Shown here: in pieces, positions 1-53,433 of the stretch | Layout: the number at the start of each line of letters is the position of its first letter | Numbering within the stretch: the first letter of the stretch is position 1 | NCBI GenBank assembly: GCA_008632985.1 | Contig: QPGO01000330.1 | Coordinates: 1 to 53,433 of the forward strand | Reading direction: 5' to 3' | Length of the DNA: 53,433 nucleotides | Origin: Psammoneis japonica | Taxonomy: Eukaryota | Translations under genes and position numbers: made by a program | The notes under the pieces: model-generated | What the model was told of the DNA's origin: nothing | Database searches by the model: none | The model's input: the letters and a program-made list of their open reading frames with translations, nothing else

Positions 1-1
1 C

Positions 2-2187
2 CCAAATAACTCAGGTGGAGGCCTTCCTCTTCACATTGCTTGTCGTAATTATGCTTCTATCGGTGTCATCACGGCTCTTCTTGCGGAGAACTTTGCGTCG
101 GCCAAGAGGACCGACGAAAACGGCGATCTTCCGCTACACCTACTTCTTCGTTGTGGCGAAGTCGTTGATCAGGTTGTGGTCAAGACGTTGTTGACTTGCT
201 TTTCTTCGGCGGTGTCGCGAACCGATATGAATGGAGACCTGCCTCTGCACATTTCAATTAAGAATCAATGCAGATCGGCAGTGATCAACACGATTATCAT
301 GCAGTTCCCAGAGGGTGCTGGAGTTCTAAACGGAGACGGTCACAGCCCGCTCTTTTTGGCGTTCCAGCACAATGCAGACGACAGGACGATTATGGGCTTG
401 CTCAATCATGCACCAGAGGTACGTGTTGGAACGGTCGCCTATGTAGATCGAGTTTCCTTCTTCGTATTCTCACTAGCCGCCTCTTTGTTCTCCTTCTACA
501 GCTTGCAACTTCCGTTGATCGGAAGACTGGCTTGCTTCCCATTCAGGTCGCTACTGAGAACGAGCATTCTCACTTTATTGTTCACAATTTGTTGAAGCGT
601 GACATGCCGATCGACCTTAAGGAAAAGGTTCGGGCCCAGCTCCTCCCTCACCACTATTCGTGGAACCACATTGTCTCGAACACCGACGACCTCTATCACC
701 AGGTTGTAACGAAAATCCTGCAAACTTGTACGCAGCCCCAGGTGCTTGCCCTTGCGCACGTCGAGGGTCCCGATGGTAGGATTGCTCTTACGGCCGCTTC
801 GCCTGTTTGCAAACATGAGCTTCGTGTCATGCTCCGTCTGTTCAATACTTTGGAAGTCGTGAATCAACGACCGGCGTACACGAATCCAGTGAGCGATACG
901 CAGATCTTTTATGCGCTGCGCTACGAACCACCCAAGCAGCAAGGCAGTGGCTTTACGGTGCTCCACGATGACAAAGTCGACGGCGGGGACAATGACTATG
1001 TGGAAGATTGGGACGATTCGTCTCAGGTCTCTGCGGTATCTCGGAATAGCATGAGATCTACGCTTAGCACTAAGTCCCAACAGAGTATCGAGGACAAGCT
1101 GCGCCGAATTCGCAAAGAGAAGGGGCAACAAGTTATTGCGAAGTTGACTTCAAGGTCTGATGTCGTTGAACGTGAACTGAAAGTCCGAAAAGATTACCAC
1201 CTGTCGAGGCACTATGTGCCAGCCATTATTAGTGTCCACCACACAGTGCAGCATGCTGCGTACTCGGAGGCTATGGCGGAGCCTGGATACTGCATCACGA
1301 TGGAAGGCGCCGATACAACCGCCGAGAATCTCATGCTGGACACTCGCAAGTCCGGAAAAAAGTTCCCCGAGAAGGCGCTAAAGAGGATTGGTATTTCGCT
1401 GCTGCACATGCACGAGCACGGACTTATTCATGGTGACTTTGGAACTCACAATATTGGCAAGTTTGGAAGCCGATGGAAGTTGCTGGGAGTCGGTGGGAGT
1501 GTCAGGATTGGAGAACCGACAGATCCAAATCGTGGATTTTACCACCCGCCAGAAGCTATCGTAGTTGACAACAAGCGCGCTGCGATTGGTAAGAAGAATG
1601 TCTCCGCCTGCGTAGTCTCGATCTCGTCCCACACAACGTACGATATTTGGGCATATGGGGTCGTTGTATACGAGGCTATTGCGGGTCTCCCACTCTCCCC
1701 GTATGCATGCCGAGGCAAGCGAGCCATGAGTTCTTCGGAAGTTAGTAAGGTCGGTCTTTGGGATGACAGCAGCCTGAGGAAGGCGCTCAAACATGTACCC
1801 CAGGAGAATGAGGTGGCCCGTCACTTGTTGAGGAAACTCTTGCATCATGACCCTGACCAACGCGTCCAGTCGATGAGGGAAGTCTTGGAACACCCTTTGT
1901 TCACTGGTGGGAAGTTGGAGATTGAGAATAAGCCTTCGTTTGAGGAGAAGCTTTCTGATGAGAGGGATTCCTTCCGCCATGGTACTAGTTCTCGTCCGCC
2001 ACGAGACGCAGCTTTAAACATCAAGTCGTCAAGTTCAGGTGGTCACAGCGACAGCACAAATGACGAAAACCAGTTGAACGGTGTTCAGTCGGCAGGTCGC
2101 TCCAAGCCTGCTAGTAGTAGACTTCCCAAGCCGACTCCAGGAGGTGAAGTCGGGAGTGTCCGCAGTTCTCGTTCGATGAGGAGCTAA
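2..2187 (+). CDS. Ankyrin-repeat plus protein-kinase-like protein, 5' partial; exons <2-418 and 502-2187, intron 419-501
   Basis: The frame from base 2 gives ankyrin-like units (GGLPLHIAC, NGDLPLHLLL, NGDLPLHISI, GHSPLFLAF). A GTACGT...CTACAG intron joins in frame to LATSVDRKTG. The C-terminal part has kinase-fold motifs (LLHMHEHGLIHGDF, YHPPE, YDIWAYGVVVYE, LLHHDPDQR...EVLEHPLF). Confidence 0.85.
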
Positions 2188-2859
2188 TTTTCATTATACC
2201 TGTCATTTTTTCAGCATGGACATCTAGGACTGCGAGTGCTGAAACTGTCCTTTCATGCCAAAAATCTACATGGCATGAGTCCTTCGTTATTATTTGTTCA
2301 ATTGAGGAATCAAATCCTGAAGGTTTCAGTGTCTAGCAGGGCACAGAGAGGGACGACCAATGGATGTACCGGCACTGCGAGCGCATGCAATGGCTTCACC
2401 ATTGCGACTCATGCATAATAAAGCAGCGGTCTAAATTATATAATGCAGAGCGGGGGTTTTGGGGGGTTACTCTATTCCGTTCGCAAGTGATTGCGATGGT
2501 GGCCATAGAATTTGCCATTGCTCAGGCGGGTATTGCTGCTGCTTCTTTTTCGATTCGCATCATGTAGGTGGGAACTGCCTCCTCTTGTTTTGTGCTGTGC
2601 AAGTAGAGCTTGTGATCTGTTTTGTCATTGTGTTGGTTGCCGGTGGTGGCCTTGTTGGGAGCACAGTGCGATAAAAGGGTGCTCCGGTTGATGCGAATTC
2701 TTGCAGACCGCGTCTCGTCGCAGTTGTCTTTCGACAAACTCAATTGTGTGAGGTTTTGTCTGTTGAGCGCACTCCATCTCCGAACTGTCCATTGAGAAGC
2801 AGCAGCTTCTTCTTGTTGTTACTCATTCTAATGTCACTCACCAACTTGTCTCCTGTAAA

Positions 2860-4760
2860 TGGGCATCCAATGCACAAATGGGCATCCAATGCACACTTGC
2901 AGAAAGGCACCAAACTGGCTGAATCCCAGTTGGGACTGACAGGACCAGCATGCTGGAAGCAAAGGCGACAACCATGTGGGGCACTGCAGATGATTCCAAG
3001 TTTGTGTTGGGGTGCATCATGGGTGGTGGAGAGGGGCTTTTGCCAGGCTGCTGCTCTCCAGGTGCAGACACCTCTCTGTTGCCTCTGGGGATGGGTCATG
3101 GGATTGAATCTTGAGGCGCATTCTCAAACAAATCAAATGCAGCAAATGTGGAAACAAAATTGCCACGATTTGAGCAGACATGGTCAAAATCTTCAGCATT
3201 GGTGATGCCGGTCCATTGTGCAATGCCGGGCCAGATCAGATCCCAAGAAGTTGTCGGGATGAGCTGTCCTCTTCCAACATCAACTTTGCTGTTCTCAGAC
3301 ATGTCGGAAGGACCACACTCTCCCAAGATTCTGCCACCCTTGATGGCTCCACCAGCCACAAAGCAGTTGCCACCCCAGGCATGTTCCACGCCATTGCCAG
3401 AGTTTTGAGGGAGTGTTCAACCAAATTGCAAGGTTTGCAATGTGGCCACATTGTCTCACAAATCCTTGGATTTCAATGTTGACCACTGCAGCATCAAAAG
3501 CAGCTGCAGCGTGCTTCCTGTTCTTGGTGCTGAGCCTTCCCAATGTCAAAAGAGTGGTGAGCTCATCAACAATTGCTCCAGAATTTTCACCTGAGGGTTC
3601 ATGCATGAACATTTCTGAAGCTCTGCCAAACTTCTTGTCATTCCATGTCGGCAGCCTCCGCAGCCCACCAGAGGGTCAGAAAAGACACCAAAACCAAGCT
3701 GATGCCCAGCTCTCATGTCATGGAAACAAGGAGAGAGGCCACATTGAACTGAGCTGTGCAAACCATTGATGAGGTTGATGCTCTTGGACACGTCAAGCAT
3801 CTGTGCTTTGGGTGCCACAAGTGCTGATGCACTTGACACAGATCCTTCAGGTGCAAACTCCAGCAGAAAGAAGCTGAGAGTGCAGACATGTGCTTGTGCA
3901 CCATTTGTCCAATGCATTTGTTCAAATCCCTGAACACAGCCAATGGAATTTCAACATTCTGCGCTTGCTGTCTCCCATTTGAAAGTCCAAACCACACATT
4001 GAGCCAACGACTCTCATGACAGGCTTGCGGATCAAGCTGAAGGAAGGGCATGCACCAAGCACTGCAGATTGGGCTTCATGATCAAGAAGAATCAAGGTGA
4101 CCATGGCGGCCAACAAATCCCAGTGTTCTCTTTTTCCACATCTGATTCCCTGTGACTGGCAGGAGCCACGCTGAAATGCCGCAGTGCACGCCTTCACACA
4201 TGCCATGGACTTGGGTTTGAGGTGCCAAAGCATTGGATGAAACAAACACACAAAAAGGGTGCAGTGTTTGAATGACAAAAGCAATGCTGCAATGTTGCTT
4301 CTGTCTCACACATGGCATCTCTTGCCATTGCTTCTGATGGCACAAAGCTCACAAAATGGACAGGGGTCCTGAATGAATTTCCATTCCTCTTGCCTTTCCC
4401 ATCATCAGAGGCTGCAACATGTTGATGTCCGCTTTCATTTGCATGTTTTGATGCTTTTCACTTTGTGTTTTTCATTCCAGCTGTTTTTGTGAAACAACGT
4501 TCCAAATTTGATTTCACAGTGCATTTGTTGTTTGTGTTTCATGTGTGTCTTTGTTGTCTTTTGCTCTTGATCAATTTTGTGAACTGATCTGTTTTAAATC
4601 ACAATTGCTTTTGATTGTTGAATTGTTTTTTGACAACATTTGCCCTTTTCTTTTGATGCATTGGCTTTGAAATTGCTTTTCAATGGCACCACCGACGTGT
4701 TCCAGCCGCACGTGAACCAAATCGTGCACAAAAACGACATTTGCGCGATTTTTGCGCGGT
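2860..4760. other. TpA-depleted hypermutated domain 1
   Basis: I find no TA between ~2858 and ~4593, then one TTTAAA. TG/CA are in strong excess and CpG is also scarce in the core. Confidence 0.9.
3100..4050 (-). pseudogene. Degraded DUF1800/DUF1501-type gene copy (internally deleted, frameshifted, Tyr->Cys/His)
   Basis: Translations EHAWGGNCFVAGGAIKGGRILGEC...GRGQLIPTTSWD (DUF1501 C-terminus, normally HAWGGNYF...GEYP) and SFFLLEFAPEG...LINGLHSSVQCGL...IVDELTTLLTLGRLS (DUF1800-like). There is an in-frame TGA where FGRTL is expected. Confidence 0.75.
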
Positions 4761-7700
4761 CCCTAACTTACGATCGAACTTTCACCACCAAAAGTAAAGA
4801 TTTATACAAATATAAATGTTTTGCAACACTAACAAGACTCGTGTGAGTGTTGCAATCTCATTGTTATTGTGCTATCTATGTTTTTCATTGCGTTAAAAGA
4901 TTCGTAACACAACGGATGATTTTCGGCGAAAATATTGCCGTTATTTGGCTGTTACCTAAATATATCTTTCTACGATGCTACTTGGTAGGTTTTCTACCTA
5001 CAAAAAAATCTCAGTATAAATCTACTGACGTACAATCAGTATTGAGTCTACTGAGGAAGTTTATGATACATATCCCATGAGGATTTGAATACCCTCAAAA
5101 AACTATTTAAATGTTCATACTCTAGAAGCCTATAACAGTCAATCCGTCTAAGTATTTTTATTAAAATGCCACATACACTAAAATATACATAAATTATATT
5201 CAAAATCCGATTGTCGTTTTGTGCGTCACCTGGGATGGAACACGTCCACCCCACACATGCACCACAGCACTTGCTGGTGTCCCTTCTGCACACAAGTCAT
5301 CCCACATGTGCACTTGCCTTTGTTTTTTGTTGTTTTCCTCCAGCTTTTTGGTGCACTTCTCTCTTTGCTGGATTTTCAGCACCTGTTTGAGGAAAAAGTG
5401 GAGTGAAGCCAAAACAAGCACCCGGGTGTGGATCGATGCCATCACTGAGCCAAAGCGTGCACGCCAGCATGACATGGCAAACATGAAGGCGGTCATCTTC
5501 ATGTGTGATCTGTCACTCTGGTGTGTGTGTGTGCGTGCTTCACCATTTTGAATGATGACTTGCCAATCTGCTGTTCTAAAAGGCACAGGAAGAAAGACAT
5601 CTCTCTGCCAGAAGTGGGGGGCACTGTGCTGGCTGTGTGCAAAAAGCCACACAGCAATGAAGACAGAAGTCTCTGCCATTGTGGGATGAACTCTCTGGCA
5701 GCAAGTGCCACTGCTTTGATTGTAACTTGGTGCAAAAGGCAAGTGTCAATTGAGAAGTTGTGTGCCATGTGCCCCCTTTTGGCGCTGAGACCAATGCAGT
5801 CAATTGTTTTTTTTGACCCACACATGGACAGCTTTGCACTGGAGGACAATGCGTGTGAGACAGCAGCTGTCAAAGCTGCAGAGGGACACCATTTGTCTCT
5901 TGGTCCCAGTCAAGTGAATCTGAAGCAACCCAAAGCTTTCAAATCCAGGAGAGTTCAGAGACACTGTCTTTGCCACTCAGCCAGATGACCCGCCATTGCC
6001 ACAATTTCTTGAGCCAAAGAGTGCCACTGACTTTGGACTCTTCTGGGTGTTTCAAGGTCTCAGCATCTCATTGGAACAAACTGTCAGGGCCTTCTGAGGT
6101 GAGCAAATTTGTGACATCTTCATCACTGTGTGGCCACCCTCTTTCATGTCTCAGCTGATTTCCTTGGATGGATGCAAGGAGTGGAGAGCATTGTTGACAT
6201 GCTTGGATTTGGTGAGCTCAGAGCACTTTAGATGCTCATCATCTTGCACTCCAAAATTTGTGTTGGCACATGAATTCTTTCCCAACCCAACAGGTGTGCA
6301 GAAGCAACACAATCCGTGGGCACCTTCCTTCTTGTGAAGATCTCCAGCAGTGCACTTCTTGGACTGTGCCTTTGGGTGGAGCAACAAGGATGTGGCACCA
6401 CTCCAAAACTCAATGTTTGGGAGGACATGGCCGCGGCTGACCATCACAGCTGCCATCAGTGGCAGATTCTGTTCTGCCCATTGGAGTGTCCAGTGGTTGT
6501 GGTGAGTGTCACAGTTCTTGAGTTGCTGATGCATGGGTGCATGGAATGACCAAGGTTGCAGTGGCTTGCAAGGAGTGCTTGGCTGTGGTGTGATTGTCAG
6601 TCTTGTGCTGCATTGTCTTGGTCATTGACAATTCACTGTTCTTCCCCAGAGCCAACCTGCGACACCTCTTGGCTTCTCTTGTGGACACGGCCATTTGCAA
6701 TCAGCCAAAGCTGTCTTCATTTTGTCAAGCCCAAATGGCTTGCCTTTGTTTTGAACTGACTTCTTGCCAATCATTTGAATCTCATCAGCAGAAGCAGTGG
6801 GGATGTTGCCGGAAGCGCCCCGCTCTGAGCGCATCATGGCTGCGGCATTCAATCACTTTTGGATGATCCTGTCAGCCGCTCATTGGCTGCTCAATGGAGT
6901 CATTGAGTTTTCCACTGCAAAATCAATGTCTTTGGCATGCTTTGATGTGGGAACAGCCAGCAGGACCATGTCAACAAACTCCAATTTTCTGTGCAATCCT
7001 GATTCCTTGTTTGTCGGCATTCAGAAGTTTTCATGAAATTGAGATGACGGCGCAAGATGAGGTCTCTTGTTTTGGGCATGAGTCTCTGATTGCAGCTGCT
7101 GATTTTCTTTGCACATGTCCTCCAATGCAATGAGGGGCTCCAATTTTGCCAGCACAGGTTTTTGACCTGCCGGTGCTGTGCTTGATTCTTGAGATGGAGA
7201 CGGCTTCTGGTTTTTTCTCAACTGCTCTTCCACTTGCTTCTTGCATGCCCTTTCACTGTTCAAGTGGTTGTGGACATGTCCAACATTGGGAATTCTAGCA
7301 GCTTCAGCAGCTGCCACAGTTGCTCCTTTTGTTGCCGCTTGCAAAATTAAGAGGCTGTTTTGCGCCAATGCCAGCTGGTTGTTGGCTTCCTTCAATTCCG
7401 CTTGGTCACTTTCCTCCCGCTTGTCAAAAAGTTTTGAACATTTTTCAATGCATTGTCCTGGTGTTGCATCTGTGAAGCAAATGTGGAAGCATCAAGGCAA
7501 CTGTCAAATGCATTGTCCATTTGTGACCTTCCACTTGCAGTGGCATTTTCGGCATTTTCCGTTGACGATGAAAAGCTTGATGATCCGTTAAAACGACTCA
7601 TGGCATTTTGTCAGTCTTTGGAGGTGTGATGGCATGACTCTCAGTGTTGCAGTTTTCTTTGGTGGTGTGATTGTGCCACTTGTCTGTTGGGAAGAACAAA

Positions 7701-7925
7701 CTGCTGGCATCTTGCATTGTCATTGCACTGTGGGGTTGATGCGGTGGTGCAGCGGCGCTTGGAATTCATGGGAACTTCTCACTCTTTTGCCTGGCTCCGA
7801 CGTCCCACTGGCTGCCCAACAAATTTGTAAATGAAGCTGCACTTGCTGCCGCCCCTTGATTTTCTCACCCTCGGCTCTGCCTCTTTTTCCTGCCCTGCTT
7901 GTTTGCCCCCAAGATTGGCAGCAGC

Positions 7926-8293
7926 GGCGGTTCTGGGCTGGGGAGTTGTCACCCCAGCAAAGCCTGAAGTCACCAAAACCGCCGCCACATTCAGTGGGAC
8001 AAACTCTGAAGCAGCATTGGTGGCATCAGCCATTTGAGCTGGAAGGGAGAAGGACAGATGCGCAGCCACTCACAGCCTTTAACGAACCAAGTGCCAATGG
8101 CGTTCTTTGTTGCCAGCTCATTGCCGCCTGTCGAGGCCACAAGAGCAGCTGTGATTGACCCTCCTCTCCCTCCCTGGGCTGCCTGGTGGCGGTTTTGGGC
8201 TGGGGAGTTGTCACCCCAGCAAAGCCTGAAGCCACCAAAGCTGCCACCACAGCCAGCAGGACGAACTCCCAAGCAGCGTTGGTGGCGTTAGCC
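7926..8293. repeat. Two diverged direct copies of ~107 bp (7926-8032 and 8188-8293)
   Basis: Shared GGCGGTT(C/T)TGGGCTGGGGAGTTGTCACCCCAGCAAAGCCTGAAG...AAGCAGC(A/G)TTGGTGGC...AGCCA. Confidence 0.85.
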
Positions 8294-8739
8294 ACGCTCT
8301 GCAAATGAAAAAACACACATGCCGCGCACAGTCTGGGGCGCTGCACAGCGAGCGAGCGAGCACCGGCGCTCACATCAGGAGCACAGGCGCTTGCACAGCA
8401 TCGCAGTGAGCTGCACGCATGTTGAAGACGGCGCCGTTTCTCGTTTCTCCCCGCACCACAAACCACAAACATCATCAACATGGAGCACCTGCAACGATGG
8501 CCATCGCCGCTGAAAACGAGCATTGTCGATGTTGTGTTGACACCATTGGACCTGCTGTTGTCAACCCAAAAACTGATTCACAATGAAAACAAATGGGAAC
8601 ATTCTCTTGAGCCGAAATGTGTTTCTTCATTCTCACATTCTCAGTGAGTGAATCAAATCACTCCACGGTGTTTTTGTGGTTTTCTCAACTTCTTGTTTTC
8701 CTTTGATCTTTGTCCACATTTCTCTGTGGGAAAATGTCA

Positions 8740-8925
8740 CATCATGCGGGGCATCTCAAGTTGATGCCATGTCATGCGGGCGGCTCAAGCGGATGCTGCA
8801 TCATGTGAGGTGGTTCAAGCGGATGCCACATCATGCAAGGCGGCTCAAGCGGATGCCAATGCCTTGCTGGGCGGCTCAAGTGGATGCCAACACCTTGCTG
8901 GGTGACTCAAGCGGATGCCAACATT
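8740..8925. repeat. Minisatellite, ~6 units of ~29-32 bp with core GGCGGCTCAAGCGGATGCC
   Basis: The core is directly visible six times, with transition variants. Confidence 0.85.
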
Positions 8926-9344
8926 GAACATTGCATGGAGTGGTCCAAGGGTGAGGAGAGTTCTTCATTTTAAAATCTACAATCTGCCACTTTTGGGAAA
9001 GCCCCAATGCAAAGGGCAGACGAGGTTGCTCTCGTCTCCAACAATTGCGAGCAACTGTGCCAAGGTGGCTGACTGCAGTGGCGCCTTGGCAATTTTTTTC
9101 TTTAAGACGGCCCACGAGAGCCAAGGGGTTGCTCCCCGGTGAGACTGAGAGTGGCACCTCCAAGGAAGGGGGTGCCACTCGACGTGCTGCAACCCGAATC
9201 TCAGTTGGACAGGGTTCGCCTGCCCTCAAAGGTGGTGATTGGTTGTTTTCAAGGAATGTGGTGGGACAGAAGGACAAAATGGCTGGATTGGATTGATCCA
9301 CAGTGCAGAATGGTTGTCGAAAAGCTTGGATGGTCGTTCGCAGT

Positions 9345-10013
9345 GGCGCTTCTAGACGCCTCTCCTCCTGTGGACGCTTGTCCATTTTCTTGTGCTTGCG
9401 CACCTTCTTGCAAAGTCGATCTTGCGCAATGCCATCAACCAATCCAACATCTGAAAGGCATTGGGCACGGGAAAAAGCAGTGCAGGTCAAACCATGCTCC
9501 TTCTCGCGGTTGGACAAATCGACGACAAAATGGGACTTGATGGTTTGGCCTTGAGCTTTCCAAACAGTCATCGCCCAGCAAAGCTTCAAGGGCAACACAG
9601 TGCGAGTGTGTTCATCACAGCCCGCATCATCTCACTTTCGAGTGTGCACGGCTGCAGTCACAGGGTGAATTGGCACCCAAACTCGGGGACTGTCATGGTC
9701 GGGGAAAAATGATCCTCCACCGCAGTCTCTGCCGAAGTCAACCCACACAAACTTTGGAAGAGATGGAGCCGAGCCTGATTCGTCATGCACAACGTCCTTT
9801 GCTGTCCCAGTTGCTCCATTGCACAATCCCGCCGACTGGGCAACATTCATGGCAAGCATTGCTCTTGCTCCGACACTGAGGCACATCGAATTCTCCAAGC
9901 CTCGAAAGGAATCAGACGTCTTTTTCTTGCCGTCACCAGTGCTTTTAGCTTGCACTGGAGCAATGGGCTTGCCAAGCCTCTGAAGATTCTTGTTGTTGAA
10001 TTCTTCCACTTCA
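9345..10013 (-). mobile_element. PIF1-family helicase C-terminal remnant (Helitron RepHel-like)
   Basis: LSVGARAMLAMNVAQSAGLCNGATG, WVPIHPVT, LPLKLCWAMTVWKAQGQT and GLTCTAFSRA correspond to PIF1 motifs (GLCNG, PL.L.WA.T.HKSQG.T, YVALSR). Confidence 0.8.
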
Positions 10014-10015
10014 GA

Positions 10016-10257
10016 ATTGAACCCATGATTTGTGAAGGGGATCGGGTGAGCAGAGTTGATGAGATGTGCGTTTGATGAGATTGCTGTCGGCTCTGTCCAA
10101 CTGTTTGCGCTGCCGTGACACAGCCAAAGCATTGACATGGCCAGACAAATGGACGGCCACCACCATTGATGGAAAGCGGTCGGCACAATTTGAGCACACC
10201 CTCTTGGTCACTGCAGATGGCGTGGAGGCTTTGATGGGGAAGATTGAAACATGCCCA
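10016..10257 (+). pseudogene. Methionine aminopeptidase type 1 C-terminal gene fragment with an intron (10046-10123)
   Basis: IEPMICEG / GTGAG...ACAG / [37 protein letters not shown] is the MetAP1 C-terminal signature, including two metal-ligand glutamates. Confidence 0.85.
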
Positions 10258-12000
10258 TGCAGTTCTAGGAAAAAGAATCGATGGCACACAACGGCTTGGA
10301 ACGACACCGGCAGCAAAGGAACGCGAAGCAGAATTGCTGAAAGCTTCTCAAGAAAACCGTGCAACGCAGTGAGCATCAGTGTGCCATGCAAGAAATGCCT
10401 CGCAGCAACGAATGGTTGCTTGGCGTTGACAGGACAACCTCGAGGCCGACGGATGAAGACTTGTGAAAATCCTGTGAACCTTGAGTCATTCTTGAGCTGT
10501 TGTTCAGCTGCTCCCAAAGAGTCCATGATTCAGTTCTTTGAATGAGAGGATGCATCATCCCTGGGCAAGGATGGAGGACAGTCGGTCAACACATCATCTG
10601 CCATGCGGTGCAACCTTTGAGCTGTCGCTGAAGGAATGCCATGTGTCCTCACAGTCAAGCAGCCCCTGCTGGCCTGTTTTTCTTCCTCAACGCAGTCCCT
10701 GCATCAGCGGCCTGTCTCAATTTTCTTCCACCACAGCCAGCAGAGAGAATCCTTCTCGGGCCTTCAAGCAGTGTGTTCGTTGACCGTTGGGGCGCGTCAG
10801 CGCACATGTTCCAGATTTGTCCCGGTCATTTTTTGTAAATGGCATGGACACATCTTCTGCCATGGGTGTTTTGCGTGAGACAAGAATCTCCATTTGACGA
10901 CGAGGTCTCACAATTTCGTTACAATGCGATTTCATTGTGATGTTGGTGATTGACGTGCTTTTAGCACAAGAAGCCATCCCCAGCAACGCGCCGCAACCAA
11001 CCCCCGGTGCGTTCTCAATGCAAATCAAATGACCAAGAAAAAACGAAACTGCAGGAAAAGTGTGGCGCAGCATTGTGCCTTGGTTCCAACAAATCCAGCA
11101 TCACAGGACAACACAAGCAAACCAAAAGAGGACACAGGAGTCTCACTGCACGCTCTCTGCACACTGCATGCTTGAGGATGACTTGTGTCCAGTTTGTGGA
11201 GTGTCATGAGCTTTTGCAGGCTGTTGTCATTTTCTTCTGATTACAAAGTACAACGCGGTCGAGCATTCCACACCGGTGCAAGCACGCAAAGGTTGTTGTC
11301 ATTCCACAATGTTTTGTCATCCACATCCATTGCACAAGAGCACACCACCACATCCGAATGTGTGCATCAAGCTGCCATTGTCAAGACATCATCGCAAGAC
11401 GATGATTCATGGTTTGTTTCCAAACAAGGCGAAGTGGATGGGCTGCTGACTCTGTCCTGTGCCGTGCTCAGTGAAGCCAATTCGATTGCATGGCACCCAT
11501 GGAGTGTGAATGCGGAGGATGGGATGATGTGCACTTTCATGCCTTTTGCCGTCTTTTCTGTGGAGGACAAGACATGGTTGTGGCACTGGAAGGTAAAAAC
11601 TTGAGACTTCACAAATTTCATCATCTTGTTTCCAATTTGTTGCACCGGTGCATGCGTGGGATCTGGCATTGGTTTTTTGTTGGAACTTGTGCTTTTGCAC
11701 AAATTTTGATTTCAGAGCCATGGCGCGAGAGGGCGCGGCACTTGCACTGTTGCCGCAACCATCCTTTTGTTCGGGCAAAACGCACGTTGTTCATTTTGGA
11801 GCATCGGGCAATGTCAGCACAGTGATTTGTCATTGTTTGCCCTCGGGGTTTGAAGCCGTTGACGTCACGTTGCCCAGCCGTGTTGTTTGGAACGAGATTC
11901 TTCTGTTGTTTTGTTGAAACGATTGGTGTTCGGTGCCAGCCCATCATCTTTTCCAACGCATGAAGCGGATGCTCTTCCAGGCCTCAATGACGGTGCGATG

Positions 12001-12380
12001 CGTTCCAGGTCCAGGTGGGACCTCGTGCCACTGAACTGTGACATCGACAGTTTTTTGAATCACGTCGCATGTTGCGCACGTAGATTTCTACGTGATTTTT
12101 TCGATGTTTTTTGTCATTTTACGGTGCACTCATTGAGCGATCCGTCCAACAACTTTTGACATTTTTTGTTGCAGCGCAATTCTACAATGTCTTAAGAATC
12201 GCGCAGGGCAGGCGCATTTGCAAAAAAGTCGAGTGGCAAGAGGCACAATTGCACCACAAACTTGGCCGTTTGTTTGATGTTGAAGATGAACACATCCATC
12301 AATTAAATTCTCGTACTGCGGAGCTCGCACGCAGAATTCCACGGGCCCAATGTCACACGGAGTCCCACCTGGGACTGGAA
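12001..12380 (+). repeat. Dispersed ~380 bp repeat, copy A (copy B at 27553-27931)
   Basis: Colinear match from CGTTCCAGGT to CTGGAA; differences are almost all transitions. Confidence 0.9.
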
Positions 12381-13555
12381 CCCGTCGTGCAGGCATGGGC
12401 GCTGTGGATTCAGACTTTGGAGACGATGGCAAATGCCGCGACTTTGGAGGTTTTGATGATGACAGTGGCGACGTGGGCAATGCGGGTGCTCATGCCACAG
12501 ATCTTTCATGACAGGCCTGTGTTTCTTTGTTGGAAGAATCACAGACGGCACGGAGACAATGTTTGCCACCCTGCGCCTTCTGATGCAAAACGAGAGGAGG
12601 AATCGCAATGGAAACGTTGGCAAGACATGCATCAACATTTCACACTGCAGACGCCATCACAATCCCTTGGGCACGGAATTGAGTGCAACCCCAATGACCA
12701 TGTCAAGTGGGACATGCGTTCTAGACAAAAAGCACAGCGACCAATGATGTCAACAGTCTCGACGCCACCGGCACACACGTGCACATTCTCGCCTGCTCGG
12801 AAGCACAATCATCTCGAATCCGTTGGTCATTTGGCGATTGAATCTGCAGCCGCCTCTTCCTGCTCCTGCCGACCCTCAGCCAATGAGGCCTTGCCCTGTC
12901 TTGAGATCCTGCACAGATGTTCGATTTTGAGCGCCCCCTTCACAACAAGAGAAAAGATCTTTTTCGCTTTTCGCTTGGCTCCCAGCTTCTCCTCATTCAA
13001 CATTGCGCGGTCTTTGTCTTGAATCTCGATGAAGCGAGCTCTTGGACCGTTGTCCACGAGACAACCTCTTGCAGCTAAAAGGCAAGGGCATGAGTTGATT
13101 CCGCACCTGCACCCGTTTGTTTGACAATGATGATGCAATGGCCTTCTGTTTTTCCAGCAAATTTAGCTTGCTGGCTCGTTCGTGTGACATCCCAACTCAT
13201 CATCCTGAAATCCTTTGCTTTTGAGAAAAGCTTCCATGTCAGGCACTGAAACCCAGCCATCCTTGTCGGCAACTGTGTCTCTTCGAAATAAATCCTTGTC
13301 AATGCCCAGCTCCTTTCTCATTTCCTCTTCTGGGACCAAGTCACTGGCTGTTGTTGAGCAAGCATCAGGGATGCATGTGGACTTCTTCCCAACGGGAATG
13401 AGGACGCCATCGTCGCGGAGCACTCCTTTCGGCAAAAGCTTGGCTCCACTCTTGGCGTTGTCTCGCTTGAGCTTGCGTCTCATTTTTTGACATGGTCAAC
13501 TCGTTTTCATCGGCTTGCCATCTGTGGCGTCGATTGTTCCACCACCGCGAGTGGC

Positions 13556-14735
13556 TGCCCCATCGTTCGTCGAAACCTGAAAGACAGAAATGCACAAATT
13601 CAACGAGAGAAAATCATCCTTGAAATGAAACCAAGATCCGGGAAATGCACTTGCGCTCTTTTTCGTTCCGTCAATCGCATCCTTTTCCAGGTTTGCAGCG
13701 GCCTCTACATCCCCCCCAGCAAACTCCAATTCGTTGTTGGTGTGGACTGCCGGGTGCCGTTTCGTTTTCGAGTCATCGCTCGCATCCGTTGCCTCCATCA
13801 CGGCGGCATTTGCAATCTCCGTTTCGGTTGTTGGGACGCCTTCAGGGGGGCATTTCTTTCTCGTGTTGCCGCTCGCATCGTCCCCAGTGATTGCAGGGGT
13901 TGCATCAGAGTGAGATCCATTTCTGCGTGTGGCGTGCTTGTCATCTCTGTCATCCGTGGCATCCCCTGTTGCAGCACGAGGTGTCACCAAGGAAGCTCGG
14001 TCTTGTTTGCCAGAACCATGCTTGGCAGAAGGCGCTTCCAAGGAAACTCGACCCCGTTCGAAATGCACGAATTCAACGAGAGAAAATCATCCTTGAAATG
14101 AAACCAAGATCTGGGAAATGGACTTGCACTCTTTTTCGTTCCGTCAATCGCATCCTTTTCCAGGTTTGCAGCGGCCTCTACATCCCCCCCAGCAAACTCC
14201 AATTCGTTGTTGGTGTGGACTGCCGGGTGCCGTTTCGTTTTCGAGTCATCGCTTGCATCCGTTGCCTCCATCACGGCGGCATTTGCAATCTCCGTTTCGG
14301 TCGTTGGGACACCTTCAGGGGGGCATTTCTTTCTCGTGTTGCCGCTCGCATCGTCCCCAGTGATTGCAGGGGTTGCATCAGAGTGAGATCCATTTCTGCG
14401 TGTGGTGTGCTTGTCACAACTCCTCTGTGCCAGCTTTGTCGATTGCAGTGTTGTCGTTGTTCCTGGTTCGAAGGTTGGCGTGAGCAACCGCCCCATCGTT
14501 CATCAAAACCTGAAAGGCAGAAACAACCGAATTCAATGAGAGAACATCATCCTTGAAAAGAAATCAAGATCCGAAATGGACTTGCATTCTTTTTCGTTCC
14601 ATCAATCGCACCCTTTTCTGCGTTTGCAGCGGCCTCTGCACCCCCCCCAGCAAACTCCAATTCGTTGTTGGTGTGGACTGCCAAGTGCCGTTTTGTTTTT
14701 GAGTCGTCGTTTGCATTTGTGGCCTCCATCACGCC
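13556..14735. repeat. Three tandem-arranged copies (13556-13943, 14060-14416, and a more diverged 14488-14735)
   Basis: Copies 1 and 2 are offset by 473 bp and nearly identical. The repeated peptide ATDASDDSKTKRHPAVHTNNELEFAGG appears on the minus strand. Confidence 0.9.
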
Positions 14736-15270
14736 AATGGTGGCAGGCTCAGCGGTGTGCTGGGTGGCTGTGGTGGGCTCTGATGATTCAACAACGGAAA
14801 CTTCGCTTGTTGGCTTGCCAGGTCCACAATCTTCTGGAAATGCATTGCCGTTGTTGCCTGGTTTGACAGATCCGTTGACATCCAGCTGAGTTTTGCCATT
14901 GCTGTCGGGCCCGGAGAAGGAATCAACGCCTGGCATGTTGCACTCTTCAGCGGGTGATCCATCTCGGTTTGAGGGTGGCAGTGTGGCATTGTCCCCTTCA
15001 CGTCCTTCAGCTTTGTCACCCTCTCTCCCAACTGCAGCAGATGCTTTCACTGACAGCGCTCTGCTTGGTTTGCCCGGCAAAACTTCGGCTGGCTCTGGAC
15101 ATCCATTGGAAGCCTCCCTCGGCTTTTCAGTTGTGTTCGCGTCTAGCATGACAACGGTGGCAGCTGCAACATCTTGGCCACGAGAGATCTTCTGTCGTTT
15201 GGTCGTTGTGCGGTCCACAATTCTCTTGATCTCATGTCTCTTGTTTCCGGACAGCCAGACTCCATCCTTC

Positions 15271-15663
15271 NNNNNNNNNNNNNNNNNNNNNNNNNNNNNN
15301 NNNNNNNNNNNNNNNNNNNNNNNNNNNNNNNNNNNNNNNNNNNNNNNNNNNNNNNNNNNNNNNNNNNNNNNNNNNNNNNNNNNNNNNNNNNNNNNNNNNN
15401 NNNNNNNNNNNNNNNNNNNNNNNNNNNNNNNNNNNNNNNNNNNNNNNNNNNNNNNNNNNNNNNNNNNNNNNNNNNNNNNNNNNNNNNNNNNNNNNNNNNN
15501 NNNNNNNNNNNNNNNNNNNNNNNNNNNNNNNNNNNNNNNNNNNNNNNNNNNNNNNNNNNNNNNNNNNNNNNNNNNNNNNNNNNNNNNNNNNNNNNNNNNN
15601 NNNNNNNNNNNNNNNNNNNNNNNNNNNNNNNNNNNNNNNNNNNNNNNNNNNNNNNNNNNNNNN
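15271..15663. other. Assembly gap (N run)
   Basis: Run of N characters. Confidence 1.
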
Positions 15664-18255
15664 TCTCTGAAAACCGGAGCTTTTTGCGTTTCAGTCCCTG
15701 TCACACCCGGTCTGATGCCACTCTTGTTTTCACTGTCCAAAGCCAACAAGGCAGCTTTTCTGCGCCTGTGCCCGGTGAGCAACTTCGAGGGCTGGCACCA
15801 ATTCTTCCGCCATCTCCAAAACGGAACGAGCCCGTCGTGTGCAGTTGGCAGATTTCCATTGTTCGTCTGATGCAGATTCTTCCTCACCGTCTTGATCTCG
15901 TTCAGTTGCTGCTGAGGATTGGCAGCAGGTTGCTTTCGAGGAGCAGAGGGCACAGAGCCACGAGACAACACTTGATGTTGTCTTGGAGGATGTTGATTGC
16001 GGTTGTGGATGCTTCGAAGCGGACCTCCTTGCAAAGAAGAATGCTTCACATTGACCGTCGCAGTTCTGTTCAGTTTGGCGGCAGCAGTGGCACCAGACTG
16101 GTTGCTTGCTGCACGTTCTCTCAACAAACCCGCAATCATTCCATGTGTTTGCTCAAATTGATCCCGGTTTGCTTTTGAATGTTGATGGAGCTGAGGCGGT
16201 TTTTTTGCCGGCGTGTCTGGTGGAACCGTGAACTTCACATCACTCTGCATCTTCCAGTGCTGCAAACTGCAAAGATTGAAACAATGGACATTAGAAGGAT
16301 CGTTGGTCACAGTCAAACATTGTGCGACAAAGCGACTCTTGCCTCAAATGGTGCCGACGGAGACGTGCTTTTAGCTGATGTGTTTCAAAAACCATGCGCG
16401 TCAAGCTGATTTCCCTGCAGTTGTGCACTGCACAAAGAACAACGGCTTCATTAGATGAGAACAAGAAAATCAACGACAAGCATCAAACGTGACAAAGATG
16501 CAAAGAGTCGCACTTGCACTTGCATCAGCAGCAACAACAACGACAACGGCAAAGCGATTTGAGTGTCGTGGTTTTTGTGAGTGAGAGTGAAGATCGTTTG
16601 TGATTGCTGATGAAGCGCTTGGATTCCAACGAACTTTATGACGTCATGGATTTGTGGAAAATGAAGTCATTCAAATGTCAAAACTCTGAGATGTGCACTC
16701 CAGGATGAGCTCCGGTTCGCGGCCGCGGATCGCAAGCGCGCCACTGCGTGAAACACCGCGGTGCTGTTGCGGGGAATTTGATCAAATCTCGCACCAACGA
16801 TGGTGATGATTGCAACGCTAAGAAAGTCATCTAAACCTTCGATTCTGCAAGAACGCATTTGGCACACAATCAATTGGCATCTGTTGGATGGGTGTCTAAA
16901 TGCGTTCTCCACGATTTTGATTTTGTGGCGAGCTGTTGACAAACATGCCGATTCAGTCGTTTGTGATGCCATGTCACGTGCCGAGTCTTCATCAACCACT
17001 CACACGCCAGATTTTCGACACCCGCTGAGTTGAAGCCGGCGGTTGTAAAAAAGCTAAAAAACACAAATCGAAAATGGTGGTTGCACGAGCTTGCATTGGT
17101 TCGTGAAATTGGTGTGGAAGCGACCGCAGAGGAGACGGCAAGGGAGCAGCTGGGAGCAGTCCTGCGGGCAACGCAGGATGGGTTTCCAACATTTTCGTGG
17201 TCGGCGCAACAATGTGGGTCAAAAGAAAACTTCATGAATGTGAATGGAAAGACCGTCAAAGCCAGACCCAGGCATTTCCAATTTGGGGAGAGTCCACTTC
17301 TGATGAGGACTCAGCACTCGACATGTGAGCATGTTCGTGGTCGCAGTCGGTGGATCAACGACCCTGCTGCAAAAGCTCAACGGAGAGGCTGGTTGGCTTG
17401 CTTGGGCACAAGGGGAGTCCACCATGGAAGCCACTCAATTTCAGGAAAAAGATCTGCCGACAATGGCAGAAGGTTTCTTGGATTTTTTTGACCATCCTGA
17501 AGACATGGAGCGTGTTGCAGACGAGCTTCGGACAATTTTGAGGGATGGCAACTTGCTGTTTGAGCCAGACTCAAGCGCCATGGATCTTGATTCTGACAGT
17601 GATGATGCAGGCACCCGTGAAGGCAACAATTTTGTCTCTCCACCACCATCCAAGCGCCCCAGAACTGATGAGGACTCCATCATGGATCAAGACAGACGAC
17701 GAATGCGACAAAGACAGTGGCATCAACCGTGTTGAAGATCCTTGGCTCATGGCACCATTGCGGCAATTGGCAAAGGTTGATTTGAGAGCTTTCTCTGAAC
17801 TGGAATTTATTTTGCTTTCAACAGACCAGAGTGACAGCATTGGAGATGCTGCAGCAATCGTGGAGGCATGCAAGACTGGGGATTTGAGCCATCGTCCGAC
17901 ACCATCCAGCCTCTCGAGACGATGTCTGTTTTCAAGCTTCAGGCCTCCAGAAGGATCATTGAGACTGTTCGTGGTGAATTTGTGGCAACCCAGCAATGTT
18001 TCGAACCTTCTGACGATGAACCACTGATTGATTGGCTTGATCAAGTCAAGCAATTTGCAGAAGGCGAGCGATGCGGAGACTGCCACCAATGCGGCGACTG
18101 CGAGTGATGCAGAGAGTCGAGTGAGAGCTTCCTCGAAAAAAACTTCAATCGACTTCAGAATGGCATGTAAAGCATCAAGGACAGAGCAGCACAAGTCGTC
18201 CGACACGTTCGCCATTGCCACAACATTTGCTTGTCAAGAATGGGTGGGTTGCTGA

Positions 18256-19995
18256 ATGCGCTCGCCCCATCATTCCTTCGGAGAGCTCTCAAGGAAGAAG
18301 AGTTTACGTCGGAGTCGACAACTCGAAATCGTGTGCAGCGTCTTGACCCTGATTGACACTTTCCGCCTGAGACGCAATTTCCAAAAGCACTCGATGGTTC
18401 AAGATGAATGCGGCAATGACATCATGATTTACAGTTGTGACGACGACTCTACATTTCATGGTGGCAAGCGTCATGTGCTGTTCGTGACGGCGAACTCAGA
18501 GGACAAGACACCAAAATTCCATCTTGTGACGACATCGGCTTCCGTGTCAGCGGATGGTGACGGCAACTCTGATCTCAATGTCAAAGCATTGACAGATCTT
18601 TTTGGAGAAGAGAATGCCCCTCAGTTCTTCCAACACTTTGGTGGAGGATGCTCCGACAATGCTCCTGACGCCTTGGAAACAACGCAAAAAAGTTTTGAAA
18701 AGGCCACGCGCCTTGTCCCGGAAGAGGCGTGCCTGTTGAATGGTGTCACCAGACGGGCCATTGTTTGGGGCGACCCCTTTCACATTGCGAACTTGGTGGT
18801 CATGTGGGCGTCTCTCGCTGCCTTTGGAGAAACCGACCGCACCAACCATCAAGAAGTCCATCACCGACAACCAACGCAGTCATTTTTTGATGCTCTGAAG
18901 GGGAACAGAGGCCTTGCATGTTCTGTTGCAATGGAAATCTGCAAGGAGCATGACTTGCCAACAGTCGTTCCCAAAGCGGCAAGAGAGCGCCAACAATGAT
19001 GGTGTGTCAACCAATGTCAATGCAAACACTTGTTGGAATTGCATGACATGCAGTGTGGCGATGCAAGTTTCTTTCTCCTTTTTTGCAAAGAAATGGCAAA
19101 ACATTCAGGAGGACATCAAAGCGACGCAATGGAACACTGCGGCACGTTGACGAGCATGCCCAAAATTCGACTTGCTCTTCAATTTGAAGCAGAGCTTGGA
19201 TGTTTCTTTGAGCCTGTCATGGCGTGGCACTCCCGCACCGGTTTGATCGCGAACGTTCCTGGCTTTCGTGTGCTAGAAGTCCACGCCTTCTTTTTCAACT
19301 TTGAGCTGCCATTTTGGAAAAAAGCACGAGTCGAGCCAGCCAAAGCATTCCCCAAGACGTTTGCCAGGCTGTCAGAAATTGAAGATGAAGCGGCAAGAGA
19401 TGTGAAACGAGATCATGTCGTCTCTGGTGGCATTGAAGCTGGGTGCAAAGAACCAATCAAGATGACGAGGCACCATTTCAGCCCGTCCAACATGTTTTTG
19501 GTCCTTGTTGCTGAGCACGCACAATGTTTTGCTCGCGTGTCACTCCGGTTCCTCCGTGAACATTCCGACAACTTGCGATTTGCCGTGGAGGATGCGGGTG
19601 TGTCACAATTTGATGAGCCAGCAGGGCTTGAAGATGAGTTTGCCAAGTTGCTGGAGGTCGACATTGATGGCGTCATTCATTGTCTTCAGCAACTCGGGTT
19701 GTCAAAGCATCGCGCTTTTTCCAAAATCAAGAAGCTCTCATTGGATGAAGAAAACACCGGCCACCTTTTGGATTTTAAGGAGGCACATCCAGCCATGTTC
19801 ACGACATTGCATTCCACATTTGGGCTCTTGCCATCAGCAAGTTGCCCAGCGGAGCAAACGATGGCGATGCTCCGAGGGCATCTTGGACTCAAGACTGCAA
19901 CTTCATCGCACACGAGCACAGACCAACGCCAGCGGCATTTGATGAATGTTGAGCATGACAACCGAGTGGCAAGGCGGAAGAATGTTGAGAACTGA
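18256..19995 (+). mobile_element. Degenerate hAT-like DDE transposase
   Basis: Motif order DDDSTFHG ... GGGCSDNA ... DPFHIANL ... QQ*W (RW with CGA->TGA) ... LLPSASCPAEQTM resembles hAT D, D(N/G)A, CxxH..L, TRW and P.S...ER motifs. Confidence 0.6.
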
Positions 19996-21036
19996 CATGA
20001 CAAACGCCCAACCAGTGGTTTCAAGCATGAGAAAAGCAAGTTGGAGCAGCGAATGGTTGGGGAGCAAATGATGGAGTCAATGGGTGGATGCGAGGACGAA
20101 GTGTTGGCTGAAGAGCTGACCAAAGCTGAATTTGACAGCATCAAAACAAGACACTTGAATGACAAGGGCATCATGGGGAAAGACAAAGCATGGATTGAAG
20201 CCCAAAATGCGAGGGCTCTAGAGAAGGCAGCCCGAAAAAAAAAAAGCCCAGCAAGACGGTGATCGATTTTGAGACTGAAGGCTCGGAAGAAACTGTGGAC
20301 AACGACGAGAGCTGGGCTGCATTCGAGCAAGCCGAGCTCAACAAACGTCGCAAGGAGCTTGCCACCCAAGCCTTTTGGGCAAGAGCCAGTCACTGCAAGA
20401 CATTCTCATGGTGTGCCAAGAAGTCTTTCCAGGGATGCAAAAGCTTCAACCAGGCGGCAGGGGGAAGCTCACCAAGCAAGACGGGCATGAAAGCTCTGAC
20501 AAAAGATTGGCTGTCTGCTGAAGGAGCTGCTGCAAAAATGAACACAGCTGCTGCAGCTGGACTTGAGCATAAAAAGTCTGAGTCCAGCGCAGCGAAGCAG
20601 AAAGAGGCAATGCGGGGTTTGTTTGATGTGGCTGGGTCGGAAATTGGCCAGCACCACTTTGAAGCTTGCAGCAGTGCACGACACTGTGCTGTGTTTGCTT
20701 GGCATGAATCACATGCAATCCTGATGGCATGTGTTGCTTCTCCCCAATCACTGGTCGTGTGCTCAGTGAACACTCGTGGGAAGGATGAGATTCGAAGTTG
20801 GGTGATGTGGGGCAGGTCGTTTCGGAACGAAAAATGTCCATTTTGTTTTCACAAAGCATGGCCTGTCGAGCTGCAATGAGTGCACCATGATCTTAGGATT
20901 GCAAACTGTCATAAATGTTGCCCTTGCTAATCACCTCTACTCTAGAGCAGTGGGCCCTCTAGAGATTAGAGCATGCCGCAACGTTCCTGTTGTCCGCAAC
21001 GCCTGTAGAAATGGCACGAGCGGGCGTGCAAGTTTT

Positions 21037-21096
21037 ACTCGTGACTTCGAATCACGAGTCGAGAATGTATGTTGACTCATTCGATTGAATGAGTCA
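21037..21096. promoter_or_regulatory. Two adjacent perfect palindromic stems: ACTCGTGA-7nt-TCACGAGT and TGACTCATTC-4nt-GAATGAGTCA
   Basis: Inverted repeats at 21037-21059 and 21073-21096. Their regulatory function is only inferred. Confidence 0.5.
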
Positions 21097-22213
21097 CGAC
21101 TCGGGAATGAAAATGGATCCATTCGACTAGAATTTATGAAACTAAAAATGGTTAGACTTTGACCCCCCACTCGAGACAGAAATGCACAAGATGTGAACCT
21201 TATCGGTCTCCTGCCCTTTAAAACAATGTCTTGCGAGAATAGAATAGCCATGTATTGTTCATGGTGTCAGGTATTTGAAAATGGAACTAACTTTTCGCGG
21301 AGCACCTTTGTTGCACGTGAAAGTGCGAGGGACGATTTTTGGTGATGGCTCTGCTGCACAACTAACGCAACCTTCTACTTGCGACCCCAAAAGTTGTTGG
21401 GAACTCTGCATCAGCAAGAAAGCAGGTATCATGTAGTTAATGCAGTCGTACGAATGAGGGGTGGTTGTCACGCGCAAGAGATTGCAGGCTGTGCGCGCGA
21501 AATTTGAAACAGTTGTGGCACCGTTTTCGGGGTGGTGGTGGGTTTTTGTCAACTTCTAGGCATGACATCGATGTTGTAGGTGGATGGTCGGTTGGCATGT
21601 TGTCTGGAAGGGTGCGAATCGCATGACATCAGTCGGCTGGAAATGCATTTTGGAAAAAAATGGGGGGTGTGTGATCACACGTGGAAGCATGACGTTGGGC
21701 CCCATGGCAGCGCCGAGCCGCCGCAGGCCTGGCATGTTGACGTCATGCGCACATTTGCACGAGAACAATTCGTAAAAAACAACAAGTCCCGTGACGTCAC
21801 CACTGCAAAATTGTTGCGCGACGAGCCGAAGGAGTTTCATGTGTGCGACCATGATGAAACGCTGCGATTCTGGCGGCAACACGCAAGCTTGTTCCCAGCA
21901 ATGCATTGTGGCACTGCCATGTGTTCTTTCCTCAATTGCAGCACACAACTTTTTTGGATGAAAACAGTTCAAAACATCTTGTTTTCGGCTTGCAAACCTG
22001 AGGACGCGTGCAAGATCCCACTTGTTCAAGTTGAAGTTGCATCTGGATGGAAGTTCCAGTCGACCGAATTTCCGTGCTTTAATGCATTTGGACCTGATGA
22101 TGCTTTGAACTTGTTTTGAAGAGAAGCATCGCAAAATTTGGACGAGAGCATCACTTTGATGCTTCCGATCATGACACGGGTGCCGGTGCATGCCTTGTGA
22201 GGTGAGCACTCGA

Positions 22214-22582
22214 TGCCGTGGGTGAGTGTGTCTGACCGCATGTGTGTCCTGTTCATGTTTGTCAGAGTTCTTCAGAATGTTTCCCGAACACCACAAGTCT
22301 GTTCAATGACTTGTTCCAACAACGTCAAGTCTTTCCAATGACTTGTTCCGAACAACAAATGTTTCCAATGACTTGTCACATGTGAGAAGAGCTCGGGTTT
22401 CTCTGTGCTTCAAGTGCTGCGTTCTGTCTAAAAATTTCTACGTGATCTCCGACAGACTGACTCTAGAGATCCTCTCCTCTGACTTTGCTCACAATTCATC
22501 TGTGAACCCAAATTGCTGCAAGCACATCTCGTCTGTCAAACTGTCAACCACTTTGTCAACTGTCATCTGGCGCCATTGGACA
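22214..22582 (+). repeat. 5' LTR (contains three internal CAATGACTTGT repeats)
   Basis: Ungapped alignment to 24481-24849, about 91% identical by manual count. Confidence 0.9.
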
Positions 22583-24480
22583 CATCAAATTTACTCCCCG
22601 TTTCCAAACACCTTGTCCTTTGCTTCCACGAAGCCCCTGACATTTACAGCAAGTTCTGCGAATTGTCCTGACCAGCCATGTCAGCCGAAAACTGTCCTTT
22701 CCATCTTGTTCGCTCCAAACGAACATGTGAAGAATGTCGCAAAGATCGTTTTGTGTCGTTCGAGTCTCCACTTGACCCAAATGACCCTGAAGGTCTCAAG
22801 TCTGCCATGGAAGTGTGCACGTTAGATGCCGAAGACCCTGAAGACACTCTTGCTTTCTTCAAGCGATTAGAAGAAGTTTCTGTCATTCTCAGTGTTGCAG
22901 AAGGAATCCCACGTTTCCGTCCAATCGACCGCCCATTGACAGGCCAGCCGATGGATGACTGGACTGCCATCATCGATGAATGCGAAGATTGAGATCAAGA
23001 CACTTTTTTTGCAGCATGTGAGGAACATCTTTTAACCAAGATGACCCGTGACATTGCGGTGGACACCAAAGATTGGTTGCAGTCCCTCAAGAAACCACGC
23101 AATGAGACCGCACAGTTGTTTCTCCAACACATCCATCAGATCAATGACCTCATTCCATTCATGCCATTGCCCGCGGATGAAGAAGACGCACAGCCCATTC
23201 CCAAGTTTGCGGAAGCGGAGTTGTCTGTCATCATCTGGAAAGCTTGTCCCAAATCCTGGAAAAACTCTCAAGTCCGTGCAAATCTACAAGGACTCAATCT
23301 CCGCAAGCAAGTCTCATGCTGCGAAAGTCTGCGCAACATTGACAACTCAGAATCATTTTTGCTGCCTTGTCAAAACCATGATGCAACCGCACAGCAATCC
23401 AAAACAGAATCAAGCAGCAAGAATCAGCAAGCCTTGCAACAAAAATCCAACTCCAACTCGAGTTCCCAAACAAACAACACATGTCCCATCCATGGAGCAG
23501 TCCATCCAAATGGACAAGAATGCAATGTCATTCGCTGTGAGCGAGAAATCTGCCAGCAGCGACGTCAACAAAGGCCCCAACGTGTCCAATCCTCAGAAAA
23601 CAATGGCCCAGACAACCAAACTCGGAGCCAGCCGCAACAGCAGCCAACTCATCGCTGCAACCTGCGCAGCAGAAGCAACCAACAAAGAAACAATGAAAAC
23701 AATGCGATGGAAGATCCTTCCAGCACCCACAATGATCCCCCAGAAGATCTTGGAAGCATGCCATCCGAAACCATCAACGAAATCTACAATCTTCATGATG
23801 AAATCAACGAGATTGAAAGTCAGAATGCTCAAGAATCTCAACAAAATGTCAGCGCAGATGTGCAAGTTCAACTTGCCTCGTCCTCTGCCTCTCATGCAGA
23901 GCAAGCACTCGGTCTCCTCGACTCTGGAGCCAACAACAACTGCACCAAGCGCGAAGCCCTTGAAAAAATCTCCCATCAAATCAAGCCAATTTCCACACCG
24001 GTGCAAAGCCGCTGCAAGTCAGCTCAAGTTCAGAACAAGGCAGCATTCAACATGACATTGCCTGAATTTTCTCAATCGAAGCCCATTGCCATTGAAGCGC
24101 ACATCGAAGACGGTGCAATTGGTCATCGTGCCATTGTTGTCGGTCGCCAAACGTGCAAACAACTCGACATTGTTCTGGATTTCACGACTGCCATGATGAC
24201 CTGTGGCAACGTCACCATCCCTGTGAAAACAGAAAACAAGACTCAACATGCCACCTGTGAAGACTGGCGTCACATCAATCGAAAACATCAAAACGTCCAA
24301 CTTCAAGTTGCGCCTCTGCAAGTCGGCTCAAGCCCAAATTTCATCCTGCCAATCGTTCCAAGTCCAAATTTAACTTTGCCAACGGTGCAGTCACCATCCA
24401 GCGCTCTTCTGACGTCACCGAATGGATCAATCTCCATCATCATCACCCTGAATTCTAGCCTGCCCAGTTGGGGAAGCAAG

Positions 24481-24849
24481 TGCCATGGGCGAGTGTGTCT
24501 GACCGCATGTGTGTCCTGTTCATGTTCATCAGAGTTCTTCAGAATGTTTCCCGAACACCACAAGTCTTTTCAATGACTTGTTTCAACAACGTTGAGTCTT
24601 TCCAATGACTTGTTCCAAACAACAAATGTCTCCAATGACTTGTCGTGTGTGAGAAGAACTCGGGTTTCTCCGTGCTTCAAGTGCTGCGTTCTGTCCACAA
24701 ATTTCTACGTGATCTCCGACAGACCAGCTCCAGAGATCCTCTCCTCTAACTTTGCTCACAACTCGTCTGTGAACCCAAATCACTGCGAGCACATCTCGTC
24801 TGTCAAACTGTCAACTGCTTCATCAACTGTCACCTGGCACCATTGGACA
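24481..24849 (+). repeat. 3' LTR
   Basis: Ungapped alignment to 22214-22582; preceded by a polypurine tract and followed by the TSD. Confidence 0.9.
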
Positions 24850-27552
24850 CTTGATGGCAGGCTTCACAACGTTTTCTTTTGTTTTGCTCACAAAATCTGT
24901 TGTTTTCGACTTCTTTGTTGTCAGGGTGAACACTTCTAGCCTCTTGTTGTAGAAAGAACAAGAATCAGAAGAGTTCTGCAGGCCAAAGGGAGCACTTCAA
25001 TCTCAATTTTTGACGCGTCCGCGGCGCGAGTCATTCGAGGGCTGGTTGCATCACATCGACCGCTGTTGTTCCAAGAGAGCCTCTCATTTTCAAGCTGAAC
25101 ATTGCGCCTTTGACACTTTAAAGGATCTTTGTGTAAAGAAACGGATCAAAGGTGCACTGTCATCTTGCAAAAGTCGATCAGACTCGATTGTTTGTGCAGT
25201 GGCGGGAACGGCACATGCTCGGACAGAGACGTCCATCGCCCAGGTCAGATGCACTCCAAAACACAGTCTCTAACATCAGCAACATTTCTGTCAGAACACT
25301 CAAGCATCAATTGCAGAATTGGCCTCACAGCAGGTCGCGCTCAGCTCTGCGACAATCCCAGACCCAATCTGATGCAATCGAAGCGCGCAACGAGTGCTGA
25401 GGCAATGCAATGGCTTAGACAACCAAGGTTGAGAGCCCCAGAAGACTGGCTCAGGCATGTTTTGCATCAACAGTGGAGTGACAACGGCCACAACATTGCT
25501 GGAAGAGCTTCTTGTGTTTGTTTGGTGGATGAGCCGGATGCATCAAATGTCTCCAGTCGAACAGCTTCCGGCATCTCAAGCCCTTGAACAACTTTGTCAT
25601 TTGTTCCAACCACCCATTGTCATTGCCATGGACCACTCATGGCAAGAAACAGATGAATTCACAACGATGCATGATGAACATTGTTGCATTCCGAGTCGAT
25701 TTGGTTGTCACGTGGGGGCTGGCAAACTGTTTCAAAGTGGACATGTGTTTGTTTCTGCTCACATGATTCCACCCAAGAAAGCGAATCCATCCATGCCACC
25801 ATTTTTGTTGAATCGATCAATGAACACAAGTGCTCTGGCATGTGCTTTGGTCGGAGAGACCTTTGAAACCTTTGCTGGACTCTGGTGGATGGAGGCAACA
25901 ACAATGAAAACGCATGAGAAGCAGCAATGTGAAAAAAAAGCATCTCAAGGACACAATCGAGCAGGAATCTCCATGACACATGCTCCCAGTCAGGTGTGAA
26001 AGGACTCTCCAGATGAGATTCCTGCTCGATTTTCAATGTCAACGCCGCCGCAAATGATGTTCCTGGTTCTTGGTTCTTGATCGATGTCTTTTTTTCTCGC
26101 GCAAAAAGCACGAAGATTTTCAGATGGCGGACGAGCGCGCCAAAAGACATTTTAGTCGAACGACTCATGCGGTCCCTCCATGTGCATTCACAGGGCCAGA
26201 CATTTTCTGTGACATGCCAAATCAGAGGGACAGCACACCCAATGTCAGAGGGACATGACAAGCGTGCAACTGCCACACACAGACACATGAACACCGAAGG
26301 ACGACACATTCAAAACTGAGGGACACGACACCACAACAATCACACCTCACACACACCAATGCTCAACGCTTCCAACGCTGCAACACAATGAGACACAACA
26401 TCACATCATGTTGCCGGTGCTGTGTGTCTGAACAACTGCAACATGCACAGAGCTGTGACACTGTGTTTTGTGGATGACTTTGTGTGGTCAACCCACCTTT
26501 TGACAGGGCTGCGCAGGTGCATTCCAAGAAAGACATTCGAGCCAGTGGACTTCGAGGTCCCAGACCACAGGCTCCGGCAACAAAAAATGAGTGTTGTTTT
26601 GTTTGTGTTGACACAATGTCGGCATTGCTGCCATCGTGTCCCGATTCATGTAAAAAAAAAAACAAGGCATTCTCTGTTGCAATGTGTGTCCTTGCACTGC
26701 TTCATTTTTCCCGCCATCTTGTTGAATTTGCTGCAGCAATCAATGGGTGCGTGCAAAAATGATGCCGGCATGATGCCGGTGTGATTTGTTCGGTGGCATT
26801 TATTTTCTCAATCTGTTGTTTTGCTTTGATCTTTGTTTGCTCTCCTGCAGAAAATCAAGATGCTTTGTGACTCCAAGAGATTGGTGTCGCGGGTGTTGAG
26901 TGCAGAGTGATGAGTGTTGGCAATGAGTGGGATGACATGTGATGCCATGTCATGTGTCATGTGCAGGGCGGCTTGAGCTGGTGCAGCACCAGCGTCATGC
27001 TGGGTGGCTCAATGTGAGAAGGAGCATTCTTTGTTGCACTTTGCAATCTCTGTCACTTTTGGAAAAGTCCCAAAACATGGGCAGACAAGGATCATGTCTC
27101 CAAATGACTCAAGTGTCTGCTGAGGATGCTGCTTGCAGCTGTGGCTCCTTGGTGATCCCACCTTCTGCATGGGCTGTTTTGATGAGAGCAAAAGGATTGC
27201 ATCCTGGGGGGTGATTGGGCACCTCCAGCACACGGGCGCCTGGCCATCTTTTTTGAAGGAGCCAAGAGTGTTGACGACCTCCCAAGTCTTGTTGCTTGTT
27301 TGTTTGCATTGCTTCTTCCTTTGGATGAAACGATTGCAAGACATGTGTTTGTGCAATGCTTGCAATGCTTTGAGCCCCACAGATGATCAAGCAAACAGAG
27401 ATGTCAGCTCAGTCGCTCAGTCGGACATGGAGTCTTGTTGATGTGGGTGGTGGTGTGTTGGGCACTTTGTTGGAGCAAGCATGAGTTGCCCGAGGCAGCA
27501 GTGAAGGCAATGGTGGTTTTGTTGAAGGGAGGTGCCAGGGGCTTGGCCGACG

Positions 27553-27931
27553 CGTTCCAGGTCTGGGTGGGACCTCGCACCACTGAGCTGTGACATCGAC
27601 AGTTTTTTGAATCGCGTCGCATGTCACGCACACAGATTTCTGCATGATTTTTGTGATGTTTTGTGTCATTTTACGGCACACTCATTGAGTGATCTGTCCA
27701 ACAACTTTTGACATTTTTTGTTGCAGCACGATTCTACAATGTCTTGAGAGTCACACAGGGCAGGCGCGTTTGCAAAAACGTTGAGTGGCAAGAGGCACAA
27801 TTGCACCACAAACTTGGCTGTTTGTTTGATGTTGAAGACAAACACATCCATCAATTGAGCTCTTGTGCTGCAGAGGTCGCACACAGAATTCCACGGGCCC
27901 ATGTTGCATGGAGTCCCGCCCAGGGCTGGAA
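27553..27931 (+). repeat. Dispersed ~380 bp repeat, copy B (copy A at 12001-12380)
   Basis: Colinear match to copy A, with further loss of TA and CG. Confidence 0.9.
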
Positions 27932-30900
27932 TGCGTTGGCCGCACTTTGCACAGATGGATTTTTGGTTGTGGCAGCAGTGCTGGGTGGGTGTCTGTGCAG
28001 GACTTGTTGGCATCAGATGTTGGGTGGAGGGAGGTGTGTGCAGCATTCAGCATGGCAGCATTTGTGTCAGCACAGGTGGCATCATTGACGGCGATGTTGG
28101 TGCAGGCAGCATCGTTGTCTCTGGATTTGGAGCAGCAGGCAATTCGGTCAGCGGCACTGGCGCAAGGTGGGAGGGAGAGTTAGATTTGGTGTGGTGGTGG
28201 CATTGGGTGGCTGTCTGTGTGGAGTTTGGTGTTGGAAGCAGACAGAATGAATGACCCGCTGGTTTTCTTAGAAGCAGCTTGAACGCTGCAGTGTGCTTCA
28301 TGCAAAACCAGGGCACCTGATCATTTTAGGAGTGTGGGTTGGTCACACGGACTTGTTGTCTCAGCTGCAACTGCCTGCTTCTGCTTCTGTCAATGTGTGC
28401 AACAGAGAGGTGCAATCCAAACGGCAAGGTGTGAAACACATCAAGAGTGCCCTGCAACACTGTCATGGATTGACTTGGTGTCACCATTGCAAAATGTGAG
28501 AGTGCGTCATTTGTGCCACACCAAGAAGATTGATGATGACATTCAAGGCAGTCTAGATGACACATTTCCAAAATGACATGATTGAAGACTTGCAAACACA
28601 GTCAAGATGCACTTGTTTGTAAAAAGGAAATGCCTTGATCTGTTGATTCTCAAGGCATGACAACCACAACAATGTGAGTGGCTGGTGCAAACAGCGATGC
28701 TGTTGGCTCCAACACTTCCAGCCCTCTGCTGGCATGCTGGCAGGCTTCTGTTGCAAATCCAGCAAAAGGAGTCATGGTCAATTTGCAGCCATTGTTCTTC
28801 TTAAAACCATTCAATGTGTGTGTCAACAATGGGAGAACCTCTTGTGATGGGGTCTTTGGCTTGTCACTCGCACTCTGGTGGAGGCATCAAATGGCACAAA
28901 ATGAGGGTGAGTCACTCAAATGCAAAAACATGGCTCAAATGGAGTTTGGGAAGTGGAGTCGCCATGCAGAAACCTTCTCATGGGTGCAAGGAAGACATTC
29001 ATGCCCTGACTCCACTTCCCATGTCAACATTGATGCCGCCACAATTGATGTGCTCGTCACGGTGGGACTGTGTGTTTTGCCACACAGGAGTTTCAGAAGG
29101 GCGGACAAACATCGGGCAGAGCATTTGAGCCAAAGCATTCAAGCCACAAGGTCCCTCCAGCCACGCATTCACAGGGCCTTTCACAGGGCCTTTCACATGG
29201 TGGGGGCCCAAAGTCAAGGGACGCGAGCAATGCTCCCCCAAAAAATTTTCATGCAGTGGTGCACGTGCTCAAAAGCACAGCAAGGGGGCACAGCACAGGT
29301 GCCTCATGCGGCACAGCACATGCAACAAGCGCTTCTCATTTGCAAGAAAAAGCAAAAGCACATGAAACCACAATGCTGCACTCCGCCACACCCACAGGTG
29401 AATGTGGAGGCTTGTGCCTGCATCTCAAAGCCCAAGCTTTGGAAGAGACAATTCAGCCAATGCCGGTGGAGACTTTTTTGCACCTTGCTCTTGAACAACA
29501 GCAGAGCACATGCCGCAAGCAACATCAACAAGACAGGTTGCACCCGCCTTGCTCAAGACTGAGTCTCTTTGCTCCAGAGTCTGTGGAAACAAGCAGAAGC
29601 AACACAGCAACCCGGGCCCATCTTGGCTTTTGCCATGCCACTGCAGGATCAAGATTGTCGCCAGCCTGCGCCATTGTCATGACAAGCACACTGTGGTTGA
29701 GACCATTGACACTGTGGATGGTGTCTTGGACACGAGTGGGGGATGACAGAAGTGACTGCTTTTAGCCATCGCATGTCTGTGTGAACATTTCACAGAAGCA
29801 GCCAGTGCTGCAACAATGGCAGCCATGACGTGCAGCAGGTTGCTCCTGTCGGATGACTTGACTCATTCTCAGCAACATCTGTCCCATGACCGGTGCCGCA
29901 GCCACGCCGCTTGACCTGCACAGCGCTGCCAACATCTCTCCCAAGATTGTGCAACACAGGCTGCAAAAGGAGCACCTGCATCACGAACAACTCAACACCA
30001 TTGACTGCACTTCACTGGTGGATCAACCTCGCCGCAAGCTCTGCATCGTTGATGAAATTGAAAGCCTCGAGAGATTTGAGTCAGAGCACAGACTTTGACA
30101 AACACACCCGCGCATGTGGGCCCCAAGAGCACATGGACGAACTGGAGCGTGAAGTGCCAGACGTGCAAGAGGAAGCCAAGCTGGACCTTGAAGCTCAAGC
30201 AGAAGCAAGCATGCTCAAGATTGGCTGAGGTGATGTTGAAACGAGCCAACGAAATGCATCGACGCACAAATGAAATGGACGTCAAGATGCCATGACCAGA
30301 CGTTGGCATGGAACAGCACAGCAGGAGTCGTTCACAACAACCTGCAGTGCGTGCTTTTTCTTTTCATCGCTTTTGCCTTTTGCGTGGTGCAGCGTGCACC
30401 AAGTGAGCACCTTTGTCACATTCTGTGGTGTTGTCGTCACTGTTGAAAGGAGCGCCAGTGCAATGGACTGCACTTGCCAAGCAACTTGCGGTGGGATTCC
30501 AAGCTGCTTCCGTGTGACATTGCCAACAACAATCTCAATCGTGTCATGTTTGGATCCAATTCCACCAACTGGATCAGAATTTCTTCCCAAGATCTTTTCC
30601 ACCACATGGCATGCGTGGTTCTCCGCCACTTGTCCAAATGCTTGCAGCTGTGCTCCAAAGTGAAATTGCCATTTGATGATGGCACATGTCAACCTTGACA
30701 ACTCTTGTCGGTGGGGCCAGCTGTCATGTGTTGGTTTGGTTGCATGTGCTCTCCAAGGCGCAGCAGAAGTCTTGTCGAGAAAGCCCAACCAAGGCCCTTC
30801 GTTTTTGCTTTTGTCCACAAGCACCAGCAGAGCCATGCTTCACGCTGACACAAGTGCAGCACGCTTGATGTGGCTTGAATCCAATGAACCTGCATGTCAC

Positions 30901-31731
30901 GAAATCAACTTCAAAGCAATGTGCTCCAATCCAGCCGATGGCGATGTGGAGCGCAAAGGCGTGGTCTTGCTTTGAGCGGCACTTCCTGGTTTGAAAGGGA
31001 GCTCTGTTTCCTTCACTCTGGTGGACCGCCAGCACTCAACCAAAATGGTCGGTTCACGTCTGGCCTCTCCAACACTGCCGAAGGCTCAAGAAAAAGTTCA
31101 ACAGCATGAACAAGTTCAGCGTGAATCTCGGAGGAAGCACAGAGTCCAGTTTCTAGAAGCTGTGCTGCCTCACATCCATGAGATGGCACAACATGCCGGT
31201 GCTGACAACTGCAAGGTCTCAGATCTGCTGACATCTTGATCTGGCTGTTCTTTCTCAAATGAAATGAAAGCATCATCATCATCATCATCTCCCTCGATTT
31301 TCCACCGGCACACTGAAGAACACGAGAAACCTCCGGATTTTTTCGAGTGTGCAATTGAAGGCGCTGCATGTTTGAAATGCATGATGCGATTTATGTGGTT
31401 CAACAATGATGTAGACCGCGGCAATGACAATGTCATTTGCAGTCTTCAGGAAAGAATGAATCTGAAAACACACTGACGATGTTGTGCAAAGCGCAGGCAA
31501 ATTCGCGCGATTGGAGCTCATAACCCATTTGGTGACCACACGACAGTGCCAGGTGCTCTGGAATGATTTCCCACCCTGGTTCGCCCCTCGCTAGAATTCG
31601 TCTGCATGGACCACTGGAAAGTTCAGTTTGCAGGATAACAACAGTGTGAGTGAGCAACAAGCAACAGAATTGATTGTTTCGGTCCAGACAATGCTTCGTC
31701 GTACCTGGACCCAATCGCAGCTCCAATCTGT

Positions 31732-33004
31732 TTGCTTCGCCACAACTTGTTAGAGGGGGGCAATCAGCTAGATCTGGCCTATGCCCCTCTCTTGTGTGAA
31801 GAACGTGGTATCCAGCCTTCCCCTCCGACACGCCACACACCGCACGCCACTCACACACACGCGCAACACCATGGCGTCGCCAAAAGCCAGCAGCGCCGTC
31901 GTCTCGACAAGAGCAGGACCTACCGACAATTCTTTATCGACCTCACCCACTCGTCGTGCAGCTGCAAAAGAAAATATTACTCAAAGCTGGGCCACTTGGC
32001 GTCAGGAACAACAACAGAAGCAGAATCATACGCCTATTACAGACTCTCGCGTCTTCCACAGTCTCCATCGCCATTTCGTCCCCAAGGCCTCGATGGATTG
32101 GTGGTGGACAACATGGGTGCCACGAGAAAACCGGATGGATATTTGAAACGGATTGCAAAATTCACAAATAGCTTTGCAGTCGATGTACCCGAGGAAGTCA
32201 AACGAATCCACAATACACTACTGAACACACATAACACTGGCTACACTACAACGACAACAACGACACGGAGTGATTGTGGTGGACGCGGATACGTTTTGCG
32301 GCTGCCACGAGACGAGCGACAATGGGAGGACTTGATTCAATCTCACACTCTCCATGCGACATTGCAGTGATGATGCGGACAAACAACAACTAGAGTTTCG
32401 TATCGATGTGACTGGTTTGTCGCCCAGTGGGGGCAATGCCTTGACTCGGTCAGTACAAGAATTCTTCCACAAACTTTTGGAACTACCTCGCATTTCCCTC
32501 ACGATTGATGCGAGTCACTTTCGAATCATTGGTTTCAAGAGTAGGAGTGTTTTTGTGGTACCGACAACAACGAAACGAGCCAGGACTGCAACACTGGATA
32601 CACCATGCACCATGCACTACTACATTGATGACGGTTGCTACGGATCGCTACAAACCACTGGATTACCTGGACACGAGTTTAGCCCCATGCCACTCAAGAC
32701 GACAACGACTAGTAGTGATAATGACGACGGCCTTGACAGGGTTTGCCGACAAGTCATGCTTACGCTTCCTCCACTCAATTGTGACGACTGGCTTGTGTTT
32801 CCAAACTTGGGATGTGGCGGTTTTGGCGGTGGATTGGGGTTGGGTACGGCCTTTGATGGATTTGAACCGCCCGACACTGCTTACTGTGTGTTGGGGTACT
32901 TTTCAAAGACATTGAAAGCCAATCAGCTTGAGATAGTCGTACCGCCTGGAGGACATGCCATGGTTGGTGCTGGACCCAACATGGTACGGTACGTTGCAAG
33001 ATGA
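31732..33004 (+). pseudogene. Ornithine decarboxylase-like (group IV decarboxylase family) degenerate gene, frameshifted near 32340-32370
   Basis: HYYIDDGCYGSL, DGLDRVC, LPPLNCDDWLVFPNLG and GTAFDGF match the ODC C-terminal domain. The GPTC part of GPTCDGLD is missing. The true start is uncertain. Confidence 0.6.
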
Positions 33005-34803
33005 AGATGGACGTACAGTACATTACACTTGACCATTCGAATAGCGATTGCAATCTCTACATATCCAAGCATGGCATGCATTGAAATAAACAAAACAACA
33101 AAAAATCAAGTGATCACGCCCCTATTCACCGTCCAACAACAGTCAATAGCGCTTGCAATCATGTCAATCCTTGCGGCACCGACGTTTACGGCTGTATTTG
33201 TCATTTTTCTACGTCCTTCTCGTCATTGATTAATCGGAACAAAGACAACGTAGGAGTAGCAACTTGACCGGGAATCTGTTGAACAAAATCTATTCGGCGA
33301 AAAATGAATTCAAAATTTAAAGTCCTTTCCGCGTCCTCTTGATTCAAACGGAAAGTCATGGCTGTTGTGAGGCACGTACTAGAGAGTATGCTCTTTGTAG
33401 CGAATCCTGATTGGCATTTGCGGCGGAGTTCATCACACGGCATGTTTACCTTGTTGACTTGGTAGAGACTTAAAGAAGAGAAAGAACAAACAGAAAGTCG
33501 TACGGCTTTTCATAATCATACTCCTTCAAGAAGAGAACTCACAAAGCTGCACAAAGACCGCCGCGAAACGTCGACAATTTCGAGATGCCGCAACACGACG
33601 CTACTGTCCGTATCGACCTCGCTGAATTTTTCTCCAAGCTTTCGAATTGGAGAAGAGCCCATTTCAACCTTGCACGGTGTTAACCCCGAGACCGCCGAGG
33701 TATCTGCTCGCTTGAATCGTACACGATCCCATCTCTTGTACACACGGTCAAGTAGCTCCTCTGCAAGTTACAGTCGAATTCATGTATTACAGTGGTGCCG
33801 CACCGTTTCGAACAAACGTAGCATCATCAAAAGACAATGTCACGACAAAAGCCGAGGGCCTCTTACAAGATACATGTCTCTGTGGGAAACCAAATTGGGC
33901 GATAAAATGGGATACCGACAATTTATTGGACGCTCCGCAAGTAGACGCCTTGCTTGTGTCTGGTGTTCTCAAAGAGACCAAACATGGTTTCGAACGACCG
34001 GACTGGGTCGAGCTGCTCCATGATATGAACGAGGCTTTGCAGATTGAGCCGAAATGTCGTTTGACAGACTGATTGACACAATCTTGAAAGAATAGCACGA
34101 CGGACAAGGCTTTGGAATTGGGAAAAGATGTTGGCAAATGCGATGTTAGAATTGTCCATGCCACGTCGGTTCATGACGAGCGTGCTGCCTGATTTCGTGC
34201 TCTTGGATATGCACGTACAGTAGCAGTAAAAAGCGATCCGCAATCACAACGTCGAGTGGGACCGCGGTTGGCAAGGACGCTGGAATGGATGGTGTACCCT
34301 TGGGGTTACAGACGGCCGACCGCCCCTATGAGAATCGAGACACGGGAGCCAATCAAGCCTTGGATCAAGTTGAAGTAAAGGCGTTTTCGTCCACGTATAC
34401 TCAGTGGTTTCGGGATGTTCCGCCTCCAAGCAACGATGTACCCGTGTCTATCACCTTGTCGGGTGCAAACCAGGCAGTGTCATCACTGGCACGTGAACTC
34501 CTGGACCTATCATGTCAATGTATAGTATCGTGAAAACTTGGCACCGGAGGGCGATCCGTTTGAAACGACGATCGAAGTGACTCCATGACGTTGTTCAACC
34601 GAGGCAGAGTTACAGATGCTCCCGGATTCTACCGATGGTTTGGTGGTGGATTCCAATGGCTGAAATCATATTCTTCATCATTTGATGGAGAATTTGCTAG
34701 CTTTGGCGATTCTGTTGTAGAGCTCTCGCGATTGATATGTTCGTATATGCTAGAATGATGGCGATTCACAATCTCGGACAAAATCTAGCGCTCCGATATC
34801 GTC

Positions 34804-34917
34804 AACAACGACGGCGGAGGTATCTTTTTGTTTCTCCCTGTCGCTAAAAATGGAAATGTTAACAACGACGGCGGAGGTATCTTTTTGTTTCTCCCTGTCG
34901 CTAATAATGGAAATGTT
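34804..34917. repeat. 57 bp tandem duplication (34804-34860, 34861-34917), one mismatch
   Basis: AACAACGACGGCGGAGGTATCTTTTTG...GGAAATGTT occurs twice. Confidence 0.95.
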
Positions 34918-35421
34918 TGATGAATTCGTTGGGACGCATACATCTTTCTTTCCAAAATTGACACGCGGTCGACTTTATTGCTTATGTGTTGTCAACAGCT
35001 CTTTTTCCGCCCTTCTTTTGGCGATGGGGGAGCCTCTCTGCCCGTTGGCCAGAAAGGTTAAATGTCGACGAAGGTGTTCTTGATGTGACCGACAAGTGCT
35101 GGTAATTTGCAACAATTCCTCAAGTTTCTGAGAAGGTGGCACAAACTTCAGATGACTGGATTATGTCTCTCTGTGTCAATGACAGCAGGCGGTGTCCTCT
35201 CTAGAAAAAAAAGCAACTTATTACTTCAATCTTCTAGCTACAATTTTTCAGTCGACGTTTCAGGTTCGTAAATCATTGCTTTACCAAGCTTACGAGCTAC
35301 TGTCGGCAGAATTGCTGTTCCAATCCAAACGCACTTTGACATGAATGAATTCGCTGAATTCATCTACCACACCCGACCCCAAACACAATCCACCAAAGAA
35401 GTCCACTACAACGTTTTGCAA

Positions 35422-36468
35422 TTAGTCTTCAGCCGCAACCATCTCTCCATCGTCTTCTTCCTCTTCGATCTCGGCAAGCATGGCCGGATCCGGTTCTTCG
35501 TCGAGGACTTCGGCACAGAAGAAAATGACTTGCCTACGTCCAATCTCCAAGGCGGCTCTTGGTCCCATGGCGTAAAGAAACACCACCTCATCCGCCGTTT
35601 GCGTCTGCGTCGCTCCCGCTTCGTTCTGCTGCTTTTCCTTCAGAAGGTAGTCTTGGTGAACAAACTTGTCCAGAAGGTCGTCGACGTTGGGAGTCTCAGT
35701 ATCGTTTCCGGCGTACCGTTTCTTCTTGTCTTGCTTACGCGACGACGGTACCGGTGGTTCGGCCGGAATGTTTTCGTCCAGTCCGTTCAAGAGTACATAC
35801 AAATCCACATCTCGGATCCACCTCGATCCGTCGTTACGTCGCTCGCCCTTGCAATAGCAAAATGCCAAGACTAGCATGAGCAGCCCCTTGGCCATGGATT
35901 TCTTGGAATGAACCGAGTGAATCGCCTTGGAGTGACCGCCGCCCTCCTCATCCTCGAGGCCATTGATGAGAAAGAGTCTGTCCTTGTACTTGGTGGGCAG
36001 ACCTCCCTTTTGGTTACCGGTATCCATATATGCCGGAGCTCGGCGTAACTCGAATCCAAAGATGTTATGGAGACGAGTGGCGGCTTCTTCAAACGCAGAC
36101 TCGGTAATACGTTCACTGGCATAGTCACCCAGAGCCTCCTTGGCACACTTACGCTTGTCAATAGACTCTCCAGCGACGCCCTTGAAGAGAATCAAACGAG
36201 TCAAGTCAGTGACGAGCTTGTTCTTGGTGTCGCTGTGCATATTGTTCCACTTATTGCGCTCTGACGTCTTGATGGGAACCATGGGCTGAGACGGCTCTGG
36301 CTCTTGCTGCGTGAACTGTACCTGAGAGTAAACAGCATTGTTTCTGGGGTCTTCTTCTTCCTCCTCGTCTTCAGACATGTTGACGACTCGTGCAGCGGGC
36401 TTACGGTCGTCCTCGCTTACATCACTGTCTTCGTAAGTAGAGGAGTGGCGAGAGCTTCGACGGGACAT
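35422..36468 (-). CDS. NSE3: MAGE-domain protein, SMC5/6 complex subunit NSE3-like
   Basis: Intact 348 aa ORF with MAGE motifs LVTDLTRLILFK, LHNIFGFEL, GLLMLVLAF and YAMGPRAALEIGRRQVIFFCAEV. Confidence 0.85.
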   Translation of the reverse strand: MSRRSSRHSSTYEDSDVSEDDRKPAARVVNMSEDEEEEEDPRNNAVYSQVQFTQQEPEPSQPMVPIKTSERNKWNNMHSDTKNKLVTDLTRLILFKGVAGESIDKRKCAKEALGDYASERITESAFEEAATRLHNIFGFELRRAPAYMDTGNQKGGLPTKYKDRLFLINGLEDEEGGGHSKAIHSVHSKKSMAKGLLMLVLAFCYCKGERRNDGSRWIRDVDLYVLLNGLDENIPAEPPVPSSRKQDKKKRYAGNDTETPNVDDLLDKFVHQDYLLKEKQQNEAGATQTQTADEVVFLYAMGPRAALEIGRRQVIFFCAEVLDEEPDPAMLAEIEEEEDDGEMVAAED

Positions 36469-36619
36469 GATGGGAGAGATAGCTTGTGTTGCTGCGAGGT
36501 TTTCTTTTGTGCTACTTGGTGTTGCGGTGTGGTAGAAGTAGACAGTGCCGCACTTCTAGAGTTTGGAGTGTGCTGTGATGCTGTGTGCTTCCAAAATTCC
36601 AAAGTACTCTGTAGTTTCA

Positions 36620-39440
36620 AGATCTCGTCCTGCTTCGCTCGCTGCGCGCCAAAAAAAAAACTGAAAACGTCGTCCATCCGTCGATCACCGCGATCGCATT
36701 GATGTTCGCATTGATGTTTGTCCTTCAACAGTCGGGAAGGACAATGACCAAGCAACAAGGAAAGAAGAAAAAGGAGCATCATCTCATCGAGGAGTCCAGT
36801 CTCCAGTCAGTTGCGTGTTGCTTTGTGCTTGAGATTGATTTGCCTCTTGAATTTGGATGATTCCCCACGCGGCACACCACCCCCATTTTTTAAAAATTCG
36901 ACCACATGTGAGCTGGTCCCAAGCGACACATGTCGTGATGACAAAGAGCAGTCTGTCACCTGACAGGCAAGAAGAGCCCCCCCAGTCATGGACATGGATG
37001 TCACATGCTTTCTGTGTGCACAGAGTTTTCAATGCAATCCAGTGCCAAACAATCGATCATGCTGCCCCCTCAACACTTGCTCTCTCACAACGGACACACC
37101 CCCCAGCAACCCTCTTCTTGGCGGCTGCTTGGACAGCTCTCCACATTGCAAACTTGCAGCATGCTGAACATCATGGAAGCATCTCTTCCATCCCATGCTG
37201 CAGTCACCCCCACCATGCCAGCACCACCCACCAACAAGTGCCGCTGGAGCAACAAAACACCACTGCCATCACAAACACACCTGGCGAGGCTGCAGAAAGT
37301 GATGCTGACCTGCTTTTGGCTGATCCAACTAAACCGTGCTGTTCTGCTGGCATCAGGAGTGCAGCAATTTTGCTCATTGCCACCACCTTGGGAATGACCC
37401 AGCAAACCAATGCAGTGGGACACCCTGGGCTGGCTTTCACAAAGACCCCATGAACCTGCCTGCAAACATCATGATTTTCTGTGGCGTGGGCACTGGCAAA
37501 GCAGCAGATGTGGTCCAGAAGGCCATCTTGGGGGGTCTTTGGCAGCAAGATCATCAAAAAACGTCTGCACACTGGCTCCTTGTTTGGGGTCTTTCTGGTG
37601 CAGCCCATGTGCAGAGAAAACATGTGCAGCCTGTCCAGTGTTTGCCAAAGCTCCAAGTGCAAATCCTGCACAGCAAGTTTCTTTGGCAATCTTGCCATGT
37701 TCCCCAATCTGCCTGGGTGGCCCTGCAACACACAGCTGGGTGTGCCATCTCCCAAAACCATGGGTGATCATCAAGCTTGGGCCACACAGCAGACTGCTCC
37801 TGTTGCAACCAGCAGCCTGCCCTCAATCAGGGCGCATTGTGCTGTGCCTTTTTCCTTCAGAAGCCACACAGCTGGGGCATCAAGCCCTCAAAAAAGCATC
37901 TCATCTCTCAGGTGGTCTGTGCTGACCCTTGTTGTGGGGGTGTCCATTTCATCAAGATCAACACCCCAGATGGGCCACACCACATTTGGGTGCAATTGCC
38001 AGACAAACCACAAAACTTGCAGTGTCCTTGTTTTCCCAGAGCACTGGCGCATTTGGCAAACACCCCCCCCCCCCCCCCCCCCGGTGATCAAATCACCTCC
38101 ATGACATTTTTGTGCTGTTGCAGAAGCTGTTGCCAGCACAACAAACTGCCACATTCTCAAATGATGCCACGAGCATTGGCACCCACTTGAGACTCAGGCC
38201 TCCACAAGACCTGCTTGTGAGCCACTGCACAAGTCCTGATCAATGCCACTGACATGCACCACAGTCAGCATGCCTGACCTGTGAAACCTGCAAACCACCT
38301 GTCCCTGCAAGAACATGAAATCCTCAGTTGCATGATGGCTGGGCAACAATCTTTCAAGTCCAAAAAAGAGGCCTCTCAAGTGACTCTGAGAGAGCATCTT
38401 GGAAAGTGAACCATGGGCTGCACAGCACACCACACTGACAAAAGGAAACAATGTTGCAAAAAAACAGATGCTTGCTGCTCCCACTGTCTGTGGCTCAGAA
38501 GTGGCAACAACTTGCCTGCACACATTGTTTGCAAAAGCTTGCTTGTTGTTCACTTCTGAAAGCAAGCTTTGCGTGCCACTGGCAGCACTGGGGGGTGTTT
38601 CTCAGGGCAATGACACTGAAGGCTGGGCTGTGTTTGTGGGGCTTCTCTTTGCATCCAACAGAAAAGCCACCAGTGCTGCTGTGTCATGTCCTTGTTGGGT
38701 TTTTGGCACATGCTCTCTTTTGCTCCTCCTTCCCACACACCAAAGAGGTCTCTTCATTTCTTTTCTTTTCACTTGTGCAGTCACAACAGCCACAATGATT
38801 TTTTTCACCAACTTGTTGGGTCAATTGCTTGAGAAATTTAGCAATGGTCATGACACCGAAAAATCTCTCGGTTTCGCGCTCGATTTTCGATCACAACTCC
38901 TCGTCGTCTCACACAATGTGTTGTTGTTTGCCAAGCCGGAAGCCGCAATCTCCAAGGATGGCTCGCCCTTCCTCTGGATTGAGAGCTTGCTCTTGTTTGG
39001 CATTCCACAACTCATTTTGCTTGATGGTGTGTTGTCTCTCTTTTTCGACTCGTCCTCTCGTGCGATGTGCTTGTTGTTCGCCAAGCCGGAATGCCACGAC
39101 ACCCAAGGATGGCTCGCCCTTCCTCTGGCTCCAATTGCCTGCTCTTGTTTGGTGTTCCACAAATCATTTTGCTTGATGGCATGTTGTCTCAAATGGCAGC
39201 GCAGGTGTTGCCAGTTAAGTCCGGAGGTCGGGGCAAATCGAACGCGTGTCTTTGGCCTGGAGTCCATGTCACTCCCGTGTCTTTGACCGCAGGAAGTTGC
39301 CTGTTCGCTTGACCCGTCAGGTCACGGCTGTTGAAACAGACAGCAGCGTTCGTCTGCGAAGCAGCAAAAGCTCGCCAAGCAGATCATGCCGTTGACGGAA
39401 CGCGGGGTTTGGGGTTCCGTCGCATCAGTGACGTGGCACG
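36620..39440. other. TpA-depleted hypermutated domain 4 (unidentified repeat/TE remnant)
   Basis: I count no TA from ~37332 to ~38838 and only a handful in the whole domain. Confidence 0.9.
38921..39190. repeat. Two diverged ~120 bp direct copies, 150 bp apart
   Basis: TTGTTGTT(T/C)GCCAAGCCGGAA...CCAAGGATGGCTCGCCCTTCCTCTGG...TCATTTTGCTTGATGG at 38921 and 39071. Confidence 0.85.
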
Positions 39441-41039
39441 GTAAGTCTTCACTCGCAGGGAGTGTTGATTTAGCACGCGGTTGACTCGCAAGTTTCTCTT
39501 GCTGTCTCCGTAGTACGTCCCCCCTTTTTTCTTTTTTTGGGATGGTTTTCCACCCTGAAAATAGGAAAAAGCTTGAGCTCCATCTTTTGATGGTGCTCTT
39601 GAGGCAATGTTATCCTACGCGACCGATTTCTATCAACTTTTGATGTTGGCGTGTTTCAAATATTCGAAACACACTCTGAACCTTTACAATAGAGAAGTAG
39701 AAAGACTAAAAGTACCAGATAGCAATCTATATTTGCGTGTAATTTATTCCGTGCGTATGTCACTGGACTACGATGGCGGTCGTACCGCTTGCGATATTGT
39801 TGCATACTTTGATGCCATCGTTTCTGTTTTCGTACCACACCGCTCTCTTTCTTTCAGATTTTTTCTCGCTAGTATGCTTTCCTTGCCTGGGGTCCACGAT
39901 GAGACATTCGTTTTACGTCCGCCGCGTCTGATTGTCCAGTTACTTTTCATGGAGAGCTCCGCAGAGAGCTCTAATACAAAACGATAGATTTTCGTACTGT
40001 ACAGTAGTTGATGCAGTTATGAGGCCTCCCCAATTCCACGCGTTGATGTCAAATAGTGATGATGGTTGATTCACCTTCGCATCAACAAATGACGCGACTC
40101 CCTGAGCCTTGGTGGTTACTTTGTTTGAAAGTAGATAGCGGTAGATAATCGAGAATGCGGCCCAATCGCACCATCCAATTTATGTAAAAGCGGTTCTGCG
40201 TTGCGAGCAGTCGACCCGGTGCATTCTCCAAGACACAGCAGTCACTTAAATCAATTTCAATAAGCACTCGCACTGTCACGGCCGCCACCCCAAGCCCATT
40301 CACCGTATTCGCCCTTCTCCTCGTGGATCTTTACGCAAAACAAAACAGATCGTTTTCCGAAATTAAAGGAATGAATGGCTCCATTGATGCCATGAAAAAA
40401 GCATCCACGGGCTGGACAGCCAGTAGCCGTGTTGTTGTAGGCATTTCCATAATAGTCCAGCAAATCCAGCGCACGTACGACGTCCACGTTAGCAACGGAG
40501 TGTCACGAGCAAAATCAACAAGATGCTTTGAATCCGAATCGACCACGAGTTCTTTTTGACTTTTTGGAATAGGACTTGTTATGCAGTCATTCCAAGTGTC
40601 GACGACATGTACTTGGCCAGAGGTAGGCTAAGAAAGCATATAGATAAATTTCGCGGAAATGCTCCCCGAAAAGTGAGTACCCGGACCTCGATTCAAGTAC
40701 CTGACATGGTACACAAACCGACACGAGTGGATTGGAAGCACTGTATGAACAAAAACAGGCAAAAATAGAATTGGAAGTATGCGTCAGAGCAAAGCATACA
40801 TTGCTGTATTAATCGAACGCTTTTTCTGAGAAGCTCAACAACCAATAACACTCAACGTACCATGAAAAGGTCCCCTTTTCAATTTCTTCGTCGGTAACAC
40901 AATATCAATCGATAAGCGACACAAACAACACGCCAATGCATCCTGTCGTCGACTGTGATCCGTGATGATCTCAATCCGGAGCTTTGTCATCGTCGTCATG
41001 CCGTGCTTGTGGCTCATAGACGCTACCACAGAAAAGAGA

Positions 41040-41669
41040 AAAGGGAAAGCCGGCAATACTGAGCTGTCGTTGACTACCAAGTGTCGATCGGCAATGCGAT
41101 GCAAGTCGAGGCCTTCAGGAACCCAGAGGCACCATGGGACTCCTATCGACATCGATAATAGTGGTCACTCCTTGATATGATAAATCGATCATAGGTTTTC
41201 GTCCATCCCAGCTGTTGAATTCGTTGCGAGATAAACCACCGAAAAGAAAAGATAATTGCACCACTCCAGTTTCGGGGATTGTACAATGGAAAAAGTGTGT
41301 TTCTCCGTCCTGCATCATAGATATTACAAGTTACAAGTTGGGGACTTGAACAGTTTCGTTGCACGCTTCAAAATGGATGCATTTTGGAGGGTACTTTTCC
41401 GGAGATTCCTTTGTAAAGAGTGCCAGATCTGCGGAGTATACGTCCTAGGATTTCTTGTTGAGACTCTCCCAGGCTAGTTCACCGCAAAGTAGATTCCCCA
41501 TCAACTCATCAAGATTCTCAAGATATTGAGGAGCTCGTGTCTCGTGTTGTTCCCTGTTTATTTTGCTGCTCGATGCACGGAAATGCCAAGCTCCCAAGAG
41601 CATCATGTAGAACCCTATCAATAGAGCTCCTTCTAATAGCAGAAGAGGATGAGTTCGTATCCTTGCCAA
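41040..41669 (-). pseudogene. Disrupted type II membrane, glycosyltransferase-like hypothetical gene
   Basis: An N-terminal hydrophobic segment, then fragments in different frames: GNLLCGELAWESL, SGAIIFSFRWFISQRIQQLG...YDRFIISRSDHYY and LWVPEG...DRHLVV. Confidence 0.4.
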
Positions 41670-41810
41670 TTTCGACGGCTGGCAACTGGCATGCCATCAT
41701 GGCTGGGAGTGACATATTTACTGTCTGTATGGAAAGATTAATGCCCTGGACGAGTGCGTTGATAAACCACAGGCATGTGAGCAACTGGTGGTACTCAGAG
41801 AAATGAAACT

Positions 41811-42497
41811 TCTTGATGTGCTCCACATGTCTTGAGGTGGATGCAAGAGGCTCGAAATCAACCAGCGAAACAAAAAAGTGCACAAGGTCTTGAAGCATAT
41901 CTTTAGGTACGTCTTGAGGTGACTTTTGAGGTACGTTGTTAGAGTTTCCGTCTAAACTCATCCAGCGCATACCGCAACCTTAATGCAGTACAGAGAGGAC
42001 AGTCATGCACCACTTGACAAGAAATGAGACGAAAGCGCTCCTTCCTGTCACTTGCATGACGAAAGATTCAGAGAACTACATTTTCTCGAGTGCTTATTGA
42101 GATATGTCTGTCTTGTACCATGACCGAACATAAGAGGTCATACCACATACCAGTGCATCATCGTCAACAAACGAAATGAATGGTGGTGATTCTTGAGGTA
42201 CAATGTGCTTTGTTCCGTGATGGTGTCTTGAGGTGCTGTATTTCTTGAGGCGCTGTACTGTATGTCTTAAGTTTGCAAAACTCGTTGACACCTCGTCACT
42301 GCAAAGCATACGGTCTTCTGACGACAACCCTAGATTGTTAAGGTACAAGTCGTTCCCGACAACGACCCAAAATTATTCAGGTCGTGTCTCAAACCTCCTT
42401 TGTAGATTAGAAGGCAACAAGAAACAAAAATTAAAGAAAACATGGTGGTATCTCTTGATGTACTGTGTGTCTTGAGGTACCGTGTGACTTGAGGTAC
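41811..42497. repeat. Clustered degenerate 11-mer TCTTGAGGTAC (~12 copies in three clusters)
   Basis: Copies at 41811, 41830, 41888, 41900, 41912, 41924, 42191, 42226, 42243, 42453, 42470 and 42487. Confidence 0.75.
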
Positions 42498-42902
42498 TGT
42501 ATTGGACACGAGAAAATCTGAATTGAAACAAGTAGAACAGAAAAGGCAGTGGAGAGTTTTAAATTGTGAGCACTTGTCGAGACAGAGCAAATGGGTGTGT
42601 ATCACGCATACAAATACAGACAATCTTATGAGTAACTTACCTTGTATAAGGAATCGACGGCGGTGATACGCGACTCAGTTTCATTGTGAATGTGTGAAAA
42701 ATATTGTGCGTACAGTATCCAGAGAGATAAAAGAGCAACAATCCCTGCGACGACCTGAAAAACCCAAATTGTCAACTTGCCGATTCCGGATTCCAGGTTT
42801 GGTGACGTCAGTCTCTTGCCACAAAACCCAACAACCAACAACGCCTTCGTTGCTCTCATCTCGCCGCACTCGCCAACCAAACATACCATGCGTAGCCACC
42901 CC

Positions 42903-43644
42903 ATGATGGGCGACGACCGCAACATGTTTCACAATAACGATACCAAAGGTTGTTCAAGTAATGAAGAGTCTCTAGCAAGTGCATTGAAATCTCTAAGTGT
43001 GAGCTTGAAAGAGAATCAAGAGACGACTCGGGAGTCTCTTGTTCAGCTTAATGACTCTATTGAAAAGCTCGTCGAAGCACAGATTAGGGAGCACGGACAG
43101 GGCGAAGAAAACTTGGGAATTGACCGCACCACTGTCCGTCTCGATGGAATTGAAGTTTATGCAGTCGTATCAGCATTGACGATTGCCACGTCTATTGCAT
43201 GCTTCGACGTCTTTACCCACCGTGACTTTGAAGAGCTCTGGCGGACAGGTTCATACGTGGAGCTTTTTGGTATTATTGTCTTTCTTGTTGCCGGCACAAT
43301 AGGAACCGTGTCAGGAATTCACTCGACTCTCTTGTTTTCACTCATGACAATGTACGGAAGAACAGCAGTAGGTCTCGGTAACGATGAGGCTTTTGCTCAG
43401 TTCTTCAAGAGCACAGCAGAAGAGCGATACCGCGCTTCAGACATTTCTCTTCTCCATGTACTCGTTCCTTGTGCAGGTTGTTATCATGGTCACATCCAAG
43501 TGTCCAGACCGAATAAGAGTCATGGCATTCGTCATTACGCTCATTTCGATTCTCGGGGTGTACAGTGATACGCGACGAATTGTGGAAAAGGCTGGGATCA
43601 TCTTCGTGCCACCGCAGAATTCAAACAGCAAGAAATCGAACTGA
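42903..43644 (+). CDS. Multi-pass membrane hypothetical protein with N-terminal coiled coil; apparent frameshift near 43436
   Basis: Hydrophobic helices VYAVVSALTIATSIA, IIVFLVAGTIGTVSGIHSTLLFSLMTMYGRTAVG, continuing in another frame as TFLFSMYSFLVQVVIMV. The start codon is uncertain. Confidence 0.65.
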
Positions 43645-43878
43645 AAAAGCTAGCGACTCACAGCGGATGAGTCATCTGGTGTTCCAAGTTGCGATATCGA
43701 TGCAAAAAATCGCAGCTGACACTATTATAGCACAGTCCTCTAGAGGTAATCAACAATACAGTCCGAGGTATTGCGGGTTGCGGGATGAGCGAATCACAAG
43801 TTATGGACCAACTTGGAACTCACGTTCCTTCATTAGCTTAATTTAAAGGCTAAAATATGTATATAGCATCGAGCTGTC

Positions 43879-44620
43879 TCACTCCTCCAGGTGCGCTTTG
43901 GGTTTGAGCGTCTTGAGTTCATCGAGTGTAGCCTTCAGCGCGGCTTCCTTCGTTTCTAAATCCTTCAGGGTACTTTGTGCTTCTTGTTCTTCTTCCCTCG
44001 CGTGCTGTTCCACCTCTTTGGCCTGCTGGAGTCGAGACTCAACATAATTCTCAATGTTGTGAGAAAGGTCAGCCACAGCCATTTCACGGCGCTTCTCCAA
44101 GTCTTCGGGAATTTGAACCTGCTTGTAGTTGTCCAATATCTGATCCGCATCTTCTGCATCATGATGTGCCTCCATCTCGATATCTTCAAGAGCCGCCTCT
44201 TGCTTCATAGTTTTTTCGAGGAGTTCATGAGCAGACGCTGCATGCTCCTTTTCGATCACTTCTTTGGTGTGAGTAAACTCAATCGCAGTCTCGAGCATCT
44301 CCTCGGCCAACTCATAGGCTGCGTTCTGCAAAATCCAAAACCCAGTAAAGGCATGTGAGTGATTTCAGTGGGTCAACACCTTAAACTCGAAAGTGGGAAT
44401 AGTTAATGCAACTTACTTCGTCGGGAGAGCGCTCGATTTCCTTTTCTTTCTTCTGGAGGTCGGCCCATGCCTTGGACATGTCCTTCAGATGCTCTTCAGC
44501 TTCGCTGGCAGCAAGCAGGGTGCTTCCTATGCTGGAGCGGCATTGATGAGTTGGGCTGACAAACGCAGCCGATTGCACCAAAGCCGGAGTCATCGCGAGA
44601 AGCAAGTAGACACAAATCAT
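43879..44620 (-). CDS. Acidic coiled-coil protein with signal/plastid-type targeting peptide; exons 44620-44417 and 44325-43879
   Basis: Signal-like MICVYLLLAMTPALVQSAAFVSP. A GTAAGT...TTGCAG intron (44416-44326) joins PDE|NAAYEL in frame. Confidence 0.8.
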
Positions 44621-45303
44621 GGTTGTATGGTTGTTTATGGGGATGGGAAATACAGTAATGTAATAACAGCTGCAACGAACATTGTGTTGGTGTCACCTTC
44701 CTCTTGACTCTTGAGAGAAAGATCTGATCGTGTTGATGTGATTTGGGATCACACGTCACCAGGGTTCTCATTTTTTTTTGTCCGTCCAGCAATCAGTGCA
44801 CAGTCGACGGACGGATCGACGGCCTAGCTAGGTAGCTCTAGAGAGAGAGTAGAGAGTCGAGTAGGGCCCTAGATACCGGTAGAGCGAGATAGCATTCGCA
44901 TAGCCTTTATTGCTGGTAGAGCTGCACTCGTACTGTAGGGGTAAAGAGTCTGAGCAAGCTAGGACCCTATCAGAGGCAGATTCAATAGTATGATACAGTG
45001 TCCAAGGTTGGATGTGAGATGTGAACCTGCCTCTCACTTGATAAAGCCAGCACGAAAAGCCAGATGCTTTAGGGCGATTGACAGCCTGGGATGCAATCAC
45101 ATAAGCGAACTCACACACCAACTACGTCATACAGGGCTACTTCTAGCACAGGGAAGGCGTACTCATACCCGAATAGGACTCAATAGCACCCTTCTCTTGC
45201 AGATTTGCCATTATATCACAAAATGCGGATCTCAATTTTATAAACCCCACAAGCGAGACAATTCTTCGCGGGGTAGATAAAACGCTACACAGCCCTGCTC
45301 TAT

Positions 45304-46242
45304 TCAATCCCCAGCTTTGCGTTTACGAGTTGTTCTTCTAGCAGGTGGTGTGAGGCCTGGTGGTTTGGAGTCACTGGGTACCGGTATGGCGTCTCCTTTC
45401 ACATTCTTTCCCCCGCCGGTATCGCTTTCGGTGGCAGGTGTTACTCTTTCCGTATCTGTCGGTAGCGACTTCTCGTTAGATTCCTTACTTTTCTGTTGAA
45501 GACCTTCTTCCTTTTTTGGTTCTGTCTCTGTACTTTCTATAGCTGCAACCACCTCATCGGAAACCGGGGTGGATGTCGGAGCGTCAGATATGACTGCAGA
45601 ACTTGCAGCATCACTTGGAAGTGGAGGCCTACCCGTATCGGTCTGAGGCAGAGGCAAAGGCACCGTTGTTGACAAGATTCCCTTGCTTGTGCAACGGCTT
45701 GACAACGACTGAAGCAGTGGTTTCGTCTTGATTGCACTGGTGCAGCTCGAAGAGAACCATCGGTTATCAACAGGAATACGACGATGATGATTGGTCACGC
45801 CTGGCATTCCACTATTGTGTGATCCCGTGTCCTTTGCATCGACAAAGGCATCCCAGCCCCGAAACAAATTCCCGTGATGATTCGTTTCTTCGTAATACAA
45901 TTCTTCTCCTTTAGTCAATTGCCGCTGAATGTCCATGATTGCAGAAGAAGCCTGATTCAACCGCTCCTCCAACTCAACCGCCGTGAAGACCACATCTTTT
46001 TCATCATTCCTAGGAGGCACCAGCTGCATCTTCTCATTGTGAGCACTTGCCGCTGCTGTTGTTCCCGTTTCCGGTAGTTGCTGCTTCAACTTGTCACGCA
46101 ACAGCAGCGGTAGCACCGCACCTGATGGACGATCCAAGCGATCCTTTCTGCTGCGCATGACTGGTGAAAAATCTATGGTATCACCGTCGCCGCTCTTTTT
46201 GGCTGTTGCTGCTGCTTCTAACGTACCTAATGTCGGTCTCAA
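45304..46242 (-). CDS. EAF6: Eaf6/MEAF6-domain protein (NuA4 histone acetyltransferase subunit-like); start uncertain
   Basis: IQRQLTKGEELYYEETNHHGNLFRGWDAFVD...RRIPVDNRWFSSS matches the Eaf6 core (E..Y.EET...GNII.GWD...R.FS.SS). Basic C-terminal tail. Confidence 0.75.
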   Translation of the reverse strand: MRPTLGTLEAAATAKKSGDGDTIDFSPVMRSRKDRLDRPSGAVLPLLLRDKLKQQLPETGTTAAASAHNEKMQLVPPRNDEKDVVFTAVELEERLNQASSAIMDIQRQLTKGEELYYEETNHHGNLFRGWDAFVDAKDTGSHNSGMPGVTNHHRRIPVDNRWFSSSCTSAIKTKPLLQSLSSRCTSKGILSTTVPLPLPQTDTGRPPLPSDAASSAVISDAPTSTPVSDEVVAAIESTETEPKKEEGLQQKSKESNEKSLPTDTERVTPATESDTGGGKNVKGDAIPVPSDSKPPGLTPPARRTTRKRKAGD

Positions 46243-46708
46243 TGCTCAATCGTAAACATAATAATAAGGTGTCTTCGTTGTGGCGCTGCGCAGTTTTGGA
46301 AGATGACAGAGAAAAAAATGAGCATCATGAAAATATATTCGTTCACTGATATAATACAATAATTCATTCTTCGATGCCAAGCCGACCCTGGTTCTGTTCC
46401 TACCGAAGCAATCCAATGCAATGACGGTAATCATAGATATGAACACGTGAATTTTAGCAGTTTTGTGTAACTATTTACTTCTCCAGGTTTGACGCTGCTC
46501 ACAAAGTCTGGAACAGCATAGCTATTTTTTGTTTTCCAAGCTGATTCTGTCTTTTTAAAGCTACAGTATGTGATAAGTATAGTGCCGGTAGATCCATATC
46601 ACAGGCAAAATTAATGTGACTGACTCCCTTGAGAGTGCACTAGACTACTTCGTTTTCTAGACAGTAGTTGACACGTTTGATCCTCCGGAGCGCTGCACAG
46701 TCTAGACT

Positions 46709-47374
46709 CTAGACACGATTCTTGTACGAGACCCAGCAATTGCCGCACTCTGACGCACATCCATCATCGATGCAATTGTATGTACATGCTAGTACCGATG
46801 GATCTTTCAGCAACAAATCACGGAACTTGTCAGGACTTGAATATTCCTCTGGTGCGGCTTTCAGCGCTTCATGGTAGGTCTTTTCGGGGTTCAGAAGATA
46901 AGCTTCAGGGTTGTCGGCAATAGAATCCTTTACTTGTTCATTGGTCAGAGCCAACGGTCCGTTTTTCAGCCATTCTAAGGCTTGCTGCACGGCTTTGCTA
47001 TCAGGAGCGATTGTTTTGATGAACTTCTTCGCGATCTTTGACTTGCAGATGGCCAAGCTCTTCCACTTCCATGTTTCAGCTAAGCATGCCTCAGCTGCAT
47101 CCAATTCAAGACCAAGCGATTCCGAAAGCAAAGCAGCTGACTCTTTCCATTCCTTCTCAAAACCAGCGTCTTGAACAGCGCCTCGTACATCAACAAGGTA
47201 GTCGATTTGAGAAGAAAACAGACGAGATTGTTGGAAGTCGTGAATTGAATTTGGAGGCAGTGGTGGGATGTGCTGTCTAAATGTGAATGACGTGCCCAGC
47301 GCCAACAAGACAAGTTGCAGCACTAATGGAAAGCAACACCGTCTCAACAAGGGGAAACTCAACCCTGTCGCCAT
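46709..47374 (-). CDS. Hypothetical protein with signal peptide and C-terminal Cys cluster
   Basis: Intact 221 aa ORF with normal composition, a hydrophobic N-terminus and the ending CTYNCIDDGCASECGNCWV. Confidence 0.75.
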   Translation of the reverse strand: MATGLSFPLLRRCCFPLVLQLVLLALGTSFTFRQHIPPLPPNSIHDFQQSRLFSSQIDYLVDVRGAVQDAGFEKEWKESAALLSESLGLELDAAEACLAETWKWKSLAICKSKIAKKFIKTIAPDSKAVQQALEWLKNGPLALTNEQVKDSIADNPEAYLLNPEKTYHEALKAAPEEYSSPDKFRDLLLKDPSVLACTYNCIDDGCASECGNCWVSYKNRV

Positions 47375-47499
47375 GTCGCTGCTGTTTTCGCTGCACGTCG
47401 TTCACTTCCTTAAGAACGCTCGCCGCTCGCCGCTCGCCATCGCATGTACAGCATGAATAATGACGACGACTCGGCCTCCGCTTTATTCGGGTAATGAGC

Positions 47500-50235
47500 C
47501 ATTCTTTTCCGTGGCCGTTGCCAACTCCCAACACATGCATGCTTCCTCGACATGTGGGCATTGTTCCACTGTCTCTTTGCACTCTGTCTCTCTCCACTGC
47601 CAGCTTTGTGGCAGCAAGAAGCAACAAAGTTGCAGGGGCTGGTGTCTCCTCCTCTGCCCAGCCAGAGGCAACTTTTCTGCGCAAGCCAGGCTGCCAGGAG
47701 AGTGACCCCTTTGTGCCTCCTCTTTGAGCTGCCAGCTGCTTGCAAGATCATGGGCACTTTGTTTTGAAAAAGGGCCATGGTGGTGTGCCCATGCAAGATG
47801 TGGTGAACTCTTCTTGCCTTTTCCTTGTCCTCTGCCACAGTGCAAATGAGACAAAACAGTGCTGCCAAAAACACTCCAAAAAAGCAGGGAGAGGCAAAGG
47901 GGGTGCTCTTCGCCACTGCTCAGCTGCTGTGGAGGAGAGCTGAAATGTTTCTGGAATGTTTTCTTGAGCACCACACAAGCCAAAGCACAGCAAGAAGATC
48001 ACAAGAAATGTGAGCTTCTTCTTTTGTTGCTCCAACACATGGCAAATGTTCTGAAGTTCTCCCCACAGCTTTTTGAGGCCTCTCACACAGTTTTTTCTTT
48101 AGACACCCAAGCAAAACTTTGCTGCCTGTGGTGTTGCATTAGTTCCACCCTTCATGCACTGAACCTTGACACAGATCAAGACATGTTTTTGTCTTCTTGC
48201 ATTGATGGGCTCATCTCAAACACACAACTCCACTTGATGTCAGCAAGCTCCTTGAAGGAATTTGCAAAAGGACAGCGTGCCTGTTGTCGTGAGCAATGAG
48301 AGCAAAGAAGACCCCATCACTGTGATGTGTGTCAGAGGCATGCACTTTGAAACATGCCACTCAATGCTCACATGCACTGAAGTTTTGCAATCTTCCACCC
48401 ACTTCTTCAGCAATGAGAACACAAACAACACGACTCCTGGGGGGATCTTTGAACAGGACCAGCGGGGCAAGAATTGGTTTGTTGACCATGTTCTTGAGTT
48501 TTTCAAGTTTGTTTTTGAGCACTCAATCACAGGCAAAATTGGCAACATGCTGCCTCTGAAAGCTTTGCCATCAACTGCTGTCTGCTGTTTGACCAAAATT
48601 GCTCTGTTCATCATGGGAAAGTCACAACTTGCTCATCACAAGGGCCTTGGCTTCTTTGACTAAAAAGAGCAAGACTCTGACAACCTGTTTTTGTTCAGGC
48701 TCCTCTCTCTTTGCCACAAACTGGTTGATGTGCTCTTGGTGCTGCAGATGTCTCACAGCACAATCTTGAACAGCTCAATGAACATTTGAGAAAAGTTTGG
48801 GGGTGCAATGCTTGCATTGAATTTGTGGGTTCAACTGTCAGGAGAGTCAGTCTGTTGAGGAGAAGACATCATGGAGGCCTTTGGCACAATGACCCCAAAA
48901 GGATGGTCTGCATCTGTGCCAACAACTGTCCTGTCACCAAGTGTGTTTGTTGTTGAGGAAGGAGGACAGGGGATCCCAAAACAGACATTGTCTGTCTGCC
49001 AGCTCATCATCTGGAAAAGCTCATCAAAACAAATTAGATGGGCAGCAGTCCAAAGCCATTCAATGTCATGACAACATCAAAAAACAGCAATGCTTGACTG
49101 CAGAGATGATGCTCGCCTTGTGTCGTTGTCTCCCACTCCCACAAGTGCACAGCTCTTGTCAGTCTCCTCATGCCAGAAAGAGGGGGCAGCGGTGCTTCTT
49201 GAGCTGTGCTGCCAGTTTGGCGCTGCAACTTGGAGTCTCAAAAAATTTCTCCAACCCTGTTGTGCAACATCCCTCCCATGCTCAGTGCCCTGAACAGACA
49301 ATTGTCTGGGCAGCCCTCCTCTTCCTTCCCCTCCTTTGCGCTGTGCTGGACTGACTGCAGGGCTGCCAGCTTTTTCAGTGCAGCTGAGCAAATTGAGCCC
49401 ATGTCTCATCCTTCAGGCTGCAGATTTTCTTGGTCTAAAGAGCAAAAAAAATCCTCTGACAAAAGGAGCCGCAAAATCTCAAGCTCAGTGGCAAGAAAAG
49501 AGGGTTCTTGTCTGCACTCAGCTGCAGTTTGAGGAGTTGCTCTCAAGAAAAAGTGCCCTCCTTGGATGATGCAGATTTTGGTGGCAGCGCAAACACCCAA
49601 ATGCTTGAATGCATGCCCAACTTCCCATGAGCATGTTGCTTGCACCTGATGTCCTGTGGTGCCATGAGAGGAGGCACGTGCAAGAGAGCCCACACATCAT
49701 CCCCTCTCCATGAATGTCGTGGCACTTGTCAAAAAGCAGACAGCACTGCTCTCACGGCTCACTCACATGCTGCTCAACAATCAAGAACTGCAAGTGCAGA
49801 GATTTTTGTTCATTGCCATCCAACTTGGATCACTTTTCTTTGCCTCTCTGGCCTTGTCTGCAGCTGTCTGTCGTCAACTTGACATGAGCTGGCACTGAGC
49901 CTCAAATTGAGCACATTCAAAGAACAGACACTCTGTTGCCAAGAAGCACCCCCACTCTTTTGCAGCACAAGAAGCAAGCAACAACATTTGGGACAGGATT
50001 TTTGCACACAGGTCTCTCTTGCTCTTTGCAGTGGCTGGAGTTGAGTTGGCCAGCTCCAGAAACGAGAGGTTGCCTGCTCTGCCTTTCTGCCCCTGTGGTC
50101 GTGGTCCCCCCACGCTCCTCGCTGCACAACACTCTCTTCTTCATTGGATGCCTTGCCTTGTCAAAGACACACACAGGAGTCACCCCAGCTGTGAGATGAG
50201 CTTGTTGGGTGTGGGCTGAAGAGCTGCCAACAAAC
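47500..50235. other. TpA-depleted hypermutated domain 5, located between two divergent host genes
   Basis: About five TA in 2.7 kb (TTTAG, ATTAG, CTAAA, TTAGA, TCTAA); CpG is also very rare. Confidence 0.9.
49880..50230 (-). pseudogene. XPG/FEN1/EXO1-family nuclease remnant
   Basis: LTAGVTPVCVFDKARHPMKK resembles the XPG-N motif GI.P.FVFDG...P.K. FECAQFEAQCQL resembles the XPG-I motif AP.EAEAQ. Confidence 0.55.
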
Positions 50236-50415
50236 TCTTTATAGAGGAGGCACTGCGCAGTGCCATTTTGTGGCATTTGCTCTTTGGATCGAGCTGGATG
50301 TGGCAGGGACGACAGACCGACAGTCGCTGATGTCGGCGGGCGGAAGAGTGAAGAGTAGAGAGAGTATAGAGCAATAGCTAGATGAACGTTCTCTACAGTA
50401 ACTAGAACGACGTCG

Positions 50416-51899
50416 ATGACGGTATTTCAGCGGCCTAGCACATCATTGAACTCAGTCACAAACACATTACAGCCTACAGTACTATTGCTGTGGAATTTAC
50501 TAATCGTCATGATGAGCTCTGGAAGTCAGAAAACCATCCAGGCGCTCGCCTCCGTTCCAACCACCACTCGTACATACAAAGCACCAAAATGGGCCAAGGA
50601 CGTCTTGTTAAATGTCCCCCAGCGCAGACTGAGTTTGGCAAATCTCCCCACGCCTCTTTATGAAGTAAAACCATCGCCACAAATAACAGACAAGAACGAC
50701 GAGCCGTCAATACTGCAGGGACTTGTGGATTTGAACGTGTCGCTATTTATCAAACGAGACGACATGACGGGAGGTGTTGAATTGGGCGGAAACAAGATTC
50801 GAAAATTGGAGTTTCTACTGGCACATGCTTTGGAAAAGAACGCGGACTCTGTGGTTACCATTGGTGGCGAGCAATCAAATCACTGCCGTGCTACAGCTGC
50901 AGCCTGCCGCATGGTGGGACTCGAGCCACACTTGATTCTTCGAACGAAACGGGCCAATTCAGTTTGTACTGGTGAAGAGGAGAACTTTGGCTTCACAGGC
51001 AACATTTTATTTGATCGCATGGTGGGAAGCCAGATTTATACCTGTACACCAGGGGAGGTATGTGGATAGGTGTTTACCATTGTACATGGTTCATTCGGAA
51101 GCCACCGTGGGTTCTAACTACTGTTCATACCTTTCTTTTTTTTCTTACATTGCTTCCTGGAAAATACCTACACATTATACTAGTACGGAAGGGTCGGATC
51201 AAAGGGTCTTGTTGAAAGATTGTGCAACAAATTGAAAAAGGAGAAAAACAAGAATCCATATCCGATTCCTGTGGGAGGTTCCAATGGTCTCGGCAGTTGG
51301 GGATACATCAACGGCGTTGAAGAACTCATGACGCAGTGGAATAGTGAAGAAACAAAGTCGCTCGATCATGTTGTCTTTGCTTGCGGTAGTGGGGGTACAG
51401 CAGCGGGAATAGCCCTCGGACTTGGTCTTTCTAAAAAGGAGATGATGTCAAAGAAGCGCCACATGCTCATGCTGTTGGCGTCTGCGACGACCCGGATTAC
51501 TTTTACAATTACGTTGCAGAAATCGCCAACGACATGGGATTCAAGCACTCATCAATGTCGGCTGTGAGCTTTATTCGCCAACACATGACTGTCCATCAAG
51601 GCAAGGGCCTTGGATATGCTTCAAGCACGGCGGAAGAACTGAACTTTTGCACGCGATTTGCTCTCGAAACCGGCATTGTGTTGGATCCCGTCTACAGTGG
51701 AAAAGCCATGTTTCACTTCATGACGCAAGTCTTGGACGAATCCTTTCGCGGAAAGAATATTCTCTTTTGGCATACAGGCGGCTCCCTCGGAATGTACGAC
51801 AAAGGACAAGACTTGTTAGAAACGATGGATCAGATTTCACCAGTCACGAGACTTGACGTATACGACAAGGGTGGACAAGATGGAATGCTCTCCATTTGA
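50416..51899 (+). CDS. D-cysteine desulfhydrase / ACC deaminase family PLP enzyme; intron 51058-51183, apparent 1-nt frameshift near 51435
   Basis: LPTP, IKRDD...[53 protein letters not shown] and LFWHTGG. The GTATGT...TAG intron is in frame. Confidence 0.9.
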
Positions 51900-51957
51900 T
51901 TACAGATTGCATTGATTATACTAAGTTCTTCTTTCTAGTAGCATCTAGTATTAGTCT

Positions 51958-53185
51958 CTAAATAATGTGATCATACCGAAGAAATACCTCCGTCGACACT
52001 ACCGGCAAGCCGGTGTCAACGGGCCAGAATATTCGTTCAAGTATTAAGCTTCCGTTCTTGAGGAATCTCCTTGACTCCTCGATTCCATTTGGAACATGGG
52101 ACACAGTTGAATGTGCAATACCACTGTCTGCTCGGGGTTCTGCCACAAAGGCCGTTCGACGATTGATCATAGCTGGGCGGGGGTTGCTTCCTAATATCAC
52201 AGATCCAGCAGGAAAAGGTTCTTTCCAGGACCCAACTTGATACTCTAGTACTCGACGTATCGATATACCGTCCACATGAAAGGATGTAATTTTCCAAGTT
52301 GTCGATTCTGCTGATTCTCTTGAAAATGATTGAATGTATGGGTTCTTTGCAGCGTCCTGCGCATCATCATGAGACAATCCCCTTGCTACTAAAGCTTCCG
52401 CTACTCCCGTACACTGTGACGAGTCACGGGCCCATTTCCCTGAAAAATCCAGCGAGGCGCATCTACGGTTCCACTCTAGAATTGTGGGTTCCAGCGTATC
52501 CCGGAGTCTTTCGTAGGCGGCACGTTTGTTTGGCCACATGTTTTCAACTACCCAATCCAACGACGCCCATTTCACGTTTGAAAATTCAGCTTCTTCTCCA
52601 TTCTCGCCGCTCAAAGAACACATGAGGCGCGGGTCACTGTCACCCGGTCCATCGATACAACGAAAGACGTTCCAATGCAGCTCTTGTCCGCGAAACCAGC
52701 CTTGGTCAGCCAGCTTGACGTTCCCTCTGTCTCGTATCTAACAGGTTTGACGTGCAAGTCTACTGGAACAGCATGAGTGCCACTGATCAAGCCCATTTCT
52801 TCGTACAACTCTCGACACGCTGCCTCAAACACTGTTTCTCTATCTTCGTACTCTGACGCATCATCCACACCTCCCTGAGGCGCCTGCCATGCATCCTTGA
52901 CCGTGACACGTTCACCGACCAACAATTCATTGTTCGAGTTGAGAACTGCGCATCGGCACAGAGACGCCATTTCTTGTTATCATCGTCGATAACGAAACGA
53001 GACGGGGGATAAACTTTCTCCTTGATGTTTCTTTGGTTGTCGTCGCTCGTCATTTTCATTTGTTGCAGATTGGGTGATACACGACGAGATGATTCTAGTG
53101 GATGAGGAGTAGTCGAAAGTTGGAATGAAGATCTCGCAGCAGTGATGGATAAGAAAAAAATGAGCCCCGTTTTCTTGATAGTCAT
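51958..53185 (-). CDS. Nudix hydrolase (Ap4A hydrolase/RppH-like) with C-terminal extension; apparent frameshifts near 52955 and 52690
   Basis: [10 protein letters not shown]...[17 protein letters not shown]udix box, then GQELHW and EFSNVKW...[10 protein letters not shown]. Signal-like N-terminus from the ATG at 53185. Confidence 0.8.
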
Positions 53186-53433
53186 GTCCTCCACGTACAA
53201 GCGTGTTTGTTTTGATGCACATTGAACAACACCCAATCAATAAAACGAGCAACGTAGCACGAGTGCGGGAAGTTGAAGCCAACATTCCGCCTCCGATGTG
53301 GGCTGTATGAATAATAACACGTCACATCGATTCCATGGAAAAACTGTCAACAAAACGTCAGGAGGATGTCATTGTCAATTATGGCGCGCAGGTTCTGTCT
53401 GTCCATCCTATCTCTTCCATCCTACGACTACTT

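What the first reader, a model, noticed from the sequence alone, without database searches (positions are those of the whole stretch)
2860..50235. Candidate RIP-like genome-defence system that erases TpA (TA->TG/CA) across repeat domains
Seen: five domains (~32 kb) have almost no TA, with TA-free runs of ~1.7 kb (2858-4593) and ~1.5 kb (37332-38838), while neighbouring host genes and spacers contain TA every few tens of bases. AA, TT and AT remain common, so this is not a GC-content effect. The affected DNA is of unrelated origins (helicase, hAT-like, LTR element, host-gene copies), so it is not inherited element composition. Known: fungal RIP and 5mC deamination change C->T (RIP creates TpA); neither removes it. 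Inference: a regional, strand-symmetric A->G/T->C mutator targeted to repeats or heterochromatin. Candidate mechanisms are a DNA adenine deaminase (TadA-derived editors prefer TA), Pol-eta-type error-prone repair (A->G at WA motifs) or a modified T/A base. No gene for the machinery is identifiable in this window.
Basis: partly seen in the sequence, partly recalled or inferred. Interest (0 to 1): 0.97.

Follow-up and report, generated by a model that had tools for sequence, protein, structure and literature searches.

The report
TA-erasing hypermutation of diatom junk DNA
In this diatom-like genome piece, about 32 kb of gene-free, partly transposon-derived DNA has had nearly every T-A step rewritten to T-G or C-A while neighbouring genes are untouched, a targeted DNA mutation process so far reported only once, in an unrelated alga.

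Summary
Five gene-free domains (32,264 bp) hold 98 TA where 1,212-2,024 are expected. The longest TA-free runs are 1,739 and 1,509 bp.

The direction is TA->TG/CA:
- TA and CG losses (59/kb) match the TG and CA gains (57.5/kb).
- In a helicase relic, 3 of 3 conserved tyrosines (122 homologues) are Cys or His, with codons TGC and CAT.
- The two LTRs of one retroelement differ at 7 TG-versus-CA sites, against about 1 expected from CpG decay. The changes therefore arose in place, in DNA, after insertion.

TG and CA gains are equal and interleaved, so both strands are hit. Survivors avoid ATA/TAT (5 of 98, against 333 of 697 in host DNA).

Contigs built from raw reads carry the same sequence at single-copy depth, possibly from the window's own sample.

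The host is diatom-like.

I file this as a new, near-saturated member of that kind.

This scan had already noted the same process on other pieces of this genome.

The enzyme, the targeting rule and the defence role remain inferred. The hAT-like and host-gene-copy claims were not confirmed.

The parts
2857..4763 (.). TA-erased domain A; origin unrecognised; also strongly CpG-depleted
   Evidence: 1 TA in 1,907 bp (o/e 0.01), CG o/e 0.29, TG 1.78, CA 1.84. No Pfam hit on ORFs of 90 aa or more.
4764..5197 (.). TA-rich, AT-rich island with sharp edges between domains A and B; not mutated
   Evidence: 50 TA in 434 bp (115/kb, o/e 0.98), GC 0.32. Sequence read. A 14-nt inverted repeat flanks it at 4694-4707 and 5233-5246.
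5198..20893 (.). TA-erased domain B (contains the N gap 15271-15663); holds the helicase relic, a tandem array and a diatom-specific element ORF
   Evidence: 53 TA in 15,303 bp (o/e 0.06), CG o/e 0.67. In sub-windows 13001-16500, CG o/e is 0.8-1.1 while TA o/e is 0.02-0.10.
9383..10564 (-). Relic of a Pif1-family (Helitron-type) helicase, C-terminal half, broken by 3 TGA and 1 TAG
   Evidence: Pfam Pif1_2B, E 4.7e-5, 23.5 bits, just under the 23.9-bit cut-off. 2,304 homologues at E<=0.001, best 3.4e-59. 2 TA in 1,182 bp (o/e 0.03). Conserved Tyr columns are Cys, Cys, His.
13587..14733 (.). Tandem array, period about 473 bp, TA-erased
   Evidence: Self-BLAST: 13587-14275 against 14060-14733, 86% over 695 bp. 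Dinucleotide pair table.
18256..19995 (+). 580-aa reading frame (one internal TGA) of a diatom-specific element protein with no Pfam family
   Evidence: 4 homologues, E 2.7e-71 to 5.9e-44; one source name is Cyclotella meneghiniana and one is an MMETSP transcript. 5 TA in 1,740 bp. Tyr 0.2% against 1.9-3.4% in the homologues.
20894..21449 (.). Island of normal composition between domains B and C
   Evidence: 26 TA in 556 bp (o/e 0.62), CG o/e 0.92. Sequence read.
21450..31153 (.). TA-erased domain C; holds the LTR element and a copy of a repeat also present in B
   Evidence: 36 TA in 9,704 bp (o/e 0.06), CG o/e 0.57. 27548-27931 is 87.5% identical to 11996-12380.
22214..24849 (+). Short LTR retroelement: 369-bp LTRs (22214-22582 and 24481-24849) with TG..CA ends, polypurine tract before the 3' LTR, 5-bp target duplication CTCGA/CTTGA, and an internal gag/protease-like ORF
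   Evidence: LTRs 91% identical over 370 bp. Flanks read. ORF 22993-24573 carries the motif LLDSGA and a weak RVP hit, E 0.0098. 14 TA in 2,637 bp.
36613..39215 (.). TA-erased domain D, starting 57 bp beyond the 5' end of the MAGE/Nse3 ORF; origin unrecognised
   Evidence: 3 TA in 2,603 bp (o/e 0.02), CG o/e 0.32. A raw-read contig bridges 34918-37241 with 0 substitutions.
47493..50239 (.). TA-erased domain E, ending about 150 bp before the PALP-enzyme ORF; origin unrecognised
   Evidence: 5 TA in 2,747 bp (o/e 0.03), CG o/e 0.15. No meaningful Pfam hit in six read-through frames. One 10,568-nt raw-read contig spans 42880-50900.
35422..36555 (-). Untouched host gene (MAGE/Nse3 homologue) that bounds domain D
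   Evidence: Pfam MAGE, E 1.1e-22. Its named homologues are all from diatoms. Host stretch 31700-36612 has TA o/e 0.56.
50386..51896 (+). Untouched host gene (PLP-dependent enzyme, in several exons) that bounds domain E
   Evidence: Pfam PALP on three successive ORFs. Host stretch 50240-53433 has TA o/e 0.59.

Best explanation
A DNA-level mutational process has acted in place on gene-free, at least partly transposon-derived chromosomal domains of this diatom-like genome. It converts A:T to G:C specifically at TpA dinucleotides. TA becomes TG when the adenine of the upper strand changes, and CA when the adenine of the lower strand changes. It has run almost to saturation and stops within tens to hundreds of bases of the neighbouring genes.

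It is separate from ordinary CpG decay, which is superimposed on it and is strong in only some of the domains.

Shown here:
- the direction of change;
- the TpA restriction;
- an extended motif (ATA/TAT and GTAC erased almost completely, CTAA/TTAG and TTAA the least);
- both strands hit equally, without strand-coherent blocks;
- action after integration.

Inferred:
- The chemistry is enzymatic deamination of adenine to hypoxanthine in DNA. The likeliest agent is a tRNA-adenosine-deaminase-like (ADAT2/TadA-type) enzyme, whose natural target A34 always follows U33. I put this at about 50%. The main alternative is oxidation of thymine to a form that mispairs with G.
- The enzyme is steered by silent chromatin or small RNAs to foreign or repeated DNA.
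- The effect is irreversible inactivation of mobile elements: Tyr codons become Cys or His codons, and other TA-containing codons change.
For: 1. Budget. Against host DNA in the same window, the domains lose 37.9 TA/kb and 21.2 CG/kb and gain 29.7 TG/kb and 27.8 CA/kb. That is 59.1 lost against 57.5 gained.

2. Outgroup polarity. In the helicase relic aligned with 122 homologues, 3 of 3 columns with Tyr in at least 50% of homologues are Cys, Cys and His (codons TGC, TGC, CAT). A fourth column (Tyr 48%) is Cys. By contrast, 64 of the 83 other conserved columns are unchanged. Two conserved Val are Ala with codon GCA (GTA->GCA).

3. Action in place. The two LTRs of the element at 22214-24849 were identical at insertion (established LTR biology). 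They now differ at 33 positions: 7 dinucleotide sites are TG in one and CA in the other, 3 are TA against TG/CA, and 8 are CG against TG/CA. With 8 CG/CG sites, CpG decay predicts about 1 TG/CA discordance. The excess implies about 16 ancestral TA (43/kb; host 41/kb), of which about 84% were lost per LTR, against 33% of CpG and about 1.1% of other sites. Over all six in-window repeat pairs, 20 discordant TG/CA sites are seen against about 6.5 expected from CpG decay.

4. Not family composition. Among the 150 best helicase relatives the median Tyr is 2.7%, and only 1 has none. In the 10 closest of 80 metagenome loci, TA o/e within the match is 0.30-0.73, against 0.03 here. None of the 80 combines low TA with high TG/CA.

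5. Independence from CpG decay. At 13001-16500, CG o/e is 0.8-1.1 and TA o/e is 0.02-0.10.

6. Motif. 5 of 98 surviving TA lie in ATA/TAT, against 333 of 697 in host DNA (Fisher p 1.4e-18).

7. Symmetry. TG 3,296 against CA 3,308. The runs test gives z between -1.5 and +1.5 in 5 of 6 tested segments (domain B split at the N gap) and -3.2 in D; the four host stretches give +0.5, -3.1, -2.7 and +0.3.

8. Raw-read contigs of run X1 carry the TA-free sequence across the domain edges, at the depth of the flanking genes (57.9-60.5).

9. Precedent. Mutation-accumulation lines of Bigelowiella natans gave 230 of 231 mutations in two integrated viral regions as A->G or T->C, all at TpA (Results read in full).
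Against: 1. In the second element protein (18256-19995), aligned with only 4 homologues at 33-37% identity, 1 of 8 Tyr-consensus columns keeps Tyr and none of the other 7 is Cys or His (Phe x3, Leu x2, Met, Arg). The homologues are distant (138 of 295 other consensus columns kept), but this does not show the predicted pattern.

2. Domains A, D and E have no recognisable transposon content and no look-alikes in the scan's index, so 'repeat-targeted' is not shown for them.

3. Runs X1-X3 come from one sample and may be the data the window was assembled from, so they are not independent of the assembly. Their library type is not on record.

4. The polarity counts are small: 4 Tyr columns and one LTR pair.

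5. Surviving TA may partly be new TA made by C->T changes, which blurs the motif.

6. No enzyme, chromatin mark or de novo event was observed. No whole genome is held.
Confidence: 0.82

Rival explanations
1. Technical artefact. A modified base in silent chromatin, or a polishing or base-calling bias, is read as G or C, so TA is really present in the DNA.
For: The library type of the only runs found is not on record, and they may be the assembly's own data. The X1 contig differs from the window by 26 gaps in 8 kb, so the assembly contains indel-type differences.
Against: Contigs built from raw reads by k-mers, without the assembly, cross the domain edges as single unbranched contigs at the depth of the neighbouring genes. 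A misread modified base on both strands would give an all-TG and an all-CA version of each domain. Instead TG and CA are interleaved at random. This last step is inference. The two LTRs and the other repeat pairs show different TG/CA choices at homologous sites, as fixed independent mutations do.
Confidence: 0.04
2. Inherited or selected composition. The elements arrived TA-poor (for example from a TA-avoiding donor), or their lineages purged TA under selection. No local mutator is needed.
For: In the element protein at 18256-19995, Tyr-consensus columns are Phe, Leu, Met or Arg rather than Cys or His. This could reflect an ancestor already poor in Tyr.
Against: The LTR-LTR differences arose after insertion and are mostly at TA-derived sites. 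Conserved helicase tyrosines are Cys or His, and a working protein cannot be free of TA because both Tyr codons contain it. Relatives elsewhere have normal Tyr and TA. Unrelated sequences (helicase relic, LTR element, tandem array, unrecognisable DNA) share the same depletion, with edges at gene borders.
Confidence: 0.04
3. A generic process in silent DNA, not a dedicated TpA editor: GC-biased gene conversion, or error-prone repair by a Pol-eta-type polymerase (A->G at WA motifs).
For: Both produce A:T->G:C changes and can be regional (established knowledge, not tested here).
Against: Only TA is lost. AA and TT rise (o/e 1.28 and 1.26, against 1.09 and 1.11 in host DNA) and AT is barely changed (0.87 against 0.93). 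GC content is unchanged. Biased gene conversion is not dinucleotide-specific. The WA motif includes AA.
Confidence: 0.04
4. Same regional TpA process, but the chemistry targets thymine. A JBP/TET-like dioxygenase oxidises T in TpA to 5-hydroxymethyl- or 5-formyluracil, which mispairs with G and gives T->C.
For: TA is its own reverse complement, so T-directed and A-directed chemistry give the same TG/CA outcome. The flank preference found here (ATA/TAT best) fits either a -1 A before a target T or a +1 T after a target A.
Against: Nothing in the window separates the two chemistries. The only published discussion of the signature favours an ADAT2-like adenine deaminase, on homology alone.
Confidence: 0.2
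5. RNA-level A-to-I editing (ADAR-like or fungal TAD-like) of element transcripts, fixed through reverse transcription.
For: Known RNA editors prefer U before the edited A (stated in the preprint's Discussion).
Against: LTR-LTR differences cannot come from editing before integration. A helicase relic of DNA-transposon (Helitron) type, a tandem array and unrecognisable DNA are equally affected. Both strands are hit equally.
Confidence: 0.02

Closest known systems
TpA-restricted hypermutation of integrated NCLDV and virophage DNA in Bigelowiella natans (Mettrop et al., bioRxiv 10.64898/2026.01.13.699255; abstract, Results and Discussion read)
   Same: Only A->G and T->C changes, only at TpA, giving TpG and CpA. 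The process is confined to regions of foreign DNA while the rest of the genome is normal. The long-term footprint is TpA depletion with CpA+TpG enrichment. TpA-poor coding sequences there are enriched for reverse-transcriptase and DDE domains.
   Different: A different supergroup branch: a diatom-like stramenopile here, a rhizarian there. The preprint does not mention diatoms. The state here is near-saturated (o/e 0.01-0.06, against 0.45 for their NCLDV region). The targets are old transposon relics and unrecognisable gene-free DNA, not young viral integrations. CpG decay is superimposed here. The extended motif (ATA/TAT, GTAC) is not reported in the parts I read. Their evidence is de novo mutations in mutation-accumulation lines; mine is only the fossil record.
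Repeat-induced point mutation (RIP) of Neurospora and other Pezizomycotina (features recalled; mentioned in passages of PMC9998398, and in the preprint's Discussion)
   Same: Regional, dinucleotide-specific transition hypermutation that riddles mobile DNA with missense and nonsense changes and leaves neighbouring genes intact. There is some graded leakage at edges.
   Different: The direction is opposite. RIP turns CpA/TpG into TpA and lowers GC. Here TpA turns into CpA/TpG and GC is unchanged. Repeat dependence, premeiotic timing and a RID/DNMT4-type enzyme were not shown here.
CpG decay by 5-methylcytosine deamination in methylated diatom transposons (methylation of diatom TEs: passages of PMC9998398)
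   Same: It also yields TG/CA and is present in the same domains (CG o/e 0.15-0.67).
   Different: It cannot remove TA. TA loss is complete even where CpG is intact (13001-16500).
Adenine base editors derived from TadA, and tRNA adenosine deaminases ADAT2/3 (recalled; ADAT2 DNA activity as cited in the preprint)
   Same: A->I chemistry read as A->G. The natural target adenine follows a uridine, matching the TpA context.
   Different: No such gene could be looked for, because no genome is held. Natural action on chromosomal double-stranded DNA in silent chromatin is not established.

Membership tests
TpA-restricted hypermutation of foreign DNA (Bigelowiella natans type) | Substitutions are A->G / T->C (A:T->G:C transitions) | tested here: met
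   Conserved helicase Tyr are now Cys/His, and Val(GTA) is now Ala(GCA). TA and CG losses equal TG and CA gains. LTR pair. One contrary but weak data set.
TpA-restricted hypermutation of foreign DNA (Bigelowiella natans type) | Restricted to TpA dinucleotides | tested here: met
   TA o/e is 0.05, while AA is 1.28, TT 1.26 and AT 0.87 in the same 32,264 bp.
TpA-restricted hypermutation of foreign DNA (Bigelowiella natans type) | Confined to regions of foreign (viral or mobile) DNA, with the rest of the genome normal | tested here: inconclusive
   Confinement is clear. A foreign origin is shown for parts of B and C: helicase relic, LTR element, element protein. It is not shown for A, D and E.
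TpA-restricted hypermutation of foreign DNA (Bigelowiella natans type) | De novo, episodic hypermutation measurable between generations | not testable with these tools
   This needs mutation-accumulation lines or dated strain re-sequencing. Only contigs from one sample were available.
TpA-restricted hypermutation of foreign DNA (Bigelowiella natans type) | Same molecular machinery (unknown; an ADAT2-like candidate is proposed) | not testable with these tools
   No genome is held for this window. No deaminase family was found in the window's ORFs.
Fungal RIP | C->T transitions, mainly CpA->TpA, creating TpA and lowering GC | tested here: not met
   The direction is opposite: TA is lost, CA/TG are gained and GC is unchanged.
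Fungal RIP | Triggered by sequence duplication | tested here: inconclusive
   Some in-window duplicates exist. Domains D and E lie in contigs at single-copy depth and have no look-alikes in the scan's index. Past copy number is unknown.
CpG decay (5mC deamination) | CG->TG/CA with CpG depletion | tested here: met
   CG o/e is 0.15-0.67 in the domains. CG-against-TG/CA differences occur between repeat copies. This is a second, separate component and does not explain the TA loss.
ADAR-type RNA hyperediting fixed by retrotransposition | Acts on RNA before integration; limited to retroelements | tested here: not met
   Post-insertion LTR-LTR differences and non-retroelement DNA are affected.
Pol-eta-type WA-motif mutagenesis | A->G at both TA and AA | tested here: not met
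   AA is not depleted: o/e 1.28 against 1.09 in host DNA.

The most novel reading that the evidence does not exclude
Diatoms and chlorarachniophytes, and perhaps the SAR clade at large, share a chromatin- or RNA-guided enzyme that edits adenine in chromosomal DNA at (A/G)TA(T/C)-type sites. It would be an 'adenine RIP' that permanently kills transposons and integrated viruses. In this diatom it has run to saturation over whole gene-free domains, and the flank preference measured here is the enzyme's footprint.
Probability: 0.35. Interest if true: 0.92.

Novelty: new member of a known kind. Interest (0 to 1): 0.78.

Why it matters
Dedicated hypermutation of selfish DNA in the germ line is so far known for cytosine (fungal RIP; APOBEC on retroelements). 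A natural, regionally targeted A:T->G:C editor of chromosomal DNA would be a second chemistry for genome defence. It would also be a possible natural counterpart of engineered adenine base editors.

The one published case is a preprint on a rhizarian alga. Finding the same signature, far more advanced, in a diatom-like genome suggests the process is widespread among ecologically dominant algae.

This matters in four practical ways:
- It would bias transposon annotation, because Tyr-less, stop-riddled relics escape profile searches, as they did here.
- It would distort molecular dating from LTR divergence.
- It would shape the base composition of algal genomes.
- It gives a concrete motif and clear test loci for finding the enzyme.

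Tried and rejected
- **Whole genome.** Not held. No genome-wide map and no search for deaminase genes was possible.
- **Pfam on ORFs.** On 150 of the 174 ORFs of 90 aa or more in and around the TA-poor domains (24 were not sent because of the 150-protein limit), Pfam gave only Pif1_2B and sub-threshold chance-level hits.
- **Pfam on read-through frames.** Six-frame read-through of 47401-50300 and 17401-20900 gave nothing meaningful. Domains A and D and most of B and C were not scanned in read-through form.
- **Gag/protease ORF P0121.** No homologue at E<=0.001 among proteins of 289-923 aa.
- **Atlas search on 38390-39283.** Nothing above 0.80.
- **In-window parents of 'host-gene copies'.** tblastn of 113 host ORFs of 70 aa or more against the window found no copy outside themselves.
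- **Strand-coherent patches.** None were found beyond host level. The local CA excess at 22950-24450 lies in a Gln-rich ORF and was not taken as a mutational bias.
- **Expression.** No RNA holder was listed. Run X2, which behaves like RNA, has no cover over 36976-38303 and 47600-50255. I draw no conclusion from this.
- **Earlier-findings look-ups.** Look-ups for 'deaminase', for this place, and for four stretches by sequence returned nothing.
- **Rfam and tRNA scans.** None found.
- **Literature.** Full-text searches gave no description of TpA-erasing mutation in diatoms and only the Bigelowiella preprint for the signature. Hits opened and found irrelevant: PMC7884421 and PMC9258296. The preprint's supplements are closed; they may hold flank-context data that I could not compare.

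Full report
**1. Observation**

The window has 955 TA (obs/exp 0.28) and a strong TG/CA excess. I placed the edges from the list of TA positions. Five domains stand out:

| Domain | Coordinates | TA count | TA o/e |
|---|---|---|---|
| A | 2857-4763 | 1 | 0.01 |
| B | 5198-20893 | 53 | 0.06 |
| C | 21450-31153 | 36 | 0.06 |
| D | 36613-39215 | 3 | 0.02 |
| E | 47493-50239 | 5 | 0.03 |

Domain B contains a 393-N gap at 15271-15663.

Together the domains cover 32,264 bp with 98 TA. Base composition predicts 2,024, and the TA ratio of the host genes in the same window predicts 1,212. Host DNA has 698 TA in 17,036 bp, o/e 0.60.

The longest TA-free runs are 1,739 bp (2856->4595), 1,509 bp (37330->38839) and 1,391 bp (29763->31154). 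At host density the first has probability about 1e-31.

AA, TT and AT are not depleted (1.28, 1.26, 0.87), and GC is the same inside and outside the domains.

**2. What lies around and inside**

The flanking genes are an ankyrin/kinase ORF, a MAGE/Nse3 homologue, a NuA4/Eaf6-like ORF, a PLP-dependent enzyme and a NUDIX ORF. They have ordinary TA content.

The MAGE protein's homologues that carry a source name are all from diatoms: Cylindrotheca, Fistulifera, Ditylum and Seminavis, at 42-49% identity. The host is therefore diatom-like, not a fungus as the Atlas' nearest cluster first suggested.

Inside the domains almost nothing is recognisable to Pfam. What I could identify:
- A Pif1-family, Helitron-type helicase relic at 9383-10564(-). 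It has 2,304 homologues, best E 3.4e-59.
- A short LTR retroelement at 22214-24849. It has TG..CA ends, a polypurine tract, a 5-bp target duplication CTCGA/CTTGA (one CpG transition apart) and a gag/protease-like ORF with the motif LLDSGA.
- A 580-aa element protein at 18256-19995 with four Pfam-less homologues. One source name is Cyclotella meneghiniana and one is an MMETSP transcript.
- A tandem array of about 473 bp at 13587-14733.
- A 385-bp repeat shared by B and C.

Domains A, D and E remain of unknown origin. 'hAT-like' and 'host-gene copies' were not confirmed. None of 113 host ORFs has a copy in the TA-poor DNA.

**3. Direction of change**

*Budget.* Per kb, the domains have 37.9 fewer TA and 21.2 fewer CG than host DNA, and 29.7 more TG and 27.8 more CA. 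That is 59.1 lost against 57.5 gained.

*Outgroup.* I aligned the helicase relic with 122 of the 150 best homologues, keeping those with a BLAST match of at least 150 residues. All 3 columns with Tyr in at least half of the homologues are Cys, Cys and His in the window (codons TGC, TGC, CAT). A fourth column (Tyr 48%) is Cys. By contrast, 64 of the 83 other conserved columns are unchanged. Two conserved Val are Ala with codon GCA.

*Amino-acid composition.* In ORFs of the domains, Tyr is 0.2% (5 of 3,120) against 2.4% in host ORFs, and Cys is 4.4% against 1.7%. Some of these ORFs may not be real genes.

*LTR pair.* The LTRs were identical at insertion. They now show 33 mismatches:
- 7 dinucleotide sites are TG in one LTR and CA in the other;
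- 3 sites are TA against TG/CA;
- 8 sites are CG against TG/CA;
- 8 mismatches are of other kinds.

With 8 CG/CG sites, CpG decay predicts about 1 discordant TG/CA site. The excess must come from ancestral TA that each LTR resolved independently. This implies about 16 ancestral TA in 370 bp (43/kb; host 41/kb). About 84% were lost per LTR since insertion, against 33% of CpG and about 1.1% of other positions. TA sites therefore mutate roughly two orders of magnitude faster than background in this domain. The estimate is rough and rests on small counts.

Over all six repeat pairs, 20 discordant TG/CA sites are seen against about 6.5 expected from CpG decay.

*Consequence.* LTR-LTR differences arise only after integration. 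The process therefore acts on chromosomal DNA in place, not on RNA or on the source copy.

**4. A result that does not fit**

In the element protein at 18256-19995, 8 columns have Tyr as the consensus of its 4 homologues. One keeps Tyr. The other 7 are Phe (3), Leu (2), Met and Arg, and none is Cys or His.

The homologues are only 33-37% identical, and just 138 of 295 other consensus columns are kept, so the ancestor of this copy may not have had Tyr there. Still, the predicted pattern is absent. The same alignment does show CpG-type changes, for example conserved Arg read as Cys or as TGA.

**5. Not family composition, not GC content, not CpG decay**

- The 150 best helicase relatives have a median Tyr content of 2.7%. 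Only one (P0157) has none.
- In the 10 closest of 80 metagenome loci, TA o/e within the helicase match is 0.30-0.73, against 0.03 in the window. None of the 80 combines low TA with high TG/CA.
- TA erasure is complete where CpG is intact: at 13001-16500, CG o/e is 0.8-1.1. The two processes are therefore separate.

**6. Fine structure of the process**

TG (3,296) and CA (3,308) are equal. They are interleaved without strand-coherent blocks. The runs test gives z between -1.5 and +1.5 in 5 of 6 tested segments (domain B split at the N gap) and -3.2 in D. The four host stretches give +0.5, -3.1, -2.7 and +0.3.

The survivors show a flank effect. Only 5 of 98 are in ATA/TAT, against 333 of 697 in host DNA (Fisher p 1.4e-18). 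Survival relative to host density is as follows:

| Context | Survival |
|---|---|
| ATAC, ATAG, ATAT classes | 0 |
| GTAC | 0.014 |
| ATAA/TTAT | 0.03 |
| CTAC/GTAG | 0.07 |
| GTAA/TTAC | 0.13 |
| CTAG | 0.16 |
| TTAA | 0.29 |
| CTAA/TTAG | 0.39 |

A simple additive model fits roughly. It ranks the base two before the target A (or the complement of the base after it) as A > G > C > T. Some survivors may be newly created TA.

Edges are sharp at 36612/36613, which is 57 bp beyond the MAGE ORF, and at 50239/50240, about 150 bp before the PALP ORF. They are graded over 0.3-0.6 kb elsewhere. Two islands of normal or high TA (4764-5197 and 20894-21449) sit inside the erased DNA with sharp edges.

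**7. Artefact check**

Run X1 (Logan contigs built from raw reads) gives two informative contigs:
- A 2,325-nt contig lies on 34918-37241 with no substitution, crossing the D edge.
- A 10,568-nt contig lies on 42880-50900 with 16 substitutions and 26 gaps, covering all of E.

Both are at depth 57.9-60.5, like the flanking genes.

A misread modified base would be expected to give two strand-specific versions (all TG or all CA), or branching. Neither is seen. This step is inference.

The caveat is that X1-X3 are one sample, possibly the assembly's own, and the library type is not on record.

At 39290-39456, in a high-depth repeat at the edge of D, 4 of the 4 listed variant places have CA in the window where other copies have TA. 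That table is truncated, so this is anecdotal.

**8. Mechanism**

*Shown:* a regional, TpA-specific, strand-symmetric A:T->G:C process that acts on integrated DNA.

*Inferred:* enzymatic adenine deamination. Hypoxanthine pairs with C. The UA context matches U33-A34 of the tRNA substrates of ADAT2/TadA; this point is recalled knowledge, and the preprint proposes an ADAT2-like candidate. Oxidation of thymine to a G-pairing form would give the same footprint and cannot be excluded.

*Ruled out or disfavoured:* Pol-eta-type WA mutagenesis and biased gene conversion do not fit, because AA and AT are untouched. RNA editing does not fit (section 3).

*Targeting and machinery:* targeting by silent chromatin or small RNA is inference from the domain shape. 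No machinery gene lies in the window.

**9. Known systems**

The closest is the TpA-only hypermutation of an integrated giant virus and a virophage in Bigelowiella natans. There, 230 of 231 mutations in those regions of mutation-accumulation lines were A->G or T->C, all at TpA. TpA o/e was 0.45 for the viral region, and the process was episodic between lines. That preprint does not mention diatoms.

My full-text searches found no description of the signature in diatoms. Passages of PMC9998398 record that diatom transposons are CpG-methylated and that many diatoms carry DNMT4 enzymes related to fungal RID, of unknown function. That concerns cytosine chemistry and is only context.

Fungal RIP is the functional analogue but runs in the opposite direction.

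**10. Earlier notes of this scan**

One search shows that the same process was already noted on at least eight other pieces of this genome. Two of those notes named the preprint and several called the host a diatom. I checked both points myself. I used the Tyr->Cys/His idea as a test on a different element.

**11. Verdict**

This is a real and striking feature. The direction and in-place action are supported. The enzyme, the targeting rule and the defence role are open. I class it as a new, near-saturated member of a kind described once, in 2026, in an unrelated alga.

Noticed in passing
window 4764-5197: A 434-bp AT-rich (GC 0.32), very TA-rich (115 TA/kb) island with razor-sharp edges between two TA-free domains. 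It is flanked by a 14-nt inverted repeat (4694-4707 / 5233-5246). It could be a later insertion or a protected segment. Its origin is unknown, and it has no look-alike in the scan's index.
   Followed up: partly
window 20894-21449: A 556-bp island of normal TA and CpG content between domains B and C. By eye (no tool run) it contains short hairpin-forming inverted repeats around 21040-21110. It has no Rfam or tRNA hit.
   Followed up: partly
window 38968-39631: A segment with summed contig depth in the thousands in run X1, so a high-copy family, sits at the edge of domain D. At the 4 listed variant places (39290, 39423, 39437, 39456) the window has CA where other copies have TA.
   Followed up: partly
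window 31613-31705, 40740-40861, 44325-44417: Contigs of run X2 (labelled 'DNA?') skip 91-120 nt with CT..AC ends, which is GT..AG on the minus strand. X2 therefore behaves like a transcriptome, and these places look like introns of minus-strand host genes.
   Followed up: no
window 18256-19995: An element protein family with only Pfam-less homologues (one source name is Cyclotella meneghiniana, one an MMETSP transcript). The motif GDPFHIANLVV is invariant or nearly so across them. Its Tyr-consensus columns are Phe, Leu, Met or Arg here, not Cys or His; this is unexplained.
   Followed up: partly
protein P0157 and locus L001:19-726: One public helicase homologue has no Tyr in 207 aa, with Cys 4.3%. 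One metagenome locus has TA o/e 0.33, CG 0.24 and TG/CA 1.54 within the helicase match. These may be partly TA-erased copies in other organisms.
   Followed up: no
window 42880-50900: The raw-read contig of X1 differs from the window by 26 gaps and 16 substitutions over 8 kb. This points to indel-type assembly errors or allelic differences.
   Followed up: no
window 52614-52976 (-): A NUDIX-domain ORF (E 6.2e-8) lies among the host genes. NUDIX enzymes clean damaged nucleotides; no link to the mutator is implied.
   Followed up: no
window 22950-24450: A local excess of CA over TG (skew -0.23 to -0.39) on the sense strand of the LTR element's Gln-rich ORF. It could reflect coding composition or a strand bias of the mutator in this young element.
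   Followed up: partly

Follow-up and report, generated by a model that had tools for sequence, protein, structure and literature searches.

A broken DUF1800-DUF1501 gene beside an intact kinase gene

The window, by which we mean the whole stretch of 53,433 nucleotides of Psammoneis japonica DNA that was analysed, starts with an intact gene for an ankyrin-repeat protein kinase, and beyond it comes a tract in which the dinucleotide TA does not occur and which holds the remnant of a second gene, read from the minus strand (Table 1). The first-pass annotation had claimed a DUF1800/DUF1501-type gene copy at 3100..4050; such a copy is present, but it is larger. P0002, its best database relative, is a protein of 1210 aa with PF08811 (DUF1800) at 424-718 and PF07394 (DUF1501) at 744-1109, and when we used it as a tblastn query a fused DUF1800-DUF1501 copy appeared at 3087-4388 of the minus strand with an E value of 7e-41; with composition statistics off, the match extended to 3003. 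Residues 402-685 of P0002 align in alternating frames with window positions 4388-3514 and residues 1050-1180 with 3476-3087, and these pieces are collinear with P0002, DUF1800 coming first and DUF1501 after it, in the order of the fused protein.

The gene is heavily damaged. The N-terminal ~400 residues of P0002 are lacking, and the rest carries four frame changes, a deletion of ~354 codons and two internal TGA codons. The deletion at 3477-3483 took away the end of DUF1800 together with DUF1501 profile positions 2 to ~286, leaving a match to profile positions 287-336 only, and residues 696-1049 of P0002 have no counterpart in the window. Both domains score below the Pfam gathering thresholds: the read-through C-terminal piece reaches 26.3 bits for DUF1501 against a cut-off of 27 (15.8 for the ORF alone), and for DUF1800 the piece at 4388-4197 reaches 15.5 bits against 26.1 while the other pieces give no match. 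The descent from the DUF1501 family is clear despite the sub-cut-off score because of the tblastn match to P0002, which bears PF07394, and homology to the DUF1800 part of P0002 is seen by tblastn over residues 402-695. The DUF1501 part is a relic and no functional member of the family. We conclude that a diatom DUF1800-DUF1501 gene has left a dead fragment at 3087-4388. Neither tblastn nor self-blastn detected a second copy of it within the 53,433-nt window.

Table 1. Features of the window around the pseudogene, in order of position.
Feature	Positions	Strand	Basis
Intact ankyrin-repeat protein kinase gene; 83-base intron 417-499; TA 36/kb	2..2187	+	Pfam Ank, Pkinase; contig
Left border zone; TA thinned (3 in 252 bases), CG still frequent up to 2781	2605..2856	.	
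Run of 1,738 bases without TA	2857..4594	.	Dinucleotide counts
Minimum extent of DNA with ~85%-alike same-sample relatives	2982..4407	-	Coding homology plus ~100 bases of 3' flank
Pseudogene of a fused DUF1800-DUF1501 gene	3087..4388	-	tblastn; keeps the equivalents of P0002 402-695 and 1050-1180
In-frame stop where SEF(A/G)RT has an invariant Arg, CGA to TGA	3417..3419	-	Arg in 26/26 homologues
In-frame TGA at an invariant Trp (P0002 W1056), ordinary G-to-A change	3456..3458	-	Homologue alignment
Deletion junction, ~354 codons (P0002 696-1049) gone	3477..3483	-	tblastn, Pfam
+2-base frameshift (extra TG) following directly on the CAT that was once the Tyr codon of PRYVK	4195..4196	-	Comparison of both DNA frames with P0002 SPRYVK
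553-base element; 14-nt terminal inverted repeats, 4-5 base target duplication, 51 TA	4694..5246	.	Inverted-repeat search, contigs
Continued TA-poor island; 53 TA in 15,254 bases (3.5/kb)	5247..20893	.	Dinucleotide counts
Decayed Pif1-type helicase, marker of transposon-type DNA	8879..10207	-	PF21530, E 4.7e-5; C-terminal motif read by eye

The family to which the fragment belongs is cellular and not transposon-borne, because fused DUF1800-DUF1501 relatives occur in a Ditylum brightwellii UniRef/MMETSP cluster (with P0004) and at 80 metagenome loci. No closer protein relative of the pseudogene was found in a near-length protein search, the best showing 51% identity, and blastn of the pseudogene against the 80 metagenome loci gave only two weak matches of 68-72%. 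For the column statistics given below we used P0002 and the 80 metagenome loci (up to 81 homologues), and as a second set 28 proteins.

Replacement of TA and CG by TG and CA

The tract at 2857-4594 contains no TA at all, whereas the TA density of the adjacent gene, 36.4/kb, predicts 63 (Poisson 3e-28) and the base composition predicts 117, and it contains 21 CG against 100 expected. What was lost reappears as TG and CA. Per kb, the neighbouring gene has 36.4 TA, 63.2 CG and 141.6 TG+CA, making 241.2 together, and the TA-free tract has 0, 12.1 and 229.0, making 241.1, so that the loss of TA (36.4) and of CG (51.1) nearly equals the gain of TG+CA (87.4). Both strands were affected, as TG and CA are present at 104/kb and 122/kb, respectively, and as former Tyr codons have become TGY in seven cases and CAY in three. 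The change from TA-normal DNA, with 36 TA/kb in the kinase gene, to the tract with none is confined to ~250 bases.

The same changes can be read from the coding sequence, in which the conserved cellular gene serves as an outside reference and fixes both the direction of change, from TA and CG to TG and CA, and its thoroughness without any repeat alignment. At the 11 columns where at least half of the homologues have Tyr, the pseudogene shows Cys (TGY) seven times, His (CAY) three times and Phe (TTT) once. At columns conserved to at least 60%, Tyr was kept in 0 of 8 cases and other residues in 116 of 169 (Fisher p = 1.4e-4), and the 28-protein set gave a similar result (0/7 versus 134/196, p = 4e-4). 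Arg was the next most eroded residue: six of 14 conserved Arg were kept, and the eight that were lost all went to C, W, Q or stop via CGN to TGN/CAN. The read-through of the pseudogene has no Tyr in 407 residues, and TGA accounts for each of the 33 stop triplets that its three frames contain. When we considered the 69 mismatches at conserved columns, reverting TG/CA explained 25 of them (10 by TA, 15 by CG), compared with 12 for a control rule using GT/AC; the remaining 44 are ordinary divergence, which means that the pseudogene is old and that the order of events is not readable.

The first-pass annotation had named four strings in which conserved Tyr appeared to have turned into Cys or His, and all four are present, but only some of the residues are demonstrated conversions. 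The assignment stands for the Cys of GGNCF (3374-3360; Tyr in 32/54 homologues), of LGEC (3326-3315; 47/56) and of QCGL within GLHSSVQCGL (3764-3735; 37/61), but is not demonstrated for the His of DFDHV (3191-3177; Tyr in 9/54) or of GLHS (Tyr in 8/61, Phe being commonest with 24/61), which stand in variable columns. The suggestion that the direction TAY to TGY/CAY could be read without repeat alignments was borne out by the homologues, in which Tyr, and not Cys or His, is present, and by same-sample contigs with TAC in place of the TGC of the window.

These contigs are Logan contigs from two coded runs (X1 and X2) of one sample, which we aligned to window positions 1-10000 at 80% likeness. 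One of them (X1 record 2) matches the window over 1,416 bases save 10 letters and 7 gaps, and because an independent contig agrees over this length the window sequence is no assembly artefact. The others are ~85% alike, with 24/164, 24/151, 32/224 and 60/398 differing letters. They may represent paralogous loci or highly diverged alleles; an origin from a second organism in the sample is less likely. The minimum extent of DNA with such relatives is set at 2982 by the contig differences and at 4407 by X1 record 3, which covers 4010-4407; X2 record 11 (390 nt) aligns at 3484-3634 by its positions 37-187 only and continues unaligned beyond the deletion junction. Among the 20 places listed in 2982-4352, the window has TG/CA where a relative has TA at six and where a relative has CG at seven, the other seven are of different kinds, and the reverse was not seen. 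The relatives thus carry TA or CG at all 13 TA/CG-type places listed (binomial p = 0.0013 for at least 13 of the 20 listed places, assuming that 30% fall in this class by chance). At place 3364, the window has Cys TGC (in GGNCF) and four X1 contigs and one X2 contig have Tyr TAC, and at place 3359 the window has Val GTG where the relatives have Met ATG, as in GGNYFM of P0002, the TA in this case spanning two codons.

One X2 contig skips from 416 to 500 and is without the 83-base intron (GT..AG) of the kinase gene. X2 therefore probably contains cDNA, although no run is recorded as RNA, and the TA-bearing relatives may be transcribed. The X2 cover of the pseudogene consists of ~85%-alike contigs only, and the missing near-identical cover is uninformative on expression. 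The contig depths cluster near 60, 120, 190 and 260, which hints at several haplotypes, contig depth being no copy number. A joint from 2233 to 5827 in one contig might represent a haplotype without the pseudogene; its side of 27 is too short to use.

Could the TA-free state have arisen without any mutator, as a codon or composition preference of the family, by selection or as an artefact of assembly? TA is indeed under-represented genome-wide, with rho ~0.6 in genes. However, rho TA is 0.50-1.24 at the 80 loci of intact homologues, none of which is poor in TA, the homologues all contain Tyr, codon selection is moot in a broken frame and the independent contig agrees with the window. We regard this explanation as refuted by the TA of the intact homologues, their Tyr columns and the contig, and it is almost certainly wrong.

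A second possibility is that the transcript, and not the DNA, was changed. Enzymes of the ADAR and APOBEC types hypermutate nucleic acids of viruses and retroelements by deaminase-type transitions with a neighbour preference and are used against selfish elements; their substrates are RNA or single-stranded cDNA, and the patterns they produce are one-stranded. An ADAR-like hyperediting of A to I after U, followed by reverse transcription of the edited RNA and insertion, would agree with the lack of intron-sized gaps in the copy and with the preference of ADAR for U before the edited A, as given in the text of a preprint (bioRxiv 10.64898/2026.01.13.699255). Editing of the sense transcript, however, yields TAY to TGY only, whereas three of the 10 former Tyr codons have become CAY and TG is about as frequent as CA; the non-coding flanks and the adjoining island are erased as the gene fragment is, which is not from a retroelement, and the erasure of TA is 100%; no poly(A) trace was seen downstream of the pseudogene; and the CpG loss would be left unexplained. 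The two-strand pattern largely refutes this explanation, which we consider very improbable.

The repeat island and the choice of target

The tract ends on its right side at an element of 553 bases that keeps its TA. One contig of the same sample is without this element, joining 4688 directly to 5246 (side 255, five shared letters), and the depth bins over it are 32,798 and 5,265 compared with ~260 over the kinase gene, up to ~125 times the baseline. It is thus a young, abundant, polymorphic and unmutated insertion that splits one TA-free tract. Without the insertion, the TA-free tract from 2857 is continuous with a TA-poor repeat island (18 kb) reaching up to 20,893. The tract also exceeds the homologous DNA on both sides, starting at 2857 against 2982 on the left and ending at 4693 against 4407 on the right.

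CG behaves differently from TA along the island. Its depletion at 5247-7500 equals that of the pseudogene (11-18/kb in 2857-5576), and it is nearer normal from ~7500 on (rho CG mostly 0.5-1.2 from 7501), and in the bins of 8001-20500 the loss of TA is complete though CG is near normal. Since TA was erased where CG is near normal, the erasure of TA is independent of the CpG loss and the two processes are separable. The pseudogene probably sits in a block that is older or more methylated than the helicase element, because CG is depleted up to ~7500 and nearer normal beyond.

In the Pfam scan, which covered 218 of the 226 stop-to-stop frames of at least 90 aa (the eight omitted ones lie inside the pseudogene, at 3099-4305, where five ATG-started ORFs were scanned), all recognisable cellular genes of the window (Ank/Pkinase, MAGE, NuA4, PALP and NUDIX) lie in TA-normal DNA, and only Pif1_2B was recognised on frames of at least 90 aa in the TA-poor DNA, with no recognisable domain in 5247-8800. 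Some tract borders run close to genes, at 36,613 against the end of the MAGE frame at 36,555 and at 50,239 against the start of the PALP frame at 50,386 (~60-150 bases). The best named relatives of the MAGE-domain gene, in the diatoms Cylindrotheca, Fistulifera, Ditylum and Seminavis, show 44-49% identity, and none is closer than 54%. There are repeat pairs elsewhere in the window, both partners of which are TA-free, so that their differences do not polarise the process.

We think it probable that the fragment was mutated because it lies inside a targeted domain at the edge of the repeat island, and not because it was recognised as a duplicate. This reading is favoured because the relatives keep their TA, the 553-base repeat is unmutated and the tract is continuous with the island. 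An observation that points the other way is that the borders close to genes look more element-bound than a diffusing chromatin domain would.

The first-pass annotation had proposed that duplicated genes other than transposable elements are targeted as in RIP, which would limit the expansion of gene families. A TA-erased copy of a cellular, non-transposon family is indeed what we found, but duplication as the cause was not supported. Homology sensing of this kind would fit the presence of same-sample relatives that are ~85% alike, a mutated tract centred on the gene copy and spilling over by a few hundred bases, and the RID-related DNMT4 enzymes of unassigned function that diatoms carry (PMC9998398). 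Yet RIP mutates both partners, whereas the relatives here keep TA or CG at every TA/CG-type place listed; a repeat with a depth far above the baseline has escaped mutation although it lies within the tract; the tract passes into 15 kb of further TA-poor DNA; RIP has the opposite chemistry; and the main target in Bigelowiella is single-copy according to the text of the preprint (bioRxiv 10.64898/2026.01.13.699255). We therefore consider that the fragment is unlikely to have been mutated as a recognised duplicate of a host gene. A strict exclusion of a homology trigger is another matter. RIP leaks into flanks and spares short repeats, and both the spread into the flanks and the intact 553-base element are compatible with such a trigger.

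The fragment might also have been captured by a mobile element and mutated as its passenger, for example by one with the Pif1-type helicase, possibly Helitron-like, whose remnant occupies the same strand 4.5 kb upstream. Captured fragments are often truncated and have lost internal parts, as this one has, it lies downstream of the remnant at 8879-10207, and the remnant is covered by many related contigs (contig depth 660-1,800, 5-15 contigs per listed place). On the other hand, the fragment has only one to four related contigs, which carry TA/CG at the listed places like ordinary genes; neither a Helitron Rep domain nor Helitron termini were found with Pfam on the window frames; the absence of a second copy from the window also argues against capture; and the CpG status differs between the block of the fragment and the helicase region, which suggests different elements or ages. 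A passenger origin is in our opinion rather improbable.

Returning to targeting by location, we suggest that the repeat island is presumably silenced and that two mutation processes would act on its DNA. The first would be a TpA-specific transition from A:T to G:C that turns TA into TG or CA on either strand and runs to completion. The second would be CpG decay from CG to TG/CA, ~80% complete and likely caused by deamination of methylated cytosine. In a coding sequence, such processes would convert Tyr TAY to Cys or His, Arg CGN to Cys, Trp, Gln or stop, and Met after T to Val. The TpA-specific process may act on the DNA over many rounds in marked domains, until TA is exhausted, and a chromatin or small-RNA mark could guide it there. 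Chemically, the A of TpA might be deaminated, as has been proposed for Bigelowiella, or its T might be modified, and these two are indistinguishable because TA is palindromic.

Comparison with known mutators and implications

The system that most resembles the one described here is that of Bigelowiella natans, in which TpA-only A:T-to-G:C hypermutation was measured de novo in a giant virus, integrated as a single copy, and in a virophage; an adenine deaminase of the ADAT type is the enzyme suggested by its authors (Mettrop et al., bioRxiv 10.64898/2026.01.13.699255). As here, TpA goes to TpG or CpA on either strand and in particular regions only, the rest of the genome being normal, and there are clusters and coding sequences depleted of TpA and enriched in CpA+TpG, some of them likely host-derived. 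Both features of that process are found in our window: the changes are restricted to TpA going to TpG/CpA (0 TA in 1,738 bases; 10 of the 11 Tyr columns), with the CpG loss separable from them, and they are confined to a region flanked by normal genes. The affected piece belongs to a cellular gene family, yet adjoins transposon-type DNA. The two systems also differ. Bigelowiella is a rhizarian studied by mutation-accumulation rates, with viral integrations and a partial depletion (rho TA 0.45), whereas here we see in a diatom only the end state, a complete erasure in a host-family pseudogene within a transposon-type island, with CpG decay superimposed. The signature that defines the Bigelowiella process is thus present here, and a shared machinery is only a candidate. 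A search of full-text literature found no description of TpA erasure in diatoms, the only match being the Bigelowiella preprint (supplementary tables aside), and among the literature searched the signature has been published once.

RIP of Neurospora and other ascomycetes also consists of thorough, dinucleotide-specific transitions that kill repeats and gene copies and spill into flanks (see PMC2621366 and PMC7296669). It changes C:G to T:A, mainly at CpA, and thereby creates TpA and lowers GC, whereas the process here destroys TpA, from 36/kb to 0. RIP is moreover premeiotic, set off by duplication and dependent on RID or DIM-2, and it mutates all duplicate copies; here the relatives keep TA/CG at the listed places, the partner at the time of mutation being possibly a different one. 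We conclude that the process is not RIP, since its direction is the reverse and partner copies are spared.

The CpG component is less unusual. In diatoms, transposable elements are methylated by DNMT5a (PMC9998398), and the loss of CG to TG/CA here agrees with 5-methylcytosine deamination in repeats that carry methylation; such CpG decay, as seen in methylated transposons, leaves TpA untouched, however. The action on both strands and on the non-coding flanks of a gene fragment that is not from a retroelement likewise sets the process apart from those of ADAR and APOBEC.

It is possible, although we advance this only tentatively, that diatoms have a mutator that acts on DNA, is specific for A:T-to-G:C changes at TpA, is aimed by position at silenced repeat domains, works faster than CpG decay and irreversibly destroys gene fragments that land in or beside these domains, and that together with the Bigelowiella system it would represent an old, SAR-wide form of genome-defence editing, the mirror image of fungal RIP. 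To what is known, the present locus adds the outside polarisation and three local arguments against a trigger by copy number. There is also a practical consequence for annotation: TA-free tracts hide genes and transposons from Pfam-type searches, and long false ORFs arise in them because TAA and TAG cannot occur.

Ordinary genes would thus not be immune once they are inside a targeted domain, and position rather than copy number would decide the target, in clear contrast to RIP. Should the process serve as an active defence, diatoms would be the second eukaryotic lineage with TpA editing of DNA, and the finding would open a route to the enzyme.

Spared and bordering sequence

Two features are listed below; contig support comes from X1 and X2, two runs of one sample, whose contigs were aligned to positions 1-10000 at 80% likeness.

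Intron and inverted-repeat element of the window
Feature	Coordinates	Length (bases)	Structure
Intron of the kinase gene	417-499	83	GT..AG; ankyrin-repeat frame (2-416) and kinase frame (from 500) are in phase across it
Terminal-inverted-repeat element	4694-5246	553	14-nt arms; 4-5 base target duplication

The inverted-repeat element is an abundant, young, MITE-like insertion: contig depth over it reaches up to ~125 times the baseline, one contig of the same sample lacks it, and it holds 51 TA. The tract surrounding it is TA-free, yet the element itself was spared TA erasure (TA to TG/CA). Normal TA (29) and CG (49) numbers were also found in 880 bases at 20894-21773, with TA-poor DNA on either side; this stretch could represent either a further young insertion or sequence that is protected.

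Further along the window, one TA-free tract has its border at 36613, within ~60 bases of the end of the MAGE reading frame (36555), and another at 50239, ~150 bases ahead of the start of the PALP reading frame (50386). Both borders are sharp and are sited in likely promoter DNA.

Reading frames and the kinase gene

Across the 53 kb of the window, 226 stop-to-stop frames reach 90 aa or more. Such frames, 90-500 codons long, are plentiful on both strands of the TA-poor tracts because TAA and TAG are impossible there, and almost none of those in the TA-poor tracts of the window matched Pfam, so that ORF length in these tracts is meaningless.

In the neighbouring ankyrin-repeat protein kinase gene (2..2187, + strand), one X2 contig lacks the intron, showing that the ankyrin repeats and the kinase belong to a single gene and that cDNA is probably present among the X2 contigs. 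Contigs from X1 (three) and X2 (one) agree with the window as far as 2254 and then diverge into different sequence, which suggests that haplotypes differ structurally right downstream of this gene.

TA erasure and CpG decay

Strongly unequal TG and CA counts per 500 bases were seen at 23001-24500 (CA 61-68, TG 29-40) and at 26501-28500 (TG 60-72, CA 43-53), suggesting that conversion was strand-biased in some elements. In contrast, TG and CA are near-symmetric in the pseudogene tract.

At the left border (2605-2856, 3 TA in 252 bases), TA starts to thin at ~2605, whereas CG is frequent as far as 2781 and falls after that, placing the front of TA loss ~180 bases deeper in unique DNA than that of CG loss. 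The repeat-rich, TA-poor island that continues from the pseudogene tract includes an assembly gap of 393 N (15271-15663). TA is nearly absent across both 2857-7500 and 7501-20500, whereas strong CG depletion is limited to the DNA up to ~7500 (rho 0.10-0.34 over 2857-7500, mostly 0.5-1.2 over 7501-20500). TA erasure and CpG decay (CG to TG/CA) are thus separable, and TA erasure seems to be the quicker of the two.

Follow-up and report, generated by a model that had tools for sequence, protein, structure and literature searches.

Long parts of a 53,433-nt stretch of DNA from the diatom Psammoneis japonica (QPGO01000330.1; hereafter the window) have lost nearly all of their TA dinucleotides, and the question raised by this locus is what the contexts of the few remaining TAs say about the agent that removed the others. 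A first-pass annotation of positions 5215-31390 had read these contexts as an enzyme-like fingerprint. From our analysis, in which every count comes from this one 53-kb window, it is probable that the residual TAs are the slow tail of a near-saturating, flank-selective process turning TpA into TpG or CpA. Such a process would convert T:A to C:G in repeat-derived diatom DNA, and the contexts of its slow-reacting leftovers would form a negative image of the flank preference of the activity. Loss is fastest at RTAY sites (ATAT, ATAC and ATAG are fully gone) and slowest at T-Y-T-A-R-A.

Extent and content of the depleted domains

Domains were called with an HMM whose states, depleted and normal, were scored on TA, CA and TG sites. 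Five TA-depleted domains totalling 33.5 kb retain 107 TAs where approximately 1415 are expected, approximately 93% of TA steps in these repeat-derived stretches having gone to TG or CA. TA density is 3.2/kb in depleted and 42.7/kb in normal DNA (observed/expected (o/e) 0.05 versus 0.61), and CA and TG rise accordingly (o/e 1.64 versus 1.18). TA alone is lost among the NA steps, with AA, CA and GA spared, and AA, AT and AG are level or up in depleted DNA. CpG is also reduced (o/e 0.56 versus 0.97), TCG/CGA being among the CpG contexts with the greatest loss. The two losses share domains, yet their degree is uncoupled from domain to domain; decay of 5mC accounts for the loss of CpG but not for that of TA.

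Two of the domains make up most of the interval under study. The first (5201..20888; 53 TAs among 3020 TA, CA and TG sites; CpG o/e 0.69) includes a run of 393 N bases (15271-15663), and the second (21455..31577) holds 40 TAs among 2182 sites with a CpG o/e of 0.58. Between them lies a TA-normal island (20894..21449; 27 TAs among 110 sites) with a contig depth of approximately 1700 against approximately 300 around it, in which 12 of the 27 TAs are YTAR, 10 mixed and five RTAY. The other three domains lie outside the interval and served as held-out replicates: 2611..4753 (5 TAs among 482 sites; CpG o/e 0.33), 36618..39437 (4 among 607) and 47495..50231 (5 among 591; CpG o/e 0.15). All borders are sharp. 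The depletion is not an assembly artefact, as sequencing run X1 yields contigs over depleted and normal DNA alike, at a similar depth of approximately 300, and one such contig differs from the window at a single position across 21774-22193. Among the 40 listed of 2241 contig-versus-window differences, 18 are transitions in which the contig has TA and the window TG or CA, and none in depleted DNA runs in the opposite direction.

Normal DNA carries genes for a kinase, Nse3/MAGE, Eaf6, PALP and NUDIX proteins, and host genes directly beside depleted repeats are spared. Among the 120 protein homologues listed, the six that carry a name all come from diatoms, at 41-46% identity. Most of the depleted DNA has no recognisable domain: its 129 stop-to-stop frames gave Pfam matches to Pif1_2B (E 5e-5) and RVP (E 0.01), plus three that are probably due to chance. 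The Pif1_2B match is a 2B-domain remnant (9635-10207, minus strand) and the sole Pfam match of the first domain. Also present is a high-copy repeat with two copies on the plus strand, a less mutated one at 11996..12380 and a more mutated one at 27548..27931 (87.5% identity over 385 bases), the latter with a contig depth of 28,000-36,000 versus approximately 300 elsewhere. TTTACG and TCTACA retain TA in both copies, and five further TAs of the first copy are TG or CA in the second; a metagenome scan with a 24-base stretch of this repeat gave no matches. An LTR-like pair on the plus strand (22214..24850; repeats at 22214-22583 and 24481-24850) is 91% identical over 370 bases, 31 of its 33 differences being transitions, and keeps the TA of TCTACG in both repeats. 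It surrounds a gag-protease-like ORF of 511 residues (23041-24576, plus strand) that has a DSGA motif, the weak RVP match and a composition of 1 Tyr, 19 Cys and 18 His; none of 7632 candidates was a homologue. A plus-strand tandem repeat (13557..14733; unit of approximately 473 bases, self-match 85.6%) shows CTCTACAT with TA in two copies and with TG in the third register. Rfam and tRNA scans of the window gave no matches.

Flanks of the surviving TAs

The claim that residual TAs are mostly pyrimidine-TA-purine is borne out. Across all depleted DNA the 107 survivors comprise 62 YTAR, 43 mixed and 2 RTAY sites, whereas the 848 TAs in the window's normal DNA comprise 144, 426 and 278, respectively (chi-square p 6e-24); the narrow flank context set against unmutated DNA by the first-pass annotation therefore stands as tested. 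The bias does not depend on how survivors are chosen. The raw interval 5215-31390, island included, gives 63, 47 and 7 of 117 (p 5e-22), and the depleted state within it, with duplicates removed, gives 51, 33 and 2 of 86 (p 5e-21). Survivors also depart from a first-order Markov expectation for depleted DNA (0.31, 0.49, 0.20; p 4e-11). In the held-out domains (2611-4753, 36618-39437 and 47495-50231) the 14 survivors are 11 YTAR, three mixed and no RTAY (Fisher p 6e-7 versus normal DNA).

Individual sites agree with this picture. None of the 107 survivors is ATAT, ATAC/GTAT or ATAG/CTAT. Counts of ATAT, ATAC and GTAT in 5215-31390 are 0, 0 and 4, all four GTAT lying in the TA-normal island, so that the reported near-absence of these words holds. 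The quoted examples were found again, AATCTACAA at 8974, 23281 and 23781 and ATTTACAG at 18427 and 22642, as were the exceptions (GTAC at 11248 and 12313, GTTAC at 10918 and GTAAC at 5722). It had further been remarked that two ORFs have a single Tyr each in a protected context, and this is so for both 23041-24576 (ATC TAC at 23785) and 18256-18999 (ATT TAC at 18430).

The complementary set, TAs that were lost, can be seen through other contigs: a TA counts as lost if other contigs still carry it at a position that reads TG or CA in the window. The 17 such sites from the listed differences have ordinary contexts (5 RTAY, 10 mixed and 2 YTAR) and differ from the survivors in both RTAY (Fisher p 5e-4) and YTAR (p 4e-4).

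How the flanks act

Survival varies with the two bases on either side of TA (NNTANN). Information amounts to 0.49 bit at +1 and 0.39 bit at +2, and falls to ≤0.06 bit at +3 to +5. At +1 the log-odds of survival rise in the order T, C, G, A, and at +2 A alone protects. Grouped by the dinucleotide that follows TA, survival is highest with AA (0.31) and GA (0.22) and lowest with TC, CC and TA (≤0.005). Surviving TAC half-sites have 5′ TT or TC in 30 of 39 cases, compared with 72 of 528 in normal DNA. These three results support the proposal of a mutator that favours RTA/TAY and is held back by 5′ TY or 3′ RA.

Rates were fitted to 103 non-duplicate survivors against approximately 1415 expected TAs, with normal gene DNA standing in for ancestral repeat contexts in every fit. 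Relative loss rates for the base 3′ of A are 1 for T, 0.67 for C, 0.44 for G and 0.30 for A; an A at +2 lowers the rate to 0.44 and is the sole strong effect at that base. The flank preference is thus modest, with a spread of approximately 3-fold at +1 and approximately 2.3-fold at +2, and the activity is not highly specific. The survivor set looks narrow because saturating exposure sharpens modest differences in rate.

A context model outperforms a uniform rate by approximately 100 lnL, and a multiplicative two-flank model outperforms a strand-wise one by 17-19 lnL, winning in 25 of 25 bootstraps; the strand-wise additive-rate model loses with or without gamma-spread exposure. The flanks therefore act jointly and their effects multiply, rather than operating strand by strand. 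The same behaviour is visible in the raw counts: TAs with an A at +1 or +2 on zero, one or two strands number 1, 43 and 63 among survivors and 295, 415 and 138 in normal DNA, corresponding to survival of 0.002, 0.061 and 0.27.

Which side of the target adenine counts for more was approached through the products. The ratios TGA/TTG and TGNA/TNTG are 0.69 and 0.97 in depleted DNA and 0.76 and 1.05 in CpG-rich tiles, shifts that are not significant alone (Fisher p 0.60 and 0.086). A 3′-dominant model with lambda of approximately 0.5 predicts 0.76 and 1.03 and fits, while 5′-dominant models predict 0.87-0.93 and 1.31-1.43 and do not. Directly inferred events (n=28) placed the mutation on the less protected strand in 17 cases and on the more protected strand in nine, with two ties (sign test p 0.17), and the local CA-versus-TG bias at 43 one-sided survivors shows no relation to the side of the protective flank (p 0.72). 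With strand assignment this weak, we infer that per adenine the 3′ side weighs approximately twice the 5′ side in log rate. With both flanks counting in this proportion, the agent would contact the target pair from both flanks, in duplex DNA or close to it, and would not be reading only a single neighbour on an unpaired strand. Separately, CpG decay at TCG/CGA would shift the two product ratios in the same direction.

Candidate agents and competing explanations

As judged from sequence, the likeliest single chemistry, which we favour at a little under even confidence, would be deamination of adenine, by an activity requiring a 5′ T, to hypoxanthine, which is then read as G. Known adenine deaminases were compared on this basis. 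The native target of TadA is UACG in tRNA-Arg. TadA and the ABEs share with the diatom process a pyrimidine 5′ of the target A, which in the diatom is strictly T, and in part a 3′ pyrimidine, C being second best in the diatom. They differ in that here T beats C at +1, A at +2 matters and the flanks multiply; moreover, the substrates of TadA are loops or single strands, unlike the near-duplex DNA proposed for the diatom activity. TadA has been described as contacting both flanking bases, and standard ABEs as broadly compatible with contexts of A (PMC10354150); a review gives YAC as the preference of the ABE8e A48E variant (PMC13109818).

The remaining deaminases fit less well. Fungal Tad2/Tad3 (ADAT2/3) mRNA editing has U at -1 in 85.7% of sites, with UAG and UAA best and a +1 order of A ~ G, then U, then C (PMC4817773). 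The strong -1 U is shared, but the +1 order is reversed, TAA and TAG being most protected in the diatom, and the fungal enzyme edits RNA hairpin loops, unlike the DNA process considered here. ADAR, for which the same article quotes a 5′ order of U > A > C > G that is not strict and a 3′ G preference (PMC4817773), was rejected as an activity copied into DNA, since here the 5′ T is strict and a 3′ G protects relative to T and C. Amphioxus ADAT2 is a tRNA deaminase able to deaminate both A and C in DNA, with TCG as its C target and GAA as its adenine target (PMC10354150); TCG/CGA is likewise prominent in the CpG loss of the window, but the adenine target here is TA and not GAA. The 3′ preferences of TadA variants (C), fungal Tad2/Tad3 (A or G) and amphioxus ADAT2 (GAA) all depart from the diatom order of T > C > G > A. 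The obvious suspects are thus ruled out because ADAR, fungal Tad2/Tad3, amphioxus ADAT2 and Pol eta prefer other contexts; TadA matches in part. Enzyme-like is accordingly fair as a description, but it names no known enzyme, because the fingerprint misses Pol eta and matches TadA partly, these being the two comparisons that the first-pass annotation had suggested.

Repeat-induced point mutation (RIP) of ascomycetes is repeat-directed, consists of context-specific transitions and kills transposons. RIP itself was rejected because it works in the other direction: CpA becomes TpA and TA rises, whereas in the diatom TA is erased and CA and TG rise. The comparison with RIP is also drawn by Mettrop et al. 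in a 2026 preprint (bioRxiv 10.64898/2026.01.13.699255), the one source from which TpA-specific hypermutation of foreign DNA is known. It concerns an unrelated alga, the chlorarachniophyte Bigelowiella natans, in which integrated viral and other foreign DNA is affected; it proposes an adenine deaminase and reports a low-TpA set enriched in reverse-transcriptase and DDE domains (Mettrop et al., bioRxiv 10.64898/2026.01.13.699255). The preprint documents the process as ongoing mutation in culture lines and tabulates 231 de novo TpA mutations. The process described here resembles that of B. natans: T/A to C/G transitions in the window are confined to TpA and yield TpG and CpA, neighbouring host genes are spared, and there is a clustered long-term signature of low TpA with high CpA and TpG. 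The host here is instead a diatom, and the depletion is far deeper (TA o/e 0.05, versus 0.45 for the B. natans NCLDV region). The words context, flanking and trinucleotide are absent from the main text of that preprint, so the NNTANN rule is not given there, and no description of diatom TpA hypermutation was among the literature matches listed. If one process acts in both the diatom and the chlorarachniophyte, the contexts of their de novo mutations should agree.

More speculatively, and with confidence somewhat below that in the deamination chemistry, the hexamer rule may have been left by a base-modifying enzyme dedicated to the task, one that recognises near-duplex DNA, is unlike ADAR, ADAT2/3, TadA editors or Pol eta, and serves a repeat-directed genome defence in diatoms and perhaps other SAR algae. 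If so, the rule would provide both a test for the enzyme and a clock of the exposure of each repeat. The rule also gives candidate deaminases or hydroxylases a measurable signature, with ATAT-type sites expected to be attacked and TTTAAA-type sites to be spared.

The main alternative chemistry, oxidation of the paired thymine, we consider unlikely but worth weighing. In repeats that are silenced, a TET/JBP-type hydroxylase might convert the T of TpA to 5hmU or to a more oxidised base that is sometimes read as C, so that TA decay would parallel 5mC decay at CpG. This presumes a sufficiently frequent mispairing of 5hmU or 5fU with G. The shared domains of TA and CpG loss are in keeping with it. 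So is the multiplicative two-flank fit, as would be expected of an enzyme that reads duplex DNA and whose target step is palindromic. Dinoflagellate DNA offers a parallel: its 5hmU stands in for T by preference at TA and TC, is concentrated in repeats and keeps transposons silent (PMC11572971). TC, however, falls only slightly in depleted DNA (o/e 1.05 versus 1.14), and the uncoupled degree of CpG and TA loss also speaks against it. Deamination and thymine oxidation are not separable by sequence because both alter the same base pair.

It is improbable that the flanks act indirectly, with T-tracts and A-tracts altering DNA shape or chromatin and so limiting the access of any TpA-directed agent, in which case the rule would be largely uninformative about an enzyme pocket. 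Junctions of T-runs and A-runs, such as TTTAAA and TTTTAAAA, are indeed the sites with the greatest protection, and one protective flank reduces loss of the whole site. Nevertheless, the signal stops two bases from TA, a shorter range than a tract effect would have. Single bases also count without any tract, as in the survivors TCTAGA, TCTACA and TTTAGC, and loss at +1 declines in steps (T > C > G > A).

Still less likely is that the survivors arose later by ordinary mutation, or sit in younger and less exposed inserts, such that context reflects origin and not selectivity. TA-normal islands do exist, 71 of the 107 survivors lie no more than 150 bases from a further TA, and both RTAY survivors (11249 and 12314) belong to this clustered class, the latter inside the less mutated high-copy repeat. 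Yet the 36 isolated survivors are more sharply biased (26 YTAR, 10 mixed and no RTAY), and TAs born from CA or TG would show the flanks of such sites in depleted DNA (YTAR 0.235, RTAY 0.245), from which survivors differ (p 1.5e-18). Furthermore, homologous duplicates among the survivors amount to only four pairs, and in all four the same TA is kept in both copies (TCTACA, TCTACG, TTTACG and TCTACA) of repeats that differ at 19 CA-versus-TG sites. Pol eta-like error-prone synthesis, which mutates A in WA motifs, is hardly credible as the source of the pattern: TA presents a WA hotspot on each strand, and its change to TG is among the outcomes of Pol eta (PMC7884765), but WA also covers AA, which is not lost (o/e 1.27 in depleted versus 1.10 in normal DNA), AG is not gained (0.96 versus 0.98), and a TA loss of this extent is far beyond patch repair.

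The flanks of survivors may also have been rewritten: TGTAAA, another of the quoted examples, occurs seven times and possibly derives from TATAAA.

Depleted domains and the context of surviving TAs

Along the window, TA drops from 30-55 per kilobase to 0-9 in the depleted stretches, where CA and TG are up and CG, in some stretches, is also down. A three-state HMM of TA sites versus CA and TG sites called five depleted domains (2611-4753, 5201-20888, 21455-31577, 36618-39437 and 47495-50231), totalling 33.5 kb with 107 TA; normal DNA makes up 19.9 kb with 848 TA. The interval under study (5215-31390) takes in the second and the third of these domains, with a TA-normal island (20894-21449) between them. 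In depleted versus normal DNA, pooled observed/expected ratios are 0.05 and 0.61 for TA, 1.64 and 1.18 for CA and TG, 0.56 and 0.97 for CG, 1.27 and 1.10 for AA and TT, and 0.96 and 0.98 for AG and CT. Domain by domain, CpG observed/expected varies widely (0.33, 0.69, 0.58, 0.40 and 0.15), whereas TA is lost uniformly; the decay of one is therefore separable from that of the other. CpG loss is itself flank-dependent, with ACGA/TCGT, TCGA and ACGT roughly halved and GCGC without loss.

The first-pass annotation, whose quoted sequence examples are all present in the window, described a narrow context for the TAs left in depleted DNA (survivors), and our counts agree. Pyrimidine-TA-purine (YTAR) accounts for 62/107 survivors, mixed flanks for 43 and purine-TA-pyrimidine (RTAY) for 2, against 144, 426 and 278 of 848 normal TAs (p 6e-24). 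ATAT, ATAC/GTAT and ATAG/CTAT, which supply 55, 136 and 95 of the 848, are found in 0/107 survivors (p 3e-24). When both strands are read, the first base 3' of the A (+1) is T in 3.7% of survivors versus 26.8% in normal DNA, and the second (+2) is A in 63% versus 28%. Within depleted DNA the bias persists against a first-order Markov expectation (p 4e-11) and against the flanks of CA and TG sites (p 1.5e-18), which newly arisen TAs would inherit. Only four survivor pairs are homologous duplicates, and p is 5e-25 after removing one of each. Depleted DNA beyond the interval contains 14 survivors, 11 YTAR, 3 mixed and 0 RTAY (p 6e-7), and the 36 isolated survivors, farther than 150 bases from any other TA, split into 26, 10 and 0. 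TAs inferred via other contigs to have been lost (n=17) are RTAY in 5 cases, mixed in 10 and YTAR in 2, differing from survivors in RTAY (p 5e-4) and YTAR (p 4e-4); these contexts are ordinary, and ancestral contexts were therefore not unusual. Four repeat pairs keep an identical TA in both copies (TCTACA, TCTACG, TTTACG and TCTACA); their copies diverge at 19 CA-versus-TG sites and carry TA in one copy only at 10 sites. Within the window, the survivor context bias is genuine, strong and reproducible.

The flank rule and its modelled rates

Information amounts to 0.49 and 0.39 bit at the first and second flanking bases and at most 0.06 beyond. Per strand, the +1 log-odds of survival relative to T are 1.05 for C, 2.05 for G and 2.75 for A, and at +2 A alone is distinct (1.77). 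Survival by the two bases 3' of TA is highest for AA (0.31), GA (0.22) and AC (0.12), about 0.09-0.10 for AG, CA and GC, and lowest for TC and CC (0.005) and TA (0). It rises from 0.002 to 0.061 to 0.27 as A occupies +1 or +2 on none, one or two strands (1, 43 and 63 survivors; 295, 415 and 138 normal TAs). A 5' TT or TC precedes 30/39 surviving TAC half-sites versus 72/528 normal ones. Both this survival order and the half-sites support the earlier suggestion that the mutator prefers TAY and RTA and is hindered by 5' TY and 3' RA. On the + strand of the depleted domains, the 43 survivors with a protective flank on one side only have a T-rich flank 5' in 29 cases and an A-rich flank 3' in 14; TYTAGC/GCTARA makes up 14/43.

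Rates were fitted by a Poisson model that took normal-DNA contexts as a proxy for the ancestor (103 TA left of 1415 expected). With the two flanks combined multiplicatively, relative rates are T 1, C 0.67, G 0.44 and A 0.30 at +1, and T 1, C 0.90, G 0.79 and A 0.44 at +2; the preference is therefore only few-fold per position. Negative lnL is 73.3 for this model, 90.5 for a strand-wise additive model and 187.0 for a uniform rate. The multiplicative lead over the strand-wise model stays (18.9 lnL) with empirical hexamer counts as ancestor, and 25/25 bootstraps prefer it; gamma-spread exposure brought the strand-wise model no improvement. On this modelling, deep exposure sharpens that few-fold preference into the narrow survivor set.

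Since TA is its own complement, survivors are uninformative on which side of the target matters; products are informative in principle, as TA to TG retains the flanks of the strand with the changed A. In normal DNA the ratio TGA/TTG is 0.79 and TGNA/TNTG is 1.22; the corresponding values are 0.69 and 0.97 over depleted DNA and 0.76 and 1.05 over tiles whose CpG observed/expected is at least 0.75. In these tiles the shifts taken alone are not significant (p 0.60 and 0.086), and CpG decay at TCG/CGA moves both ratios in the same direction as 3' dominance. Simulations on normal DNA gave 0.73 and 0.97 if the 3' side alone counts, 0.82 and 1.17 under a symmetric rule, and 0.91 and 1.41 if the 5' side alone counts. 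In a mixed model weighting the far flank lambda times the near one, survivors prefer lambda of at least 0.5 (negative lnL 90.5, 79.5, 75.1, 73.6 and 73.3 at 0, 0.25, 0.5, 0.75 and 1), and the CpG-rich tiles agree with a 3'-dominant rule at lambda 0.5 (predicted 0.76, 1.03). From these fits we infer that the 3' side of the target A probably dominates over the 5' side. Among 28 direct events the mutated strand was the less protected in 17 and the more protected in 9 (p 0.17), and no relation was found between local CA/TG bias and flank side.

Direction of change and known activities

We aligned 2884 contigs of a public sequencing run (X1) to the window at 80% likeness. Contig depth is ~300, alike over depleted and normal DNA, and a single contig equals 21774-22193 with 1 difference. 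These contigs speak against a consensus-calling artefact, although X1 may be the assembly's own sample and so is not independent for the organism. Transitions predominate among the differences (A>G 367, G>A 450, C>T 424, T>C 418), each type of transversion numbering 45-77. Among the 40 listed of 2241 differences, 19 set a contig TA against another window dinucleotide (18 TG or CA, 1 TT) and 12 a contig CG against window TG or CA; the window has CG in 2 and TA in 1, within normal DNA, and 6 are other changes. On these 40, window TG and CA therefore derive from TA and CG.

A preprint on Bigelowiella natans describes T/A to C/G change at TpA alone in two integrated viral regions, with low-TpA clusters genome-wide, and proposes an adenine deaminase (bioRxiv 10.64898/2026.01.13.699255). 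The window phenomenon is a diatom member of this kind of TpA hypermutation. The flank rule adds a new property to this kind, one not found in the main text of the one paper on the process, where 'context', 'flanking' and 'trinucleotide' have 0 occurrences.

The rule combines a strict 5' T, a +1 order of T > C > G > A and a protective A at +2. Pol eta mutates WA (PMC7884765), but AA is untouched in depleted DNA. At -1, 85.7% of fungal Tad2/Tad3 editing sites carry U, and A or G is preferred at +1, UAG and UAA being best; human ADARs prefer G at +1 with no strict -1 (PMC4817773). On DNA, the targets preferred by amphioxus ADAT2 are GAA (for A) and TCG (for C); the same source describes standard ABEs as accepting A in broad contexts and TadA as touching both neighbouring bases (PMC10354150). 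ABE8e A48E prefers YAC (review PMC13109818). None of these matches the window rule. The comparison with TadA/ABE and Pol eta suggested in the first-pass annotation thus fits neither, TadA being nearest. A chemistry other than adenine deamination is also compatible with the evidence: in dinoflagellates, 5hmU is substituted for T with a preference for TA and TC, lies on repeats and silences transposons (PMC11572971).

Genes and elements of the window

The window is eukaryotic DNA. Its normal stretches encode a protein kinase, an ankyrin fragment, Nse3/MAGE, Eaf6/NuA4, a three-exon PALP enzyme and NUDIX. For Nse3, 129 relatives were found; among the 120 listed, the 6 named are all diatoms (Fistulifera, Ditylum, Nitzschia, Cyclostephanos, Stephanodiscus and Conticribra; 41-46% identity), and the best matches are unnamed (52-54%).

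A gag-protease-like ORF at 23041-24576 (511 residues) has, as had been claimed, a single Tyr; with 19 Cys and 18 His, its composition is what a coding sequence should show once TAY has become TGY or CAY. The frame is open because TAA and TAG cannot form in TA-free DNA. In one X1 contig, 17 other letters stand in place of the 2658 bases between 22213 and 24872; X1 therefore includes a form that lacks the LTR-flanked gag-protease element.

The island at 20894-21449 has a contig depth of ~1700 versus ~300 around it, marking it as a multi-copy element with little mutation. By the same measure (28,000-36,000 versus ~300 elsewhere), a ~300-base repeat at 27549-27856 and 11996-12380 is roughly hundred-fold repeated; its two copies differ in the extent of TA and CG decay. 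A 393-N assembly gap occupies 15271-15663, within a depleted domain. Finally, 4764-5197, inside depleted DNA, is AT-rich (GC 31%) with normal to high TA (51 TA/102 sites) and is bracketed by 14-base inverted repeats (4694-4707 and 5233-5246); a recent insertion spared by the mutator is one possible origin.

Follow-up and report, generated by a model that had tools for sequence, protein, structure and literature searches.

Post-integration erosion of TA and CG dinucleotides on both strands of an LTR-retrotransposon remnant in the diatom Psammoneis japonica

Introduction

The two LTRs of a retrotransposon remnant in the diatom Psammoneis japonica differ from each other almost entirely by transitions, and in several columns one LTR has TG where the other has CA (referred to below as swaps). 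This locus raises the question of whether these differences arose in the chromosomal DNA after integration or were already present in an RNA or cDNA intermediate, and of whether the swaps derive from an ancestral TA or from an ancestral CG. The initial annotation of the locus had interpreted the differences as mutations that took place after integration, independently in each LTR and on both strands. In the present work, we have analyzed the 53,433-nt stretch of DNA that holds the element (the window) together with contigs from public sequencing runs, protein relatives of the element and the published literature, and our results support this overall interpretation.

Structure of the Element and Its Relatives

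The element, all parts of which are given here on the + strand, begins with a 5' LTR of 369 nt (22214..22582) that has TG...CA termini and in which 3 TA and 11 CG remain, and ends with a 3' LTR of the same length (24481..24849) in which 2 TA and 13 CG remain; both were delimited by a repeat search and MAFFT alignment. The LTRs are bordered by a left TSD copy, CTCGA (22209..22213), and a right copy, CTTGA (24850..24854), both of which were read from the sequence; the right copy departs from the left by one CG>TG change. CTCGA is likewise present in an empty-site paralogue among the run contigs (joint 22213>24872), and contigs of flank paralogues without the element provide four joints in run X1 (22210-22215 > 24869-24872).

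The internal region of 1898 nt (22583..24480) consists of a gag-like and protease-like remnant without RT or integrase. The upstream part of the gag-like frame (22672..22992) encodes 106 aa, none of them Tyr, and is ended by an in-frame TGA at 22990-22992. It is followed by a gag-like and protease-like frame of 496 aa (22993..24480), which stays open until 24576, within the 3' LTR, and in which the D-S-G of the protease-like region occupies 23920-23928. A polypurine-like run, GGGGAAGCAAG (24470..24480), also read from the sequence, adjoins the 3' LTR.

The paired TG...CA LTRs, the short TSD and the polypurine tract are features of Ty3/gypsy LTR retrotransposons. The pol order of this group (protease, RVT_1, RNase H, integrase) is not seen, since neither RT nor integrase was found in the frames of the internal region or by Pfam, and Pfam RVP gave only a sub-threshold match on the element protein, located elsewhere than the D-S-G region. 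A representative protein library contains 91 relatives of the internal region at 20-50% identity. One of these, P0043, has the region matching the gag/protease-like frame upstream of RVT_1, and through this relative the element may be placed, indirectly, as a Ty3/gypsy-type remnant. Three other genomic copies in the run contigs diverge from the element upstream of 24377, which fits an internal deletion in the element copy, and this copy appears to be an internally deleted remnant that has lost its pol.

Within the 53,433-nt window there are no further copies of the LTR pair, and a self-BLAST of the window returned 6 other repeat pairs, 0 of them of this LTR family. Searches of the protein database at near lengths found no copies of the gag-PR frame and likewise none of the LTR-spanning frame. 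As the relatives in the representative library do not exceed 50% identity, these collections contain no copies of this family; protein copies could in any case have revealed no more than 2 of the 7 swap columns. A degenerate 39-nt LTR pattern had 0 matches in metagenome contigs, and a protein-guided scan of these contigs yielded 84 pattern stretches, 0 of which were confirmed by tblastn.

Differences Between the Two LTRs

A MAFFT alignment of the two LTRs (22214-22582 and 24481-24849) has no gaps, and a script count over its 369 positions gave 33 differences, viz. 31 transitions and 2 transversions, the latter at LTR positions 88 and 218. The approximate count of 33 differences with only 2 transversions given in the initial annotation thus proved exact, and the example strings quoted there are all present in the alignment. 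The recount also returned the numbers it had reported for each class: 7 swaps (LTR positions 47-48, 113-114, 166-167, 245-246, 301-302, 336-337, and 341-342), 8 sites with CG in one LTR and TG or CA in the other (positions 5, 10, 137, 165, 191, 285, 307, and 359), and 3 sites with TA against CA or TG (positions 216, 251, and 268). Altogether, 25 of the 31 transitions lie within CG, TG, CA, or TA steps and the other 6 lie outside these contexts, and the states common to both LTRs include 8 CG/CG and 1 TA/TA. All four TA steps that survive in either LTR are preceded by C, and steps in this CTA context belong to a class that is seldom hit. When 31 transitions were placed randomly on the 5' LTR in 100,000 trials, the mean number of swaps was 0.51 and the maximum 5, and 0 trials reached 7. 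The public-run contigs show 0 differences from the window over 22271-22676 and 23964-24220, and the window sequence is therefore no assembly artefact. A two-base inversion (TG being the reverse complement of CA) was also considered as a source of the swaps and was rejected, as no plausible mechanism would produce it at 7 sites.

The K2P distance between the LTRs is 0.098 when all sites are counted and 0.033 when Y-R steps are left out, and the divergence outside the affected contexts is 0.032 per position, or ~0.016 per copy. The expectation that dating by LTR divergence would overestimate the age of this element is borne out by these distances, the inflation being about threefold.

Timing and Strand of the Changes

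TA and CG are palindromic, so that each hit on such a step falls on either strand at random, and a column hit in both LTRs consequently ends as a swap half of the time. Both strands have indeed been used, as had been proposed: TG and CA outcomes occur within each LTR, the swap columns of the 5' LTR comprising 4 TG and 3 CA, and changes of CG>CA and CG>TG occur in the ratio 6:2. During LTR synthesis, both LTRs inherit any change in the RNA or in the early cDNA. RNA editing, or deamination of reverse-transcription intermediates, would for this reason leave changes that are common to both LTRs and biased toward one strand, and the dismissal of RNA editing and reverse-transcription error in the initial annotation, which rested on this argument, is sound. 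Although the cDNA of vertebrate LTR retrotransposons is well known to undergo APOBEC-type editing (PMC4866542), the presence of both outcomes in each LTR is at odds with the strand bias expected of a single-stranded intermediate, and erosion extends to the TSD and to flanks outside the element; a pre-integration origin of the differences is thus extremely improbable.

The mutations occurred in place after integration, as the TG...CA termini, the polypurine run and a 5-bp TSD that itself differs by one CG>TG change attest: the pair CTCGA/CTTGA marks a single insertion, and the changes have therefore arisen in place. Other genomic copies retain TA or CG where the element has TG/CA, and the flanks are eroded likewise. 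It may still be asked whether the LTRs were ever identical at this site, for in a recombinant of diverged copies, or in an element with a gene-converted LTR, the differences would be polymorphisms of the family. Several other family copies exist at 80-99% identity, and paralogous repeat pairs elsewhere in the window differ in the same ways, as such an origin would allow. However, the matching TSD, with its copies one CG>TG apart, argues for a single insertion, and this origin, which we consider improbable, would affect only the post-insertion timing, since the differences would still represent DNA-level erosion of TA and CG in a chromosomal copy.

Erosion of TA and CG in the Window

TA is scarce throughout the element, with rho(TA) values of 0.08-0.11 for the LTRs and 0.07 for the internal region (22583..24480; 9 TA); the value for gene-bearing DNA of the same window (17.9 kb) is 0.59. 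For rho(CG), the values are 0.59-0.67 in the LTRs, 0.73 in the internal region and 0.65 in the repeat blocks vs. 0.95 in genic DNA. The element lies within a TA-depleted block (21500..31600, no strand assigned) in which rho(TA) per 500 bp is 0.0-0.13. Five such blocks are present in the window, the others at ~2.7-4.5, 5.5-20.7, 36.6-39.4, and 47.4-50.0 kb, and in the 500-bp map all of their edges are sharp against gene-bearing DNA with rho(TA) of ~0.6. TA is still present in islands at 4.5-5.5 and 20.9-21.5 kb, which may be young insertions. The regions of the kinase, MAGE, and NuA4 genes have rho(TA) of 0.4-0.9 and the repeat blocks 0.0-0.13; TpA erosion is restricted to foreign or repeat-derived DNA, and the host genes alongside it are unaffected. 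Pfam searches with 12 long frames of the eroded blocks gave the host kinase as the only match. A relative of this kinase at 80% identity is named from Amphora coffeiformis.

The density of TA falls from 41.1 to 3.36 per kb, a 12-fold depletion, TG and CA are enriched, and the G+C of the TA-depleted blocks (~0.47-0.53) is like that of genes. For the window outside the element, the gain of TG+CA (57.35 per kb) balances the loss of TA+CG (57.51 per kb), and a fraction of 0.918 of the TA and of 0.364 of the CG has been lost. The rate of CpG loss was estimated in three ways, viz. 0.34 from the single LTR sites, 3 of 8 from Arg columns and 0.364 from the domain. The survival of TA depends on its flanks, amounting to 1.6% at ATA/TAT vs. 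29% at YTAR. A strand rule, under which the A of 5'-TAT-3' would be the preferred target, gave the right direction at 1 of 3 informative hand-read sites and was discarded.

Polarity in Protein Relatives and Other Genomic Copies

The coding part of the element reveals the direction of TA loss. Tyr accounts for 1 of the 496 residues of the gag/protease-like frame, vs. 2.8% in the 91 relatives, and in the 6 columns where at least 30% of the relatives have Tyr the element has TGC four times, CAC once, TTC once, and Tyr in none. Five of these 6 columns, together with the 3 LTR sites of TA against CA or TG, exhibit the A>G/T>C change of TpA to TpG or CpA that defines TpA-type hypermutation; the polarity of this change is based on protein relatives, other copies and composition rather than on de novo events. 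Where Arg is conserved (8 columns), CGN is retained in 5 columns and CAN is found in 3, and these 3, the 8 LTR sites, the TSD and the loss fraction of 0.364 display the CpG>TpG/CpA change and the CpG depletion that are characteristic of methyl-CpG decay. Cytosine methylation in the repeat block would be the expected cause of this decay.

A total of 191 run contigs were aligned to the stretch, 44 of them at ≥99% identity and 65 under 90%; runs X2 and X3 contain next to nothing of the stretch. The variant evidence comes from the best-supported 40 of 402 variant places and from 11 of ~211 contig pieces. At these best-supported 40 of 402 places, other copies have TA at 9 and CG at 7 where the element has TG/CA. 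Column 301-302 is the sole swap column with a read-out from other copies, which is partial and leans toward TA: 4 of 5 contigs have T at 24781, and the rows listed include none with A>G at 24782. In an older repeat of the flank, two swap columns have CG in a third copy, the window reading TTCACAACG, one paralogue TTTGTGACA and another TTCGCGGCA, and hence CpG-derived swaps do occur in the window. Parsimony was uninformative at columns 164-168 and 244-248, where TA and CG ancestry each need three steps; by hand reasoning, known contexts account for all three steps at 164-168, and at 244-248 one of the steps has to be out of context under either ancestry.

Origin of the Swaps

The initial annotation had named TA (or CG) as the ancestor of the swaps, and this is right as a mixture. 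The numbers expected in the LTRs were predicted without any fit to the LTRs themselves, from the loss fractions and background densities of the rest of the window, and on the assumption that the LTR began at host-genic dinucleotide density and that all erosion was post-insertion. This gives 0.10 TA/TA, 2.27 TA/x, 8.08 CG/CG, 9.25 CG/x, and 7.70 swaps, the observed numbers being 1, 3, 8, 8, and 7, respectively. The 7.70 swaps are made up of 6.38 from TA and 1.32 from CG, and with flank-specific rates 4.5-5.3 of the 7 swaps would be TA-derived. When the swaps are reverted to TA and 7 hidden same-direction hits are added, rho(TA) becomes 0.61 and rho(CG) 0.89, for a background of 0.59 and 0.95; reversion to CG instead gives 0.17 and 1.30.

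The swaps could be due to CpG decay only, if all 7 columns were CG at insertion in an element that was already TA-poor and methyl-cytosines were deaminated on opposite strands. The 8 single sites of CG against TG/CA, the CG>TG change in the TSD, the rho(CG) of the LTRs and the CG-derived swaps of the flank repeat all accord with such decay, and heterogeneous CpG rates, with some sites never methylated and some hypermutable, can fit the ratio 8:8:7 without TA. The LTR class counts are weak evidence by themselves: under flat priors and homogeneous rates, CG-derived swaps have a posterior mean share of 0.34, all 7 come from CG with a probability of 0.05, and a model with swaps only from CG is disfavored by a likelihood ratio of 8:1. 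However, CpG loss at the rate measured locally predicts only 1.0-1.4 swaps, with P(7 or more) of 8e-5 to 7e-4, and this account needs the ancestral LTR composition obtained above by reversion to CG, which is unlike the background. It also leaves out the 3 differences of TA against TG/CA, which are TA changes after insertion, the 9 places (of the best-supported 40 of 402) where other copies have TA, and the T in 4 of 5 contigs at column 301. It is thus unlikely that all swap columns were ancestrally CG.

A swap may also arise by two successive changes in one copy, the other keeping the ancestral TG/CA, when an ordinary CA>TA transition is followed by TA>TG. A TA formed in this way would itself be exposed to the process that removes ~92% of TA, and from the divergence of 0.032 and the ~70 TG/CA steps per LTR a rough yield of ~1 swap can be derived. 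This is ~1 and not 7, and the route still requires the TpA process; as the general source of the swaps it is very improbable, and it would be a minor contributing route. A mixed origin from TA and CG is the one that we favor: as modelled, TA would account for about 4.5-6.4 of the 7 swaps and CG for 1-2, and one may have arisen by two successive changes.

Comparison with Known Systems

Mutation-accumulation lines of Bigelowiella natans have provided a direct measurement of TpA>TpG/CpA mutation (Mettrop et al., bioRxiv 2026, 10.64898/2026.01.13.699255). According to this preprint, TpA hypermutation affects integrated NCLDV and virophage DNA, and TpA-poor coding sequences show an enrichment of reverse-transcriptase and DDE domains (10.64898/2026.01.13.699255). 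As described there, the B. natans process resembles that in Psammoneis japonica in that A:T>G:C occurs only at TpA, on either strand and local to foreign-derived DNA, and in that TpA depletion and CpA+TpG enrichment occur in clusters. The two cases also differ: erosion is deeper here (rho(TA) of 0.0-0.13 vs. 0.45 for the B. natans NCLDV region), CpG decay is superimposed here, whereas the word "CpG" does not occur in the accessible preprint text, and the strong flank bias (1.6% at ATA/TAT vs. 29% at YTAR) has no counterpart in that text, which is without the words "context," "flanking," and "trinucleotide." The B. natans rate, as reported, comes from mutation-accumulation lines, whereas the erosion here is read from sequence only. 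The host here is a diatom, and thus a stramenopile, and not a chlorarachniophyte, and the DNA affected comprises an LTR retrotransposon together with its repeat block.

RIP, known from Neurospora and other fungi, changes CpA to TpA and thereby enriches TA and lowers G+C in repeats. The process described here is like RIP in being a DNA-level transition hypermutation of dinucleotides that disables repeated or foreign DNA in place, acts on both strands and inflates LTR divergence. Its direction is the opposite, however: instead of C>T at CpA or another CpN, TpA enrichment and a drop in G+C, TA is erased, being depleted 12-fold, and G+C is not lowered. RIP is also cited as a comparison in the B. 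natans preprint (10.64898/2026.01.13.699255). Methyl-CpG decay, which is relevant as diatoms have been reported to methylate transposon DNA (PMC9998398), shares with the present case the CG>TG/CA changes on both strands (8 LTR sites and one TSD site). It covers only part of the data, and TA loss, the Tyr>Cys/His columns and most of the swaps are left over. A likeness to APOBEC (C>U) editing of vertebrate LTR retrotransposons and endogenous retroviruses lies in the record of deaminase-type hypermutation in LTR elements; that editing acts on minus-strand cDNA before integration and gives strand-biased G>A changes common to both LTRs. The differences in the present LTR pair, in contrast, are post-integration, strand-symmetric and largely A:T>G:C. 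Full-text literature searches found no description of the TpA signature in diatoms, and within the scope of these searches it has been published only in the one 2026 preprint, on the unrelated alga B. natans.

Proposed Course of Events

The observations are best explained by a single insertion followed by fast TpA and slower CpG erosion, a reading that we hold to be probable. Under this scenario, a Ty3/gypsy-type remnant (gag-like and protease-like, with pol deleted) would have inserted once into an older repeat, with two identical 369-nt LTRs, and two strand-symmetric processes of transition, each specific to one dinucleotide and both ending in TG/CA, would afterwards have rewritten the chromosomal DNA of the whole repeat block. 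The faster process, TpA>TpG/CpA (A:T>G:C), would have removed ~90% of TA, with ATA/TAT contexts affected worst; the slower, CpG>TpG/CpA, would have removed ~35% of CG, as is to be expected where silenced transposon DNA carries methylated CpG. The faster process may have consisted of the deamination of adenine to inosine in DNA, aimed at silenced or foreign DNA, as has been proposed for B. natans. This chemistry is suggested by analogy and is put forward tentatively, as somewhat short of an even chance; leaving it aside, the remainder of the explanation is probable.

Significance

The LTR pair constitutes a natural before/after experiment, in which two once-identical sequences lie 2.3 kb apart in the same chromatin. 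It indicates that TA erosion of repeats in Psammoneis japonica is a process of chromosomal DNA that takes place after integration, independently in each copy and on either strand, by which RNA editing and reverse-transcription error are excluded as its source. The pair also provides relative rates, with a TpA loss of ~0.9 per site, a CpG loss of ~0.35 and a change of 0.03 between the LTRs at other positions, and it implies that LTR-divergence dating is inflated in such genomes. It is an evenly balanced question whether diatoms carry a hitherto undescribed genome-defence mutator that acts on integrated, chromosomal transposon DNA and deaminates adenine at TpA on both strands, preferring A/T flanks, at the rates calibrated by this LTR pair. 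As part of the same reading, such a mutator would be ~5-6x faster per target step than methyl-CpG decay and roughly 60-80x faster than background, and it would saturate within the time that an LTR pair needs for 3% divergence elsewhere. If the process is an enzymatic deamination of DNA adenine, it would represent a natural TpA-directed DNA adenine editor of relevance to both genome defence and base editing.

Structure of the LTR element and its surroundings

The window is eukaryotic DNA and contains genes for a protein kinase (262–2187), a MAGE/Nse3 protein (35422–36555, minus strand) and a NuA4/Eaf6-type protein (45304–46245, minus strand); the kinase has one relative, at 80% identity, which is named in UniRef from the diatom Amphora coffeiformis. 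The LTR element spans 2636 bp (22214–24849) and is bounded by direct repeats of 369 nt each with TG...CA termini (22214–22582 and 24481–24849), with the purine run GGGGAAGCAAG immediately 5' of the 3' LTR (24470–24480) and a 5 bp target-site duplication (TSD; CTCGA at 22209–22213, CTTGA at 24850–24854). Its 1898 nt interior holds a gag-like and protease-like frame (D-S-G at 23920–23928) which is broken by an in-frame TGA (22990–22992) and unrecognised by Pfam at its thresholds; neither reverse transcriptase nor integrase was found in the interior by examination of its frames and Pfam. Among 1.84 billion representative proteins this frame has 91 relatives (20–50% identity), one of which (P0043) carries an RVT_1 domain downstream of the matching region. 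This is the Ty3/gypsy gene order, which indirectly suggests a Ty3/gypsy placement, and the element is accordingly an internally deleted remnant. At 24202–24204 the element has Cys (TGT) where 21 of 21 relatives carry Trp, a G>T transversion outside both of the transition processes considered here.

Contigs from a public sequencing run bear out the window sequence (0 differences in 22271–22676 and 23964–24220), and they include several further genomic copies of the element family as well as paralogues of the flanking repeat that are without the element. Four contigs of run X1 are more diverged empty-site paralogues of this repeat, and one low-depth contig of run X2 (depth 6.7) joining 22100–22203 to 24927–24950 (24 letters on the short side, 2723 bases skipped) may be an element-free allele or a close paralogue. 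Over 24538–24812, the run's own 3' LTR contig shows 3 differences in 275 positions, including CG>CA at 24672, which could reflect a haplotype or assembly polish difference.

Differences between the two LTRs

Our comparison of the 5' and 3' LTRs has identified 33 differing columns out of 369 (31 transitions and 2 transversions), and the counts of the initial annotation were exact when recounted from the alignment. The transitions form 7 swaps (TG in one LTR and CA in the other), 8 sites of CG versus TG/CA, 3 sites of TA versus TG/CA and 6 changes outside these contexts; the steps common to both LTRs are 8 CG and 1 TA. When 31 transitions were placed at random, the mean number of swaps was 0.51 and none of 100,000 trials reached 7. 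A second dispersed repeat pair (27548–27931 and 11996–12380; 87.5% identity, 43 transitions, 4 transversions) falls into these classes too, with 7 swaps, 19 CG-versus-TG/CA and 5 TA-versus-TG/CA sites, and an overlapping tandem-like repeat (13587–14733; 85.6% identity over 695 columns) has unusually many transversions (40 of 85 differences).

Both LTRs of an element derive from a single template and start out identical at integration. The TSD copies differ by one CG>TG step, one flank paralogue still reading CTCGA, and they mark a single insertion event. Both outcomes occur in each LTR (the 5' LTR has TG at 4 and CA at 3 swap columns), CG>CA and CG>TG stand at 6:2 among the CG-derived differences, and the flanks outside the element show the same kind of erosion. 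The initial identity of the LTRs, the single TSD, the presence of both outcomes in each LTR and the eroded flanks together indicate that the changes were made in place, which bears out the earlier proposal that they arose in chromosomal DNA, after integration and on both strands.

Erosion of TpA and CpG

The element lies in one of five near-TA-free blocks, in which rho(TA), the dinucleotide representation, is 0.0–0.13 in 500-bp windows and whose edges are sharp against genic DNA (rho(TA) ~0.6). Outside the element, TA has fallen from 41.1 to 3.36 per kb (loss fraction 0.918) and CG from 54.3 to 34.5 per kb (0.364), and the gain of TG+CA (57.35 per kb) balances the loss of TA+CG (57.51 per kb). 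Within the element, comparison with its relatives and other copies shows that the TA loss is derived rather than primitive: Tyr makes up 1 of 496 residues versus 2.8% in relatives, the six Tyr-conserved columns are occupied by TGC (4), CAC (1) and TTC (1), and other genomic copies have TA at 9 places with TG/CA here (best 40 of 402 variant places). CpG decay is likewise shown by CGN to CAN changes in 3 of 8 Arg-conserved columns and by CG in other copies at 7 places with TG/CA here (same 40 of 402). Among the same best 40 of 402 places there are also some at which it is the element that still has CG (6 places) or TA (1 place) and most other copies that carry TG/CA, which indicates independent erosion of all copies rather than a simple one-way picture.

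TA survival in all eroded blocks depends on the flanking bases: 1.6% in ATA/TAT (n = 9 surviving), 7.8% in TAC/GTA (n = 35) and 29% in YTAR contexts (n = 55), and all 4 TA steps left in either LTR are CTA-type. Since TAA and TAG are almost impossible without TA, long open frames occur on both strands, even through the LTRs (e.g., 22310–22825 and 23045–24055), and gene prediction there would yield too many proteins. The eroded domain also contains a 393-N assembly gap (15271–15663) and, 0.7 kb upstream of the element, a normal-TA island (20890–21470; 20 TA and rho 0.55 in 21001–21500) with a palindrome around 21040–21110. This island may have inserted recently enough to escape erosion, or its sequence may be protected. 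Another normal-TA island is located at 4501–5500.

Ancestry of the swap columns

The initial annotation had read each swap as an ancestral TA (or CG) resolved independently in each copy. Three independent estimates of the CpG loss rate, viz. 0.34 (LTR singles), 3/8 (Arg columns) and 0.364 (domain), lead to just 1.0–1.4 expected CG-derived swaps, the probability of 7 or more being 8e-5 to 7e-4. A prediction from nothing but the background densities and the domain-wide losses of TA and CG, with a host-like starting composition assumed, gives TA/TA 0.10, TA/x 2.27, CG/CG 8.08, CG/x 9.25 and 7.70 swaps (6.38 from TA and 1.32 from CG), and the observed classes are 1, 3, 8, 8 and 7, respectively; with flank-specific rates, 4.5–5.3 of the 7 swaps are TA-derived. 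Reverting the swaps to TA, and allowing for as many hidden hits in the same direction, gives LTR rho(TA) 0.61 and rho(CG) 0.89, against a background of 0.59 and 0.95, whereas reversion to CG gives 0.17 and 1.30.

Heterogeneous CpG rates could mimic the swap pattern, and two swap columns of the older flank repeat are CG in a third copy; the LTR counts alone, a weak guide, yield a posterior mean CG share of 0.34 and a probability of 0.05 that all swaps came from CG. By rough estimate, ~1 swap may have come from a sequential route, CA>TA>TG in a single copy. Direct read-out from other copies is partial and confined to LTR column 301–302, where T is present at 24781 in 4 of 5 contigs and no A>G is seen at 24782 among the best 40 of 402 variant places, so that its ancestry leans to TA. 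In our reading the swaps are probably of mixed origin, with 4–6 from TA, 1–2 from CG and 0–1 by the sequential route.

Relative rates and LTR dating

Differences between the LTRs number 27 in the 180 Y-R-step positions versus 6 in the other 189, and the K2P distance is 0.098 overall versus 0.033 outside Y-R steps. As had been anticipated, LTR-divergence dating therefore overestimates age here, by about threefold. Arithmetic conversion of the loss fractions and outside-context divergence gives ~2.0–2.5 hits for TpA steps, ~0.45 for CpG steps and, per copy, ~0.016 for each other position, making the TpA process ~5–6 times faster than CpG decay here. The block map is consistent with this, with TA close to zero everywhere and rho(CG) anywhere from 0.0 to 1.17 between and within blocks. 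With TA near zero throughout, rho(CG) is 0.0–0.3 in 2700–4500, 36600–39400 and 47400–50000 versus 0.55–1.17 in 12000–20000, which points to TA erosion as the first to saturate and to CpG decay as an indicator of age or methylation level.

Mechanism and significance

The process works on DNA that is already integrated, at specific dinucleotides, on either strand and in confined blocks. The CpG part would be methyl-cytosine deamination. The TpA part matches a signature already known from one preprint on an unrelated lineage, Bigelowiella natans. It was measured there in mutation-accumulation lines: of the new mutations arising in two integrated viral regions, 210 of 211 and 20 of 20 were A>G or T>C and every one of these lay at TpA, for which the authors put forward an ADAT2-like DNA adenine deaminase (10.64898/2026.01.13.699255). 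The words "context", "flanking" and "trinucleotide" are absent from the preprint text (10.64898/2026.01.13.699255). By analogy, DNA adenine deamination might also be the TpA chemistry here, to which we give slightly less than an even chance; a modified thymine that then mispairs would be a candidate alternative.

Our full-text literature search found no description of the TpA signature in diatoms. To what is known, the LTR pair adds a clear case of changes made in place, independently in each LTR and on both strands; it shows that CpG decay runs alongside, and at what relative speed, and it accounts for the swaps in quantitative terms.

Follow-up and report, generated by a model that had tools for sequence, protein, structure and literature searches.

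The window, the whole 53,433-bp stretch of Psammoneis japonica DNA analysed here (contig QPGO01000330.1), contains a gene with MAGE homology (35425..36555, minus strand, ATG at 36468; Pfam PF01454, E 1.1e-22) whose named homologues are from diatoms (best identity 54%) and whose TA and CG frequencies are normal. Adjoining this gene is a 2.8-kb block (36613-39441) in which TA begins at only four positions (36891, 37330, 38839 and 39216, all of them YTAR) compared with about 158 expected, counting from the TA at 36612 on the left and up to 39442 on the right. CG depletion is narrower and is confined to 36935-38856 (13 CG versus about 125 expected): CG starts are frequent at 36626-36934 (n = 21), become sparse at 37054-38572 (n = 13) and return to high frequency at 38857, with 42 as far as 39439. 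The block consists of a 1.9-kb CG-poor core (36935..38856) between a left edge of 322 bp (36613..36934) and a right edge of 585 bp (38857..39441). With expected counts taken from the base composition of each segment, the left edge has 1 TA versus 21.6 and 20 CG versus 18.5 (G+C 0.48), the core has 2 TA versus 112.7 and 13 CG versus 125.0, and the right edge has 1 TA versus 29.2 and 42 CG versus 42.7 (G+C 0.54). An independent two-state/three-state segmentation places TA depletion at 36651-39400 and CG depletion at 36951-38850, in agreement with the counts and with the description given in an earlier note on this DNA, namely CG-rich, nearly TA-free edges around a core without TA and most CG, the two profiles having different borders at this block.

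As an empirical control, 20,354 bp of TA-normal DNA from the same window was used; its longest TA-free gap is 161 bp, none of its 1844 windows of 322 bp has fewer than 4 TA (median 13), and none of its 1700 windows of 585 bp has fewer than 12 (median 24). These control windows and the expected counts indicate that the TA scarcity of both edges far exceeds chance and is not an effect of G+C, which disposes of the suggestion that the edges are too GC-rich for TA to be expected. Both TA borders of the block are steps, with 9 TA in the 210 bp on the left (36403-36612) and 23 TA in the 359 bp to the right of 39441.

The two edges differ in kind. The left edge lies upstream of the MAGE-homology gene, no more than about 90 bp from where that gene's transcript contig ends, and is single-copy: one 2325-nt contig of sequencing run X1 (34918-37241; word depth 60.5, 0 other letters) spans the gene, the left edge and the first part of the core, and run X1 contains no look-alike contig at 88% likeness or more to this contig. 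Thirteen of the CG of the left edge are clustered in 82 bp (36626-36707), and their density falls toward the core. Run X2, which appears from two 91-nt skips with CT..AC ends to be a transcript library, gives no cover over 37149-38470 and 47725-50368, a gap from which no conclusion is drawn. The core, in which TG+CA is raised (0.236 of steps versus about 0.148 in normal DNA), has a word depth of 60-80 in run X1. None of its 27 ORFs of at least 70 aa reached the Pfam cut-off, nor did any of the 38 ORFs scanned in the main block and the 47.5-50.2 kb block, and when the window was compared with itself, in ordinary as well as purine/pyrimidine code, neither the core nor the two edges had a copy at any other place in it. 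Both the core and the left edge may be transposon relics, or perhaps 'older' pieces.

The right edge consists of many-copy repeats, with a 152-bp unit present 1.8 times in tandem at 38916-39190, followed by a second repeat that begins near 39195, where the contigs of run X1 have loose ends and unlike flanks. It is represented in run X1 by 5-7 different contigs with variants, and the summed word depth is 1159-9505 versus 58-60 alongside, a measure that is not equated with copy number and supports only the presence of many near-identical copies; a 26-base word of the repeat had 0 matches among metagenome contigs. Other copies of the repeat carry TA at 39290, 39423 and 39437 and CG at 38988 and 39096, positions at which the window has CA or TG. 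Immediately right of the TA border (39442..39800), TA is normal at once (23 versus 28.6 expected, including 7 RTAY) in DNA that is still repeated in run X1 (summed depth 3324 at 39497 and 836 at 39691), and most other copies carry TA at position 39456, which is CA in the window. Because repeated DNA continues to the right with normal TA, repetition alone does not set the TA border. At 39.3-45.3 kb, none of the 37 ORFs scanned (of 40 listed) scored in Pfam.

Pyrimidine-purine steps make up 0.22-0.26 of all steps in every segment, and the share of TG+CA rises from 0.147-0.149 in normal DNA to 0.176-0.186 where TA alone is lost and 0.214-0.238 where both TA and CG are lost (whole window: CA 1.49, TG 1.46). 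Because the total is constant, the missing steps have been converted rather than avoided. LTR and TIR pairs, repeat copies, step balance and product classes all identify the TA changes as A:T-to-G:C, TpA becoming TpG or CpA. To judge from the sites that survive and from their products, TA erasure is aimed at the A of 5'-TAY-3': surviving TA (n = 104) comprise 61 YTAR and 2 RTAY versus 145 and 278 in normal DNA (n = 848); RTAY occurs 0.2 times per 1000 in TA-free/CG-rich DNA versus 13.7 in normal DNA, while CG stands there at 59 versus 54; and in the same TA-free/CG-rich DNA the gain per 1000 is 12.7 for the product classes of the TAY strand and 1.2 for those of the TAR strand. The 3' neighbour of surviving TA is A in 0.42-0.50, G in 0.34-0.36 and T in 0.03-0.05, which marks TAG and TAA as poor substrates; the order of erasure by 3' neighbour is TAT > TAC > TAG > TAA.

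CG loss follows other rules. CG makes up 0.007-0.012 of steps in the cores versus 0.049-0.062 in normal DNA, and its loss ranges by context from 71% (RCGY) to 92% (YCGR), a difference of about 2-fold in rate compared with the roughly 60-fold difference in survival between RTAY and YTAR. YTAR decays more slowly than CG. Changes of CG to TG or CA exceed others between tandem units (7 versus 2 in 358 columns) and, counted one-sidedly, number 8 versus 8 non-YR changes in an LTR pair. Residual TA and residual CG are correlated (Spearman 0.43, p 5e-4, 60 bins), a relationship that a shared cause would fit too. The A:T-to-G:C direction of the TA changes, their own TAY rule and their completeness where CG density is normal support the earlier proposal that TA loss is not a by-product of CpG deamination.

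Segmentation yields five TA-depleted domains in the window (1.9-15.7 kb, TA o/e 0.01-0.06), and all five strongly CG-depleted segments lie inside them, with none outside; the genes are TA-normal and the genic parts have CG o/e of 0.92-1.05. A TA-free stretch of 5.5 kb that keeps its CG (11701..17200, including a 393-N gap) has 23 TA versus 293.1 expected (o/e 0.08) and 292 CG versus 321.7 (o/e 0.91). Four further places had been named as showing the same pattern as the edges. Two of them do so, 13000-20400 being TA-poor yet CG-retaining (TA o/e 0-0.19, CG o/e 0.49-1.2) and 8280-8530 having 25 CG and 1 TA. At 4690-4760 the pattern is real but only 70 bp long, and belongs to a TIR element inserted at 4694-5246, whose ends are rich in CG. 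The fourth, 50250-50340, does not qualify: TA at 50240 and 50242 split it from the TA-free block, and its 114-bp gap is within the normal range, control DNA having 10 TA-free gaps of at least 108 bp. In the second gene-flanked TA-free/CG-poor block (47551..50200; 5 TA versus 172.3 expected, 21 CG versus 158.3) the borders of TA and CG coincide, the last TA and the last frequent CG on the left being at 47492 and 47548, and the first TA and first frequent CG on the right at 50240 and 50256. Where a CG-poor core meets normal DNA, the TA and CG borders lie no more than 75 bp apart in five of seven cases (offsets -75 to +70 bp). A spreading halo is not a general phenomenon. Among 79 ORFs at 2.8-31.6 kb, Pfam matches were below cut-off only (Pif1_2B, 23.5 bits with cut-off 23.9; RVP, 16.6 with cut-off 20.7).

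Mobile elements within the window permit comparison of related copies. An LTR element (22214..24850, plus strand; flanking 5-bp repeat CTCGA/CTTGA) has 370-bp LTRs at 22214-22583 and 24481-24850 that are 91.1% identical, or 99.5% in purine/pyrimidine code; over 370 columns they differ by 7 TG/CA doublets, 4 one-sided TA, 8 one-sided CG and 8 non-YR changes, corresponding to losses per copy of 0.83 for TA versus 0.34 for CG (rate ratio 4.3, support range 0.8-12.1). Two copies of a 385-bp TIR element (11996..12380 and 27548..27931) share the end motif CGYGTTCCAG with a 553-bp TIR element (4694..5246; 14-nt inverted ends, CACC at both flanks) that is inserted in an erased CG-poor block. The 553-bp element is unmutated, having 51 TA versus 57.0 expected, including 17 RTAY, even though erased DNA touches both of its ends; 385-bp copy 1 is partly erased (7 TA, 25 CG) and copy 2 more so (2 TA, 17 CG), so that the TIR elements form a graded series. 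The 385-bp pair was also considered as a pair of LTRs, an assignment rejected on finding that both are copies of a TIR element, and for that reason it is not used as an equal-age clock. Its one-sided losses (copy 2:copy 1) are 5:0 for TA and 14:5 for CG, with a TA/CG rate ratio of 1.4 (range 0.4-4.0). TA loss does not always come first, since copy 1 shows 5 one-sided CG losses and no one-sided TA loss; and CG o/e near 1 is no proof of zero CG loss, since elements may start out rich in CG (about 39 per 385 bp in the ancestor of this TIR element). In a tandem array with units of about 470 bp (13587..14733), comparison of units 1 and 2 over 358 columns reveals 7 CG-vs-TG/CA differences, 0 TG/CA doublets, 1 shared TA and 2 other differences; the array was already without TA when it was duplicated, with 28 CG per 358 bp at that time, of which 7 sites have changed since.

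The proposal that TA erasure is faster than CG loss is upheld for some of the sites only, and with wide error: RTAY sites, the tandem array and the LTR pair favour it, the TIR pair gives a ratio of 1.4, and YTAR sites decay more slowly than CG. Erasure has struck the LTR element, the 385-bp TIR copies and the repeated right edge, and has spared the 553-bp TIR element and the repeats right of 39441. The step borders, together with a TIR element that lies within erased DNA yet is unmutated, indicate that nearness to erased DNA is insufficient, which bears on how targets are recognized.

We consider it probable that the silenced DNA undergoes two mutation processes of different chemistry and that the halo results from a mosaic of pieces with different histories. 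The first process would convert A to G at the adenine of 5'-TAY-3' on either strand, turning TpA into TpG or CpA in place in the chromosome; it would be thorough, RTAY being essentially extinct, and probably burst-like. Its chemistry may be deamination of adenine to hypoxanthine by a deaminase acting on DNA. The second process would be a slower, steady decay of CpG to TpG or CpA, of which the simplest cause would be deamination of 5-methylcytosine in repeat islands that, by analogy with other diatoms, may be CG-methylated. A piece of DNA that came under the first process would become TA-free quickly and then lose CG over time. The core (36935-38856) would have been exposed longest or most heavily; the many-copy repeats of the right edge, with TA already erased, would be younger and only starting to lose CG; and the left edge may have kept its CG through lower methylation near an active promoter, or through shorter exposure. 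On this reading, pieces of different age make up the TA-free block, which would account for the halo. A more far-reaching version, which we advance only tentatively, is that the TpA erasure signal is independent of CpG methylation, comes in short saturating bursts from a DNA adenine deaminase reading 5'-TAY-3', which resembles the U-A-C context of the TadA/ADAT2 tRNA target, and reaches single-copy promoter DNA to about 90 bp from the transcript end. If this were true, the mosaic of TA-free/CG-rich and TA-free/CG-poor DNA would be a two-clock record of silencing time for each piece.

The signature of TpA erasure has already been described in the chlorarachniophyte Bigelowiella natans, in which, according to the text of a 2026 preprint, integrated viral DNA undergoes A:T-to-G:C hypermutation of TpA only, in some lines only, with new mutations arising at roughly 1000 times the background rate (Mettrop et al., bioRxiv 10.64898/2026.01.13.699255). 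With B. natans as that text presents it, the two cases are alike in that TpA alone is altered, becoming TpG or CpA by strand, in the A:T-to-G:C direction against the usual bias; in that the changes appear confined to regions poor in TpA and rich in CpA+TpG, ordinary genes being spared; and in that activity in only some lines fits the bursts suggested here. They differ in host, the present one being a diatom; in targets, which here are repeats, LTR/TIR elements and unidentifiable relics rather than the giant-virus and virophage DNA of the preprint; and in extent (TA o/e 0.02-0.08 here versus Rho 0.45 given for the B. natans NCLDV region). The 3' neighbour rule TAT > TAC > TAG > TAA has no counterpart in the text sections of the preprint, although its tables of mutated sites may hold one, and how TpA erasure relates to CpG loss is not taken up, the term 'CpG' being absent from that text. 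Full-text literature searches yielded no report that diatoms erase TpA, nor any on how such erasure relates to the loss of CpG. CG-methylated transposon islands are known from diatoms (Hoguin et al. 2023, PMC9998398), and the present CG loss is similar in that CG becomes TG or CA in repeat islands of an otherwise CG-normal genome with weak dependence on flanking bases; it differs in its bias for YCG over RCG and in always accompanying a wider and fuller loss of TA, which methylation cannot produce.

Two other mutational systems share features with the erased DNA. ADAR hyper-editing resembles it in changing A to G with a 5' T (U) and in having repeats as target. ADAR favours a 3' G. Editing of RNA by ADAR, fixed by retrotransposition, was rejected as an explanation on the survival of TAG and TAA, which is contrary to this preference, and editing before integration, which would leave the same changes in both LTRs, was rejected on the 7 doublets and 4 one-sided TA by which the LTRs differ; furthermore, the changes here extend to TIR elements, tandem repeats and single-copy DNA. 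Independent mutation of the LTRs after insertion and the presence of targets that are not retroelements identify chromosomal DNA as the substrate. RIP in ascomycetes likewise produces dense transitions in repeat or mobile blocks and alters the chromosomal copy. RIP is a C-to-T process, mainly CpA to TpA, that makes TpA and lowers G+C. Its direction is the opposite of that seen here, where TpA is destroyed (TA o/e 0.02-0.08, G+C 0.47-0.54) by polarised change of TA to CA or TG.

Spatial spreading, in which a TpA mutator nucleated on a methylated core overruns some hundreds of bases, CpG methylation and decay being confined to the core and the edges being collateral damage, is unlikely but survives better than the other alternatives. 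The left edge accords with it, being single-copy, joined to the gene in one contig with no look-alike at 88% or more, and promoter-like, with a CG cluster such as is found at two other gene 5' ends; so does the location of the right TA border (between 39456 and 39514) inside DNA still repeated in run X1. RIP can overrun into single-copy neighbours, including genes, as related in parts of one account (PMC3105345). Here, the single-copy left edge is TA-free but ends in a step, other borders lack overrun, and no gradient is seen at either TA border of the block; the 553-bp TIR element retains 51 of about 57 TA between erased stretches; five of seven core borders are offset by only -75 to +70 bp; and the right CG border is a junction to different, repeated sequence. 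The step borders, the intact element, the distinct repeats of the right edge and the shared borders leave the claim that TA loss spreads wider undemonstrated, and allow spreading only at the single-copy left edge.

A single DNA deaminase with two substrates, acting fast on A in TpA and slowly on C in CpG so that CG loss is a late stage that needs no methylation, appears quite improbable. Both losses yield TG or CA, every CG-poor core sits wholly within TA-free DNA, residual TA and CG correlate (rho 0.43), the more TA-erased TIR copy has lost more CG too (TA 5:0, CG 14:5), and CG loss prefers a 5' pyrimidine (YCGR 92% versus RCGY 71%), all of which it would explain. The order of YCG over RCG differs from that of spontaneous 5mC decay in humans. 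Against a single enzyme, the context dependence of the two losses is more than 10-fold apart (about 60-fold for TA versus about 2-fold for CG), and 5.5 kb of fully TA-erased DNA retains CG at 0.91 of expectation. The B. natans preprint refers to ADAT2 enzymes able to edit A as well as C in DNA, but C-to-T change was nearly absent from the hypermutated regions, for which the text gives u_GC>AT as 3.9e-9 versus u_AT>GC of 6.85e-7 (10.64898/2026.01.13.699255); moreover, the CG-methylated TE islands of diatoms already predict CG decay (PMC9998398). The two-process mosaic remains the account that we prefer.

That no targeted process acted at all, the pattern arising from faults of assembly or base calling, from G+C content or from selection against TA, is scarcely credible: the best-matching run may be the assembly's own data (the three sequencing runs represent one sample, and library type is not on record) and TA-free DNA has the long, selection-like ORFs that absence of TAA and TAG brings, but G+C of 0.48-0.54 predicts 21.6 and 29.2 TA in the edges, no normal window of 322 or 585 bp approaches their TA counts, 34918-37241 recurs without any difference in the Logan contigs of run X1, repeat copies differ exactly at TA-vs-CA and CG-vs-TG sites, the pyrimidine-purine total is constant, and the Pfam scans found no protein domain to be under selection.

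Separating the two losses provides a working rule: in this genome, absence of TA marks DNA as having been targeted, and the CG that is left indicates the duration or intensity of the targeting. The TAY rule, set against the weak context dependence of CG loss, helps to narrow down the enzyme, and argues against RNA editing of the ADAR type and against TA loss as a plain by-product of methylation. A second lineage besides Bigelowiella with such a signature would suggest that a defence-like mutator is widespread among SAR protists. Because erased DNA has no TAA or TAG stops, it also contains long false ORFs.

The window as a whole has observed/expected ratios of 0.278 for TpA (TA), 0.706 for CpG (CG), 1.49 for CA and 1.46 for TG. 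Between 36612 and 39442, TA occurs only at 36891, 37330, 38839 and 39216, and CG is dense at 36626-36934 (21), sparse at 37054-38572 (13) and dense again from 38857 (42 up to 39439). Set against expectations from base composition, the block 36613-39441 consists of a left edge (36613-36934, G+C 0.48; 1 TA versus 21.6 expected, 20 CG versus 18.5), a core (36935-38856, G+C 0.52; 2 TA versus 112.7, 13 CG versus 125.0) and a right edge (38857-39441, G+C 0.54; 1 TA versus 29.2, 42 CG versus 42.7). The control, TA-normal DNA totalling 20,354 bp and taken from this window, is mostly coding, and its ancestral composition may differ from that of mobile elements; its longest gap between TA steps is 161 bp, none of its 1844 windows of 322 bp holds fewer than 4 TA, and none of its 1700 windows of 585 bp fewer than 12. 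Hidden-state segmentation, run separately for the two steps, places TA depletion at 36651-39400 and CG depletion at 36951-38850. The TA-free halo beyond the CG-depleted core reported in an earlier note is thus borne out for this block: control windows never approach the TA counts of the edges, so that neither GC-richness of the edges nor shared borders of the two losses account for it.

The two edges differ in nature. Logan contigs of three sequencing runs from one sample (possibly the assembly's own) were compared with the window over 31200-51000. One contig of run X1 (2325 nt, 34918-37241, word depth 60.5) covers without a difference the stretch from a MAGE-homology gene across the left edge to the first part of the core, and no other contig of the three runs shows at least 88% likeness to the left edge; left edge and core are therefore single-copy at contig resolution. 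On this side CG thins gradually (13 in 36626-36707, 8 in 36708-36934, 6 in 36935-37335, 7 in 37336-38856), and TA changes abruptly, in a single step at 36612/36613. The contig of run X2 over the MAGE gene stops at 36523; if X2 is a transcript-like library, as two 91-nt skips with CT..AC ends suggest, the left edge would lie on the promoter side of the gene. Two other genes have comparable CG clusters upstream (47417-47516, 50256-50341), which both contain or adjoin TA. Within the core, a second X1 contig (38024-38165, depth 35) differs mostly at CG-versus-TG/CA sites (38048, 38101, 38102, 38165). This contig, perhaps from an allele or a paralogue, may record CG decay still in progress.

From about 38860, 5-7 different contigs contribute variant letters at each of the sites listed, word depth sums to 1159-9505 compared with 58-60 in adjacent DNA, contigs with unlike flanks stop at 39195, and copies vary in their number of 152-bp tandem units, indicating that the right edge comprises many-copy repeats of at least two kinds. 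Where these repeats meet the presumably older core lies the sharp CG border, at 38857. Among the 40 of 308 differences listed, at least four are sites where other copies have TA and the window CA (39290, 39423, 39437, 39456), all four with a 5' G, which places the changed opposite-strand adenine in TAC, as predicted by a rule of A:T-to-G:C change at the adenine of 5'-TAY-3' (Y, pyrimidine; R, purine); at least two are sites where other copies have CG and the window TG (38988) or CA (39096). The copy in the window was therefore erased of TA in place, and its CG loss has begun. Beyond 39441, TA is immediately normal (23 over 359 bp, including 7 RTAY). The run nevertheless shows this DNA, too, to be repeated (word depths sum to 3324 at 39497 and 836 at 39691), so that being repeated is not by itself what fixes the border. 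Elsewhere, the tandem units of 12 and 17 bp at 41776-42436, where contigs loop back and summed depth is high in both runs (642, 1149), form a repeat with normal TA; erasure is thus not universal among repeats. The block is probably a mosaic: its core would be old and heavily exposed, the repeats to the right of the core younger, and the single-copy DNA to the left promoter-side. Each of these pieces has been hit by the TA process, and they differ in the amount of CG lost.

Segmentation of the whole window yields five TA-depleted domains (2901-4750, 5201-20850, 21601-31500, 36651-39400, 47501-50200) and five strongly CG-depleted segments (2801-4650, 5251-6800, 28201-29050, 36951-38850, 47551-50250), and the CG-poor segments all lie inside TA-free DNA, none outside it. 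Since, in addition, 11701-17200 keeps CG at 0.91 of expectation while TA is at 0.08, the two losses are separable, in one direction only. In the 750 bp between two long TA-free domains (20851-21600), TA is normal, at a level resembling that of genes (29, with 52.8 expected from composition), and so is CG.

Wider spreading of TA loss, proposed in the earlier note, is not shown by the borders. By our reading of the TA and CG position lists, the TA-free zone overshoots the seven borders between CG-poor cores and TA-normal DNA by -75, +70, +46, +322, +585, +56 and -16 bp; five borders thus coincide, and the broad halo is peculiar to the block 36613-39441. Further halos had been suggested at 8280-8530 and 13000-20400, which hold; at 50250-50340, which is cut off by TA at 50240 and 50242, leaving an ordinary gap of 114 bp; and at 4690-4760, which is the CG-rich, TA-free end of a 553-bp insertion. 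This TIR element (4694-5246; 14-nt inverted ends, CACC on each flank) keeps 51 TA versus 57.0 expected (17 RTAY) between two fully erased, CG-poor stretches; either it inserted very recently or the mutator fails to recognise its sequence. Spreading of erasure out of a core, possible for the left edge only, is opposed by the step-like borders of TA loss, by the five borders that coincide and by this element, untouched despite erased DNA on either side.

Other repeats in the window record the order of events. The inverted end motif of the 553-bp element, CGYGTTCCAG, also ends two 385-bp MITE-like TIR copies (11996-12380, 7 TA and 25 CG kept; 27548-27931, 2 TA and 17 CG kept), which on that ground were rejected as an LTR pair; the 553-bp element, copy 1 and copy 2 form a series of increasing erasure. 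The greater TA loser of the 385-bp copies (5:0) is also the greater CG loser (14:5), from an ancestor estimated at about 39 CG per 385 bp, and the fitted TA/CG rate ratio is only 1.4 (0.4-4.0); this and the other pair-based rates rest on 4-30 sites. True LTRs of 370 bp (22214-22583, 24481-24850) bound a 1.9-kb interior in the element 22214-24850, whose 5-bp target duplication (CTCGA, CTTGA) itself differs by one CG-to-TG change. The LTRs are 91.1% identical, and 99.5% identical in purine/pyrimidine code, with 7 TG-versus-CA doublets, 4 one-sided TA and 8 one-sided CG. Because such a doublet can arise only by independent change of the same ancestral TA (or CG) in each LTR, the changes followed insertion and occurred on chromosomal copies, which rules out edited RNA fixed by reverse transcription. 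From an ancestor with an inferred 15 TA in 370 bp, like normal DNA, each LTR copy has, by a likelihood fit, lost 0.83 of its TA (support range 0.45-0.94) and 0.34 of its CG (0.16-0.60), a rate ratio of 4.3 (0.8-12.1). Units of the tandem array 13587-14733 share a single TA and have no doublets; of their roughly 28 CG sites 7 differ, as do just 2 other positions in 358 columns, indicating that TA erasure was finished before duplication, with CG still dense, and that CG decay continued afterwards.

Each of the two losses is a conversion to TG/CA. Whatever the segment, pyrimidine-purine steps account for 0.22-0.26 of the total, divided into TA 0.034-0.045, CG 0.049-0.062 and TG+CA 0.147-0.149 in normal DNA; about 0.004-0.006, 0.057 and 0.176-0.186 in TA-free, CG-rich DNA, the class of the two edges of the block (TG+CA 0.162 and 0.166); and 0.001-0.006, 0.007-0.012 and 0.214-0.238 in cores. 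With the total constant, the gain in TG+CA matches the lost TA, or the lost TA plus CG.

The sequence rules of the two losses differ. The 104 TA surviving in depleted DNA are YTAR (61), YTAY (24), RTAR (17) and RTAY (2), compared with 145, 215, 210 and 278 of 848 in normal DNA, and all four in the block are YTAR. Counted on both strands, T is the 3' neighbour of 3-5% of the survivors and C of 10-22% (27% and 31% in normal DNA), implying susceptibility in the order TAT > TAC > TAG > TAA. Independently of the survivors, the product classes of TA-free, CG-rich DNA confirm the TAY rule: that of the TAY strand (YTGY+RCAR) gains 12.7 per 1000, that of the TAR strand (RTGR+YCAY) 1.2. CG loss in cores ranges from 71% (RCGY) to 92% (YCGR), a roughly two-fold range in rate, with modestly shifted contexts among survivors. 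The TA process thus follows a strong, enzyme-like rule and CG decay is nearly context-free, as two separate processes would predict. A single deaminase, fast on TA and slow on CG, would suit the strict nesting of CG-poor cores in TA-free DNA, the correlation of residual TA with residual CG in depleted DNA (Spearman 0.43, p 5e-4, 60 bins of 500 bp) and the bias of CG loss to a 5' pyrimidine, but three points count against it: the two losses depend on context to widely differing degrees, 5.5 kb of the window combine complete TA loss with intact CG, and hypermutated regions of Bigelowiella natans show next to no C-to-T change (10.64898/2026.01.13.699255). Within the limits of a single sample, the run contigs, the mass balance of steps, the TA-normal control windows and the differences among repeat copies rule out artefact, composition and selection as the cause.

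Separate loss of TA, as the earlier note had proposed, is therefore supported, and its greater speed holds for TAY sites only. Adenines in TAY disappear much earlier than CG does (RTAY 0.2 per 1000 in TA-free, CG-rich DNA versus 13.7 in normal DNA, with CG there undiminished by count), and YTAR sites more slowly. YTAR survivors drop from 2.6 to 1.5 per 1000 as CG drops from 59 to 9 per 1000. Some young insertions are TA-untouched or half-touched, yet their CG loss is under way. Together these features fit TA erasure in saturating bursts, rather than by a steady clock, over steady CG decay. The phenomenon in P. japonica belongs to the kind of TpA hypermutation described in 2026 in mutation-accumulation lines of B. 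natans, where A:T-to-G:C change is restricted to TpA and to two integrated viral regions, in a subset of lines (10.64898/2026.01.13.699255). That sole published case likewise reports bursts, and its text mentions neither CpG nor diatoms. The window adds one-way nesting of CG-poor cores in TA-free DNA, the TAY rule set against a weak CG context, and evidence that most halos are junctions of pieces differing in age. By analogy, CG-methylated transposon islands such as those of other diatoms (PMC9998398) would predict such local CG decay, methylation being presumed here.

The window, a eukaryotic scaffold interrupted by a gap of 393 N, has among its ordinary genes those for a protein kinase, the MAGE-homology protein (named relatives all from diatoms, at no more than 54% identity), a NuA4 subunit and a PLP enzyme. 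The gene-like, TA-normal segment 31200-35165 has a word depth of 220-286 in X1 versus 58-60 in its neighbours, with exact matches to single contigs of depth 183-231, and may be multi-copy. Lacking TAA and TAG, the TA-free DNA (2900-31500, 36613-39441) carries long, overlapping open frames on both strands, of up to 527 aa; nearly all are without a family match and are probably false. The 527-aa frame, in the LTR element, matches only a retroviral protease, below threshold. Another, at 9635-10207 on the reverse strand inside a TA-free domain, has a sub-threshold match to the Pif1 helicase 2B domain (23.5 bits versus the Pfam cut-off of 23.9) and may be a Helitron-type relic.
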